This document shows, in pieces, positions 1 to 64,000 of a stretch of DNA of 64,000 nt. A program made the position numbers and the translations under genes. The DNA is from Prorocentrum cordatum (Eukaryota). The notes beneath the pieces are model-generated. The model was not told where the DNA came from. It saw only the letters and a list, made by a program, of their open reading frames with translations, and searched no databases. Numbering within the stretch: position 1 is the stretch's first letter; each line of letters starts with the position of its first letter. The stretch covers positions 1,178,001 to 1,242,000 of the forward strand of contig CAUYUJ010000003.1 of NCBI GenBank assembly GCA_963575745.1, given 5' to 3'.

Positions 1-1309
1 AGCCAGCTGCCTCTTGCTCGCCGAGGCCCCGGCTGCGTCAGCCACGAGGCGGTCCTCATGGGGCTCCGCTGGTCCCCTGCGGGACTTCGCCAAGTCCGCG
101 GCGGGCGGGCACCGGGAACGAGGATCTGGACGCCCAAGATGGGCACTGTCAAAGCTGATGATAAGGATTCGTGATAAGGATGCAAGGGCCTGGGAAGGCC
201 ATGTCGAGGCACTCCGAGCAGGGCTGGCCATCGAAGGTGGTTGAGGATGGGCCGAAGGTGGCCGAAGAGGCAAGGATGCACGGGTACCCTTGGGAAGTCG
301 AGCATCCTTACTATCAGTGTTGACTGTACGGGAAAGATGGGCACGATGCACAACAAGAAATGCCGGTGGCAACTCATGGGAGCCTCACATGCCATCTTAC
401 TGGCTCTTGCGAATCGACGCTGGTCGACGCCAGTCGACGCTAATCGACGCTAAGCCAACGCTATCTCCTCGACTACCAGACGCTAGCCGACGCGAATGCA
501 CTCTAAAGACGAAATTACGAGGGTAATTATGAAAGGCTCCCATGATTCTCGACCCAAGTGTAGCAAGGAGAAGGTTGGCGAATCAGCTGCTTGGGGTTGG
601 CAAAATTCTGACCTCCTCAAGTCATGTTTTTTCATGACGCTCGTGCTGAATAGTTTGTATGTAGCTCTCGAGGTCGCCGCGCAATCTATCACCACGTGGT
701 CAACCGCGTGGCGACATTCCGAGCGGTGACCTCGGAATCCCGAGGGACCTCACCGCACGGTCCTCACAGCACGGCTTCGGGACGGGACCATGGAAGCCCC
801 AGTCGCCCGAGACGGTGACCCCGAATCCCCACTGACTCTCCCGCGGAGTGGTTACCACGTCGTTCGGGGGCCCCCGAGGATCAGCTGCGCGCGGCTGGTT
901 TCCCCCCCCGTGCGTCGGGAACCATCGGAACGCGGCAATTTCAACATCCGCCTTAAGCGGGTACAGAAAAAATGCGCACGAGGTCCAATAACAAATGTTG
1001 CCCCAAAGCTGACAGCGGCCGCTGTTGGGCAGGCGGCCTTCTCTCTAGAGGGACGACGCCCGCGGCGACACCGACAGCGAGTCAGATTCAAAATGAACCC
1101 GAAATTCTGTCGCTCCTGGTGCCCATGTTTTCCGTACAGTCTGACCGAGGCCGCAAGAACATCCTTCAAGAACATGAAATCCTCCGCCGGCCAAAATGAT
1201 GAGCGCTGGAAGGTACCCTTCCCCAGAAGGCACAAAAACATGCAAGACACGAAGAACAGTAGGGCACCCTCCTCGAACCGACCTCGATATTGTACCTCGG
1301 TCCGACTGT

Positions 1310-1343
<34 letters not shown>

Positions 1344-2799
1344 AACGCACGCAGTGTACCACGCCGCAGCCCCACGGCGCCTGGCGCCGCAGAGCCCGAG
1401 ACTGATGCAGCAAGCCGCCCACTCTCCACTCGCGGGGCTTCCCCTCTCAGGGAGCAGCCGCTGGGGCGGCGTGCCCACCTCGACCGTCCCGATTCTCGCC
1501 CGACCCGAGAGCAGGGGCGGGGCCGCCGTTCCGTGGCCAGGTGCTGCGGCCGGGCGGGGCACGACGAGCGAGGAGACAATCGGCGCGCGGCGCGGCAGCG
1601 TGCCGCCACGCCGTGTTTCACGTCCGCCCGCTCTCGCCCCCGAGGGTGCACAAGAGGTGCTGTCGATCGGAGGAAGAACGGGAAGAAGGGGCAGGGAGTA
1701 ATTTTGAGGAAGGGGAGGACGGGGCGTGAACACAAACTTCACCTGATTTGGCCTCGACCGCTGTGCGAATCAATAGGTCACCAAGCAAACTGGGAACACC
1801 ACGAGAGCCGACCTGCGATATGCAAACTCGTGCAGTTCACCGTGGTCTGAAAGAGGAACGAGCGTGAAGGGTGGCCTTTGGCAGGGCGGGCGCGGCGGCC
1901 GAAAACCGAGGCTCGCCACGGCCGAACTTCACACCCATTCAACAGGGCGCAACGTGTAACATGGATAATAACTGGGAACCGACACGGGACCGAAAACAAA
2001 CATCGCAAGACGACGGCGCGCGTCACCAAAGAAGCGCGAGGCCCGAACGCCGCGACACCGAAAGTGCACGACCGTGGCGGCGATGATTATCAACGACGCG
2101 ATTACTAGTAAAGGAGACACAAAAAAACGGAGAAGGGAAAGGGAAAGAGGGAGGGAATGGAAGAGACCTGGCGCGCAACGCACCGCAGCTGGAAGACACA
2201 ATCCGCCGGCGCCACACCAGTGTCGTAGGCGCGCAGGATCAGTCGGCGCGAGGTCCGACGCGAAGGCAAAGCATGCGCCAATGACAAAACAAACAACGTG
2301 CAAAGGGCTATCCCTGGGCGGCGAACTGGCCCAAGCGCCGCGGCCCCGCAGCCGCGGAGTGGACGCATCGGGCGGGCTCCGCGCGCCAGGGGGGTCGCCC
2401 ACACTGCGCGCGAGTCAGCGCATGAGAAGAAAAACGCGAAAACAACCGTACGAAGGGCAACCCTGGAAGGCGAGCTGGCCCATGCGTCGCCGCCGCGCAG
2501 CCGCGGAGTCGAGGAGCAGGAAGGGCCCGCTCGCCAGGGGGGCAACTGTTTGCTCAATTCAAAGATTCCGCGCAATCTGAAAATATATCGCAAAGCTAAT
2601 TACCATCCCGTCCGACACTGTACGGCACCTGGCTGTTGCAGGGATGCCAAGGCGCCACTCACCAATAGCGCGGCGCCCTGGAACTGAACCTGGGGCGGTT
2701 CTAAAAGCGGCCAGCAGGCCTCTCCTGCGAGGCAAGAAACTCAGGGTCCGCAGCCGCCAGTCTGGTCGAGGCACGACTGGTCCTGGTGATACGTCCCAC

Positions 2800-3380
2800 T
2801 GAAGCACAACTTTTCCACACCTGTGAATGCTGTAGGCCGCACACGCGAAGAATGCAGTGGTGTCCTGCCGAAGAAGACGGCTTGCTGACACAGTTGCTCG
2901 AGCCCTGGGTGTCGCAGCTGGGCTCAGGGCCGTAGTCGCACAGGTACCCGCTCGAGCCACAGCGCTGCGTGCACGCACAGCTGCCGTGGTTGTCGCATTT
3001 GCACCCCGTGCTTTCGGCGCACAGTCGTCCTGCTTGCCGCAACAGCCGGTCTGCGTCAGGTTAGCGCCAGAGCCGAAGCGACCGAGACCCAAGGTTGGTC
3101 CGTCGACACAATTGCACGAGCCGTGGGCGTCGCAACTACACTCCTGGCTGTAGTCGTAAAGGCACCCGCTCGGGCTACAGCGCTGCGTCCGCACACAGCT
3201 GTCGTGGCCGTTGCACTTGCACCCCGTGCCTTCGTCGCACATCGGCCTGCTGGCCACAGCGCTCGGGTGGCTCGACTCAGTTGCACGACCCGTGGGCGTC
3301 GCAGCTGCACTCCTCGCCGTAGTCGCAAAGGTACCCGCTCGGGCTACAGCGCTGCGTGCACACGCAGTTGCCGTGGCCGG
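2800..3380 (-). pseudogene. Disrupted Cys-rich tandem-repeat protein sequence (about 3 units)
   Basis: Units like CKCDNHGSCACTQRCGSSGYLCDYG.E.SCD.HGSCNCV recur near 2934, 3151 and 3319, in different frames and with a TGA at 3277-3279. Confidence 0.6.
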
Positions 3381-3534
3381 CAGGGTGGGTGGGAGGGAAT
3401 AGTGATTGGGTGAGGAGGGGAGGATGAGGATAAGGATGAGGAGGAGAAGGAGGAGGAGGAGGAGGAGGAGGAGGGGTAGGAATAGGAAGAGAGGGGCACG
3501 AAGAAGACCATTGCCTTTCCCGCTCCCCCGAGGC

Positions 3535-3735
3535 CTTTGTGACCAGAGTCACCTGGTGCGGGTCCTCTACGTCGGACGCGGGGATGAAGCGCCCGACAGG
3601 CTTCCACGTCGCGCGGCACTTGTTCAACGTCCACGACAGCCCGTGTTTCATGCTCTCGAAACCGTCGGAGAGGCCCGTCATGTCAAGGACCACCACGTAA
3701 CCACCGACGTACTCCATCGCCTGCTCCTTCGGCAC
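3535..3735 (-). CDS. FAH-family domain exon; remaining C-terminal exons not found in the window
   Basis: VPKEQAMEYVGGYVVVLDMT...WTLNKCRATWKPVGRFIPASDVEDPHQVTLVTK closely follows the FAHD1 pattern (AMDYVGGY, LDMT, WTLAK, DPH). AAG|GC donor at 3534. Confidence 0.88.
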
Positions 3736-3981
3736 CTTGGCGACACAGCGGAAACACCTCCTGTCCCCTCTTGCCCTGCCGTCTCCCATCCCCTCCTCCT
3801 CATCTTCCTCCTCCCGTCCCCCCATCCTCCCCTTGCCCTCGCCTCGCCTCCCTCCATCTCCTCCTCCCCTCCTTGCCCCGGCTGCCCAGACATGCCGCGC
3901 GCACCCTTCCCTCTGATCCTCTCGCACCGCCTCCCATCGGCCAGGAGGGGGGGGCTGGGGCAAGCTCTCGTTCCGCCCAGC

Positions 3982-4194
3982 CTTGTGGCAGGCCCGGGAG
4001 ATGACCACCCCGAGCTCCACCTCCCAGGCCATCGTGACGCCTGCCGGCACCTCTACGTTGCCCCCGCTTGGGGTGCACGAGCTCATGGGGCAGATGAACC
4101 ACTCGGGGTGGGCGTAGTCCTCGGCCTTCTTTTGGACGAGCGTCTTGTCCGCCGGGAGCTGCTGGCCCTTGTGGTTACAGATCGTCCCCAGCAC
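3982..4194 (-). CDS. FAH-family (FAHD1/acylpyruvase-like) domain exon
   Basis: VLGTICNHKG...PEWFICPMSS...MAWEVELGVVISRACHK contains the ExEL metal-ligand motif. AAG acceptor and AAG|GC donor. Confidence 0.88.
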
Positions 4195-4412
4195 CTTCGG
4201 GGGGGGGGGCACCGATGACGCGACACACAACTATAATTTCGACGGAACTCTAGCGCATCGGGGGCCGTGATTTCAAGCACCTTTCAACCCCGAGAGAAAG
4301 GCGGGAAACAGCGCTGCAGCTGCAGGGCAAAATTTTGAAGCGCCTTGGGCGGGATCGACTTCTGGTCGAGAGTTGGCCTGGCATCCCGAGCCCGATCCCG
4401 ACCCCCCATCCT

Positions 4413-4458
4413 CACATACACACACATACACACATACACACATACACACACAAACACA

Positions 4459-4493
<35 letters not shown>

Positions 4494-4645
4494 GCGCGCA
4501 CACACACATACACATACACATAAACACACGCACACGAACACGCACACGCACACGCGCACGCACACGCACGCGCACACGCACGCACACAAGCACACAAGCA
4601 CACAAACACACACACGCGCACACGCACACACAATCACACACGCAC
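4413..4645. repeat. (CA)n/(CACG)n microsatellite
   Basis: Directly visible. Confidence 0.95.
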
Positions 4646-4924
4646 TATCACGCAGAATAAAATGCTAACACCATGTGGTTCGTGGGATACGCGCGTCCGA
4701 ACCGAGCACACAGCACAAACCTCTTAAAACTCACCGTCACCCAAACGGTATGGCCAGAAAACGCAGGCCACCGAGCTCGGAATTTCCGATTCCCGAGCGC
4801 GTCGCCCCTGCGGGGCTGACGTTCCCGAGGCTACAGCGCCCCCCCCACAGGGCCAGAAGCAGGAGCCCCGGAAGACGAAACCTGAGGGGCATATGTTTTC
4901 CATCCTCTCGGGCTGGACGATCGA

Positions 4925-5194
4925 CTCTTCCTCCTCCCACACTTCCTCCTCTTCTTCCTCCTCTTCCTCCTCCTCCTCCTCCTACTCCTCTTCCTCCCCC
5001 TCTTCCTCCTCTTCTTCCTCCTCCTCCTGCTCCTACTCCTCCTCCTCCTCTCCTGCCTCCTCCCTCCAACCTCCTCCCATCCTCCTCCGCCCTCCCTCTT
5101 CCGTCCTCCGTCCTCCCTCCTCCTTCCTCCCTCCTCCTTCCTCCTCCTCCTCCTCCTGCTGTCCCTCCTCCTCCTGTGCCTGCTCCTCCTCCTA

Positions 5195-5226
<32 letters not shown>

Positions 5227-5232
5227 CCTCCT
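4925..5232. repeat. (CCT)n low-complexity tract; similar tracts at 13880-14200, 38570-39260, 39475-39670, 48780-49360, 53960-54290, 55435-55595, 56130-56320
   Basis: Directly visible; source of the poly-P/S/L/E/G/R ORFs in the track. Confidence 0.95.
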
Positions 5233-5738
5233 TTTTTATCTGAACCTGGCGGGCGTATCGGGCAACGAGAGACAAACCTAACAGACACAACATAATGCCG
5301 TAGAGTATGCGCCCGTCAGGCAGTAAGACAGCAGCTGAGGCTTGTGTTACCGCAGTGTCCCTCCCAATGCTGTTTGAGAACCCCCCCCCACGCCCCCCCC
5401 TTTAGACATGTATCCAGGCAAGCCGTATCAAAAAAAAACAACGCGTGCAATGAGAATGAAGGGGGGAAACCGGCGGCTCGAGGAATAGGTGCAGCAACAA
5501 AGCGAGAGAGCGCAGGGAGTGGCACAGTCTGTGTTGGTTTACCATGTGGCGTAGCAAACTATATAGCAATTCTTGGGCTGCTACCCGTCCTTTTCGGTTC
5601 CCCGGGGGGGGAGGCTTCACCGTTCCAATTCACCATTGTGGCCACCATTGTGGCAACCATTGTGGCCCTTGCTCCCCTTTTGGAAGTAAAGACCTGCAAC
5701 TGTGCCGCGCGGTGATTGGATCTCGCCTGTAAATGCTA

Positions 5739-5739
<1 letters not shown>

Positions 5740-5786
<47 letters not shown>

Positions 5787-5866
5787 GTGAGAAAGAGAGA
5801 GAGAGAGAGCTAAAGAGAGAGAGAGAGAGGAAGGATGAAGAGAGAGAGAGAGAGAGAGCGAGAGAG
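5740..5866. repeat. (GA)n microsatellite
   Basis: Directly visible. Confidence 0.95.
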
Positions 5867-8521
5867 GCTGTTCGTTCTGAAAGTAAAGAATATAGCTTAT
5901 GTCTGAGGCTGGCGCTGTAAAGACTCGCCTGAATATTTGGCAGATTGGTCATCCACCTCCAATGCCATCCCCATGGCCCGCAACCATCATCTCCCCAATA
6001 CATGGGAACGCGGGAAAAGGACAAGAGCAAGCACTGAGCAGGCGCCTGAACAAACTGGCTGGGTATGGCGTCGCGTGGGACAGTATGAGGGCAGACCGCG
6101 TGTAGCATCACGCGCGGCTCGTCGGCGAACGGCAACGACGGGCGCGAGGGGGGGGAACAAAGGAGGTACCACAAAGAAAAAGGAAAGACGGAGAAACAAC
6201 ATCGGGATGAGGTGCACTGATGCAGCGCTGGCATGTTGGATGTGCTGGCATGGCTTGGCACTGAACGCCCTTGTAAGCTGGCCTGGCGGCGCTGGCTGGT
6301 CTTGGCAGTGCGAAGTAAAAGCATCAGCCTAGGTTTGGCTGCACTGGTCTTATCCGATATATCTATATATACACACACACACACCTCTGACATGTGACCT
6401 GGGGGGCCGCGCCTCGTGTCCAGGGGGGCCTGAAAGAAAGACTGCAGGCGACTGAAAAATAAAAAAGTGCAAGCCTGCGTCGAGGGGGCCGGCAGTGGCG
6501 GCGGCTGCGAGCGCGGTGATATGACTCCTCCCAAAAAGATGTGAACTCCATGCCCGTGGTATCTCCAACCAGGAGACAGGACAGCAAGCTGACGACAAGA
6601 GCGTTGAAGGGCATAACCAGTGCAAACTGTGGGGCCACACCCTATAAGAGGGCATGGAATTCACTGTGTGAACTGCGAGGTTTGCGTAGAGACTGCGTAA
6701 GAGCCTTGTCACGCTGCTAGGCCGGCTCTGCCTTGCCGTGAGCAGTGCGCGCATGAGGCTGGCGCGCGCAAGAGTGCCCAGTAAACATGCGTCAGAGACA
6801 GCGCAGCAAGCTGGTGATATATATATATATATATATGTAACATAGGCGAGAGAAACCCCTCCACCTCCACAGCCAAAATACGACCTTGCCCACCAACCTC
6901 CACCATCGTGGGCAGTAAAGTCTTGGCTGGTCTGTAGCGCGCGCGGTATATCTGGCGGCACACGCGAAGTAGGATGCGAAAGTCAATGCAAAAATACGCG
7001 TGACAACGTTGACGCACGATGGCGCAAAGACAATCAGTCCGGCGACTGCGCGAACTGAACTTTGGAAGATGCCGGTGGCAGTATATTGATGTGCTGGCAG
7101 TCGTCCCCCCTCCCATCCAAATAGCCCCAAGCCAACCCATCCCGCCTTACTATCATCACGGCGGGTCTGGCAGTGTGTGGTGATTACGAGCTGGAGGACG
7201 TGTAAGAATGCGGTTAATGTTAAAAGAGTTTGCGTAGTCGGTAATCAACCCCGACTGGCACGCCAAAGTGGCCGCTAGTGCAAACACTATTCGCACTGCG
7301 AATTGGGAGAGTAGTTACAAACAGGACGTAAGGTGACGAAAGAAAAAACATAGGGCGTAAATTCAAGAACGGGTGCCTGTGACAGCGTGGGGCCGTCCGG
7401 AAGAGAACCCGCGCCGTAGTCCTTCGCTAGTCTGGGCATGGGCGTGAGAGAGTAGGGATGGTAGGCCTTGCGTGATCTGGTTCGGCCCCTCAGCAGGCAG
7501 AAGCGACGGGGGAGAAGAGGGGGGGGGCAAAGGAGGTGTCGCGCCGAAAGAGGCGACCGTCGAAGTCCCGTGCGTCCGCGAGCGGACGCACTGGACCTCG
7601 GCCTTCACCAGCCACCAGCGAGGCGCGGCCCCTAGGGGGAAGGAGGACATGCCAGCGGCAGGCAAAAGGAGAAGGGCAGGCGAGAGAAGTGTGAAAGACG
7701 AGACGGCCGAACGGCGGGCGCCAGGACGATAGCAGGAGGAGCCTCGGAAAAAAGGTAGGGAGTGGATGGGGCAGGAAGGAGGAGCCATCAAGAATCCTCG
7801 ATCTGCGGTAACCGATGTTCTGGGAGCCGTAGTGGTGGATGTGGTGAGGCCGTAGACTCTGCTATCCAATGTCGCAATATTGTCGCAACTTTGGCAACCA
7901 CATAAGAAAAGAAATGCAGCGTGGCCATTCTGCCACCCCCAATAGTCGATGCCGTCCGCTTGCGCGGTTGGGAACATTGGTTTCGGTGTTGGTGGCGCTG
8001 TGTGCTTAGGTACTGGGGACTAGGGCTTATGGTAGGTGTTTCCATAACGGTGGATATCCTTGGCGTTGTCGCAGTTCTGCTTGACGTATGTTACGCTGCC
8101 GTACTTCTGTCAGGTATTGCTGGTATTGCTGCTGGTGGTTGCGTATCGTCTCCTTGTAGTCCAAGAGCCTCTGGTCGTTACCGTCGTGGACGTAGTGCTT
8201 TTCTACATGGTCTGTGAATGCAAGAATTGGGGTGGAGCCCTTATGTCCGTCTTGGAACTGTTTCGGAGGCGCTATTGGCTGGAAGTGGGTATGTGTTGTT
8301 GCAAACGTTTGTGGTGCTAACTCTGATGTGGGCATGTCACTTAGCCAGCGTTAAGTCCGTGCAGCCCTGGGCGGTGGGCAGACGATGGGGATTCTGAGGC
8401 TTGGTGGAGGTGGGTGGATCGGGTTTCTGATCCCATATGTGGCGCTGAGCTGCTGGGCGGCAGTTGGGTTAGTCGCTGGTGGATGCTGGTATGGCGCGAA
8501 GGCCTCTGCTTGTTGTCTGTA

Positions 8522-11500
8522 TGAGAGAGCGCGCCCACAGCGCCGACGCAAAGGGGGGGGTCCCCCCTTAGCTACCCCCCTCCCTTCCACCTCCCCTGCT
8601 AGACGCCCCCTCCCCCCCCCTCCCCCCATTTTCGCCTCCGCCCTGAAGCTACCCCCCTCCCCCCCTTTCGCCACTCCGAAGCTGCCCCCCCCTTCCCCCC
8701 TTTCCAAAGACAGGGGGGAGCTTAGCTACCCCCCTCCTCCCCTTGACCCCCCTTTGTCGGAAGTTACCCCCCCCCTCCCCCCTTTGGTTCCAGGGGGGGG
8801 GAGCTTAGCACCCCCCCCTCCCCCTTTCGGCGCCTGGGAAGCTACCCCCCCCCTCCCCCCTTTACGCAAAGGGAGGGGAGGTATTAGCTACCCCCCGTCT
8901 CCCCTTGACCCCCGTCTGCCGGAAGCTACCCCCCCCCCCTTGGTTCCAAAGGGGAGGGGGAGCTTAGAAGCCCCCCCCCCGTTTCGGCACCTGGGAAGCT
9001 CCCCCCCCCCCCCCCCTTACGCAAAGGGAGGGGAGGTATTAGCTACCCACCCTCTCCCCTTGACCCCCCAGCCGGAAGCTACCCCCCCCTTTGGTTCCAG
9101 AGGGGGGGGGGAGCTTAGCAGTTCCCCCGCCCCCCCCCTGTCGGCACCCGGGAAACTACCCCCACCACCCCTTACGCAAAGGTGGGGAGGAGCTTAGCCC
9201 CCCCCCTTCTGTTGACCCCCCTTTGCCGAAGCTCCCCCCCCCTTACTTCCAAAGGGAATGGCGGACTTAGCAACCCCCCCCGCTCCCTTTCGGCACCGGG
9301 GAAGCGCCACCCCTCCCCCACCTTACGAAATGGGAAAGCGGAACATAGCAACATCCCTCCCTCCCTTGACCTCCCTTTGGCGGAAGCCCCCCCCCTCCTC
9401 AATGTTTTCCTCTTCCCCTGCAGGAAACTACCCCCCCCCGTTCCAAAGGAGGAAAGGCGGCTTAGCTACCACCCCCTCCATTGAACTCCCCCTGCCAGGC
9501 GATCCTCCCCCGTCGTCGCCGTCGTCGTTGCCGTCGCCGTCGCTCGACGTCTTCGTACGACGCCGTCGTCGTCCTCGTCGTCGTTGTCGCCGCCGTCGCC
9601 GTCATTGTCGCCGTTTTCGTATGACATCGTCGTGGTCGTCACGACGAAGGCAAGGTCATGCGAAGACGGCGGCGGACGACGGACGACGCGCGACCGACGA
9701 CCGACGACGACGACCACCCAGGGTCAGAGAAAACGAGACCACGACCCAGGGGCTGAGAAAACGAGGAAACCAAACAAGGTCCCAGGGGCAGAGAAAACGA
9801 GAAAATGAGACAACGAACCAGGTTACAAAAGAACCAGGGTCCGAGAAAACGAGACCACGACCCAGGGGCAGAGAAAACGCGAAAACGAACCACCGTCCGA
9901 TAAAACACGACCACGACCCAAGGGCCGACAAAACGAGACAACGAGAAAACAAACCAATGCCCGAGAAAACGGAGCCACGACCCAGGGGCCGAGAAAACGA
10001 GACAACGAGAAAACGAACCAGAGCCCGAGAAAGCGAGAACACGACCCAAGGGCCGAGAAAACGAGAGAACGAGAAAAACAACCAGGGCCAGAGAAAACGA
10101 AACAAAAACCCAGAAGCCGAGAAAACGAGACAATGAACCAGGGTCCGGGAAAACGAGAGAACGACCCAAGGGCCGAGACAACGAGAAAACGAGAAAACCA
10201 ACCAGCGCCCCAGAAAACGAGACCACGACTCAGGCCGAGAAAACGCCAATCTCGCCCCCAGAAAACGAGACCACGACCCAGGGGCAGAGAAAGCGAGAAA
10301 ACGATAAAAGGAATCAAGGCCCGAGAAAACGAGACTACGAACCAGGAGCCGGTAAAACTAGAAAACGAGAAAACAAACCAGCGCCCGAGAAAACTGAACC
10401 ACAGCCCAGGGGCAGAGAAAAAAAGAAAACCAGAAAACTAACCAAGGTCCGGGAAAACTGGACCACGACCGTGGGGCCGAGAAAACACGAAACGAGAACA
10501 CGAACCAGGGTCAGAGAAAACGAGACGACGACCCAGGGGCAGAGGAAACGAGAAAACGAGAAAACTAACCAGGGTCAGAGAAAACGAGACGACGACCCAG
10601 GGGCAGAGAAAACGAGAAAGCGAGAAAACTAACCAGGGTCAGAGAAAACGAGACCGCGACCCAAGGCAGAGAAAACGAGAAATCGAGAAAACGGACCATG
10701 GCCCGAGAAAACCAAATCACGGCCCAGGGACAGAGAGAACGAGAAAACGAACCAAAGCCCGAGCACACGAAACCACGACCCAGGAGCCGAGAAAACGAGA
10801 AAACGAGAAAACGAAACGGGGTCCGAGAAAACGAGACCACGACCCAGGGGCAGAGAAAACGCGAAAACGATGAAACAAACCAGGGTCCGACAAAACTGGG
10901 CCACGACAATGGGGCCGAGAAACCAAGAAAGCGAGAAAACTAACCAGGGTCCGAGAAAACAAAACCACGACCCAGGATACTATAAAACAAAAAAAAGAAC
11001 GAATCAGGGTCAGGTAAAACAAGACCACGACCCAGGGGCCGAAAAAACGAGAAAACAAGACAAGGAACCAGGGGCCGAGGAAACGAAACCAAAACCCAGG
11101 GGCAGAGAAAACGAGATAACGAACCGGGGCCCGAAAAACCGAGACCACGACCCGGGGGCCGAGTCAACGATAAAACAAAAAACCAAACAATGCCTGAGAA
11201 AACGAGACCACAATCCAGAGGCCGGGAAACGGAGAACACGAGAAACCGAACCAGGTTCCGAGAAAACAAAACCACGACCCAGGGGCCGAGAACACAAACA
11301 ACTAACCAGGGTCAGAGAAAACGAGACCACGACCCAGGGGCCGAGAAAATGAAAAAACGAGACAACTAACAAGGGACCGAGGAAAAATGGCACCACGACC
11401 CAGGGGCCGAGAAAACAAGAAAACGAGATCACGAACCAGGGCCCGAAAAAGCAACACAAGCCGAGAAAACTAGAAAACGAAAAACGAACAGGGGCCCGAG

Positions 11501-13097
11501 AAACCGAGACCACGACCCAGGGGCCGAGAAAACGAGACAACGAGACAACCAACCAGCGCCCGAGAAAACGAGACCACGACCCAGGGGCAGAGAAAACGAG
11601 AAAGCGAACCAGGGTCCGAGAAAACACGACCACGACCCAGGGGCCGAGAAAACGAGAAAACGATAAAAAGGAGTCAGGGCCCGAGAAAGCGAGACTACGA
11701 ACCAGGGGCCGAGAAAACAAGAAAACGAAAAAACTAACCAGGGTCAGAGAAAACGAGACCACGGCCCAGGGGCCGAAAAAACGATAAATTGAGAAAACGA
11801 ACCAGGCCCCGAGAAAACGAGACCACGACCCAGGGGCCGAGGAAATCAGAAAACGCGAAAACGACCCACGACCAGGGGCCGAGAAAACGAGAAAACGAAC
11901 CAGGGTCCGAGGAAACCACGACCCAAGGGCCGAGACCACCAGAAAACGAATGGCTCGAGAAAACAAGACCACGACCCAGGAGCCGAGAAAACGAGGACAA
12001 CGAGAAAACGAAGCAGGGTCAGAGAACACGAGACCACCACCCAGAGGCCGAGACAACGAGGAAACGAGAATACTAACCAGCGTCCGAGTATACAAAACCA
12101 CGACCCAGGGGCAGAAAAAAAAAACAAAAACCAGAAAACGACCCGAGAAAACGAGAAAACGAAAACACGAAACAGGTTCAGAGTAAACGAGACCGCGACC
12201 CAGAAGCCGAAAACACGAGAAAATAAGAAAACGAACCAGGGACCGAGAAAACAAGAAAACGATAAAAGGAATCAAGAGCCGAGAGAACGAGACTACGAAC
12301 CAGGGGCCGAGAAAACAGTAAAACAAGAAAACGAACCAGGGGCCGACGTTATTCTCCAATGCGTTCTCTAGCGCTGCGGTGCGCACCTGTCGTCAGGGAT
12401 TCCGCCATTTTGCCAGAGCCCCAGAAGAGAAGGGGGGGGTGGGGGGCGTAGCTTCGGAAGCCCCCCCCAAAGGAGGGGGGAGGGGAATAGCTTGAAGCCG
12501 CCCCCCACTGTGCCCAGACCAAAACAGGAAGGAGGGGGGGGGGTAGCTTCAAAAGCCCCCCCACCTTTGAAAGGAAAGCCCGGGCTCACCTTCTGCTCCG
12601 GAAAAGGGAGGGAGGGGGGGGAGCTTCGAAGCCCGGGCTCACCTTCTGCTCCGGAAAAGGGAGGGAGGGGGGGGCCAGCTTCGAAGCCCCCCCCCCTTAG
12701 CCAGGGCCCCCCTAGCTTAGAAACCCTTACAGAAGGGAGGGGTGGGGTAGCTTCGGAAGCTCCCCCCCCCTTTTGGAAGGGAAGGGGGGGAGGTAGCTTG
12801 AAGCCGTGGTCTCCCTGTGTCCAAACCAAAAGAAGGGAGGAGGGGGGTAACTTCCGACCCCCCCCCCCTTGAAAGGGAAGCCCGGGCTAACCTTCTGCTC
12901 CGGAAACGGAAGGGGGGGTGGGGGTAGCTTCGAAGCACCCCCACCCTTTTGCCTGGGCCCCCCTAGCTTAGAAACCCTTGCAGAAGGGAAGGGGGGTAGC
13001 TTCGGACCCCCCCCTCCCTTTTGGAAGGGAGGGGGGGGGTAGCTTGAAGCTGGGGCCCTCCTTTTCGTATTCCCGGCGCTGCGGGCGCGCTCTTTCG
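8522..13097. mobile_element. Non-autonomous foldback/TIR element with TA target-site duplication and internal satellites
   Basis: Terminal inverted repeats TGAGAGAGCGCGCCCACAGCGCCG (8522-8545) and CGGCGCTGCGGGCGCGCTCTTTCG (13074-13097) match at 21/24, with TA on both flanks. Subterminal GAAGCTACCCCC arrays are in inverted orientation. Confidence 0.75.
9718..12345 (+). repeat. Tandem satellite, about 60-65 bp degenerate unit (CCAGGGTCAGAGAAAACGAGACCACGACCCAGGGGCCGAGAAAACGAGAAAACG...)
   Basis: Dozens of visible iterations, extremely T-poor on the + strand. Confidence 0.95.
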
Positions 13098-14449
13098 TAT
13101 GTATGTTGGTGATTGTTGTTCGGGCTGCAGTGCGTCAACAAGTGTCGGCGCTGATGTAAGAGATTGGTGATATTTGATGTTGACGGAATGGTATGGTCGA
13201 CGTCTGGTGCGTCGGTTGGGCTGCATATGTGTTGTAGCAGTTGTGCCGCATCGTGAACTCGCACGGCCCAATCGTACCTGACGTTGTCTTCGTGGTCGTG
13301 ACGAGAGTACAACCGTTGCGAGACCATGAGCGTGGCCTGCTTGGAGATGTCGTTGATTCTTGTAGTCGGCGCCCGTATTCGGGAACCAAGATGTCCGTTA
13401 GTGATGTTGACTGCTATTATGAAGCCCCGGTTCGAGTGGTAGTAGTCGGCAAAGTCGTTCATGTAGTTTCCCAGCGGCTGTCGTGGGTGGTTGGGTAGAC
13501 GTGGTCGCCATGCCTGTAGGTGGTGGGCTGCTAGCGATGCGCCGCTGAGCTTTCGGTACTTGGCTTGCTCAATAGGAAGCATTCTGAATTTGGAGAGTAT
13601 TGTCGCATGTGGATCGGGATCGGCTTAAGCGGTGGGTGGGGTTGGGTTCGTTGAAGGTGGTTGCTGATGAAAGAGTCGTGGTTGAATCTATCAGAGTAGA
13701 TGTACCATCGTGGTAGCAGTAGGCAGTCGTTTGGAAAGCGGTAGGTGTATGTGTTGTTTGCAGCGTTGTTGTAGACTGCGTAATGCCAAAGGTCTTTGTC
13801 ATAGTCGTTTTGGTCACTTCTGTCTTTGGAACTGTATGCTGTCCACCCTGCAGGCCAGTGCATCTCGTGGCTCTCGTGTCTTCCTCCTCCTCCTCCTCCT
13901 CCTCCTCCTCCTCCTCCTCCTCCCCTTCCTCCTCCTCCTCCTCCTCCTCCTCCTCCTCCTCCACCTCGTCCTCCTCGTCCTCGTCCTCCCTCCCCCCTCG
14001 TCCCTCTACCTCGTCGTCGTCCTCGTCCTCGTCCTCCTCCCTCCTCCTCCTCCCTCCTCCTGCTCCTCCTCCTCCTCCTCCTTCTCCCTCCTCTTCCTCC
14101 TCCTCCTCCTCCTCCTCCTTTTCCTCCTCCTCCCTCATCCCTCCCTCCCTCCGTTGTTCCACCCCTCCTTCCCTCCCTCCCCCATTCTCCCTCCCTCACC
14201 CCTCCGCTTCTTCGCTTCCTTGCGAGCTGAAGTTCCGTCGGAAGCGACCCTTCGCACCAGGAGAACGTTTGCGCTATGCGGGTCCTGGAGAATCCCTCCA
14301 GTCGTCGCCAGCTGGTGGGAGCTTGTTCTTAAAAGCAACAGGTAGAAGGTAGACGGCGGTGACAGCAGACAAAACAATAACTATATATATAGAGAGTGAG
14401 AGAGAGAGAGAAATAACAAAAACAAACATAACAAGCATAACACAACGGA

Positions 14450-17400
14450 GGCGGCGGCTCCTTCGCCTACGACTTTGCGCCGGGCCCTCCGCTCGATGAT
14501 TGGCCCCCCCCCCCCCGGACGACGTGCCACCCGTCCCTGGAGGGGGGAGGGGCGCCACTGGCGACGCCGTCGCCCGAGAGCACATCACCAAGGCTGATAA
14601 GAAGCACGGTAACCGAAGCCAAATCGCACGCCATGCACATGGGGAGAAGAACGTTTACTCCCAGGAGTCGATTGTCTCTGATCCCTCGCAGGTCCTCTGG
14701 GGCGTCGATTTCGATTCCGACGCCCGCCCGGAGCTTCTCCGCGCGGTCGACCACAGGCCGTCCCCCATCCACCTCCATGCCCGTCTTGAAGTTGAGCCCG
14801 TCGAGCTGTTCCAGCAGCGTGCAGTAGGTGGTCGGGCCCCACTCGGCCCCCCCCCGCGCGGCGTGCACGGCCGAGATAAAGCCCGATCCTCGTGCGAGGG
14901 CCGCGTTCGAACCACGACTCGGGCGGCGGCGAGCATCTCGCGGCCGACCCGAAGGGAACGAAAAGGGAAACGAACGGTTTATCGAACTTCCTCTGTCACC
15001 CTCGTCTGCGCATGATGACGCAAGCAGAAATACGGCACCTCGGAGACCCAGCGGGGGGCTGGTAGTGGAGCTGTCATCAGGAGCGTCCTCGCACCATCCA
15101 GGACAATGCCGCTTGCCCCCTCGGCCAATGAGTTTTGCCTCTCGCTGGCAGGTCGAATGGGGTCATGAGCGGTCACTGACTCGCCCAGCTGGCCCACGTT
15201 CAGGGACTTGCACGCTCGCCTGAGTTCAGGCATCAACATATACGTCCGCAATAGCATGTGCCCGAAGATTGACGAAGAAACCGACCGCGTGCTTCGCCGA
15301 CGTGCCGCGAGAGCCCTGTCTAGCCAGAAAGTTGGTGAACGGGTCGCGTGCAGTCGAGCGCGAGGTTTCCCCGCGGGGCGCCCATCGAGATCGCATCAGC
15401 CGCGAACTAGCGGCCCACGGCACGCAGGCCCACGAACTTTTGGTCGGCTAGGAGTGCGGCTGAAGCTGTTCGAAGGCCAAGTTATAAGTATTATTATCGT
15501 GCTGTGCCCGTAACGTATCCGCCCACTTAAACGTTGTGCAATGCGGACTATTGGGCGAGCGCGACAGCAAGCGCTGCCGAGAGACAGCCTCGCGCTTGAA
15601 GCGATCTGTCTCCGAGGCACCCCCAAGCAGATATTCTTCATCCGGGTCATCGGGCCTGTCGTCGTCGACGATTTCAGCAGGCCCCGGGTCGAACAGCTCA
15701 TCGACCAGGATGATCGCGGGGTCGCCGGGGGCAGGTGCAGCCGTTTCGACCAGCAACGCAGCTGCCCCGACCCCCCTCGCCCGCCGGCAGCCGCGCGCGA
15801 CGCAGTCGCGCGACGGCTCCGTTGCGTCGGGGCGAGATGCCACGTGGCACGTTTCCGCTCCAGCCCAGCCCAGGTTCGCAGCCTGCTGGGGCTCATCGTA
15901 GAAACAGGTGATCGTATCCATTCCATGCAACTGCAGCCTCAGGGGTGCAGACGCTGTGAGCATCAATGAAAGAATCCTCCATCGCGCCGCGCTTGAAGCG
16001 CCTTCGGCGATCATCTGTTGCGAGCGCAGCTCGAGAGTCGCGCGGTCTCTCGCTGCCTGGAAAGGTAGACCTCCCACTTGCCCAGGGTCAGCCACATCGG
16101 ACTTCGTGTCGATCGCCGCGCAAGCCCACCGCCCATGCCGCCCCTGGGAGAGCGGGCGCTGCACCGTCTACTCGACCCGAGGCCTCTCTGCCTGCCACGG
16201 CGCGGTAAGGGGTCTTCCCGTCGACAGCAAGATCCCCCCGCGCCCCAGCAGGCAGTTGTAGATATGGGACTCCGCCGGCTCCCCAGCGGCAACTTTAGCG
16301 GCGCTCTATGCAGAGATCACCTCCGGATTGCAGGGGCTTAACGCAGGCTCCCCCGACGGCGCCGAGGGCCCGCGATTGCCCGCTGGCCGCGTTAAGATGA
16401 TCGGGGGAGTCAAGGGCGGCATCCTTTCCATCCAACCTACTTCTTAGAAAACATTGTCCGTGACAAGGTTGGCCCTGCGCCCAGTGTCGATGATGGGCCG
16501 TCTGTCCGATCTCGATGGGGTCGGCCCCCTTTTCTCGGCTTCGCTCTCCCAGCGAGCGCGGCATCGCAGCTGCCCTCGCACTGGTCATCATAGTCTGGTG
16601 GGTGCCATGTCCATGGGCACTCTCACAATCCTGCCATTGAATTAAAGATGTGGTTAAAACAGAAAGATCAGTTAGCCATCTGGTAAGTATATCCATTAAT
16701 CTGCTTCCACAATAACATGCCTCATGGCCACTCTCGGATCCCTGTTCCAAGCCAATCCATGAGTGCTGGACTTCTCGTTCGACGGCGGCGGCCTCGCCGC
16801 GTGCGAGCTGTTGGCGCACTTTGACCCTGCGTTCCCTGGCGCTGGCCTGCCCAGAAGGAAAACCAGAACGATGACCCGCTGCACTCGGCACCTTGCGCCG
16901 ACCCCCTCGAGGGGCCCTGAGAGTCCAAGTGGCTGGGCGCGGGGTTGCGGGGCCAATGCGCGCCATCTTTCGTTGCGTCGCATAGCGACGCTCGCGGCCG
17001 CTGTCGCCGCGGCCGCCCGCGACGCCTTCAATCAACGGCGTCAGCGGGGGGCGCGGGAACGCCGCTAGCCCGGGCGCGCCTGGGGCGCCGCGCAAAAGCC
17101 GCATCGGCATCGGCAACTTCGCACCGCGAAGCGGCGCGATTCGCAGCTGGGGCAGCCGGGCCAGGGCTTCAATTGTCAAAAACGTGCGAATGATGTTGGT
17201 GGCTGTTTTCGGTGAAGCTGTCATCGGGGACAACCCGGAATCCTATCGGCAACGCGCGGAGCCCTGGCGCGGCGCGACAGACTGAGGGGGCAGCAAGCCC
17301 CGCCCCCGCCAAATCACTGGGGGACAAGGACATGCCCCCCCCCCCTGCCCCGACCGACGCCGACGACATAGTCGCCCAACGCTGGTTCTCGGCATCGCGG

Positions 17401-20030
17401 ATGCCGCGGAGGATCGCGCGACCCCGACAGCTCGCGCCGAAGGGGCGCGTCTGTCCAGTTAGGCGTCTCCAGGGCCGCCTGTGTTCCTTGCCTTTGCCCG
17501 TCCCCGCGCCGCCCTCGCCCTCGTCGTCGCCCGACCCTCCGGGGGCCTCGTTCTCGGCGACATTTTTGGCGACGGCATGTATCTGACCAGCGCTCCGCTC
17601 ACAATGATTGGTTTGCCGGCCTTCTCGGGGGTGGCCTCGCGCTTGCCCCTGGGCGCGTTGTCCACCCCCTTGGCTTTCCCGCGTTGGGGGCGATTTCCCA
17701 GGGGGGGGGGGCGCGCGCCGCGACTGAGCGCGCGGCGGCGCCCTCCCTTTGCGGAGCCCCAGCAAGGCGCGCGGCTCTGCGACAGCCGTCGCGATTGGCC
17801 ACCTCCGCCCATATCTTTCCCGCGCAATCGACCGCGCCCCTGATCGTCAAGCCGCGGTCCGATTTGCATTTGGACATTGCCGTTTCGCCCCCCGCCCGGC
17901 CCTTCGCCCCCGCCCCCCCGCCCGCGCCGGCCAGCGCAGCCGCGGACTTCTCCAGGGCGTCGTTCGCTCAAGCGGGGGCCCGTTTCTCAGGCCAGCGCGC
18001 GCGCTGGCATTGCCCCCGAGAGCACGGGCGTTTCCGCCGCGTGAACTTGCGGCGCTCCTCTGACAGCATGGGGCGGCAATCTACATGCGCGGGGGCCGGG
18101 GAGCTTCTGCCACTGCCACCTCCGTCGCCTCCGCCCCCCCCCGCCCCCGCCCGGCGCCCCCCGGGCATTCAATTGTTTTCTCTGGGCGGCGCGGCTGCGA
18201 GCGCCGCGGTCGTAACATTGGCCGGCTGGTTTGCCCCAGTAGCCATTCGTGTGACTTCGGGGCTCCCCCGCGAGGATCGTTGCCGCGGTCGCGCGTTACG
18301 AGGACCATCGCCATGCAAAAGCACTTCGTCTTCTCGCGATCAGGAACGCCCCCGGGCGGGGGGTCGGAAAGACTTGCGCGGCTGATCCATCTCGCCCATT
18401 ATCTCCAGCAGCTCGCGGTAGAATCGAAGTAAGTCGGCAGCGGCATCTTCGCCCGAGCCGTGGATCCGAACTCGCTTCAAATACTGGGGCGCGCACGCCT
18501 GACCACGGTGCGATCGCATGCGTGACAAAGATGGGTAGAATGGGGCGACCTTTCAGCATCGTCTCCTTCTTCAACATGGCGGTGTCGCAGCGGTCCACTT
18601 CGCGTGCCAAGTGTCTGAACCGTGGATAAGTTCGTGGGCCAAACAATCTCATTGATTTTACTCATCAGGTCGGAGGCGACCCGAATCCTCGAGAGAATCC
18701 GATTCCACCGTCTAGATATCGAATGCATCAGAAATCCAAACAACGGCGGCTCTTCACTTCGGGAAACGCGATGCAACGCGCGCGATGGCGCCCCTGCTCC
18801 ACTTTCGGAAGCCGGCCTCGTCAAGAACGGGATATATGGATACATCCTTGATTTTTCCGCGACGCTTTCGCGGCGGGGCCGAGGGCCCCCCCCCCCCGAA
18901 GCGGGGGCGCCCCCGTCCCCGCCGGGAGGGCCGCCGGGCAGTCCATCATACCTTTCACGACGCCGCTCTTCATCGTCCTCATCCCCGTCCTCTGATGGGT
19001 CGCCAGGTTCACTATCAGAGTCGTCGCCCGTCGAACCACTGCCCCCGCCAGGGTTGTCGACGCCGCCCGGAGGGCCCGATCCTTCCATCGGTCTATCAGG
19101 GGGCGGCAGCTCGCCCTCGTCGTCTTCGCCTGTCAAGACGCCGTCGCCCCCCCCTTCGAGCCGAGGAAAGCCCCGGGAAGGTGGCCGCGGGGGTAGCGCT
19201 AGAAATCGCATCGTCCGTTTGGTTTCCTCCTTCCGTTGTCTTTCCACTCCCCGAGACAAGGCTCCCTGGGCGGCCTCAGATTCCGCGGGCCGAAGGGCGA
19301 GCCCTTTTGCTCTGTCGTCCTTTCTCTTGGCTATCTGCTCGGCGGAGCTCTCCGCTCCCTTCGCCGCCCCAGCGAGCGTCTCTGTCGGTCGCCGGTGCCG
19401 TGCCTCTGCCTTGCCCCCCAATGCTTCTAACCTCTTCGCGCCGCCGCTACGGGGCGGCCGCGCCGCTGCCGCCTCCGAGGCGCCCGCGGCGCAGTTGAGG
19501 GGGCGCCCCTGGAGGCGGCGGGCAGTCGCTGCCAGGGGGCTGTTTGAGCCGCGATGCGCTCCGCGAGCTGTCGCCTCCGCTTCTTCGTTCTGATGTTTCA
19601 TCTCAGCTTCTCCCTCGTTCTTGGCGCGGCCCTGGCGGCGCGTCTGGCGCCGCCATTTCCGCGCGCCGAGATGCGGATCGCAGAAGGCCTTGGAAACGCG
19701 AGGACAGTCATGCCCGGCCCGCCGCCGGCACGCGCGCAGCGTTGCCCGCCGCCGACCGCCGCCGGGGCGGCCCTCAGCCCACCCCCCCCACATAACATCC
19801 TTGGGGGAGGGCGCCGGGCGCATTGCGTCGCCGTTCGCCCTCGCGAGGTGTCGACGCAGTTCTTGCTGCGCGCGATTCGCAGCGCGTTCCCGGTAAAAAT
19901 GCTCGCGCTGTGATGGCCCAGGCCCTCGTGGTCTGCTCGGTGCTTGCCGCTGCGGTTCGGGCAGCCGTTGGCGCCTCGCGGTCGGCCGGGCTTTTCGCGC
20001 GCGCAACTTGACCTTACTACTAACATCTCG
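14450..20030 (-). mobile_element. Decayed Ty1/Copia-like LTR retrotransposon remnant (gag, protease, integrase; no RT or RNase H seen)
   Basis: Gag-like MLKGRPIL and LLRFYRELLEIM (about 18650-18380); aspartic protease IIDTG (about 16485); degenerate integrase Zn finger KREAVSRQRLLSRSPNSPHC (about 15600-15535); integrase core PELRRACKSL...QNSLAE...IVLDGARTLL (15230-15010); post-integrase segment to about 14700. Many frameshifts; boundaries approximate. Confidence 0.7.
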
Positions 20031-22964
20031 TACCTCCGCGGCCGCTCGAAACCTACTTCTTATAAGCTAGCCGCTTCGGCGAGCGCCATCGCCTCGTTCC
20101 GGGCCGGGCGTCTGCCATCTGCTTCTCACCCTGTCCACCGTCGCCACGCTCTGCCGAGTGGCGCGATGGGCGGCTGCCTCCGCGGTTGCCTTCTCCGCGA
20201 GAGCCTTCAGCAGCGCCTCCTGGGCCTCGTTATTTCACCTTCGCGCTGTTAGCCGCCGTCGCTTCGAGCTCCTGGGCAGCCCTGCGGCGGGCAGCTGTCT
20301 GCGCGTCAGCGGCCCCCCCAGATTGCGGACCTGGGCAGCTCTGCCGCGTTCGCCTCGCGATCGCGGGCGCTCCTCTCGCCCGCGACAGACGGCCCCATCC
20401 TACTGGCCAGTTCCCTTAGCCGGGTAACTGAATGTCTGTTCTGTGGCCACGGCCTGCTGCCCCATCTCCACATCGGAACTTACTCGAGCCATCTCGGCGC
20501 GACCCGAATCGGCCTGGAGGCGCGCGGCGGCTCGCTGCTGAAGTTTTGTCTGAGCGAATCGTTCCCGCGTCTGCGCCAGCTCGCTGTCTCTTTCGTCGAT
20601 GGCCTCTCAGCGCCTCTTCCCCCCCGCCCCCCCCCCCCCCCCCCCCCCCCCCCCATTCCCACCCTCGCAGCGCCGCGCAGTGAAGAGCGGGCGGGGGGGG
20701 GGGGGGGGCAATTTGGCGGGGAAATTTGACGTCGCAGCGCGGGCAACCCGGGGCCTCATGCGTCAGCCCGGTTTCCCGGGCAACGGCTCTCTGGGAACCG
20801 AGCGCAATCGGGGCCGAAGTTAGCGCGCGGCCCCTGCGACCTAACGCTCGACGCAGTGGATCTGGCTTTGCGAGCAGAGGACTGGGGCGCGCCCGATGGG
20901 GCCCCGTCAACGCGAGTCTTCGCTTGCTGAGCGAACCTTCCCCTCGAGCGAGCCCCGCGGGGCGGGCCAGCGCGCGGCGCCCCAGGCGCGGCCCCCGCCG
21001 CGGCCCCGCGCCGCTCGGGGGGGTCGGGAGGCCCGGCGACTCAGGAACGCCATTCCCCTCGCCCCCACGGGCTCGCGCGCGGGGCCCCGTCCATTCGCGA
21101 TGGCTTCGCTGCAGGGGAGGTCGCCGACAAGTCTATCAGCGGTCGGGGCTGCCCGATGGCTGGCCCGCTCGCGCCATCCTAGCCCATGGCCAGCGGCGTA
21201 ACTCTCCCGGGAAAGGGAGAATCCTCTCTCTCGAGCCCTGCACCCTCATCCTGGTCGCTGAGCGTCTCGGCGGGCGCCCAGCCGCGCGCCCTCCAATGTC
21301 CGCGCCCATGCTCGCAAACCCCGGCGCCAGCTTAATATCATAGATGGTTGGGCCTTCGTCGCAGGCTGGAGCTCCTCGGTCGCCCGAGGGAGACGCAGGG
21401 TCGACTTGGCTGACGCGGTGGCCTCCGAAAATGTGGAGATGGCGCCGCCAGGAAAGTCGGAGTGAATTACGTCGGCCTGGTTGGCCCGCCCTCGTTGTGC
21501 GGGCCGCGCAGGGGCCGACTGCCGTACACCCCCCTCTCCCGTGACTCGACGGTCCTGTGAAGTATCCGGCCTACCTCCGCGCCGACCCTCCACTGAATCA
21601 TTGCAATCGGCGGAGTCTGTCTTGCTGAGATTTTGCGGAAGCCCCGCGGTCGCGCCAATGACGCCGTCATCAGACGCGACCGCAAAGGACTCTTCCCAAG
21701 GTGCAACTTACCTTGCGCGGCAGGTACGGACCCACCGCCAATTTCATGAACTATAAGTTTGTTGGGGTCCGACGCCTCCCCGTGCGCATTTGGCCCCATC
21801 ATCCATGAAACTTTCGACACAGTCGCGAAACCTCTTGGGTCCCATTTCGGTTGGTAACAAACAGTTCTCCAGGTTGATCTCACATATGCTGAAGGGGAAC
21901 CCACAAGCAAAATACTTGCTTATGATCTGGTAACTTGTAGTGTAGTGGTTAAGTTGCTCAACGGAGATCCCCTGCTACGTCTCGGTGATGCGGAACGTGT
22001 GGACATGGCTAAACGTGTCCGTTCAGCAAATTGAGCTATGATAAGTTTGCTCATGTTGGAGAGTACCCGGCCCGGGCCAGGTGGAGGGCGCGCGCTTTTC
22101 ACCTATGAGTACACATAATTTCGACATGTACGTAAGTGGCGGCGCCAACCTTCCACTCTGGATGTTGGCGCAAAAGGTTTAAACATAGCGGAAAGAGCGT
22201 TCGTAATGATTCCTTCTCTCGGGCTGGACGAAAGGGGTAGCGAGTCTAGGTCACCCAACTTCGCGCATCACCGCCCACCCTCTTTTACCCCAAGCAATAC
22301 TGGGGTCGACAGATACACAGGTTAATAAACACCAATTTCAAAATCCTCCATACGTTTCCATGCATTCTAGATGATCTGATTCCCTTCTGTTGCCGATCTG
22401 TTCCCACATGCGTTCCAAGATTTCCAAATGTACTTGTGTGTGTGCGTGTGTGTGTGTGTGTGGGTGGGTGGGTGGGTGGGTGGGTGGGTGGGGGGGGGGG
22501 GGCGCCTATCTTTGCTTCCTGAAGCAAGGCAGGGGGCGTCGGCTTCCTAGCGCGCCCCGCGGTGCGCGACGCGCGGTCACCTCCTCCGCGTCCTCGCGAG
22601 GTCACCTTGGACAAATGCAGCTCTCCGGCCGAGGTCGCGACGCGCGAAGCGCGACTATCTTCGCGCCCCTGGGGGCGCAATACGTAGACGAACCAGCTCA
22701 TGTAGCTGGATGTTCCTCGCGCTGTCCTCGATGCATGGCCGCCTCGAGGCATCAGGGAATGGGACAGGTCGGCGAGGCCGAAATCTGCCGCATGTGAAAC
22801 CCAAACCAGCCGCATATAATCTGCCGCATGTAAAATTTAAAGTTCACCCTTTCCCGCCCCCCCCCTTTCGCTGAACCCCGTCCTCCCCCTCGGCCAACCA
22901 GCCAATCAGCAAACTAGCCGGCCGGCAGGCCAGGCCGGATGCTTCCATGGCCTCTCCCCCCTAC

Positions 22965-23006
22965 CTTCTGGCCCTCCAGCAGCGGGTTGATGGGCAGGGC
23001 GGACTC
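22965..23006 (-). CDS. PanE-FAH gene exon 5: 14-aa linker ESALPINPLLEGQK
   Basis: TTCCTCTGAG acceptor, AAG|GTAGG donor, phase 0 at both ends. LLEGQK joined to VLGTICNH recreates an FAH-like first strand. Confidence 0.65.
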
Positions 23007-23532
23007 CTCAGAGGAACAACATCGGCATAAACATCTACTTTGGGAGGTCCGGGCGGATTTCTTGGATCGGCGCTGGACCCGTGGGGCGGCGCCTTCGGCG
23101 CCGCGCCTAACGCGCTCCGCACGCATGAGACGGGGTCCGACGCCGACTCAGGAAACCTGCGCGGATCTCCGAAAGACTAAGTATGTTCAGGCCGCTTTCT
23201 CCCCTTTTTGGCGGCAAGCCTGGGGAGGAAGTCAAAAGGCAGACCTTCTCAGAAGGCGCCGGGCCTTCTCAAAAGCCCAGCTTCTGCCTCGGGAGAAGGC
23301 CGAAAGAGCTTCTCAGAAGGCGGGAGGCCTCCCGAGCCTCCCGAGAAGGCCCGCCCTCTCTGACTCCCCCCCTGGGCGACCCAATTTCCGGGTCATACCT
23401 CAGGTGTCCGGCGGCCGCTCGGGACGATGCGGGTACCCCGGAACGCCCTCGGCAGGGCGCAGCCGCTGGGGCCGCGCCGCGAGGCCAGAGAGCCAACGAG
23501 GGCCCACGGCAACCCCGAGGACCCCGAAGCTC

Positions 23533-23607
23533 CTGGCGCGCCATCCGCTCACGCATGAGCAGCGTGGTGAAGAGGGCGCCGATCACCGGCGTCGGGATGC
23601 CCTTGGC
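23533..23607 (-). CDS. panE: PanE-FAH gene exon 4: C-terminal helix of the KPR domain
   Basis: AKGIPTPVIGALFTTLLMRERMARQ matches the G[VI]PTP end of KPR. AAG acceptor and a probable CAG|GA donor; no stop codon at the domain end. Confidence 0.8.
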
Positions 23608-23822
23608 CTTCGCGGGTTCGGGGCCCGGGCCGCCCTCTCCCCCTCCCGCGAAGAGCCCCCCCACCCCCGCCACGGGGGCCGAGAGGCCGCCCAGGAACGG
23701 CGGCGACGAGGACGGCGACGAAGACAAAGGAGGGCGCGGACGAGGGCGAGGGAGAGGACGAGGACGAGGACAAGGGAGAGGACGAGGACGAATTCGACGA
23801 CGACGAGTAGGACGGCGAGGGC

Positions 23823-24614
23823 CTTGCCCATGCGGACCACGGACCCGAGAAGGTCGTCCAGTTCGCTGGGGCGGCCCGCCCAGATGTCCCTACTGCAGCT
23901 GGTGGTCGCCCCCTTCGACTTCTGGAGGAGCGCGACGCGGTCCTCCAGCCACTTGTCCTCGTACTTGAGCCCGTAACTCCTGGCCAGCGCGATGATCTCG
24001 TGCATCACGCTGCGCCACATGTCTTGGAGCTCGGGAACAGTCCCAATGATGTCCTGAGTGACAGCGGGGCCGCACGTCGCGCCGACTGCTGTGCTGGCGC
24101 AGATGAACGCAAACTTCTCCCAAATCTTTGGCATTGCCTCGCTCTCAAGGTGCCCCTCCATGCCCGGGCTCGAGCTAAAGATCCTCGCCACCGCCTGCGT
24201 CTTCGAACTGGGTGGACCACTGTACTCTCCGAACGTGATGTAGGGCGGGTCAGCAGCCCAATGGCGGATCATACCAGGCTCCTGGATCGCAGCAACGATG
24301 TTGCAACATCCGGCCAGAGCGTGCCCAACCCCCCAGCCCTTGACAATGTCTTGGATGTTATCAAATCCTTCGACGCCGTTCTGGAGAGGCAATATCAGCG
24401 TGTCGGCCCCGCACCACTTCCTGCACATCTGAAGGCACTTCTTGGCCTCCCAGGCCTTGCAGCACAGCACTATAACGTCGGCCACGAAATCCTCCTCCGT
24501 CTTTCGGCACTTCGGATCTGCCTCTGTGCCAATGTCCGCCTGGATGCTGTTTGTGTCGATGATGGCATCAAGCTGCTCTGGCGGTACAGTCGCGTCCCCG
24601 CAGATGCTTTTGAC
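23823..24614 (-). CDS. panE: PanE-FAH gene exon 3: core of 2-dehydropantoate 2-reductase (ApbA/PanE family)
   Basis: 264 open codons with KPR motifs DVIVLCCKAW, LPLQNG, catalytic Lys in IWEKFAF, TSCSRD and catalytic Glu in RPSELD. CAG acceptor and AAG|GC donor. Confidence 0.93.
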
Positions 24615-24901
24615 CTGCGGAGCGCAGACAACCGCAGCATCACCCCTCTGAAGGAAGCTCTCGCGGCAAGGCTGTGTCGCGTTTCCCAGGAACTGCAGGC
24701 GGAAAAACACGAGGCCGCGGAACCCTTGCAAGGGCGCCGACCGAACGCCTGAGCACACCAACATGAACGAATATGACCCCGAGGAAAAAACATGTTCGGG
24801 CGAAATCCAAACGAACCCCACGCCCATGCCAAATGGGTTGGCATATGTATGGTTGTTCGACTCAGCAGAAGTTCAGCCCACATTTGCCCCTCAAGAGGGG
24901 C

Positions 24902-24996
24902 CCGCACGCCGTGCTTCCTCAGCGCCGCAAGGGCCTGGTTGCGGACCATGAAGCTGACGCGCTGCCCCTGCTGCGCGAGCCGCGCACCGAAATTCG
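24902..24996 (-). CDS. panE: PanE-FAH gene exon 2
   Basis: CCAG acceptor. Phase completes exon 1 (G+CG = Ala), giving GCGGVGANFGARLAQQGQRVSFMVRNQALAALRKHGVR, a typical KPR N-terminus. GC donor at 24901. Confidence 0.85.
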
Positions 24997-25029
24997 CTGG
25001 CCCAACGGGCCAGGGGCGTACTAAAATCT

Positions 25030-25810
25030 CTGGTGACTGGTTGAGAATTTTCTAGTTCGCGCACGCGGGGCCGCTTCTGGGGGTCCCCGGCCGGAAAGTA
25101 CCCGGGCAAGGTCCTGGCAAGTCCGTCTCAGAGATGGCTTTGCTCCTGGGCGCTGCCTGCAGAGCCTCCCAGCAAGCCTCAAGAAGAGCCAAGATGCCCC
25201 GAAGAGGTCGCCAAGATAATTTCAGAGGGCTCCCAGACGCCACAAGATCGCTCCAAGACGCCCAGTATTGCCCCAAGACATCTCAAGAAGCATCCCAGAC
25301 GCCCCGAAAAGCCTCCAGAAGCATTCCCAAGGAGGCATCAAGAAGTAAAACCCATCGATGTCATGTCATATCGCAATGATTTGTACATTCTCGCATTTTC
25401 AACTCGACGCTCCAAGACTGGTCAAGAGGCTCAAAATCTCGCCCCAAAACGCCCCGGGGCGCGACACAGCCCAAGCGGGCGCCACGAGGGCCCAAGAGGC
25501 CTCCAAGATCGTCCCAACACAGCCCCAGACAGCCCCAAGACAACCCGAAAGGCCTCCAATACGGCCCAAGAGGCCCCCAAGATGGCTCCAAGAGCGGGCC
25601 TTGACGGGGGACCCGAACAGACATTTCGAGATCTCGGCCCCGAAAGGCCCCAAGAGGCCAACAAGAGGCCTCCAAGAGGCCCCAGGAGATCCACCCCAAA
25701 AAGTCACGAGGCCCTCGAGAGGCCTCCAAAGAGACCCTGAGCAGCCTCCCAACGAGGGGTCTTTTCCACGATCAGTTTGGCCCCCAAATGCCACAAGAAG
25801 CCATCGAGAG
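25030..25810 (+). repeat. Dispersed CCAAGA/GGCCCCAAGAGG-rich repeat inside intron 1; similar sequence at 40410-40620, 49620-49900, 58850-59230
   Basis: Shared low-complexity motifs at four locations. Confidence 0.6.
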
Positions 25811-25954
25811 GCCTCCTCCTCATCCTCATCCCCCCCTCTTCCTCCTTCTCGTCGTCGTCGTCCTCCTCCTCCTTCTCGCTCGCCACGAACACACAAACAT
25901 ATTGCACCATTGGTGCAATGTGGGCCGGCGGAATGAGCGAAGCGATTAAATAAC

Positions 25955-25991
25955 CCCCGACGCCGCCGCACCCGAAGATCAGCCAGCGCAT
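25955..25991 (-). CDS. panE: PanE-FAH gene, first recognisable exon: Rossmann GxGxxG motif of ketopantoate reductase
   Basis: Translates MRWLIFGCGGVG plus one base, followed by a GT donor at 25954. An in-frame TGA and a possible AG acceptor at 26018-26017 lie upstream, so the exon may begin at 26016 with further exons upstream. Confidence 0.8.
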
Positions 25992-28501
25992 CCTCGGCAC
26001 CTCGGCGGTGGGGAGCCTTCAACAAGTAAAGTTCTGACGGCGCAGATAGGGAGGAAAGGGAGGGGTGTGTAGCCCTCCCAAGCGGGGTCCGAGCATCTGG
26101 GGTCGGAGGGTCGCACCGCATCGCCCGTGCATCGGCGCGGTGTTGGCAATGTATCGACGACATTGGCGTGTAGAACATCAAGCTCCACTTCGAGCCGCAC
26201 GCCCGATGAGTCTGCGGTGCGAGCCAGTCCTCTGGCCCACCTTACCTGACCCCGTTCGGGAGGTGCGGAAGATGCTACAAACAAGATACTACCGAAGGAA
26301 CGCTGGAGGAGTAACGAAGCCCCGTTCTGGCCCCTGCAGGGGCCTGGGCGCACAAGGAGCGCCAGAGGAAACAACCATGGAGGGCCGTAAGGAATAACGA
26401 CCCCCTTCCGAACCCGAACTGTTCCTCACTTCAGCGTCTCAACGGCAGGTCCTTTCATAGGGAGCAGAAAATCCACCATCACGATAAGCACCCTGACAAA
26501 CGATGCCATCAAGTAAACGCACCAAAAAGAGTAATCGAACAGGGCAGTGATACTTTGTACACGCTCAGGGCCGTTTTGCAAACGCAAATTATCGGTGTCG
26601 GGTGGTTTTGTCCTTCCCTGACTCAACTTCGCGAGTCGCGCGGCGCGCAACGGAGAGCACGGTACATTGCCCGCTCTTGCGCGCAACTCCCCCTCCGAAG
26701 AGGAGGACAACTCTCCCTCCGAGCGTGAGGCACGACATGTCTTCGCCGCTCCAGCCCCTGCCCTGACTTCACGGAGAAGCAACGACTGCGCGTGGGTTCG
26801 CGGCAGGATCAGTCAGCATCGAATCGGGAAATATGCGAGGCGGGGATTCGGCGAGAATTCATCCATAACCACCGCCTGGGAGATCTATCGTCGGTAACCT
26901 CGGCACGTGGGGATATGGATAGGTTTGCCCCGCCCCCACCCTGGGCCCGAATCAATATCCATATCCACCGCCGGCAGAGATCCATATCCACCGCCTGCAG
27001 AGGTCTCCGAAGATCGATCCCCCAAGCGGTAGTTGTGGATAACATCCCCGTCTCGGACGATCGGATCACATCGGAATGTGCGTCGGCTCGGGCTGGCCGT
27101 CTCCGGAAAGTCGGAATCGAATCGGACTGGCCCCGCCAGGATGCACGACAATGCCATGCGAACATTAGCCAGCCGCCAGCCCCGGATCGCAGGATCGGAC
27201 TGGATCGGACCAGATCGGGCAAGACGAAGTCCGAAATCGATACCAAATCGGGTCGATCGGATCGAAGTGGACCCGGCACAAGGGAAACTCGCCCCCCGCT
27301 CTTCGGCGCCTCCTCGGAGTCTTTGCCGCTGCTGTTGGTCATCGCTGCAGAAGCGCCGCTCCGCGCCCGCGCCGAGGCCCTCTGGACCGAACCCCCCAGG
27401 GACAAGCACGGGACACCAGGTTCGCCCGGCTACACGCAATAGTGACCCTGGGCAAGAGTGGCCTTCGGTTGTCGACTCTCGGGGGCTGTGGGGAGGCCAA
27501 ACCCGAGCGCGCAAGACGCTGCTGCCGGGCGGGTGGCAATGGGGGGTGACCCAAATGGGGGGTGAAGGACAGGGCCCTCCGGTTCAGGCGAGAGGTCACT
27601 CTTGCGCGTAACCGACTCGCCCTGCAAGCTCGCCGACGACCTCCCGGGACCGGGCTCGGCGTGCGGGTATCCATCGGGGCCCGGGGGGGGGGACCTGCGC
27701 CCCCCACACCCTGAAGTACACCACCTACACACCAACAGCGGGGCATCTATGCCTTTACACCCACACCTGCACCTGTACCACCCATTCCCTACACGTATAC
27801 ACCCATACACCCATACCAACCACATACCTGACCACCAGCCTTGCCAGACTCATCCTGGGGCCCAGCTCAGCGTCTACGCCCTCATGGCCTGGGCAGGAAG
27901 CTACGTACGCCCCAACCGGCGCCGCCGATGAGAGGCCGGGCGCCTGGCAGACCTCCCGCGCCCTGTTTTTTTCCTGGCACAACGGCTCGATCATCCTCGG
28001 AACGTGCGCTCTTGAGGGAAGTCATAAGACGAACGCAGAATCGAGACAAAATCGCACCGGTACAATCGGAAATCTCTTGAGAAGCTGCAGTTTTAGAGGA
28101 TGTAATTATCGGGCGCGGCGGCCGTATCAGAGCGTTCCAGATTGGGCGGCGCTTCACGGGGGGGGGGGGGGGGCGAAAAATGGTGGGGGCGGGCCCAAAA
28201 AAACCTCTTCAGGAGCTCGAACAGGCTCCTTTTCGGGAGCCCTTGCTGCCCCACCCATTTATCGCCCCCCATGTCTTCCGACCCAGACCCCCAACGTCAT
28301 GATTTTTCCAAGACGTCGACCCCGAGAGGTCTCGACCCATTCCCCGGGACCGGTTTTTCAGCCTGAGTCGATGTTTGACAATCCCGAGGCCTGGCGAGGG
28401 CCCCTGAAGGCCGAAAATATAGAAAAACCTCCCGTCGTGTTTTTTTATGACTCGAAAGGGTCTGGGGATGCTGAGCGTTCCGGAAAGCTCTGCAACGGAT
28501 T

Positions 28502-28692
28502 TAGAGGCCTCCTAGATGTAGTCCGAGTACATGTGGTCGGAGGATCGCGCCGCATCGCCAATGCATCGGCGATGCATCGCCGACGTCGGCGTGGAGAAAA
28601 TCGGGCTCCGCATCGAGCTACATCGCCGATGTATCGGGGATGTGGCGCGATCCTCCGACCCCATCTGCTCGGACCCCATCTAAGAGGCCTAG
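28502..28692. mobile_element. MITE-like element, copy 1
   Basis: TIRs related to GAGGCCTCCCAGATGGGGTCC and internal GATGCATCGGC repeats. Confidence 0.7.
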
Positions 28693-28864
28693 ACTCCCGC
28701 TGCTGGGCCCGCCCGGGCGGGGCCAGCGGCCGCTGCTAGGCAGGCGACTATCGCCCCTAAAGGAGCAGCGCCAGCGGCACCGCCCACAGCGAGCCCTGCT
28801 CAGCAGGTGCAGCGGAGAGCTCTGCAGCGGACTCGTCCCGAGGCTGGGCGCGCCCGGACCTCAC

Positions 28865-29300
28865 CAGTGATCCTGGCCAGGCCCAACCCTGAGCCCAAGA
28901 TCGGTGCATACGCCCTCCTGCCTTGGCCACGAAGGCATATGCACCGATCCTGGGGCCAAGGATGGGCCTGGCCAGGACCGGTGCATGTGCATAGTTCTCT
29001 TCGCCCGACAGTCCTAGGCGCGGGTGGGGCCCAGGACCGAGTCTCCTGGCTGGGCCCCTCGGCGCACGTGCGCCCTCCTGGCCTGGCCTGGGAGGCTCAC
29101 GCGCCGACCCTGGGCCCGGGAGGGGCCCTGCCGTGATCGGCACACTTGCACGACTTGCCATCGCTCGGACGTTCCCTCCCCGTGCATCGTTCGACTTCGT
29201 GCGTGCATCTTTTCGCAACTCGATGGTCCTCGCCGAGAAATAGGGCACACGTCCGAGCGATGCCAACGATCCTGGGCCCGGGATGGACCCTGGCGGTGAT
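28865..29300 (+). repeat. Degenerate tandem repeat containing GATCCTGGGCC(C/A)GG motifs
   Basis: Motif recurs near 28869, 28946, 29109 and 29269. Confidence 0.55.
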
Positions 29301-30114
29301 CGGCGCGCTCGCACAGAGAGGAGCGGGCGTCGACGGCTGGCCCGGCCGTGGGAGACCTTGGGGGGGCGGCGCCCGGCAGCGCGCACCCGAAAGAAAAAAC
29401 CAAAAGACTCTCGAGCAGGCGGGCGGGGAGTCGGCGCGCCGCGGGGGCCCCGAGCGCAGGGCAGCTCAGGCCAAGGCGGCGATCCTGCTCGGCCGCCTCC
29501 CCCTCGGACCGGCAGCAGCCTCGCCCTCCACCGCGTCCGCTGGGAAGAGCTGCGCAGGGAGATTCCAGAAATGGCCCCAGACGGGGCCCCAGGAGTGCCC
29601 TGGAAAGCCCCCAAGACCGACGCTGTCCCCTCCTTTCGGCGGAAAGCGTTTCCTTGAGCAGTCCGTTCAGGCAAGAGCCCCGTCTTGAAAACGATCTGCC
29701 CCCATCTTTCTAGAAATGACAATCGGAGATTACATGACGGCTGGAAGAGAACTATCCAGCGAGGGTTCCGCTTTGAGAAAGAAACGCCCTTCGTCAGAGT
29801 TCTACTGCTACAGAATTAATCGCAAGATCCTGGATGTGAAACTCTAGGACGTATCAACAAAACTCCATTATGCACAGGAGTAGCCATGGATTCTGAAAGG
29901 CGACTTGCCCAACGGCCAAAAAGACGAAGGCCCCATCCCCGTTGACCATTACGCAAACAGTGTACTGGCAAACGGCGTCGCACATGAGTGACAACGGCCA
30001 CCACCTGCCAGAATCATGGATCAGTGCGAGAAGTGTCGTCGCGTCACTACGTCAGTTGAGTGTTGCCCACAAGTCGCGTGGGCGGGATGTGCTCGAGCAT
30101 TTTTTATAGATGTA

Positions 30115-30164
<50 letters not shown>

Positions 30165-30854
30165 CAATGCCCCACACTTCTCACTCGGTGCAGTCTGCGA
30201 CTACTGGCGAAAAGCGCAAGAGACGAGATAACACGTGTGGAATAACCTGACATGGCAGATTCCCGCCTCCACCGTGTCGACGCCTCAATGTGATCGCGGG
30301 TGCAATGTAAACTCAAATTCGCGCGTGCGTAGCCCACACTGGCACATAATGGTGGGACTCGCACTGGTGCCCAACACAAGTGGGGAGGAGGGCGAAGGAC
30401 GAAGAGAAGGAAGAGGGACAAGAAAGGCTAGAGACTGGAACACAGGCCCGCCATACATCGCGCGATGCGGTAATCAAACACTGGGTCAAACTTGACGTGT
30501 AAGGGAAGAGGCGGCAGGAACGAAGGAGGGCAGAAGCGGCGGCAGCAGCGGCAGCAGAGACGGCGGAGGAACGCGGGAGCACGGAAGAAAGGAGGCGTCT
30601 GGAATAAAAGACCTCGCATGTACCCATCGAGGGTTCCCTGGCCACGAGGCGCGACAAGGAATCGCGTGCCTCGCCGATCGACGCTGCAATGGAGCAGTGC
30701 GGGCTGGCCGGTTTCCGGCCACCTGCCCCGTACGAGAGTCAGGGGTGAGAAGACAACAAGCAACCGGTGGTGAGACTGGAGGCCCTCTGCCTCGAATGCC
30801 CAATCCCCCGCAGGGGGGCCACAAGCCCGAGAAAGCAGAGGACCCAAACCCCGA

Positions 30855-30907
<53 letters not shown>

Positions 30908-31245
30908 CGGGGGGGGCACGGAGGAAGGAAGCCAGGAAGGGGGGGAAGGAGCAGGAACAGGAGGGGGAAGAGGGAAGGGAGAAAAGAAGGGAAAGGGGCG
31001 GTCCCTTGCCTCCCAAAGCGCGGGGCCCCCGGGGAGGGGCAAGCAGCTGGCGCCAGCTGGCTGCCAGCCAACACCGGGCAACAAATCGTGCCCCCCCTAC
31101 ACTGACACAAGCAATGGCGACGCAGCTGCTGGCCATGGCCCCGAAAACCGGAAGTGGCCCCGGACTCGGGCAACACCTACTACTACAACTACTCATGGAC
31201 AAACAGAAGAGCACCACTGGAATTACCCAAATATAAAAAGCAGCA

Positions 31246-31268
31246 CTTGAGCACTTGAGCCAAGTGGC
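31246..31268 (-). other. Dinoflagellate spliced-leader-like relic GCCACTTGGCTCAAG-TGCTCAAG
   Basis: Matches the 3' part of DinoSL (CCGTAGCCATTTTGGCTCAAG) with one substitution and one deletion, followed by a second GCTCAAG. Confidence 0.55.
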
Positions 31269-31392
31269 AGACATTCGGGCGGTTATAACGATAAGAATTC
31301 ACATGCAAAACGTATCGGCGTTGCGCTGGGGGGCAAGAGCAGGCGGGACAGAAGCAACAACATACCCAAGCAGTGGTGGGCGAAGCCTGCAG

Positions 31393-34300
31393 CTACGGGA
31401 GGCCCGCCCTGGCGGCGCTCAGAATCTGCATGCCCGCTGGATGCCCGCGCACTCCTTCATGGGCACGCTGGAGAAGTAAGTCCTCCAGTCGACCGTGCAT
31501 CGGGTGGCCGCGCCGCAGCATGCGCAGCGCCGCGTACAAGGCGTACCTGGCGATCGCCCAGTCCTGGCGGTGGCGCGGCGTAGACTGCGCGAGCCCACTC
31601 AACCTCAGCAGCCTATCGACTGGGGCAGCCTCCGGAAGCCGCAACTTCTGACAGGTAATTTTGCGGAAAACCGGGCAAGTCGCGCAGTGTTCGACGCTGT
31701 CTTCGCCCCGACCACAATGAAGAAGGCGCGCCGCTGAGCGCCGCCTTGTAGCCCACCCTCTGCACAGGGTACGAAGCGTGGCCGCGAAGACGCGCGGCGT
31801 GGCGTGCGTGGACAGATCCTGCAGGACCTCCACGGCTCGGTTCACTCGCCGGCCAGTCAGCAAAGACACAGCCCAAGAGTCGAGGCGACGACGTAAGTGA
31901 CGATATGCTGCCTCGGCGCGGTCTGGCCGGAGCGCCTGATAGCAGGCGCGCTGCCACTGCCGCCGGGCCATCTCAAAATCGGCAAGTACACGGGGCCCAC
32001 TGGCCATAGCTAGATTGGGGCCACCCGCAGCACGTTGAACGTGGCCCTCCGCTCGCCCTAAGATGAACAGAAAGCTCGAGTCGAACCAGTGGGCCCAAAC
32101 GGCGGCTCGCCAGTCTGGGGGCTCGCATTCTTGCCGCAAACGAAGGTCCCGCGCGCGTGCTGCCACTCGGAGCCCTCCTGCTGGAAGAGCTTCCCAATTG
32201 AACACCCTGCTTTTCGCGGCGTCGGCCCATGCCTGGAAGTCTACGAAGTCGCGGGCGCAGCGCGTGCACTGCAGCTGCGCGAGGCCCCGCAATGCGTCTG
32301 GGTGTAACCACCCGCGAGGGCCAGGCAGCAGATGGGCGAAAGCCCTTCGTTCGTGGTCCTCCCACGTGTCCGGGGCGTCATCAAGCTGCGCGAGAAACGA
32401 CACCACGGGGGGTATGCACGTGCTGCACGCCGCCAAAGACAGGGCCATGCCGCCCCCAATGGTCCTCCAGATTGCTGCTCGCCCATCGTATTTGCGTAGC
32501 GCCTTAGCCCGATATTTGGCCTGTCGCTCGGGCCCGATGACGAAGCCGAGGTGCGCCGCCGAGAAGGATATGCTGAAATCCGACCAAGCAGGAGCGCGGG
32601 GACATAATCGAGCGCGCTCCCCCTCTACATCCACGGGATACAACGGGATCCATTGAGATTTCCCGCGGCGCAGCTTCGAGCCGGAGACGCGGGCATGCTC
32701 GTCGAGCATCGGATGCAGAACCTGCGATGCATATGCACTATTGGGGGGGACAACGGCGAGGTCGCCAGCATATGCTCGCACCAGTGCCCCTGGCAGGGCG
32801 CGGGCGACTCGCCGAAACAAGATGTCGTCGGCCACGGCGAACAATTGCGGTGATAGCGGGCACCCTTGCCGGATGCCCGAGTCCATCCTGAAACCGCTGA
32901 ACCTGGCGCCGCCGACGGAAATGATGCACGTCGTGTCGTGGTACAAAGCGCGGATGAAATGCAACGGCCAGGTTGGCCGGTCCAGCGATTCGAACAATTT
33001 GTGCATGAACTCCCTGCTGACGCTGGGGAACGCCGCCGCGAAGTCGAAGAGCACGGCCGAGGCGCGCTCTTCGGAGAGCGCGGCAGCCTGCATGCCCTCA
33101 TCCATGTCCACGAGATTCGACAGCATACTGCGCCCACCTATGAAGCCTCGTTGCATGTCTGAGATTTCCGGGGGCGAAGTGCGTCTCCACTCTGAGCCGA
33201 ACAGCGCCTGCGAGTAGCCCGTTGTCGGTGTTCGTGATGCTGAGTGGCCGGGTGTTCTCTGGCATGTAAACTGGATTCCCCGCTGCGTCTGCGCCGTCTG
33301 CTTTCTTAGGTAAAAACACCATGAGGCTCTGGTTGAAGTTCTGGCACTCCTGCTGGAGGGTGGCGAGGCCACTGGGGCCCCCCAAAGCGCGGAAAGATTT
33401 GCGCGGCACGTCCGCGGCCAGCTCCTCGATAGCGCGCCATGCGCTGAATGGGGTGCCATCCGGGCCCGGGGCCGACTGCGACGTCTGCCGAATCGCCCTG
33501 GGTATGTCGCCCCTGGCCAGCTCCCAATTGGGGGGGCGGCGGTCTCGCGCAGCAGCCACTTGATCGACGCGGCCCTCCCGAATCCATCGCTGCCGAGAGG
33601 TCTGGCAGGTGGGGCGAGCTCGAAAATGCTGTTCCCAGTGCGTCCTTAGAGCCCCAGCCATGCCCTCCGGGTTATTGTGCACCACGCCGTCGGTAGTCCG
33701 CACAGCCTGCAGCGCCGCTCCGCGCCCAGGCGCAAGACGCTGCAGGAGCCGCACGTTCTTCTGGCGACGAGCGGCCGCAGCAGAGGCTGAGAGGGCAGGC
33801 AGGCCCCGACGGGGCTTGCCCACCTCATCCAGCGCACGGTCCCTGGAAAGGTCCGTCGCGTGAGCTTGCACCCTGCGAAAACAGCTCACCCCTCCTCCAA
33901 GACTCTCGTGCGGGTTTCTCACGAGGCTGGCGAAAAGTGGGTACGCAGTGAGGCACTCGTTGATGCGTCCGACACGTCGGTGCTCCAGCGCACGCGAGAA
34001 CTTCATTGTGATCCCCGCCCTGTCTTCGAGGGACAGTGGCCCGTGGGTTCCTGCCAACGAGTGCTCGAGGTGTCGCGCTGCATCTTTCATGGCGAACTTT
34101 AGTAATGGTAACATCCCGATGTCCGACAAATTTGAATTGTCTTGCTCCAGCCGCTGGACGGCCACTCCCGCTTTTGAACGACTTGCTCAGACATTGGCCG
34201 CTGATCTTCCGGAAGGAATTGCGATCGCCGCCGGGATGCAGCCACCGCCCGATGAGCGGACAAATGCGGCACCCATTCCAAGGCCGCCCGTTGAGTACGT

Positions 34301-35060
34301 CTGTCGAGCTGGTCAGCAGCATGCTGATTAGAGTAAATGCGATCCAGTCGAGACCGCGCCTGCGCAGAGGCATGCGTCACCTCTGGCTGAAAAAACTCGT
34401 GCATTTGAAACGGGTCGAGTAGCATGCGCTTTCATTGGGTTTCCTCGGAACGGTTTGGGTTCCCCGCGCTGGCGGCCGTAGTCAAGCAGTGCCGGTCCTC
34501 CACACGAGTCGCCCAAGTGAAGTCCCCTGCCAGGAGCGTCAGGGAGACATCGGCTGGAAGAAAAACATCAGCGAGCCGCCGACGGACAACTTCTCTGAGG
34601 CTCCGCGACGAACGCGGGAGTTGGGGCAATGACTCCAGGAGCCGCGCGTCCCCCTCCAGAACCTCCGCGCCGGTCGGGAAGTACACCGTGACAACGTCGA
34701 GGTTCCCCAGCGGGCCTCGGAGATGTAGAACAGCCGCGCGCCCAGGGACGACCACCTGCCATCGCGTGCGGGAAGCATCAAACTGCTCTAAAAACCCATG
34801 TTGGACTGCGACGCCGACCCCCGCAGCCAGCGGCGAGGCCCATTGAGACCACCATGAAGTACAGCCTTGCGGCTCCCGCCAACCGTGGTTGCCATCCAAG
34901 CTGCCGTGCGTTTCCGTCCACGTCACGATAGAATGCCTGGCTGCCAGACGATGTGCGTACTGAACTTTACGATGCTGGCGGTTGCAGTCCTGGGCGAACA
35001 ACGCTTGCCTGTTCCATGTGGCACTATCGTACGTCTCCCAAATAAGGCCCATCATGTTGC
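31393..35060 (-). pseudogene. LINE ORF2 (AP endonuclease, reverse transcriptase, Zn-knuckle-like end) with at least 3 frameshifts
   Basis: APE: ATWN, ETH, GVGV, VYFPTG, LAGDF, RLDRIY, SAHRAV. RT: RPLSITNTD, QRGF, LFDFAAAFPSVS, SGIRQGCPLSP, AYAGDL (decayed YADD). C-terminus: HCGRGEDSVEHCATCP. Confidence 0.92.
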
Positions 35061-35513
35061 ATAGATCCGGCGGCAGCCGGCAGCGGCCTGACCGAGCGCG
35101 AAGGAGTTGCAGACGCCTGCCGAAGAAGGTCACCAAGCGCCTGCCGAAGGCGAGCACGACGGTACACACATAGCGGGGCGTCCTGCACCACTGCAGAACG
35201 CGGATCAGGTACAAGCTGGTCATCCCGAAATACCAGGCGAGGAATTGGAGGCTGTAGATGTTGATGAAGGTGAGGTGCAACACGACGTGGGAGATTAGCG
35301 TCCTCGCGGGAATGGGGGTGTAGAGGAGCAGCGGCGTCGGCGGCAAGAGGAGCATGAGGATGGCGAATTCGTGGTTGAGGTCCAGCAGGGACGCGGCCAG
35401 GAGCAATCGCCCCCACCCAGGAGGAGGGTGGAGGGCAAAGACGACGTCCACTGCGAAGAAGCTCTCACCAGAACGTGCAACTATCTGAATTCTCAAGCCG
35501 TGGCCCCCGCCAT

Positions 35514-37682
35514 CTAGCGGCGAACGGGGGCTGGGCCCACGGCCGCCCGCCCCCGTCTGCCGTTCCCCGAGGCAGTCACGGCGTCGTGCGAGTCGGAGTG
35601 GACGGTGACCGTGACGAAGCCGGAGCCCACGCTGATGCTCCGTTCGTGCAGGACCCGCTTCACCGTGCCCACGTCTTCGACGGCGTGGAGGTACAGGCGC
35701 GCCCGTCCAGCAGTGGCAAGGGGATCGATGCTGCGCAGATTGACCCACTCACCCCCACGAAGCGCAAGGGGCGACGCTGCCTGCGTGAGCTGCAGCCCTG
35801 CATGCTGGGAGACATGGCCCATGAGAAGGCGGACGACCTCGTCCTCGGCACCCCCCACCCCCCCAGAGAAGCGAAGTCCAGCCACGAAATCCACCGGGCG
35901 GGCGCCGCGATGGCCCGCACCACGGCGCCGCCGGCTGGCCGCGAGCTGCGCGGCAGTGGCCTGCGGCGCGGCCCACGGGCGGCCTCCGTTCACCGATGCT
36001 TTCCAACGGAGCTTAGTGAAGGCTGTCTCCGAGTCCGTCTGGATGAGCGCGTCCAGGATCGGCTGCCCTAGGAAAGTGGCCCGCGGGCAGAGATGCCAGA
36101 CCTCGCCCGCAGCCGCGGGAGAGTTCATCTCGCCGATGAGCGCGAGCGGATCGGCGCACAAGTCGCCGCCCCCGAGGATGACGCCGCCGAAGGCCAAGGC
36201 TCCACAAAGTCGCCGCATCACCAATCCGCGCAAAAGCGCCGACGCGGCAACCGGGAGCACCAGCCCCACCCGGACCCGCGGGAACGCCCGGGAGCTACCA
36301 GGGCTGCGGCTCGGAGGACGGCAAAGGATGCTGGCAAAGCCGGGGTCGGCTAATCGAAGCATCGCTTGGGGCATCTGGTCAGGCGGCGAATCGACGAAGA
36401 TCGACTCGACCGCAAAGAGCCGCAGGAGGGAGGCTGGAGGGCGCAGCAGCGTCGGCATGGCACGACCTCCTTGCACAGCCACTGTGAAGACTGCTAAGCC
36501 CTGCAGCGTGTGCCCCGGAGCGTGGGAGCCCGGGAGCACCATCTCCAGCGGCTGCGGGCAGAACTCCACCGCCTTCACGAGCGAGGCCCACTTCCCACCC
36601 AGCAGGGGGTGGTACCAATAGTCCAAAACATGCTCCACCGCGTCCATGCCCGGCAAGATGGGGAGCGGCGCGATCAGCCGTAGATAACCAGGAACTCCGC
36701 CGCCAGCCCCGCGGCGCATGAAAGCCGCCAAAATTCGGGACAAGGCATTGCTGTCTGAGGGTACCCAGGGAGTGGCAACTCTGTCCCCAAGTGTGGTCCA
36801 AAATTGGACGTCACCCTTTTCCAGGAGAAACGCGGCTGTGCGGGTCAAGGAGGGTTGGGTCAGCGTCGTGCTGTCGTGGTTCCCGAGCAGGCTCGACCAC
36901 TGCGCGCATAAGAGCTCCGTGGGCTGATTCTGGCTGGAGGCGAGGATCTGCAGCGCACGAGCCCCCAATTCTTTCCAGAGAGGCAGCCGGGAGGAACGCA
37001 ATCGTCGCCTTTCCCGGATCACGTCGTCCAACTGTGCAGCACAGGTGGCTGCACTCTGGCCGAAGACCTCGAAAGCCAAGCTGGCGGCATCAAGGTCCCC
37101 CTGGGGCCAAGGCATCTTCAGCGCATGGGCGCACAGGAGGCGCGCCGTGCGCGCCCTAGCCTGGATCGCCTGGAACGTAGGCTCGGGACCTTCCATTTCA
37201 CCGAAGCCCAGCCGCTGCCAAGGATTGGCCGACTCAATGTCGTAGGCCATTTTTCCGAGAAACCGCACGATGGCAGCCCATGAAGCGGGGGCTTCCACTG
37301 TAAAAACCCGCTGGTCTGGAGGGCAAAGAGACAGCGCCGCCCAGATGAGGTCGAAGTGGTCCATGACCTCTTGCTCCACGAACTCTTTGAAGGCCTCGAG
37401 CGGAATATCCCAGCCCATCCCAGGAGGTGCTGCGATCTGCATGGCCGCCGCGCCCGCCTGCAAGGTCTCCACGTTCTGCGTGGCACCGGAGTGCTCCAAC
37501 ACTAGCCCGGCAGCGGCCTGCGTCAGCCCGGAACCCTGCTCCTCTAGGTCCTCATCCATGCCCGGGGTCCCGGCCGGCGCCACCGCCAGGTCGTGCTGCC
37601 GATGCGTCAAGCATACGTCCAAGCCGGGCAGGGCGGGGCCGTCCACGCCATGGGCCGCGCAGACGCGGCAGCACCCCGCCAT
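35514..37682 (-). CDS. LINE ORF1-like protein, 722 aa, open
   Basis: Uninterrupted non-repetitive ORF from ACC-ATG-G (MAGCCRVCAAHG) directly upstream of the APE-RT ORF. Confidence 0.7.
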   Translation of the reverse strand: MAGCCRVCAAHGVDGPALPGLDVCLTHRQHDLAVAPAGTPGMDEDLEEQGSGLTQAAAGLVLEHSGATQNVETLQAGAAAMQIAAPPGMGWDIPLEAFKEFVEQEVMDHFDLIWAALSLCPPDQRVFTVEAPASWAAIVRFLGKMAYDIESANPWQRLGFGEMEGPEPTFQAIQARARTARLLCAHALKMPWPQGDLDAASLAFEVFGQSAATCAAQLDDVIRERRRLRSSRLPLWKELGARALQILASSQNQPTELLCAQWSSLLGNHDSTTLTQPSLTRTAAFLLEKGDVQFWTTLGDRVATPWVPSDSNALSRILAAFMRRGAGGGVPGYLRLIAPLPILPGMDAVEHVLDYWYHPLLGGKWASLVKAVEFCPQPLEMVLPGSHAPGHTLQGLAVFTVAVQGGRAMPTLLRPPASLLRLFAVESIFVDSPPDQMPQAMLRLADPGFASILCRPPSRSPGSSRAFPRVRVGLVLPVAASALLRGLVMRRLCGALAFGGVILGGGDLCADPLALIGEMNSPAAAGEVWHLCPRATFLGQPILDALIQTDSETAFTKLRWKASVNGGRPWAAPQATAAQLAASRRRRGAGHRGARPVDFVAGLRFSGGVGGAEDEVVRLLMGHVSQHAGLQLTQAASPLALRGGEWVNLRSIDPLATAGRARLYLHAVEDVGTVKRVLHERSISVGSGFVTVTVHSDSHDAVTASGNGRRGRAAVGPAPVRR

Positions 37683-38874
37683 GGTTGTGCTGAACCGGAA
37701 ATAACTCGGTTTACCCGCAATCGCCAACACTGCGGCGGCGCCGGCGCGCGCCGGGCTGCGGGCGGCGGCCGGTGAGCGGGCGTTGGGGTTGACGACTGCA
37801 AGGGCTCCGCCGTCAATCGGACCACACATGTTGTACCAAATGTATTGCGCCACGCAGATCGCCCCACACGGGCAACACCACACACACCGCGCCAACAAGG
37901 TCGCACCACCCAGCTCGCACCACACATAATACGCATCCAGGGCGCAACAATGCACTGTTCAGAGCTCACGTCAAACGTCATAGCCATCGTCGTCACCATC
38001 GCCACCAATGCTGTCAACATCGTCAGACTCAGAATCGCAAGGATTGCCATCAGTGTCATAATAGTCCCCGCGCCTCCTACGAATGCCATCCTCTCCTTCT
38101 CGCCTAGTCCCCCTTGCCTCCTCCCCACATGGGTTCCTTTACCTCCCCCCATCTCCCCCCCTCTCCCTGCGGGTCTTCTTTTCCGCGCAGCGGCGGTGCA
38201 CCTACGAAACAACACCGCGGCCCTCAGGAGGCCTGGTCCCGCTTCTCCCAAATGGCCCCGAAGCGCGGCAGCACGTGCCTGGGCGCGGAGAAGAAAAAAC
38301 GATGTCCCGCCAGCCCGTTGGGCGCAGGTCGTTCGGGGAGCCAGCTCGTCAAGATCCCCAATTTCCCCTTCGGTGAGGGTGCTGCATATCCCTTTCCCTT
38401 GGGTCTTGAGTGGGGGAACGGGAGGGGGGGTAACAGCCTAGATGGCCCTGGATAGCCTCAATGCGGGCCCCGAATAGCCCCATATCGATTCGGAAACAAC
38501 GAATGCTGCATGTGCTGGGCAATGATGACCCCCGCGTATCTCTTGTAGGCCCCCGACGGCCACAAGACCTCCTCCTCCTACTCCTTGTCCTCCTCCTCCT
38601 CCTCCTCCTCCTCCCCCGTCCTTCTCATCAGCCTCATCCTTGATCTGCCCTCCGTCGTCCTCCTCCCCGTCCTGTTCCCCCTCCTCCCCCTCCTCCTCCC
38701 CCTCTTCCTACTCCCCCTCCTCCGCCCCCTCCGCAACCCATTCCTCGACCTCCTCCTCCTGCTCCTCCTCATCATCGTCCTGCGCCTGTTCCTGCTCCTG
38801 CTCCTCCTCCTCCTCCTCCTCCTCGTCCACCTCCTCCTCGTCCTCCTCCTCTTCTTTCTCCTCCTCCTCCCGTT

Positions 38875-38908
<34 letters not shown>

Positions 38909-39389
38909 CTCCTCCTCCTTCTGCTCCTCCTCCTGTTCCTCCTCCCCCTCCTCCTCCTCCTTCTTCTGCTCCTTCTCCTCCTCCTCCTCTTCCTCCTCCT
39001 CCTCCTATTATTAGTTTTAACATTATAATTACTAATATTCTTCCTCTCCCTCCTCCTCTTCCTCTTCCTGCTCCGCCTCCTCCTCCTCCTCATCCTCCTC
39101 CCCCTCTTCCTCCTCACCCTCCCCCTCGTCCTCCGTTTCCTCCTCCTCCTCCTTCTGGTCCTACTCCTGCCTCCTGCTTCAGTTCCTGCTCCTCCTCCTC
39201 CTCCTCCTCGTCATCCTCCTCCTCTTCCTCCTCCTCCTCCTCCTCGACCTCCCCATTCTCTTCCTACTGGTCGTCGATGTGCTTCAGGGTCGGCAGCATC
39301 GGCCGTCAGGCCCTTTCAAAGCTGCGTGTGATGGGCCATGATGACCCCCCACGTAGTTCCTGTAGGCCCCCGACGGCCACCATACTGCT

Positions 39390-40359
39390 CCGAATACGTA
39401 GCACCCCGCAATTGCGGATAAGAGTGAGGGGGCGGGCGCGGGCGGCGCGGGCGTCGTCGAGTCGGCGGACGCTCTCCTCCTCTTCCTCCTCTCCTCCTCC
39501 TCCTCCTCCTCCTCCTCCTCCTCCTCCTCCTCCTCCTTCTCTTCCTCGTCCTCGTCCTCGTCCTCATCGTCATCGTCATCCTCCTCCACCTCGTCCTCCT
39601 CCTCCTCTTCTTCCTCGTCCTTCCTCTCCCCCCCTCGTCCTTCCATCATCGTCCTCCCATTGTCGTCCTCCCCCTCATCGGCCGCGGGCTCTCCACCTGA
39701 AACGAATGCAAAAGATGCCCGCCGCAGGCGCCGAACAATGTGGTTTGTATCCTGAACGTGGTTTGGGTCGCGGGTTGGTCGCGGGGGTGGGTCGCGGGCT
39801 CTCCACCTGAAGGAATGCAAGAAAAAAACCGCCGCAGGCGCCGAAAATTTTGGTTTGTACCTTGAACGTGGTTTGGGTCGAAGGTGGGTCGCGGGTGGGT
39901 CGCGGGGTGGGTCGTGGGTGGGTCGCGGGGTGGGACGCGGGTGGGTCGCGGGGGTCGCGGATGGGTCGCGGGGTGGGTCGCAGGTGGGTCGCGGGGTGGT
40001 CGCGGGGGTCGCGGGTGGTGGGTCGCGGGTGGTCGCGGATGGGTCGCGGGGTGGGGCGTGGGGTGGGGCGCGGGGTGGGTCGCGGGTGGGTCGCGGGTGG
40101 GTCGCGGGTGGGTCGCGGGATGGGTCGCGGGGTGGGTCGCGGGGTGGGTCGCGGGTGGGTCGCGGGTGGGTCGCGGGTGGGTCGCGGGTGGGTCGTGGGG
40201 TGGGTCGCGGGGTGGGTCGCGGGCGGGACGCGGGGCGGGTTGCGGGTGGGACGACGACAACAAACAACAACAAACAACAACGAGAATCCGCACCGCGGAA
40301 TCCCGCTTCAGCCACGCACCCAGGGACAATGAATGACCGCTCGGCCCCCTCACTCTGAC
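39390..40359 (+). repeat. Composite repeat (unique ends, CCT tract, GGGTCGCGGGT satellite); inverted partner of 48089-49475
   Basis: 40270-40359 is a diverged reverse complement of 48089-48180, and 39396-39460 of 49410-49475. Confidence 0.85.
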
Positions 40360-41019
40360 CAAATCCTTCAAAAAATTACCCTATCGCCATGCCATCCCGA
40401 TTGGCTTCCGGGGCCTCAGCCTAGAACGCCCACAAAAGCCCCAAAAGGGGCTCAGAAAGGGCCGCGAGGACCTTTCCGATCATGCAAAAAGCGCTCCAAG
40501 GGGCGCTCTGGGAATCGACGCTCGGGGCTACAAAGAGGGGGGCTGCCCCCTAACAGCCCCCAAGAGAGCCCAAAGAACGTTGGCCACCAGCATCGTTCCA
40601 AAGAACACCCTCGTGGCTCCCACAACGCAGACTGAGCCGCAGAGACTTGCTATGGGGTCTGCACACACGGATGCCGAACTTCGACTTGATGATTGCCCCC
40701 TGCACCCTCTGTGTTCGACTGCATGTCCATACGCTTCAGATCAAGGCAACTCGCCTGGGCATCGCTTATGGATGGGCTAGTGGGGATAGGCGGCGCGAAA
40801 CATACTATCATCACCGTCACCATCACCACCAACACCACCATAATCACCATCAGCATCATCATAGCCATCATCACTCCATCGCTCTGAAAAATCCCGAAGA
40901 AGCCCCGAATGCGTAGTTCCCAACTTCAAGTGCATGTGTTTGCTCAGGGGCGTCGTAGCCAAGGGCGGGCGGGTCGCGAACACAAGGTCAGAGAAGTACA
41001 TCTAGATATGTGTGTGTGT

Positions 41020-41705
41020 GCATTGCGGATTCGATGCAGGAGAGCGTGCGCGAGACATGCGCGCAGCTGGTCAGGGTCTGGCTGTGCCCGTTTGGACATT
41101 ACCGCCCCCTCGAGGTGGCGGTGCTCCCGCTGGCTGGCAGTGCAGAAGCCACGGGCGCACCTGCGCTCAAGGCTGAGAGGGTCCGCTCGCGGTATTTGCC
41201 ACAAACGAACGGTGTACGCTTACGCCAAGCAATACCGAGTTGACAGACATCCCCATAAAACTGCATGTACGCCGCCCCTAGACAGGAGGTCCCTCGCCTG
41301 GGGCGCGATCTACATCCTGGGCGATCCTGGGTTTCCGAGATTCCAGGGGGTACCCCGCGCCTGCAGGTAGCGCATCAGCTTCAGAGTGGCGACGAGCAGG
41401 CGCGTCCAAGTCTTGCTTTGCGGCACCGCTCTCGCTGGCCCAGGGGGCGCCCCGCGGGAAAAAAAGGCGCGCCCGAAACGCGGCAGTGAGATCGCGAGCA
41501 ACGCAAGAAGTCTGACAGGGCGTGGCGAACATGCTGGCCAGCAGTTCCCTAGCGCCCTGACGAATGCAGCGCGGGGCGGCGGGGCGCGCCAGGTCGCCAC
41601 CAGGCCCCTCCTGGAGCTCACAGGTCCTTTCTGCCGCGCCACCGCGGCGGGCGGATCTCGCCGCGCCTCCCTCGCCGGCGAAGAAATCGTCGAGGCGCTG
41701 CCCCC
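41020..41705 (-). pseudogene. C5-cytosine DNA methyltransferase-like domain
   Basis: Motif I FFAGEGG (about 41685), motif IV-like ATPCQTS (about 41520), motif VI-like LGNPGS (from ENP, about 41335), C-terminal RCARGFC...HRHLEG...RAQPDP. Confidence 0.7.
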
Positions 41706-41769
41706 TCGGCGCCGCGGCTGCCGGCCTTCGGCGGGAGCTCCTCGAGGCGCGCGTCGAGCGCCTCGCGTC

Positions 41770-42450
41770 GAGCCCGTGTCGTAGCTGGGAGGTTGCGCCA
41801 TGCCTCGCACAGACGCGCGGCCTTCTCGTGCTGGACGACGGGCCGGCGAGTCGCCCATCGCCCCCTTGTCCTGGCATCTCCCAGCGGCCTGGGTCCCAGG
41901 GCTCGATCGACGCGGGGGCCGCTGCGCCTCGTCGCGCCGGGGGCTGCCGGCACTCCGAGGCGCGCGCGGCTTTCCTTGGACTGCTTCGCGAGCTCGGGGC
42001 AGGCGAACGCCCGGACGGGCCCCCCTCCACGGCGCCCGCCGCCAGCGCCGCCCAGAGCGGCCCCCTCCAAACCTTCCCCCGGCAGTCGAGGATCACGCCG
42101 TCTTCCATCGAGCCCGTCTTGGCGGCGACGCCGCGGATCTGAAGGCAGACCACCAGGGCCAGGCCGCCAGCGACCAGTAGCACGACGCCTGTATCAGGGG
42201 TGGCCCCAGGTCCTCGAGCTGCATCTACATCAACTCGCGCGGCCGGAAACAGGCCCCCACTCCCGGCCGGACAGCGACCGCCATCAGCTCGTGCCCGCGC
42301 AAGCAGAGGTCGGCCGATGCCTCCCGCGCCGTCTGCGCCAGGGCCTCCGCGACCTGGCCAGAACCAGACGGCGCCATCCACTCAAGCACCGCCAGGACTG
42401 CGCAACGCGGCGTTTCCCAGCCGCGCCACAAGCTGGGCATCGGCCCGCAA
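41770..42450 (-). pseudogene. Tyrosine recombinase domain of the DIRS-like element
   Basis: FRPREL (Arg box I), KTGSMEDGVILD, TRRSG (from RHSG), RGRW, QHEKAARL (from YEK). Confidence 0.75.
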
Positions 42451-45009
42451 AAGCCGCCGGCGCCCCCCCCCCCGCGCCACGGCGGGCGACCAAAGGAAAC
42501 TCACGTTCAAGAGTGTCGCGAGCCAATCGCCGCGTCGCCGTCGTCGCCCACGAGCGCTGGGTCGAGCCCATTAAGTGGCGAGCTCCTCGAAGTCCCGGAG
42601 GTGGGCCGAGCAGTGGCGGCGCGCGCTCTCGGCGCGGATTTGGCCTCGAGCAGGCCGAGGCCCTCCTTCTTCAGAACCCAGCGCGGCGCCTAGGTACTTG
42701 CTCAGTGCCGGCGCGACCTCCTCGCCAGCCCCTGGGCCCCGCCGCCAACCCTGCCGGGCCCGGGCGCGGGCGGGGAGCCCCCGCTCCACCTGCCCCCCGC
42801 CGCCGCCGCTCCGTGCCTCGGCTGCGGCCCCTCGGCCAGGGCCTCGACGGCCCGCTCCTGCGCCGGGGCCACCGGGGCACGCCGCCGGCCGCCGCCCCGA
42901 CCAGCGCCCGGCGCCGACGCGGGGCCTTGCGAGGGCCCGCGGCGAGGGGCGGGCCTGGGCCAAGATGGGCGCGGAAGAGCGAGGCGAGGGCAACAGGCAG
43001 TCGGCCTCTCGCGGCCAGGGGAACTGCGGTACTTTGGGGCCTACGGACTCCTGGGCCCGCCCGCAGAATCCAATCCGCAAGGGGGGGCAAAGGCTAGAGC
43101 GACGCCCGTGTCATCGCTCAGCACCAGGGCCCTGGAATGACGCCCGGGCTGGTTCAGAGCAAGACGGCGAGCCCCCAGTCCCAACGCGCGAGCCTCATCG
43201 AGACATTGCAAAGGAATTCCCAGGCGCCCCGCAGGGGGGGCCCAACTGTTTTCCTCGAGACGCACCGCTGGGGCCTCGGGGCAACTGGGCGCCGCCGCGA
43301 AACCAAGCACTCCATCGCCGCGAGCTTTATCCTCGCGGCGCAGTCATTGGGCTCTTGGGGGCCAATCGCCAGCCCGAGCGCCCCCGATAAATCCGGCGGC
43401 GCCCAGGGCCGCTTCGCGAGCCAGGCGCCTCTCAAACTGAAGCCTGCCCCTCTTGAGAGCACCGCCGACGGAACCGACTTGAGGGCGCGCTCAGAAGGGC
43501 GCGCGCGCGTCGTGCCCGCGCCCGCTTTACGCGGGGGCCAACCGCCCCGGCATTCCTATGGGCCAGCCACGACATGTTTTTAGAGCCCATGCATGTTCTG
43601 TTCTAAGGACAAAAGCACGGTTCTTATGACATGACCCCGATGCGTAAAAACAAGACCGTCTCAGCCATATCTGTTGTAAGAACATTGCGTGCAGACCGCG
43701 CGAAGTTATTCGAGCTTTCTCTGGTGGGCCTATAGGCGAGCTAGGACGCTTCGCCACTGCTTGATCACTGGCATCGCTCTGCGTGACCAGCTCGCCCTGC
43801 GCCCGACTTCAATCCAGACCGGGAAAAATCGTCGCCCCCCACCCCCCCAGGCGCGGGCCTCTTCGCGCGCGGGGGCCAAGAAAATGACGACACTAGCGCG
43901 GCGTGTTTGGCAGAGGCGATAGCACGCGCGAGCCGCGGACAAGACGCCCCGCTGGATAAGACGCACGCGCGCGGCGCGCCCCAGCCAGAACTCGAGGGCC
44001 CAGCCCGGGCACTTCCAGCGGCGGGGGAATTCATCCCTGGCAGCCCAGATCTTCCAGAATCGATCGGGCGCGGTGGCCGCCCCGGGCCGGCGGCCATCGA
44101 GCCTGCAACTGGGGGCGCGGATGTCTTCGCCGCGCGCCTCGCCCGTGGAGCTCTGGCCGCGCCGCCCGAAGACGGCCCCGCGCTCGCGGACGGCGTGCCC
44201 CGCCGAGCCTTCGCGCTGCGAGATGGCCCCGAGGTTGTCGACGGACGCCGCCCCTCGCCGAGCACCAGGCGGGGCCAGGCCATGGGGGGGCCCCGGCGCG
44301 CGCGGGACCGGCGCGCTTCCGGGCGAAGAACAGCGACCACGCAAAGCCCGTGCCCATGACGTCCGAAGTGGGCCGCGCCGAGCTGGCGGGCCCGAGCTGG
44401 GCGCAGCCGGGCCCGGCGAGGCCCGGCGCCCACGCGGGGGCCTCGGGCCGGGAGAAATAAGGGCGGATCCAGGCAGGGGCCTTCAGCCTGCGGGGGGCAG
44501 GCCTTCACGTCTGCCATCCCCAGGAAGAGGCCGAGCTTGTCCGAGAGCGCCGCCTCGCGGCCGTTGGACTCGATGCTGACGGGGGCCTCCGAGGTGCACA
44601 GCGCGGCCCCCAGCGGCGCCTGGAACCAACAGTGGCCGCGGCTGGCGTCGATGATCGGCCCGAGCTTGGTCTCCTTGCTCTTCCACGCGAAGGCGATCCC
44701 GATCGTCTCGTGCGGCTGCGGGGCGGCGTCGAGCGCGCCGAGTTACCGCTGCCGCTTCGCGGGGGCATGTTTTTTTTTTAAAAAAAAAAAATAAAAAAAA
44801 AATAATAAAAAAAGGGGCCGACCGCCCTGGCAGTCCTATGGGGCATGCCGACCGCCCTGGCAGTCCTCGATCAGGGGCCGACCGCCCTGGCAGTCCTATG
44901 GGCATGCCGCGACGTGCTCTTGGAACCCAGACGTGTTCTAATAACAGACACATCGCGTTCAAGCAATAGACTCAGCCAGCAACATTATAAGAACCATTCG
45001 TGCAAACCA

Positions 45010-45076
<67 letters not shown>

Positions 45077-47786
45077 GTCGAACATTCTTTGGTGGGCCCA
45101 TAGGCGAGCCGGGACGTTTCGCCACTGCTCGAGGCCCAGCAGCGACTCGATCGGGGGGGGGGCTCGACGCGTCGCTCGGCAAGGGCGCCAGGCCGAAGGC
45201 AGCGCGGTTCGCGGGGCCGGCGTCCAACGCGCAGAAGGGGTCGGCCGCGCGGGAGGTCGCGCAGGGCCTCCCGCCCAGAAAGGGCCTCCACGCGGGCCAA
45301 CGCCTCGGGCACCGAAACAGTCCGCGGTCGACCGTTTCCCCCATCGTCGCGTTGCGACGCTTAGCCTGCGCCCGAGACTTCTACGCCGAGCAAATCGAAA
45401 TGGCGGGGCCAGGCGGCGCGACAGGCGCAAGCAAGGGGCAGATCTCCCTCGTCGGCCAGCCACCTGGGGGCGCGCCCCCAGCGCTCCCCAAGGCGTCGCC
45501 GACGATGAAGCGAGATCCCTCGGCGGCGCTGCCGTTCGTGGCGACAGGGCGGCGGCGGGCGCGAGCCCCGGCCGCCGCCGTCGCGCCCGCCGCCGCCGCG
45601 TCCTCCCCCGCGCCCTCCTCCGCCACCGGTGCCAGCCGCGGCGTCGCCAGTCTCGCCCGCGCCCGCTCCCGCGGTCGCCGCGCCGCGGGGGGCGCGACCT
45701 GCGCTTCCTCGGCTGAGGGCGGCGATCACCTCGGCGCAATCCCTGGCACGCCGCGCCGCGAAGGACTGCAGCGCCAGGCTGGAGGGGTCGTTGGGGACCC
45801 TGGCGCCCAAGTAGAGGCGGGCGTGCTCCCGGATCACCTTCTGAGGGTTCTGGCAGGCGCCGATAATCGTCTGGATGCGTCGGCCAAGGGTCGCGCGGCA
45901 CTTCCATCTCGCGGTAGGCCCGATCTGACCCGCCCATCAGCCACATCTGAGGCCGCCGCCGAAGGTCACCTCCGCACCTATCTAAGTGCTTGGCCAAGTA
46001 GAGGGTCGTGCCAGGGCCCTCAAGCGGCGTTGCTGGGAACGCCTCCTGCGTGCTCTCGAGGGTGGCGCCCCGTCGCGACTGGCACCTGAATTCTCCCTGG
46101 TTGTCGCAGTCGACCCACGGCGTGCGGATGTCAGCGGCGTGCTCCTTCCCCTTCTTGGCGGCCGCGCCTTCGCCCTCCAGCCCCCGAGCGTCGCGGAACG
46201 ATCTGGCGGTGGGGCCAAGGCGGGCCTGGCGGTCCCTCGAGTCGGCCGTCGTCGCCTCGGGCTCCTCGGCAGGGGGCGGCGTCGCGGCGCCGCCCGCGGC
46301 GTCGTCCGCAGGCGGGCTCGAGCCCCCGCGCTTCTTCGCCACCAAATCGGGGACGGCCTCGGGACGCACGAGCTAGCAATTCTGGTAACAGCAGCATGTC
46401 ATGGGCGCCCGCGCGAACGCGGCGTCGGTCTCTTGGGTCGACGCCGTCGCCGGGGACGACCGTGTCGTCGCAGCCCATCGCGACCCACCGCTGACCACCC
46501 AGCGGGGCGTCCCCTTGCCGTCAGGGCGCCGATCTCGTGGTCCGTCAAGGGCCGGCCCTGGCGGGGCCGGCAACAAAAAAATGCACCCGTCGCGGAGTCG
46601 CCCCCCGCCCTCTTGCCACGCAAGCTCCTCTGGGTGCCTGGCCAACCGGGGACAAAGTTGGAGACCGCCACCACCTCCCCCGTCGGCAGCATCACGTCCG
46701 CGATCCGAAAGGGCGCCCTCGGCGTACTGCGTGGCCGCACGGTACCCCCGCTTCAGCATCTCCGCGAACACGCTTCGGAGAGTAGTCCTGGAACCGGTAC
46801 AACTTCCGTTCGAGTCAGGGCGGTTTCGTCCCGTCGTCGCGCAGAAGGTTCGTCATGACGATGCCGAGGATATTCGCCGAGGTCGGGAAACCCGATGAAC
46901 CAGACCGTGTGGTCGGCGGCGCAAGGGTGAATCAGCAGCCGTTCGTGGTCAACGTCGTCGCGGCGGTACTTCATCCCAATCGTTTGGCCGGGGACCAGCC
47001 TATTCCACCACTCGTCGCACGCCTCGAACATCAGCACGGGCATTGGGAGGGCGACCCGTCGTGGTCGTCGCCGCGCGCCTGGCACGCGGCCTGCGCGCCC
47101 GCTCGACCACCCAGCCTGCTGCTCGCCAGTGCCCGCCCGCCACCAGGTGCGAGGCCACCTGCAGAGGCCCAGTCCTGCCCCGAAGTCGAAGGACAGCCTG
47201 GGCAGGTGGGCCACGCAGGGAAGGCTGCGTGCCTCCAGGCAGCCGGGGCACCGCCAGGCCTGTGGCACCGCGCGCACCGCCGCGGGGGCCAGAGGCTCGG
47301 GGCGCTGGGCGCTGGGCGGGGCGGCCTCGAACAGCTCCCGACCGTACTGGCCACCAGCCGCCGCGAGGGCCCACAGCGCCAGTGGGGCCGCACGCGGCAC
47401 CGGCGCGCCCGCGGGGCAGGGGAGCGCGGCCCGCACCCGCTTCCCGAGCAGCAGACTCGAGAAAGAGAAGCGGTTGCGGATGGACCCTTTCTGAAGTCGC
47501 GTCGTTTAACACGAACTTCTAGACAGCTCTGTGCACGCACCCCCTGTGTGCACGCACCCCCTGTACTGTGGCCCCTGGGGGCCCAGATATGTCCATATCC
47601 ACTGCCTGTCGAGGTCTCCGAATCGATCCTCCAGGCGGTGGCTATGTATAAATCCCCGCCTCAGAGAAGGCTCGAAGACTCAAGGCGGGGCGACTGCGCC
47701 CCCGCGGGCACGCAGCCGGCGTCGCGGGCGCGGCCCGGCACACCCCCGCACTTCGGGGGCGACGGTGAGGGACGAAGAGCCCAAAT

Positions 47787-48018
47787 AGAGGCATCCTGAA
47801 GGGGTCGGAACAGATGGGGTCGGAAGATCGCGCTGCATCGCCAATACATCGGCGATGCATCGGCGATGCATCGGCGATGCACCGGCGATGCATCGTCGAC
47901 GTTGGCGACGTCGACGTGAAGCAAAACGGGCTCCACATTCAGCCGCGTCACCGATGCATCGGCGATGCGGCGCGATCCTCCAACCCTATCTACTCCGACA
48001 CCATCTAGGAGGCCTCGA
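47787..48018. mobile_element. MITE-like element, copy 2
   Basis: Same TIR family and (GATGCATCGGC)n core. Confidence 0.7.
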
Positions 48019-48088
48019 CAAGGGGAGAGGAAGACTGGATGGGGCCCAATCACACAAAGAAATAGCGGCAAATCCTAGGATCCCCCAT

Positions 48089-48820
48089 GTCAGAGTGAAG
48101 GGGCTGAACCGAACGGTCATTCACTATCCCTGGGTGCTTGGCTGAAGTGGAACTCCGCGATGAGGATTATTGTTGTTGTTGTTGTGGTTGTTGTTGTTGT
48201 TTGATTGTTTGATTGTTTGATTGTTTGTTTGTTTGTTTGTTTGTTTGTTTGTTTGCTTGTTGTTGTCATCGTCCCACCCGCGACCCGCCCCGCGACCCGC
48301 CCGCGACCCACCCCGCGACCCACCCGCGAGCCACCCACGACCCACCACGACCCACCCGCGACCCACCCGCGACCCACCCCGCGACCCACCCAAAATTTTC
48401 GGCGCCTGCGGCGGGTTTCTTTTTCGTTCGTTCCAAGTGGAGAATCTGCGACCCACCCGCGACCCAAACCGCGCCCGCGACCCACCCGCGACCCACCGCG
48501 ACCCACCCGCGACCCACCCGCGACCCACCCCGCGACCCACCCAAATTTTTCGGCGCCTGCGGCGGGCTTCTTTTGCATTCGTTCCAGGAGGAGAATTTGC
48601 GACCCACCCGCGACCCAAACCACGTTCAGTGCACAAATCAAAATGTTCGGCGCCTGCGGCGGGCTGTTTTTGAAATCCTTCCAGGTGGAGGTGGAGAGCT
48701 CGCGACCCACCCGCGACCCGAACTACGATCACTGAACAAGCCCGCGACCCACCCCCAGGGCGCGCGCGCGCGCTCCGCGGAGGAGGGAGGAGGAGCAGGG
48801 AGAGGAGCAGGAGGAGGAAA

Positions 48821-48864
<44 letters not shown>

Positions 48865-49136
48865 TACGAGGACGAAGAGGAGGCCGACGACGAGGGCGAG
48901 GAGGAAAAGGAGGGGGGGACGGAGGGTGACGACGAGAAAGGACGGAGGAGGAGGGGAAGGAGGAGGACGACGACGACGGAAAAGATGAGGGGGAGGATCG
49001 GGATGGGGGAGGACGAGGAGGAGGCGGAGGAGGAGGCGGAGGAGGAGGAAGACGAGGAGGAGGAGGAGGAGGAGGAGGAGGAGGAGGAGGAGGAGGAAAG
49101 AGGAGGAGGAGGAGGAGGCGGAGGAGGCGGACGACG

Positions 49137-49205
<69 letters not shown>

Positions 49206-49217
49206 TACGACGACGAC

Positions 49218-49258
<41 letters not shown>

Positions 49259-49475
49259 TGAGGACGACGAGGACGATGACGCAGACGAGGAGGAGGAGGA
49301 GGAGGAGGAGGAGGAGGAGGAGGAACAGGAGCAGGAGCAGGAGGAGCAGGAGGAGGAAGAGGGCGCCATCGACAGTCGACAGGGAAGGGGAGGGCCACGA
49401 GGTCGGCCGGCTCGACGCCCGCGTCGCCCGCGCCCGCCCCTTCACTCTTATCCGCCATTGCGGGGTGCTACGTAT
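48089..49475 (-). repeat. Inverted copy of the 39390-40359 composite repeat
   Basis: ACCCGCGACCC satellite, AGG/ACG tracts and matching unique ends. Confidence 0.85.
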
Positions 49476-49934
49476 TTTCTGATAGTCCCACCAGCCCTCT
49501 GGGCGCTGGTGGTTTAAGGCGTTTCCTCTTCCACCCCTCCCTCTTCCCCTTCGGGGAAAAGGTTTACCCCTCCCCCTTTACCCCCTCCCCGTGGACCTGG
49601 GCGGGAAGGGCGGGGAGGTGTCAGGGCGTCCAAAACGGCCTCGGCAAGGAAACCACAATCATTGATTGTACGATGGTTTTGCCCCTATTTTGGCCTCCTG
49701 AAAGGGGCAGCCCTATTTGAAGCTCCCCTCTTCTTTGATCGATGTCCTCCAAGACGGCCCCAAAAAGCGCCCAGAAGGCCCCAAAAGGCCCCAAAATGGC
49801 CCCAAGAGGCCCCAAGAGGCCCCCAGGAGGCCCCCAAGAGGATCCCAAGCGGCCCATAGAGGCCCCCCCGAGGCACCCAAGACGCCGAAAATCCCCTCAT
49901 GACGACCCTCTACTCGCCTGGGTTTCGTTTCTGG

Positions 49935-51030
49935 ATGGGTTGGTGGAAATATTTTTGTTCGCGACCGCTGGCGACAGCACCGACGGCGAGTAGGGTCCGA
50001 GCGGGCCGCGCACGGGCCGAATTGCCTAACGCCGACGGGCCGGCGGCCTAAGCAGCACCTGGGCGGGCAGGCCAACGTGAGGGGGGTGGGCTGCAGCTGC
50101 CAGGAACCAGGCCCAGGAGCACACGCATGCACGACGAACCAGCCATGGCTGGAGCGCAGCCAAAATGGCGCGGGGGTGGTACCAGGATGTGGCCAGGAAA
50201 ACCACCACTGGAAACGCTGCACCAGCTGAACCAGGAAGAACTCAGTGGCCACGGAACTTATGCGTGGGGTGGCGCCACCAAAATCGCACACCGAGACTCA
50301 TGAAAGGAGTACTGATCCGAACACCTGCCGACAACCGCTCACACTGGTGGGGGCACTTTTTTGTAGCCAGCCGCAAGCGAGCGCGCCGACGGCGTGCAAG
50401 GTCCGAGCGGGCCGCGCGAGGGCCTAAATTACCTAGCAAAGCAGGGAGAGCCTACCGCCGAACCTCAGCCCAGGACCAGGAAGTAGCCGAGGGGGGGGGG
50501 CTGTGGGCTACTGGTGGGGATACTTTTTGGTCGCGGCTGCGAGACAAGGGTCAGGCGGCGAAAAAAAAGTCTGGGGCGCGAGCGAAGCTAATTAGCTACA
50601 ACAGGCACAGGCCGGCCCGGCCCACTCACAAAGCAGCCGCGGCTGGTGGGGATATTTTTTTTGGTCGCGGCCGCGAGACAAGCATCAGGCGGCAAAGGCA
50701 ACGTCCGGGCCACGGGCGTGGCTAATTGCTAAAGCAGAGGCGCCGGCCGGCCCCCTCAGACGGCAGCTGCAGGCTGGGTGACGCTGAACTGGCTGGCGTA
50801 CTGCAAGCTCGGGCACGTGCACTGGACAAAATGACCAGAATTCGAACGGCCAACGCAGGACTCGCGCGTTGGTGGGGATACTTTTTTGGTCGGCGGCCGC
50901 GCGACTACGGTCTGGCGGCGACAGGCGTGTCCGGGACGGCGGTACAGGCTAATTGCAAACAAGAGGTGCGATGGTGGGGATATTTTTTTTTTATTTGCGG
51001 CCCGCAAGGAAAAGTCCGGAGGGCGGAATG
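49935..51030 (+). repeat. Degenerate tandem array with recurring TGGTGGGGATA(C/T)TTTTTTGGTCGCGGC motif
   Basis: Motif near 49941, 50345, 50512, 50644, 50870 and 50972. Confidence 0.75.
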
Positions 51031-53505
51031 AGGCAATGGGGCGCAATGCCAGATGATTACCATGCAAAGACCACTGGGCGAATGCCAGCGGAAGAGAAGC
51101 TGCCACGGATGGACAACAAACGAGCACAAGCCAGACCCACAGGTGGGGAAACCTGACCAGTGGCCGGGAGAAAGAAAGCAGAGCGGCAGAGTGCGCAGGC
51201 GGAAGCAACGCGGCCCGCAGCCAGAGGCGAAACGCAAGCAGGGACCACTGGGCAGATGCCAGCGGACCAAGGGCACCTGGAGGCACTGCACGTGCAAATG
51301 GAGCAGTAACGGACGCTGAACCTGTACCCTAGCAGCCAAAAGGGGCGCAGCACAGGGGAAAAAGAAAAGAGGCGGAACGGAGCACAGGAGGCCTAGAACG
51401 CGGCGGACTCATTCACATGGCACCCTGTGCGTGTTCGTCATCATGTAAGATGATCACTTCCGACATCGACGAAGGGGGGAAGCCACTTAGCACACAGCTG
51501 GACTTCAAATGGTGAAGCACGAGAAGGGGCCTTCAGCCAGTTGCCTCTGCACCACGGCCCGCACTCAACGCGGGCAAAAAACCTGGGTGGGGTTATTTCA
51601 GCCGACCGCAGGGGCAGGAACCCACGGGACGCCGCGGATGGTGGGGATACGCGAAGCGTCTAGAATTTCCTGGACTTTCGGCTTCCCCACCGCCTCCATA
51701 TTTTTCCGTATTTTCCGGGGGGCCGACGATGATTTGTGTCTGTGAAGTTCTCCCGTCCTGAAAGATATGCATTCAAGGGCGCTGGTGGTCCATGTCTTCG
51801 GCAAGGATCCCGGGCGAATGCGCGCAATGCCCGCCCGTGGCCCAGTCGCCCCCACCTCGGCTACACGTAAAAAGCGGCCCTGGGTAACAGTGACCTCTGG
51901 TGCGCGGATTTGAGGGGGCCGCGAATACGCGTCGGTCGGAAGTGGGCCACATGTGAGGTAGGAGGGCGGACAGCCGAGTGGGTTCCGAGCACTGGGCAGC
52001 GAGCAGCGAGCAGCTGTGCGGCCAGCCCGCGCACGAGCGCCCTCGCGCTCCGCAGCGCTGCCCGGCAGCGGGCCCCGACGGCCTGCCCGCGGCGCGACCG
52101 CTGCCGCGCACTGGGCCTCCGCGCGCTCGCGCGGCCTGCAGAGGGGCCCGTGGCCAGACATCATGTCTGGTCGCGTCGTCAAGGGAAGGAGAAACAACAA
52201 AAACAGAACTCGGCGGCGCGCACAAGGGGCATGGGGGAGGGGGACTGCGTCCAAGAAGGAGGCTGCTTCTCAAGGCGCCGGCCCTACATCTATAGGTAAG
52301 GCCGTGCCGTCAAAGAAGCAGCCTGCTTCTGAGAAGCCTTTCTCCCTCCACCCACCCCACCCGTGCGCGTATGGAAGCAACAACAAAACATCGCATGTCT
52401 GTGGGCACCTGGCCGCGCGCGGCCGCAGATGCGTCGGGGCTCTTTCGGTGCCTGCTGCCCGCGTGGCGGCCACTTGCTGCCCCAGGTGCGACCGACGACA
52501 GCGAACTGCGGCGGGGTGCCCGAGTGGTGGCGTCGAGGATGCGGCCTGGTTTCTCCAGACTGCCAAGGCACCATGCATCGAGGGGCATGCATCAGCTCCT
52601 GCGCCTGCTCGTTGTGCTGCTGCTCATCCTCCTCCCCCTCCATGTCCTCCCCCTCCCCCTTCTCCTCCTCCTCCTCCTCCTCTTCCTCCTCCTCCTCCTT
52701 CCCCCCCCCCTCCCCCTCCCCTCTCCCTTTCGCGAGGGAGCAGGACTTTCGAGCGCGCTGCCTTGGATGAATGCTCTTCGCCTCGATCTGCGCCAGGCCT
52801 CCCAAGTCAGCAGGCAGAGAAGGGACGAAGGGAAGGCCCTTGGAAATCCCACCAACCCTCTGGGCGTACGGTAGGTTCGTGCTGCGTCGGCGCGCGCAAC
52901 AAGGTTTCTGACACAGCGTCGATATTCAAGCTTGAACCGATCGCGGCCCCGATCGCTCAAAATTGAATTCGCTCGGTTCCAATGGCGTTACCGTGTCCAT
53001 CGGTGCTTCCGCGTCGCAGAGTTCAACCTTGAACACCTTCTCAGGCGTCGCCGGCGCGCCAGCGCCGCAGGAACCTACCGTCGTAGCGGATCAGCCCCTT
53101 CAGAACAATTGCATCGACGTCGGCGAGGAGATACCCCTACCATCACATTCCCTCTTCAGGGGTCTGGACGGCGGGTCCCGCGGAGGGCTGGAGCGTCCAG
53201 AATGACCCCAAATGGCCTGACAGGCCTACGGTTCCGGCATTCTCGTCTTCTTGCATTTGATGGGCATGCGAGGCTTCCAGACGGTTGGTTTCGAGAAGGC
53301 CCATACCAGCTCCCAAACAAGGCCAAGAAGGTATCCGAGGGCCCCGACGCGCACCTCGAGAGCGTGCCAAAATCCCCGCAGGATGCAATTCATACGGCTG
53401 CTGCGGTCCCGCTTCCTTGAAGGGGCCAGTGGGACACACAAAGAGACACAAGTCCCAGATTCCTCATAGTTTCCATGTGTTCTGCATGTTCGCCCTCCCC
53501 TTAGA

Positions 53506-53714
53506 GGCCTCCCAGATGGGGTCCAAGCAGATGGGGTCGGAGGCCGCATCGCCAACGCGTCGCCAATACATCGGCGATGCATCAGCGGTTTTGCGACGCA
53601 TCGGCGCCGTCGGCTCGGGAGAACTCTGGCTCCACACCGAACCGCATCGTCGATGCATGGGCGATGCGAAGCGATCCTTCGACCCCATCTAACTCGGACC
53701 CCATCTGGGAGGCC
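53506..53714. mobile_element. MITE-like element, copy 3 (best preserved); partial copies near 26072-26170 and 57865-57890
   Basis: GGCCTCCCAGATGGGGTCC at 53506 is the exact reverse complement of GGACCCCATCTGGGAGGCC ending at 53714. Confidence 0.8.
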
Positions 53715-54284
53715 CATGTTCCAATAGTTTCCAAATGTTCCTGCGGATCGACGATTGTCTGTGTCTGTACGTGATTTCCCCTCCAAGCTCCTGTGTACGT
53801 GATTTCCCCTCCAAGCTCCTGCCTGGCAGGCTCGCTCCGCCGAGAGCTGCCCGCCTGGGGAGCGGCCCCCGGGGCCCCCGCACGGTGCGGCCCCGCCGGG
53901 CGCACTTCTGCGAGAGGCTGGGGCTCATCGCAAGCGCTCGCCTGTCGCATCTGGTCCTCCCCTCCTACTCCTGCCTCCTGCCTCCTCCTCCTCCTCCTCC
54001 TCCTCCTCCTCTTCCTCCTCCTCCTCCCCCTCCCCCTCCCCCTCCTCCTCCTCCTCCTCCTCCTCCTCCTCCTCCTCCTCCTCCTCCTCCCTCCTCCTCC
54101 CCTCCTCCTCCCCCTCCTCCTCCTCCTCCTCCTCCTCCTCCTCCTCCTCCTCATCCTCGTCGTCGTCGTCCTCCTCCCCCTCGCCCTCGTCGCCGTCGTC
54201 GTCGTCCTCCTCCTCCTCCTCCTCCTCCTCCTCCTCCTCATCCTCGTCGTCGTCCTCCTCCTCCTCCTCGTCGTCGTCCTCCTC

Positions 54285-55340
54285 TTCCATTCCTTTTCCT
54301 TATTGATACGTAACTCCTCCCGCACCCCGAGGCCGGTCAAAAGGGCGAGCGGGGCACCTCGACTGAGACATCCTCACCATGTCTGATCCTGAAGCTTAAG
54401 AAACGGCAGAGGTTTCACTGATTGAATGCGGTTGTTTTTTAGATGTGGCTCTCGCCTTAGCGCCGTGCACATTCGTTGTAAAACTCTGCAAGAGCCTAAA
54501 GGATTCAGGGCCAGTGGTTGTCAACATGTGGCTCTCGCCTTAGCGCCGCACACATTCGTTTAAACAAATGCGAAGTGGTTGGGTTGAGGGCGGGTCGATT
54601 TCAACATTTGGCTCTCGCCCGACCGCCACGCACATTCGTTTCAAACATTTGCAAGAGCATCACGGATTGCAGGCGGGCCCCTTTCAACATGTTGTTCTCC
54701 CCTCAGCGCCGCGCGCATTCGTTGCAACAAAAATAAAAAATCACGGATTGGGGGCGGCTCGTTTCCAAAATGTGGCTCTCGCTGTAGTGCCGCGTACATT
54801 CGTTTTACAAATTTACAAGAGATTCATGAATTGACGACGGGCCGTTTTCAAAGTGTGGCTCTCGCATGAGCACCGCGCACATTCGTTTTAAACATTTGAA
54901 GCGCATTCAGGGATTGAGGGCGGGTCGTTTTCACATTGTGGTTCTCGCCTTAGCGCCGGGCACATTCGCTTCGAACATTTGCAAGCGCTTCGCGAACTGA
55001 GGGCGGGTGGTTTTCAACATGTGGCTCTCGCCCAGGCGCCGCTCGCATTCGTTTTAACATGTTGCAGAGTTTCACTGGCGCTGGAGAGACTTTGGATTGT
55101 CGGGGCGCAGCAGGTACGTTGCTTCGCGGTGTTGAATTCCCAGGGGCGCTCTGGTACGATTCAAGATCGCCAAGATGTTATACTCACGTGCGCTCGTGGC
55201 GTTGAAGTCCTCAGAACGGTGTTTTGGCACGCTTCAGGATTGTCGAACAAGTGTCCCCCAACGGGGCAACTCCCGCCGGGGAAATGATCCCTTGCAGGGG
55301 CCTATGAAGAGGAAGCTCAGAGGGAAGGTGTATTCCAACG
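54285..55340 (+). repeat. About 1-kb element with internal 83-bp tandem array, copy 1
   Basis: Unit GGATTGAGGGCGGGTCGTTTTCAACATGTGGCTCTCGCCTTAGCGCCGCGCACATTCG...; unique ends shared with 56780-57705. Confidence 0.85.
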
Positions 55341-55699
55341 TCGTTTGTGGGCCTTGGATTTACACTGGTCCTCATCCTCTTCCTACTCCTTTCTGACGTT
55401 GCGCGGACCTATCGCGAGCACATGTGGCGTTATATTTCTCCTCCTCCGCCTCCGCCTGCGCCTCCGCCTCCTCCTCCTCCTCCTCCTCGCCCTCCTCCTC
55501 CTTCTCCTCTTCCTCCTCATCCTCCTCCTCCTCCTCCTCCTCCTCCTCCTCCTCCTCCTCCTCCTCCTCCCCCTCCTCTTCCTCCCCCTCCTCCGCTTCC
55601 GTTGCAGCTGTCAGGCCAGGACTTGTAGTGCCCTGCCACCTCGGCCAAGAGGTGCGGCCTGGGCGCGGGGAGACCCCAGTGGCACCTCCTAGTCTGAGG

Positions 55700-56673
55700 T
55701 GAACCGCCGTTGACGATCACAAAGGCGGGGCCCGCGGCTTCCTGCCTACAACCTCTTGGTTGCAATGCTCTTTGCCGCGGGCATACTGTTGCCGTGCTTG
55801 TTGGGGTGCGGGCGTTGGGCAACGCTCCGTGTATTGTCCCTTGGGCGCCCATCCCGAACCCGCATGCGCCATTTTGGCGCGGGGTGTAGGGCGGTCCTTG
55901 GGTTGCTTCCTTATTCTTGATTCCTCCCTAGGGCACTGCGTTTCTGGCGCTATTGGGAGTTAGTCAGGGGAAAGAAGCCGGAGGTCAGGTCCCAACTTGT
56001 GTCCGCAATTCCCCCTTCTTGCGCGTGTGCCTTGGTGTTTGCCGGTGGCCATGTTGGCCGTTGGCCAGGGCACGTTGGCCCGCGCTTAGTTGAGTGCCAC
56101 GGTTTTGTTTTGCCTCTTTGGGCCTGCAACACTCCTCCTGCTCCTCCTCCTTCTCCTCCTCCTCCTCCTTCTGCTCCTCCTGCTCCTCATCCTGCTCCTC
56201 CTCCTCCTCCTCCTCCTCTTCCTCCTCCTCCTCCTCCGCCTCCTCCTCCTTCTCCTCCCCGTGCCCCTCCCCCTCCCGCTCCCCTTCCCCCTCCTCCTCT
56301 TCCTCCTCCTCCTCCTCCTCGATCCGCCTCGATGTCTCTGACGCGAGCCTGGAGGTAGTCCAATTGTTTCAACCCTGTGATGTTGGATGACGTGTTTTGT
56401 GGGCTTCCTGGGGGTGCGAGAGTACACATTGCTGGGGGGTGGGTCGACCCCTCCCACACCATGCGGTTGCATCAGACCCTGAATATCTGGTTCTGCGCGT
56501 ACTGTGGTATGTATGGGGGTAAGCAACTTTTGGGCCTGGGGAAGGGGTGCACGAATCAGATCACCCCCACCCGTGCCGAGTATTTGAATCGTCTTGAGCG
56601 GGGGCTATTCCCTAACATCTTTAGTAAGGCCGAGCTCATGCGTAAGGCTGGGGCCCATAACGGGTCCCCATGA
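55700..56673 (+). mobile_element. Probable 3' fragment of a second LINE family (Cys-rich C-terminus), interrupted by a CCT tract
   Basis: DPSHTMRLHQTLNIWFCAYCGMYGGKQLLGLGKGC...YLNRLERGLFP and upstream CxxC pairs. Confidence 0.5.
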
Positions 56674-56779
56674 GAGATGCATGGACTTCGTCCTGGAACT
56701 CCTGAACTCCTGAACTCCTCCTCCTCCCCCTCCCCCTCCCCCTCCCTTTCCCCCTCCCCCTCCTCCGCCTCCTCCTCCT

Positions 56780-57705
56780 CCATTCCTTTTCCTTATACAT
56801 AGTTTCTCCCTGTCGCAGCCCGGGGCCAATTTGTAGGGCGGTCGGGCGTTGCGCCTGAGACTTCCTCACCATTTATGACTCTGAAGCATACAAACTGGCA
56901 ACGGTTTCGCAGATGAAGAGCGGGCATTTTCAGCATGTGGCTTTAGCCTTAGTGCGGCGCACATTATTTTCAAACAAATCGCAAGAGCTCCACGGATTTA
57001 GGGCGGGTGGTTTCCAACATGTGGCTCCCGCCTTAGCGCGGCGCACATTCGTTTTAAACATTTGCAGGAGCTTCACGGATTGAAGGCAATTCCTTTTCAA
57101 AATGTGGCTCTCGCATTAGCGCGGCGCACATTCGTTTTCAAACATTTGCAAGGGCTTCACGGATTGAGGGCGGGTGGTTTTCAAAATGTGGCTATCGCCT
57201 TGGCGCGGCGCACATTCGCTTTAAACAGCTGCAAGAGTTTCACAGGTTGAGGGCGAGTGGTTTTCAAAATGTGGCTCTCGCCTCAGCGCGGCGCACATTC
57301 GATGTTAAAACGTTGCAAGACCTTCACGGATTGAGGGTGGTTCCTTTTCAAGCTGTGGGTCGCACCCTAGCGCCGCGCACAATCGTTGACAAAGTTGTCA
57401 AGAGTTTCACAGAGTGCCATCGTGAACGTACCAAAAATTGTGTTTTGGACGGATTACGGGTTATGCGGGCGCAACAGTTACGTTGATTCTCTGTTGAAGT
57501 CCTAAGAATGGTGTTCTGGCACGATTCAGGATCGTCAGAACGCAACAGTCAGGTTGATCCGCGGCGTTGGACTCCCGAGAACAATGTGTTTGGCATGCTT
57601 CAGGGTCTTCAAACGGGTGTCTCCCAACGAGGCAGTTCCCTCAGTGTAAATTACCCGTTGTAGCGGCCTGTGAAGAGGAAGCTTAGAGGGAAGGTTCACT
57701 CCAAC
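56780..57705 (+). repeat. About 1-kb element with internal 83-bp tandem array, copy 2 (direct orientation)
   Basis: Shared start (TTCCTTTTCCTTAT...GAGAC.TCCTCACCAT) and end (GCCT.TGAAGAGGAAGCT.AGAGGGAAGGT...TCCAAC); unit spacing 56991 to 57074 is 83 bp. Confidence 0.85.
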
Positions 57706-59229
57706 ATCGTCTCCCCCTCCTCCTCCTCCTTCTCCTCGCCCTCCTCCTCCTCCTCCTCCTCCTCCCGCCCCTCCCCCGTTCAGGCCAGCTTGAGGCCGCG
57801 AAGGCCTGGCGCCGCCCTCGTGCCTGGCCGCGCCGGCGCGCCCCCCTCCCGCCGCGACCCGCTCTAGAAGCCTCCCAAATGGGGTCCAAGCACAGTCAGC
57901 CTGTAGAACCGGGACGCACGATAATAACGCAAAGTTTTCTGAAGGCCATATGGGTGACGATCAAACACGGGTCATACGCGAGATGGCACAGCGACCTTAC
58001 GCCGCGGCTTACGCAGGCCGCCAGTGCGGCGCGCTAGATTGGAGACGAGGGCGCTTACGCGCGACCTTACGCGGGCAGCGTACGCGCTAATGTCGGCGCA
58101 AACGACCCCGTTTTTTTCTGTCGCTCAGGCCGACACTCTGCGGGCGGAGCGCGGCCAGCGAAAGCGGCCAGGGGTTGGCCGAAGGGGAAAGAAGCATGGG
58201 TAACATTTGAAAGCCGCTCAGACTTACTATGCGGGCTGACTGTAGCGCTGCACTGCGGCCGCCTGCCCCATCTTGTCCCCGGTCATACGATCCCCTGTAA
58301 GTCACACGCAATCAGTTCTGCTTACGATCCAGAGAGGCGCGGAGCCGCGCGTGGCGCTTGTAGCCGGGGGGGTCGGACCCGCGCGTCCGATGTCGGTGCC
58401 TCTCTCTCTCTCTCTATTCCTCGCTCTCTCTCTCTCTCTCTCTTTCTCGTTTTCGCTCGTTCTCTCTCTCTCTCTCGTCTGCATGGGTTCCAATGTCCAC
58501 CAGCAGCAGAGGTAGCACCATGAGCAGGAGCCCCCCACGAGTCCGTCCACACCAGTCAACACGAAACAAGATCCCATGCCAGCTCGTATAGCCATGTCGA
58601 TGTCCGTGTCGAGGCGGTCGCCAACCGTCGATGGGGAGGATGGGGGAAGAGACGGAGGGAGAGAGATCCGTTCTCCAGATTGGGGCGCAAGGCTGTGAAG
58701 CTGACCTGCTTACTGGACCAATGCCTTGCTGGTGTCTCTCGTTGTAGTCCGGCCACTCGTCCAGCCCTGTTCCCTGTTTCTCGTCTCTCTAACCCTTTCC
58801 AGCTGTTGCTCTGTACTGGGGGTCAATGCTGTAACAAATACAAAGCCCAGTGCCAGGACAGCCAAAGATGGCCAGAGGATGCCCCATAAGGTCAAGAGTG
58901 ACCCAAGACGCCCTCGGGGGAGGGGACCTAAGCGTGTTTGGAATGTTAGGTGCCCATGGCACGTTTTGCTCGAACGGTGTCGTAAGATCGCTTCAAGGTT
59001 TCCCCAGAGCCCCCCAGGATGGCCAAGACGGCCCCAAAGGCCCCGAGATGCAGTCAGAACCGCCCATCCAGGCCCAGTACAGCCCCAGGACGGCCCCGAC
59101 GAGATGCCCTTGAGATGCATTCCCTGAGACCACGGCGATGGCCCCCACGATAGCCCCCAGATTGCACGGCATGGCCCGAAGCCCCTCGAGAGCCTCGGAT
59201 TCGAGTACGTACCAGTACCCACCGCCACA

Positions 59230-62200
59230 GGATGGGCACGCGCACTAAGAGGGAGAACCACACTGCGATCGCCTCCTTGCCAGACATCAACCAACAAACT
59301 TTTATGTCACTACAGCAACGACTCCAACAAGCTCTGCACAGCTGGAAGACCCACTCGTCGCGCACCCTCATCACAACACACTTGTCACAGAGACCAGCCT
59401 GCATACCCGATTACAGAACGGTCGACTACCACCAGGACCACCAGCCATTCGACGACAACGAGGAAACCCAACGCGACGTACGAAGACGGCCGCTCATCCA
59501 CCTCACCTGGGACGAACTCAGCAATGACACCGTCGACAACATGGCACGACTAAGATGCGCTTGCTTCAACGAAGACGGCACCGAAAAAAAGCCTCAAGGA
59601 GACGCTGTGCAAGATCTACTACCAGCATCGCGAGAAGAAGTGCGAGTTGCAGATGGACGAAGACCACGGCACACGCGCCAAATTCACCGACGACGACCAA
59701 ACCACATTCATCAATTCCACGACCGAGCATCAACACAATGTCACCTTAGGCGAAGAGTTGTTCTCACTAACCAACTACCTCGCGGATGCACTCCACACAT
59801 CAGGAGCATCAACACTACGCCGACCATGGGCCACATGCATACTAGAAAAACAGAGAAGACACATTACACCACCCTCCACATAACTTCAACCATAATGTTA
59901 ATGCGAGCTACTAAACCAATGGACTGTTACGGCATGTGTAAGACCAGACTATCGCCGGGGGCAAACTCCTCCAACGCTCTACGAGCTGACCGCACCGACA
60001 TCTACCAACCCCATGTGGCCACGCATACTGTAACCACACATTTCCCAAGCCCATGCAGGTCCTATACCCCAGCGGGCACATCGAACACAACGGGCGCAAT
60101 CCCAACTTCATGCGCTCACAACCCACGCTTGAAATACCCAACCCTGAAGGACCCCCCTTCAATTTCCGACCGCCCAAGTGCATCAGAACGCGAGACGGAG
60201 TCAAGATCCCTACTGACAACCCAGCCGACCACCCACACCACAACTTTGCACAAAGCCAACTCGCAGAGATTCGCGACATAGAGAGAAGAGAGAAGACACT
60301 ACGAGCACGAAGACGACTTACGACCCACCTTCACAGGGCGCGCACAAATGACGCCAACACAGCAGCGTATACCCACCCAGACATTCAGGCCCCAAACAAC
60401 AAAACAAGACAGAACAAGAGCAGGCGCAGGCTACGAATTCACGCCACCCCCACCAGCACAGATGCCAACCACGCCTACAAATGCCAACCCCACCTACAGA
60501 GCCAGCAACACCGCAACATCCTCACCCCGCGCCTCCCAGGCATCCTTGGGCAAACATACTCGGCTTAGTATACGAAACTACAGACTCCGAAGCCAGCATA
60601 AACAACGACGGCCCATGGGCCAAGATGAACGGAGCGGCATGCGCACATGTGATATACCTCACCTCACTGCCACCGAACAACTATCACGACACGCAATGAT
60701 CGAACAGATGGCCAACTTTTTACCGCCACGCCAACGACACGGTCACGGAGGGCTGCGACGATAGCGATGGCACCACGCGCAAAGCTACCACGAATGCTCC
60801 GACACTTACTCATACAGATTCCAACGGCCATCTACTGCCACCTGGGTAGAGCAGGTACCTGGACAAGTTCAATAACGAGCTCTTCGTGCACCAGGACGAG
60901 AACCGATGCCTACCACACCCTCCACTACGACCTGACTCAAGAGCACCACCACTCTCGACCTTGCAACCACCGCCCATGACCGAAACCAAGTACCACCATA
61001 AAGAACGTCTACCTCCGCCCAAGCACCCAAAACGTCTGACTTGTTTTCCCGATGCGGCAACGACATGCGCGCATTTGCGGGCTACTACCGCACCAACGCG
61101 GCGTTTCGTCTGGCAGTAACTACCACCAGCCAGTACTTCCAAACACTAATGACAGGTGGACAAGCACCACTGAAGCAGCGATACAAGAAATAACACAAAG
61201 GCCCAATCCATTCCTCAACGTCGATAACAACATGAAGTGCGACTGGGCAGTCAATACCTACGACACGGCTGCACTCCTACAAAAAGTTACAACCGAGGGC
61301 GGCCCCCAATACTGCGAGGCCTACGCAACTGACAAACAAATACAGCACAAGCGAAAACCACACGCCGACAACCGTCAGCTCGACGGACGACAGCCCAGCA
61401 ACACCACCAGCTTCACTTCGAATCACGCACACCCCACCTGCCAAAACAAACACCACCAATTCTCATCCCAATTAGCCAGAGAGGACATGCCAACAACCGC
61501 CAACGCGACCGTCGACAGGCCAACAGAACCTACTGCACCACCCCCTACCAAGCAAGCACCATCTGCCAAAACAAAAAGCCACTACCATCCACCTACTTCA
61601 AATGTTCCTGGCGCAAGACCCAACCATATGTGGTTGTGAATAACGCGTTGTGGGTGCCGCTTCCGGTTGGCCACGCAACGCGCGATTGTGCGTGCCGTAA
61701 TGGGTGGGGGGGGGGGGCGCATGCGGGTGGTCCACCTGGGGCGTTCGGTGGAGCCCCCCATGAGGCCACGAAACGCTGTACTGGTTGTGGCGGACGCATG
61801 CGGGCGGTCCCACTGGGACCTTCGGTAGAGCCCCCATATGGGGCCAAGAAGCGCTGTACTGGGTGGGAGGGACGCATGCGGGCGGTCCCACTGGGGGGGG
61901 CCTTCGGAGGAGCTCCCTACGAGGCCACGAAGCCCTGTACTGGGTGTGGCGGACGCATGCGGGCACCCCCACTGGGGCCTTCGGAGGAGCTCCCTATGGG
62001 GCCACGAAGCGCTGTACTGGGTGGGGGGGACGCAGGCGGGCGGACCTACTGGGGGGGCCTTCGGAGGAGCTCCCTATGTGGCCGGGAAGCGCTGTACTGG
62101 GTGGGGAGGGGGGGCGCATGCGCCACGAAACGCTGTACTGGTTGTGGCGGACGCATGCGGGCGGTCCCACTGGGACCTTCGGTGGAGCTCCCTATGAACC

Positions 62201-63250
62201 CACGATGCGCTGTACTAGGTGTGGCAGACGCATGCGGGCATCCCCACTGGGGCCTTCAGTGGAGCTCCCTACGAGGCCACGAAACCCTGTACTGGGTGTG
62301 GCGGACGCATGCGGGCACCCCCACTGGGGCCTTCGGAGGAGCTCCCTATGGGGTCACGAAGCGCTGTACTGGGTGTGGCAGACGCATGCCGCCACCCCCA
62401 TTGGGGCCTTCGGTGGATCTCTCTCTGGGGCCACGAAACGTGTGAGGGGTGTCCCACAGTGAGGGTGGTGACAGGAGGAGGGAGGAGGGGGGGGAGGAGT
62501 AGGAGAGGAGAGGAGAAGAGAGGAGAGGAACACAGGGACCGTCTATTCAAAACGAGGACCCAACACCACAGAATGTTGAGGAAAAAACACCGCGGCCAAA
62601 GATTACCCACGCCATCCTTAACAACCCTACCGCAGACACGCCTGCTGCACCCCACAGAAAAGCCATTACCACATGGTCCCCCAAAGCAGGGGTCGCCATA
62701 CACGTGCGCCAACCACCTCCAATGCTCAGAACTCCCATTGCCTGCCCGCCCATTGAGGACCTCCTTACGCAGCGATGGCTGCAAGAGGTACCGGCGCACC
62801 GCCTCGCGCCACAGACATACGCCACACTGCAAATATGCTTCCCAGCTCAAGTATGCCAGGAGCCCCCTAAACATAACATTTACGCGCAACACAACGTGAC
62901 CGACAGTCGTGGGCGCATCTTTGCACGCGACACTAGGGACCAACACTTTGACGAGCACATTGAGACAACGCGATCAGACCAAACACGATACGAGGAATAC
63001 CTCGCCAGCCTCTACACACGCAGCAACCAACAAGACGCACCGTTCACACAAGCACCACCGTAGAAGGCAATGCCACGACTAGTCAAGGCGCCGCCGAAAC
63101 TCATGCCAACGGCTAACCACAACGACAGCAACAGCACGCGTGAACGACCATTCAAAACACAGCTAAGCACAACCGTGGCAGTACGCAGGGCACAGCCACG
63201 ACATCGACCGCATATACCAGCAGCGCTTCGACTGCCGCAGATCATAGGCA
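59230..63250 (+). other. Unidentified decayed A/C-skewed coding element, copy 2 (59230-61620 and 62585-63250)
   Basis: Same composition and shared peptide blocks with copy 1; many frameshifts. Confidence 0.5.
61715..62445 (+). repeat. Tandem satellite, about 76-77 bp unit (GCTGTACTGGGTGTGGCGGACGCATGCGGGC...GAGCTCCCTATGGGGCCACGAAGC)
   Basis: About 9 visible units. Confidence 0.95.
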
Positions 63251-64000
63251 TCTGACCCCCCTCCCTCCACTCCAGCCGGCACGCCAAGGGGCCAGCGACT
63301 AAGTATTCATTACTCTCATCTCCCCCCTCAGGACGCTAGCAGCGACAGAGGCTCCTTGCGCTGCCACTCTCCCCATCATACGTTTGCGTTGAAAGTGGCC
63401 CTGTCCCCGCAGCGCTGTCCTTCTACCCTAGGCTACAACCATTTTGGCGCGGCGGCGGGGGAATGCCCTGACACCCCCACCGTGGACTACCGACCACAAA
63501 CACCTTGGCGTGCAATACTCCCTCTCAACACACCCTGATTTAGACACCTTGTCCTTCCGTTTTGCGCAACCAGTTGCAGGCATCTAATTTCCCAAACTGC
63601 TCGCGCAATGGGTCCGTGCTAAGCCCGAGAATAATCTTCAAAACGCACGAAGGACCTGGGACCAAGGCGGTTCAGCGCGACCCCGAAAAAACCCTGGGCA
63701 GCAACCCAAGAACGGCCACGTGTTGCCTGCCACATGATGTTTCAATGCCCGCTTTAAATTTTAAGCGTGCTTGCAGGCATGACCAGACGGCAGCCGGGGG
63801 AGACTTACTTGGGGCACTGGGGGATCAGACCATGACTCATCCAGTGGTGCAGCACCGGCCAGCGTCGGTCACCATGTTTCATTGATTGCCCCTTTCACAA
63901 GTACCACTTGTTTTCTGACATCGCACACATACGAGGCACCTGTTCCCTTACCTACTGTTGCGCGCCTGAATATATTTGAATGCTCTTGCAGAAGCAGCAC

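Follow-up and report, generated by a model that had tools for sequence, protein, structure and literature searches.

A single gene on the minus strand of the window (the whole 64,000-nucleotide stretch of Prorocentrum cordatum DNA that was analysed) gives rise to one mRNA that encodes both a ketopantoate reductase (KPR)-family domain and an FAH-family domain. The evidence comes from RNA. In 4/4 RNA runs from four studies (runs X7, X1, X5 and X13 of studies P3, P1, P2 and P4, respectively; two are polyA RNA on record and two are RNA by guess), a single contig per run joins 23985..23820, 23604..23530, 23003..22963 and 4192..3986, with 0 mismatches and 0 gaps over 489 exonic bases. The junctions are ambiguous by 5-6 bases, and an AG acceptor combined with a G[T/C/A] donor occurs only at 23823/23607, 23533/23006 and 22965/4194. 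The first-pass annotation had proposed the last two of these junctions, in which a 42-nt exon with a GT donor is joined in frame to the FAH exon over an 18.8-kb intron; both are bridged without mismatch in every one of the four runs. In addition, 20 of the 22 listed runs (seven studies) contain 0.73 of the words of 23530-24660, a fraction that corresponds to the exonic share and not to the full DNA.

Gene structure and domain layout

The seven exons found between 25991 and 3535 (Table 1) amount to 1455 nt or 485 codons; each starts in phase 0, lacks a stop and is present once in the window, intact. Per-exon tblastn and translation gave a 485-codon product identical to residues 1-485 of P0001, a transcript-derived protein of 564 aa, and all exon coordinates and phases given in the first-pass annotation hold. 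Its description of a KPR frame without a stop at the domain end is also correct (past the donor at 23533 the frame reads through 88 low-complexity codons), as is that of an FAH exon beginning at 4194 and lacking its own start codon. Upstream of the exon 1 start codon, at a distance of 10 codons, the frame contains a stop. Exons for the last 79 codons (P0001 residues 486-564) were not found anywhere in the window, and the gene is cut by its left edge. Five of the six complete introns (introns 2-6) start with a G[T/C/A] donor and end in AG, with G as the next base; the shares of GC-AG and GA-AG introns in dinoflagellates are tabulated in Table 1 of PMC7789003. In intron 5, 0/52 scanned ORFs reached the Pfam cut-off.

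Table 1. Positions in the window of the exons and introns of the fusion gene and of a repeat array.
Feature	Position	Strand	Description
Exon 1	25950..25991	-	start codon and Rossmann GxGxxG motif, residues 1-14
Intron 1	24992..25949	-	958 nt; inferred from P0001, outside RNA contigs
Exon 2	24902..24991	-	residues 15-44, KPR N-terminal domain
Intron 2	24615..24901	-	287 nt, GC..AG then G; inferred from P0001
Exon 3	23823..24614	-	residues 45-308, remaining ApbA and most of ApbA_C
Intron 3	23608..23822	-	215 nt, GC..AG then G; joint in 4/4 RNA runs
Exon 4	23533..23607	-	residues 309-333, final helix of KPR fold
Intron 4	23007..23532	-	526 nt, GA..AG then G; KPR/FAH module seam; joint in 4/4 RNA runs
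Exon 5	22965..23006	-	42 nt, residues 334-347; N-terminal lead-in of FAH module
Intron 5	4195..22964	-	18,770 nt, GT..AG then G, repeat-rich; joint in 4/4 RNA runs
A-rich tandem array in intron 5	9831..12346		~2.5 kb, 64/128-nt units
Exon 6	3982..4194	-	residues 348-418, FAH domain including Glu-x-Glu metal ligands
Intron 6	3736..3981	-	246 nt, GC..AG then G; inferred from P0001
Exon 7	3535..3735	-	residues 419-485, FAH domain including Asp ligand and catalytic Lys
Intron 7, its start	1..3534	-	GC donor

Pfam assigns ApbA to residues 3-176 (PF02558, 95.7 bits) and ApbA_C to 205-324 (PF08546, 70.3 bits), both above the gathering score, and FAA_hydrolase to 368-547 (PF01557, 138.3 bits). The AlphaFold model has a pLDDT of 84.5 and a pTM of 0.76, with residues 331-350 at 87-91 and low confidence in a 30-residue insert (61-90) and in 441-460, around the catalytic Lys. 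Target-normalised Foldseek TM-scores are 0.83-0.90 against KPRs (the family of E. coli PanE, T. kodakarensis 5AYV/5HWS and the structural-genomics entries 3HWR and 3I83) and 0.87-0.88 against human and mouse FAHD1 (PDB 6FOG, 1SAW, 6SBI). Since the 42-nt exon is already part of the FAH module, the two domains meet at the 526-nt GA-AG intron and not, as originally suggested, at the 18.8-kb intron. The Rossmann motif begins at residue 7 and no N-terminal presequence precedes it; among 31 aligned fusion proteins, none of the 29 that start upstream of this motif has an N-terminal extension of more than ~25 residues (the remaining two start later).

The fusion is conserved. The ApbA + ApbA_C + FAA_hydrolase architecture (PF02558, PF08546 and PF01557) is shared by 32/34 long relatives, which include dinoflagellate transcriptomes (MMETSP, Trinity transcripts) and gene models from Symbiodiniaceae. 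In a set of 1.84 billion representatives it falls into a single cluster at 50% identity, and an uninterrupted fusion ORF is found on two metatranscriptome contigs of 70-71% relatives. Across the 31 fusion proteins the KPR half has a mean pairwise identity of 0.69-0.74 and the FAH half one of 0.71; both halves are under constraint and equally conserved. The fusion is already in public protein sets with automatic names attached; the first-pass annotation knew of no characterised fusion of this kind, and our literature search for a KPR-FAH fusion likewise turned up no paper characterising one.

Two altered active sites

Residues 334-547 probably represent a domain derived from eukaryotic FAHD1. 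Among solved structures, human FAHD1 is closest to residues 374-546 (E 1.8e-29), and the stand-alone relatives nearest to this half are FAHD1-like proteins of animals (38-39% identity). The metal ligands Glu405, Glu407 (Glu-x-Glu) and Asp436, and Lys457, the equivalent of FAHD1 Lys123, are found in 31/31 fusion proteins. Human/mouse FAHD1 is a mitochondrial oxaloacetate tautomerase/decarboxylase and acylpyruvase, whereas here the FAH domain follows a reductase and lacks a presequence. A MAFFT alignment with animal FAHD1-like proteins reveals further differences: His30 is replaced by Gln358 (31/31), Glu33 by Pro361 (30/31), Lys47 by Cys (29/31), Gln109 by Gly443 (31/31), and Thr192 and Pro193 by Ala526 and Gly527 (31/31, with loss of the Thr-Gly-Thr-Pro loop), and the Arg106 equivalent (position 440) is variable. 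Residues before FAHD1 position 39 were mapped through a motif conserved in P0192-P0194 and carry what we take to be the human FAHD1 numbering. PMC8398924 describes roles for the His30-Glu33 dyad, Gln109, Arg106 and the Thr-Gly-Thr-Pro loop in FAHD1, and reports that mutating the Gln109 equivalent of Cg1458 removed 98% of its decarboxylase activity. A comparable case is E. coli HpcE/HpaG (PDB 1GTT), an FAH + FAH fusion and likewise a two-module FAH-fold enzyme, whose N-terminal FAH domain shares an Asn-His...Gln motif with the fusion and likewise has no Arg/Gln pair; among FAH-type NCBIfam models, TIGR02305 scores best (87 bits, below cut-off). HpcE/HpaG differs in that it has no reductase module, functions in bacterial aromatic catabolism and shows low identity.

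Because FAHD1 residues are replaced family-wide, the FAH domain could be non-catalytic: a conserved module for metal binding or oligomerisation that catalyses nothing itself and serves to regulate or scaffold the reductase half. The His/Glu dyad, Lys47, Gln109 and Thr192/Pro193 are gone, and model confidence is low around the catalytic Lys; both would fit such a pseudoenzyme. We nevertheless consider it unlikely: neither Lys457 nor any of the three metal ligands varies, 48/200 FAH columns are invariant across the 31 proteins, a level of constraint equal to that of the reductase half, and the new active-site residues are themselves often invariant (Asn354, Gln358, Gly443, Ala526, Gly527), which suggests a site that was remodelled rather than one that decayed.

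For the first half of the protein, residues 1-333, we predict with good probability an NAD(P)H-dependent 2-oxo-acid reductase of the KPR family (ApbA/PanE fold). It passes the TIGR00745 subfamily model (apbA_panE; 169.1 bits vs a cut-off of 141.35), and the Rossmann GxGxxG is kept. Asn123, Lys211, Ser283 and Glu295 are present in 31/31 fusion proteins and align with the same motifs in 3HWR, 3I83 and 5AYV; the E. coli catalytic set is Asn98, Lys176, Ser244 and Glu256 (PMC3478992, PMC10127515), with Ser283 matched to Ser244 through its position relative to a conserved Asp. The substrate pocket differs. Four residues after the catalytic Lys the fusion has Ile215 (31/31) and eight residues after it Thr219 (30/31), whereas all three solved KPRs that were aligned have Asn at both positions, and the corresponding E. 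coli Asn180 and Asn184 are described as substrate-binding (PMC3478992, PMC10127515). Ala280 (31/31) occupies the position of the substrate-holding Asn241 in E. coli; in T. kodakarensis KPR too, the residue seven positions ahead of the conserved Asp is Asn, where the fusion has Ala. The 61-90 insert and the C-terminal FAH domain also set the fusion apart from KPR/PanE. We infer from these residues that the reductase half is probably catalytically competent yet not a canonical ketopantoate reductase, since its pocket would be more hydrophobic. The KPR fold does serve 2-oxo acids besides ketopantoate (PMC3478992), as in fungal ketoisovalerate reductase KivR and D-mandelate dehydrogenase (3WFI/5X20). 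The latter is among the Foldseek matches of the fusion, with a weak sequence match (3WFI, E 5.6e-4); KivR, according to PMC3478992, retains the Asn180 equivalent that the fusion lacks.

Outside fusions, the reductase half has its closest relatives (35-39% identity, E 1e-42 to 1e-48) in a bacterial KPR-like subfamily with a W-x-K-F-x-F-I motif, found in Anaerolineae, Halomonadaceae, Acidobacteriota and Bacteroidota (alignment A2), which likewise has Ile at Lys+4. Its members are single-domain proteins of ~310 aa. The two families show no linkage by gene neighbourhood, a point against the explanation favoured below: an FAH gene lies within 6 kb at 0/80 of these bacterial loci, neighbours are not conserved among 15 loci examined, and within this group fusions to DUF1572/DinB, GNAT and cupin domains were seen and none to FAH.

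These bacterial proteins are annotated as 2-dehydropantoate 2-reductases, so a pocket with Ile at Lys+4 may still accept ketopantoate. The protein could accordingly be imagined as a genuine PanE joined to an FAHD1-type acylpyruvase, oxaloacetate decarboxylase or tautomerase that serves pantothenate/CoA synthesis or metabolite repair, and the TIGR00745 score, the FAHD1 match and the invariant KPR residues, FAHD1 metal triad and Lys123 equivalent are all consistent with this. We find it quite improbable, as no NCBIfam equivalog model reaches its cut-off for the KPR half, E. coli PanE matches exon 3 at E ~1 only, Ile and Thr stand in for the substrate Asn residues, five catalytic or positioning residues of FAHD1 are replaced family-wide, including the Gln109 position so costly to Cg1458 (PMC8398924), and a mitochondrial presequence is absent. 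Thus, of the bifunctional 2-oxo-acid enzyme put forward in the first-pass annotation, the two-domain fusion in one mRNA stands, while the link to pantothenate/CoA synthesis and the FAHD1-type chemistry have become doubtful.

Origin of the mRNA and proposed function

All five equivalent placements of intron 1 lack a canonical boundary and G[T/C/A]..AG ends, and the boundaries of this intron share a 4-nt repeat. Since the intron also lies outside the RNA contigs, the 5' end of the mRNA is tied only tentatively to this very copy. The expressed mRNA might come from another near-identical copy or allele, with the copy in the window silent or an assembly artefact. RNA contigs do not distinguish identical copies, and the full DNA of 23530-24660 is found in no run (all 20 runs stand at 0.73), which makes the assembly across intron 5 provisional. 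Against such an origin, the seven single-copy exons are intact and in phase and match the RNA without a mismatch, the donors of introns 2-6 are of dinoflagellate type and their acceptors are AG followed by G, in exact agreement with the RNA junctions, and introns of tens of kb are listed for dinoflagellate genomes in Table 1 of PMC7789003. We therefore hold this explanation to be very improbable. Genes in dinoflagellates frequently share one direction and undergo trans-splicing, and 5' ends are not visible in the RNA contigs, so that two same-strand genes, the FAH gene with its own trans-spliced 5' end, might have yielded joined contigs by read-through or chimera formation, but this is already contradicted, and hardly credible, given the in-frame join via a dedicated 42-nt exon in 4/4 runs, a first possible FAH start codon only at residue 384, the same fusion in 32/34 relatives and nine close "short" FAH matches that are all pieces (of the three that were read, one carries "partial" in its name and two start within the KPR C-terminus; six were judged only by length and coverage).

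The best explanation overall, which we consider probable, is a nuclear dinoflagellate-type gene for a fused two-domain protein; the gene and the fusion as such are all but certain. Cis-splicing of at least eight exons produces a single mRNA for the 564-aa protein, in which the KPR and FAH modules are joined without a flexible linker. The FAH half may still bind a divalent metal together with a putative alpha-keto or enol carboxylate ligand, and would be unable to act as a hydrolase or decarboxylase in the manner of FAHD1; it might more likely tautomerise, position or otherwise prepare a 2-oxo acid, which the reductase half would then reduce to a D-2-hydroxy acid. We offer such a coupled 2-oxo-acid mechanism of both halves only tentatively. 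The protein would be cytosolic, possibly peroxisomal in some lineages, and not mitochondrial as FAHD1 is. In the fusion, both active sites differ from those of the textbook enzymes.

A single transcript across an 18.8-kb intron

The KPR-like and FAH-like segments lie on the minus strand, in the stop-to-stop frames where the first-pass annotation had placed them, and each segment separately matches ApbA, ApbA_C or FAA_hydrolase. The best match of the largest KPR exon is P0001, a 564-residue protein from metatranscriptome contigs, which is 100% identical to the window exon by exon. Once boundaries were refined, the seven exons proposed earlier were reproduced with their junctions (Table); they add up to 485 codons (1455 nt), each begins in phase 0, and their translation equals P0001 residues 1-485. 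The donors of introns 1 to 7 read TT (uncertain), GC, GC, GA, GT, GC and GC, and the acceptor is AG followed by G in all five canonical cases. Neither tblastn nor a 5-mer peptide scan found exons in the window for the last 79 residues of P0001, so intron 7 (GC donor at 3534) passes the left edge. One pentapeptide hit, at position 28 of the window, was considered as a 3' exon and proved spurious.

Table. Exons and introns of the fusion gene, with two other features of the window
Feature	Coordinates	Strand	Length	Evidence or character
Exon 1	25991-25950	-		identity to P0001
Intron 1	25949-24992	-	958 nt	4-nt boundary repeat
Exon 2	24991-24902	-		identity to P0001
Exon 3	24614-23823	-		identity to P0001
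Intron 3	23822-23608	-		GC..AG, RNA joint
Exon 4	23607-23533	-		identity to P0001
Intron 4	23532-23007	-		GA..AG, RNA joint
Exon 5	23006-22965	-	42 nt	identity to P0001
Intron 5	22964-4195	-		GT..AG, RNA joint
Exon 6	4194-3982	-		identity to P0001
Exon 7	3735-3535	-		identity to P0001
Tandem array in intron 5	9831-12346		~2.5 kb	64/128-nt units
Reverse-transcriptase ORF	31396-33645	-	750 aa	RVT_1, 48 bits

The fused message is also seen in RNA. Twenty of 22 runs, from seven studies, contain 0.73 of the words sampled from 23530-24660, which is about the exonic share of this stretch and not that of the whole DNA. Contigs of four runs from four studies, two of them polyA RNA on record and two RNA by guess only, were mapped on 3986-23985. 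Each of the four runs yielded one contig (1824, 2175, 1703 and 2124 nt), made of the same four pieces (23985-23820, 23604-23530, 23003-22963 and 4192-3986) with no other letters and no gaps, such contigs being blind to 5' ends and rare isoforms. At the three joints 215, 526 and 18,770 bases are left out, and each joint can be placed with an ambiguity of 5-6 bases, within which we chose an AG acceptor followed by G, with a GT, GC or GA donor. Junctions 23533/23006 and 22965/4194, for which the first-pass annotation had proposed an RNA check, are thus bridged in all four runs, and the locus is a clean, RNA-verified instance of a conserved domain fusion. The spliced-leader core had no match in the window at up to three mismatches. 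A relative's metatranscriptome contig begins (L081:1-6) with the last six bases of the dinoflagellate spliced leader, a stretch too short to serve as evidence.

Intron 1 is non-canonical: none of the five placements permitted by its boundary repeat gives GT, GC or GA..AG ends. A nearby canonical alternative, with GT at 25954 and AG at 24997, keeps the frame but turns a conserved Gly-Gly-Tyr into Gly-Ala-Asn, changing two residues of the Rossmann motif, and P0001 carries Gly-Gly-Tyr across the join. The end-to-end duplex of the intron reaches -37.9 kcal/mol vs -25.9 +/- 4.9 for control windows (minimum -38.1), and in its MFE fold the ends are not paired; apart from a GAG-type microsatellite match, the window holds no further copy. 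One study (PMC7789003) describes Amoebophrya introns that are likewise non-canonical and have boundary repeats of 3-5 nt. In its table of seven alveolate genomes, mean intron length runs from 124 to 893 bp and the longest intron from 3.6 to 178 kb, so an intron of 18.8 kb is rare and not unheard of.

The window as a whole is GC-rich (0.53-0.70 in 2-kb bins), with abundant microsatellites and tandem arrays, and intron 5 contains an A-rich array, C-rich 155-nt repeats and CA, CTC and TCC microsatellites. The plus strand of the array is almost free of T, with an AT skew of 0.865 in the 10-12 kb bin. Eighty-four ORFs of at least 120 aa overlap the intron; 32 were omitted because they fall within microsatellites or tandem arrays or run into exons, and none of the 52 scanned has a Pfam domain at cut-off, the sole listing being EAV_GS (17.9 bits vs a cut-off of 25). 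RNA covers the intron only with short pieces or pieces 95-99% alike, and stretches lacking RNA were given no weight as evidence. Those at 14600-20700 are low-depth contigs, 95-99% alike; a joint from 14941 to 16773, with sides of 20 nt each, occurs in runs X1 and X13, which also share the loose-end consensus at 14921. These pieces are probably repeats expressed elsewhere, a nested transcript in 14600-20700 being a conceivable alternative. Outside the gene, reverse transcriptase is the only domain above cut-off among 80 scanned of the 89 ORFs of at least 170 aa; its ORF probably belongs to a LINE-like retroelement, of which the neighbouring frames at 33101-35748 may also be part. In sum, three donor types (GC, GA and GT), an intron of 18.8 kb and a further intron with non-canonical ends can all be studied in this single gene.

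The domain seam and two altered active sites

The first-pass annotation described a fusion across the giant intron. That intron is indeed spliced out within one mRNA; the seam between the domains lies elsewhere, at the 526-nt GA-AG intron. Pfam places ApbA at residues 3-176, ApbA_C at 205-324 and FAA_hydrolase at 368-547. When aligned by MAFFT with animal FAHD1-like proteins, the Gly-Gln-Lys that ends the 42-nt exon falls on the Gly-Lys/Arg/Thr-Lys preceding the first strand of FAHD1, and an AlphaFold model built on 31 aligned fusion proteins (pLDDT 84.5, pTM 0.76; residues 331-350 at 87-91) shows the first FAH strand (347-351) preceded by a short helix (341-344). Alignment and model together assign the 42-nt exon to the FAH module, so that the giant intron sits 14 codons inside it. 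Foldseek found no solved structure with both domains, the query-normalised TM-score being at most 0.49. One KPR-only relative of 355 aa (P0036) diverges exactly where the window has the GA-donor intron, and may be an intron-retention product, a stand-alone reductase isoform.

In the reductase half, the Rossmann motif, Asn123, Lys211, Ser283 and Glu295 are invariant in all 31 fusion proteins and fall on the catalytic motifs when three KPRs of solved structure are aligned to them. For E. coli PanE, two papers (PMC3478992, PMC10127515) describe the roles of Asn98, Lys176, Ser244 and Glu256 and substrate contacts by Asn180, Asn184, Asn194 and Asn241. Four residues after the conserved Lys the fusion has Ile (31/31) and eight residues after it Thr (30/31), whereas 3HWR, 3I83 and 5AYV have Asn at both; the residue seven before the conserved Asp is Ala in every fusion protein. 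The nearest stand-alone relatives form a widespread bacterial subfamily, with which the Ile is shared. The half passes the TIGR00745 cut-off and reaches that of no equivalog model.

The FAH half, numbered by alignment to 6FOG together with the MAFFT alignment, keeps FAHD1 Glu71, Glu73, Asp102 and Lys123 in 31 of 31 proteins. Around them His30 is replaced by Gln, Gln109 by Gly, Thr192 by Ala and Pro193 by Gly (31/31 each), Glu33 by Pro (30/31) and Lys47 by Cys (29/31), and the Arg106 position is variable. In FAHD1 the Glu33-His30 dyad serves the catalytic water and Gln109 the conformational control of oxaloacetate, mutation of its equivalent in Cg1458 having cost 98% of activity (PMC8398924). 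Mean pairwise identity is 0.69-0.74 in the KPR half and 0.71 in the FAH half (93 and 48 invariant columns), and because the halves are equally conserved we read the FAH active site as apparently remodelled rather than decaying.

Distribution of the fusion

Among proteins of 486-2000 aa, the largest KPR exon has 34 matches, and 32 of these carry PF01557, PF02558 and PF08546, so the ApbA, ApbA_C and FAA_hydrolase architecture, a search for which the first-pass annotation had called for, is present in nearly all long relatives. Members with a named source belong to Durusdinium, Effrenium, Cladocopium and Polarella, and the fusion ORF is uninterrupted on two metatranscriptome contigs of relatives at 70-71%. 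Two Symbiodiniaceae models among the 34 are apparently truncated or merged. At this type of locus, the Symbiodiniaceae and other models P0028, P0030 and P0034 seem cut or merged: P0028 includes just the first few residues of the FAH module, and P0030 begins with a GDSL lipase and retains the FAH domain only in part.

An exhaustive HMMER search of 1.84 billion 50%-identity representatives returned 11,979 matches; among the best 150, one (P0005) covers both halves and the others are KPR-only or fragments. The FAH part has nine close matches among shorter proteins (57-73% identity), followed by animal FAHD1 at 38-39%; three were inspected, one of them named partial and two starting within the C-terminal part of KPR, and the remaining six were called pieces from length and coverage only. 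Among proteins of 310-987 aa its 45 matches are dinoflagellate fusions and unrelated FAH proteins only. An exact 49-base search with part of exon 2 gave no match in metagenome_contigs. Within these searches the fusion was not found outside dinoflagellates, and "dinoflagellate-only" holds to that scope.

A 50-member ESM Atlas cluster labelled bacterial (representative 608 aa) has FAA_hydrolase and ApbA in all members, together with F420_oxidored, and may represent a separate, independent joining of these families. A fusion of this bacterial type is absent from the best 150 of the 11,979 matches and from the 45-match FAH search, and 401 sampled Pseudomonadota genomes gave no match spanning both domains; three long open frames in these genomes were KPR only. 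These negative results apply to the sequences searched and do not prove absence. In a Rosetta-stone test, none of 80 loci of the bacterial KPR-like subfamily had an FAH gene within 6 kb, so gene neighbourhood gives no help on mechanism; in 15 loci (52 of 98 listed ORFs) the neighbours are unrelated housekeeping genes. Members of this subfamily (P0045, P0065, P0066) are sometimes fused to other partners, namely DUF1572/DinB, GNAT or cupin. In one bacterial locus a DUF1572 gene lies directly downstream (L046:6953-7474).

Possible function

The fusion protein has no N-terminal presequence. Four relatives (P0029, P0031, P0032, P0026) end in -AKL (three Symbiodiniaceae-type proteins) or -SKL (one), which resemble peroxisomal PTS1 signals, and Ser/Ala/Pro-x-Leu closes a further nine; the protein encoded in the window has another ending. 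Judged from its termini, the enzyme probably resides in the cytosol, with a peroxisomal location conceivable in some lineages.

The gene specifies a single polypeptide in which a predicted KPR-fold reductase is tightly joined to a FAHD1-derived, predicted metal-binding domain, and such a fusion suggests that both halves serve one pathway. Members of either family use alpha-keto carboxylates, which makes coupling of the two halves on a single 2-oxo acid the simplest reading, and we put it forward tentatively: the FAH half would bind, tautomerise or form the 2-oxo acid, which the reductase half would then reduce. That the FAH half is a pseudoenzyme would suit the replacement of the dyad and Gln109, and is rather doubtful given its retained residues and even conservation. 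Somewhat less probable still is the PanE plus FAHD1 activity of the first-pass annotation, linked to pantothenate/CoA or to metabolite repair; the catalytic residues of the reductase and the TIGR00745 match agree with it, and the Ile and Thr after the conserved Lys, the equivalog cut-offs and the replaced FAHD1 residues speak against it. The coupled reaction could be pictured more specifically, as a distinctly long shot, as new chemistry in a lineage-specific two-step enzyme whose rebuilt FAH domain, with its kept metal site, would supply a hydrophobic 2-oxo acid, by forming or presenting it, for reduction to a D-2-hydroxy acid by the KPR-fold domain. The concrete candidate substrate, as speculation, is 4-methylthio-2-oxobutyrate (MTOB), through the MTOB reductase step of the algal DMSP pathway; the parts of the literature available to us named no algal enzyme for this step, and searches combining MTOB or DMSP with dehydropantoate found nothing.

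Literature searches joining both family names with fusion, or dinoflagellates with either enzyme name, found nothing relevant, and public protein sets already contain the fusion proteins, labelled automatically as, for example, "Acylpyruvase FAHD1" or "2-dehydropantoate 2-reductase". Function is unassigned for most dinoflagellate genes, and gene models in these organisms are often broken where an intron is long or lacks a GT donor. With both active sites apparently rebuilt and then frozen, the fusion would be a reasonable target in the search for a new 2-oxo-acid reaction in these ecologically dominant algae.
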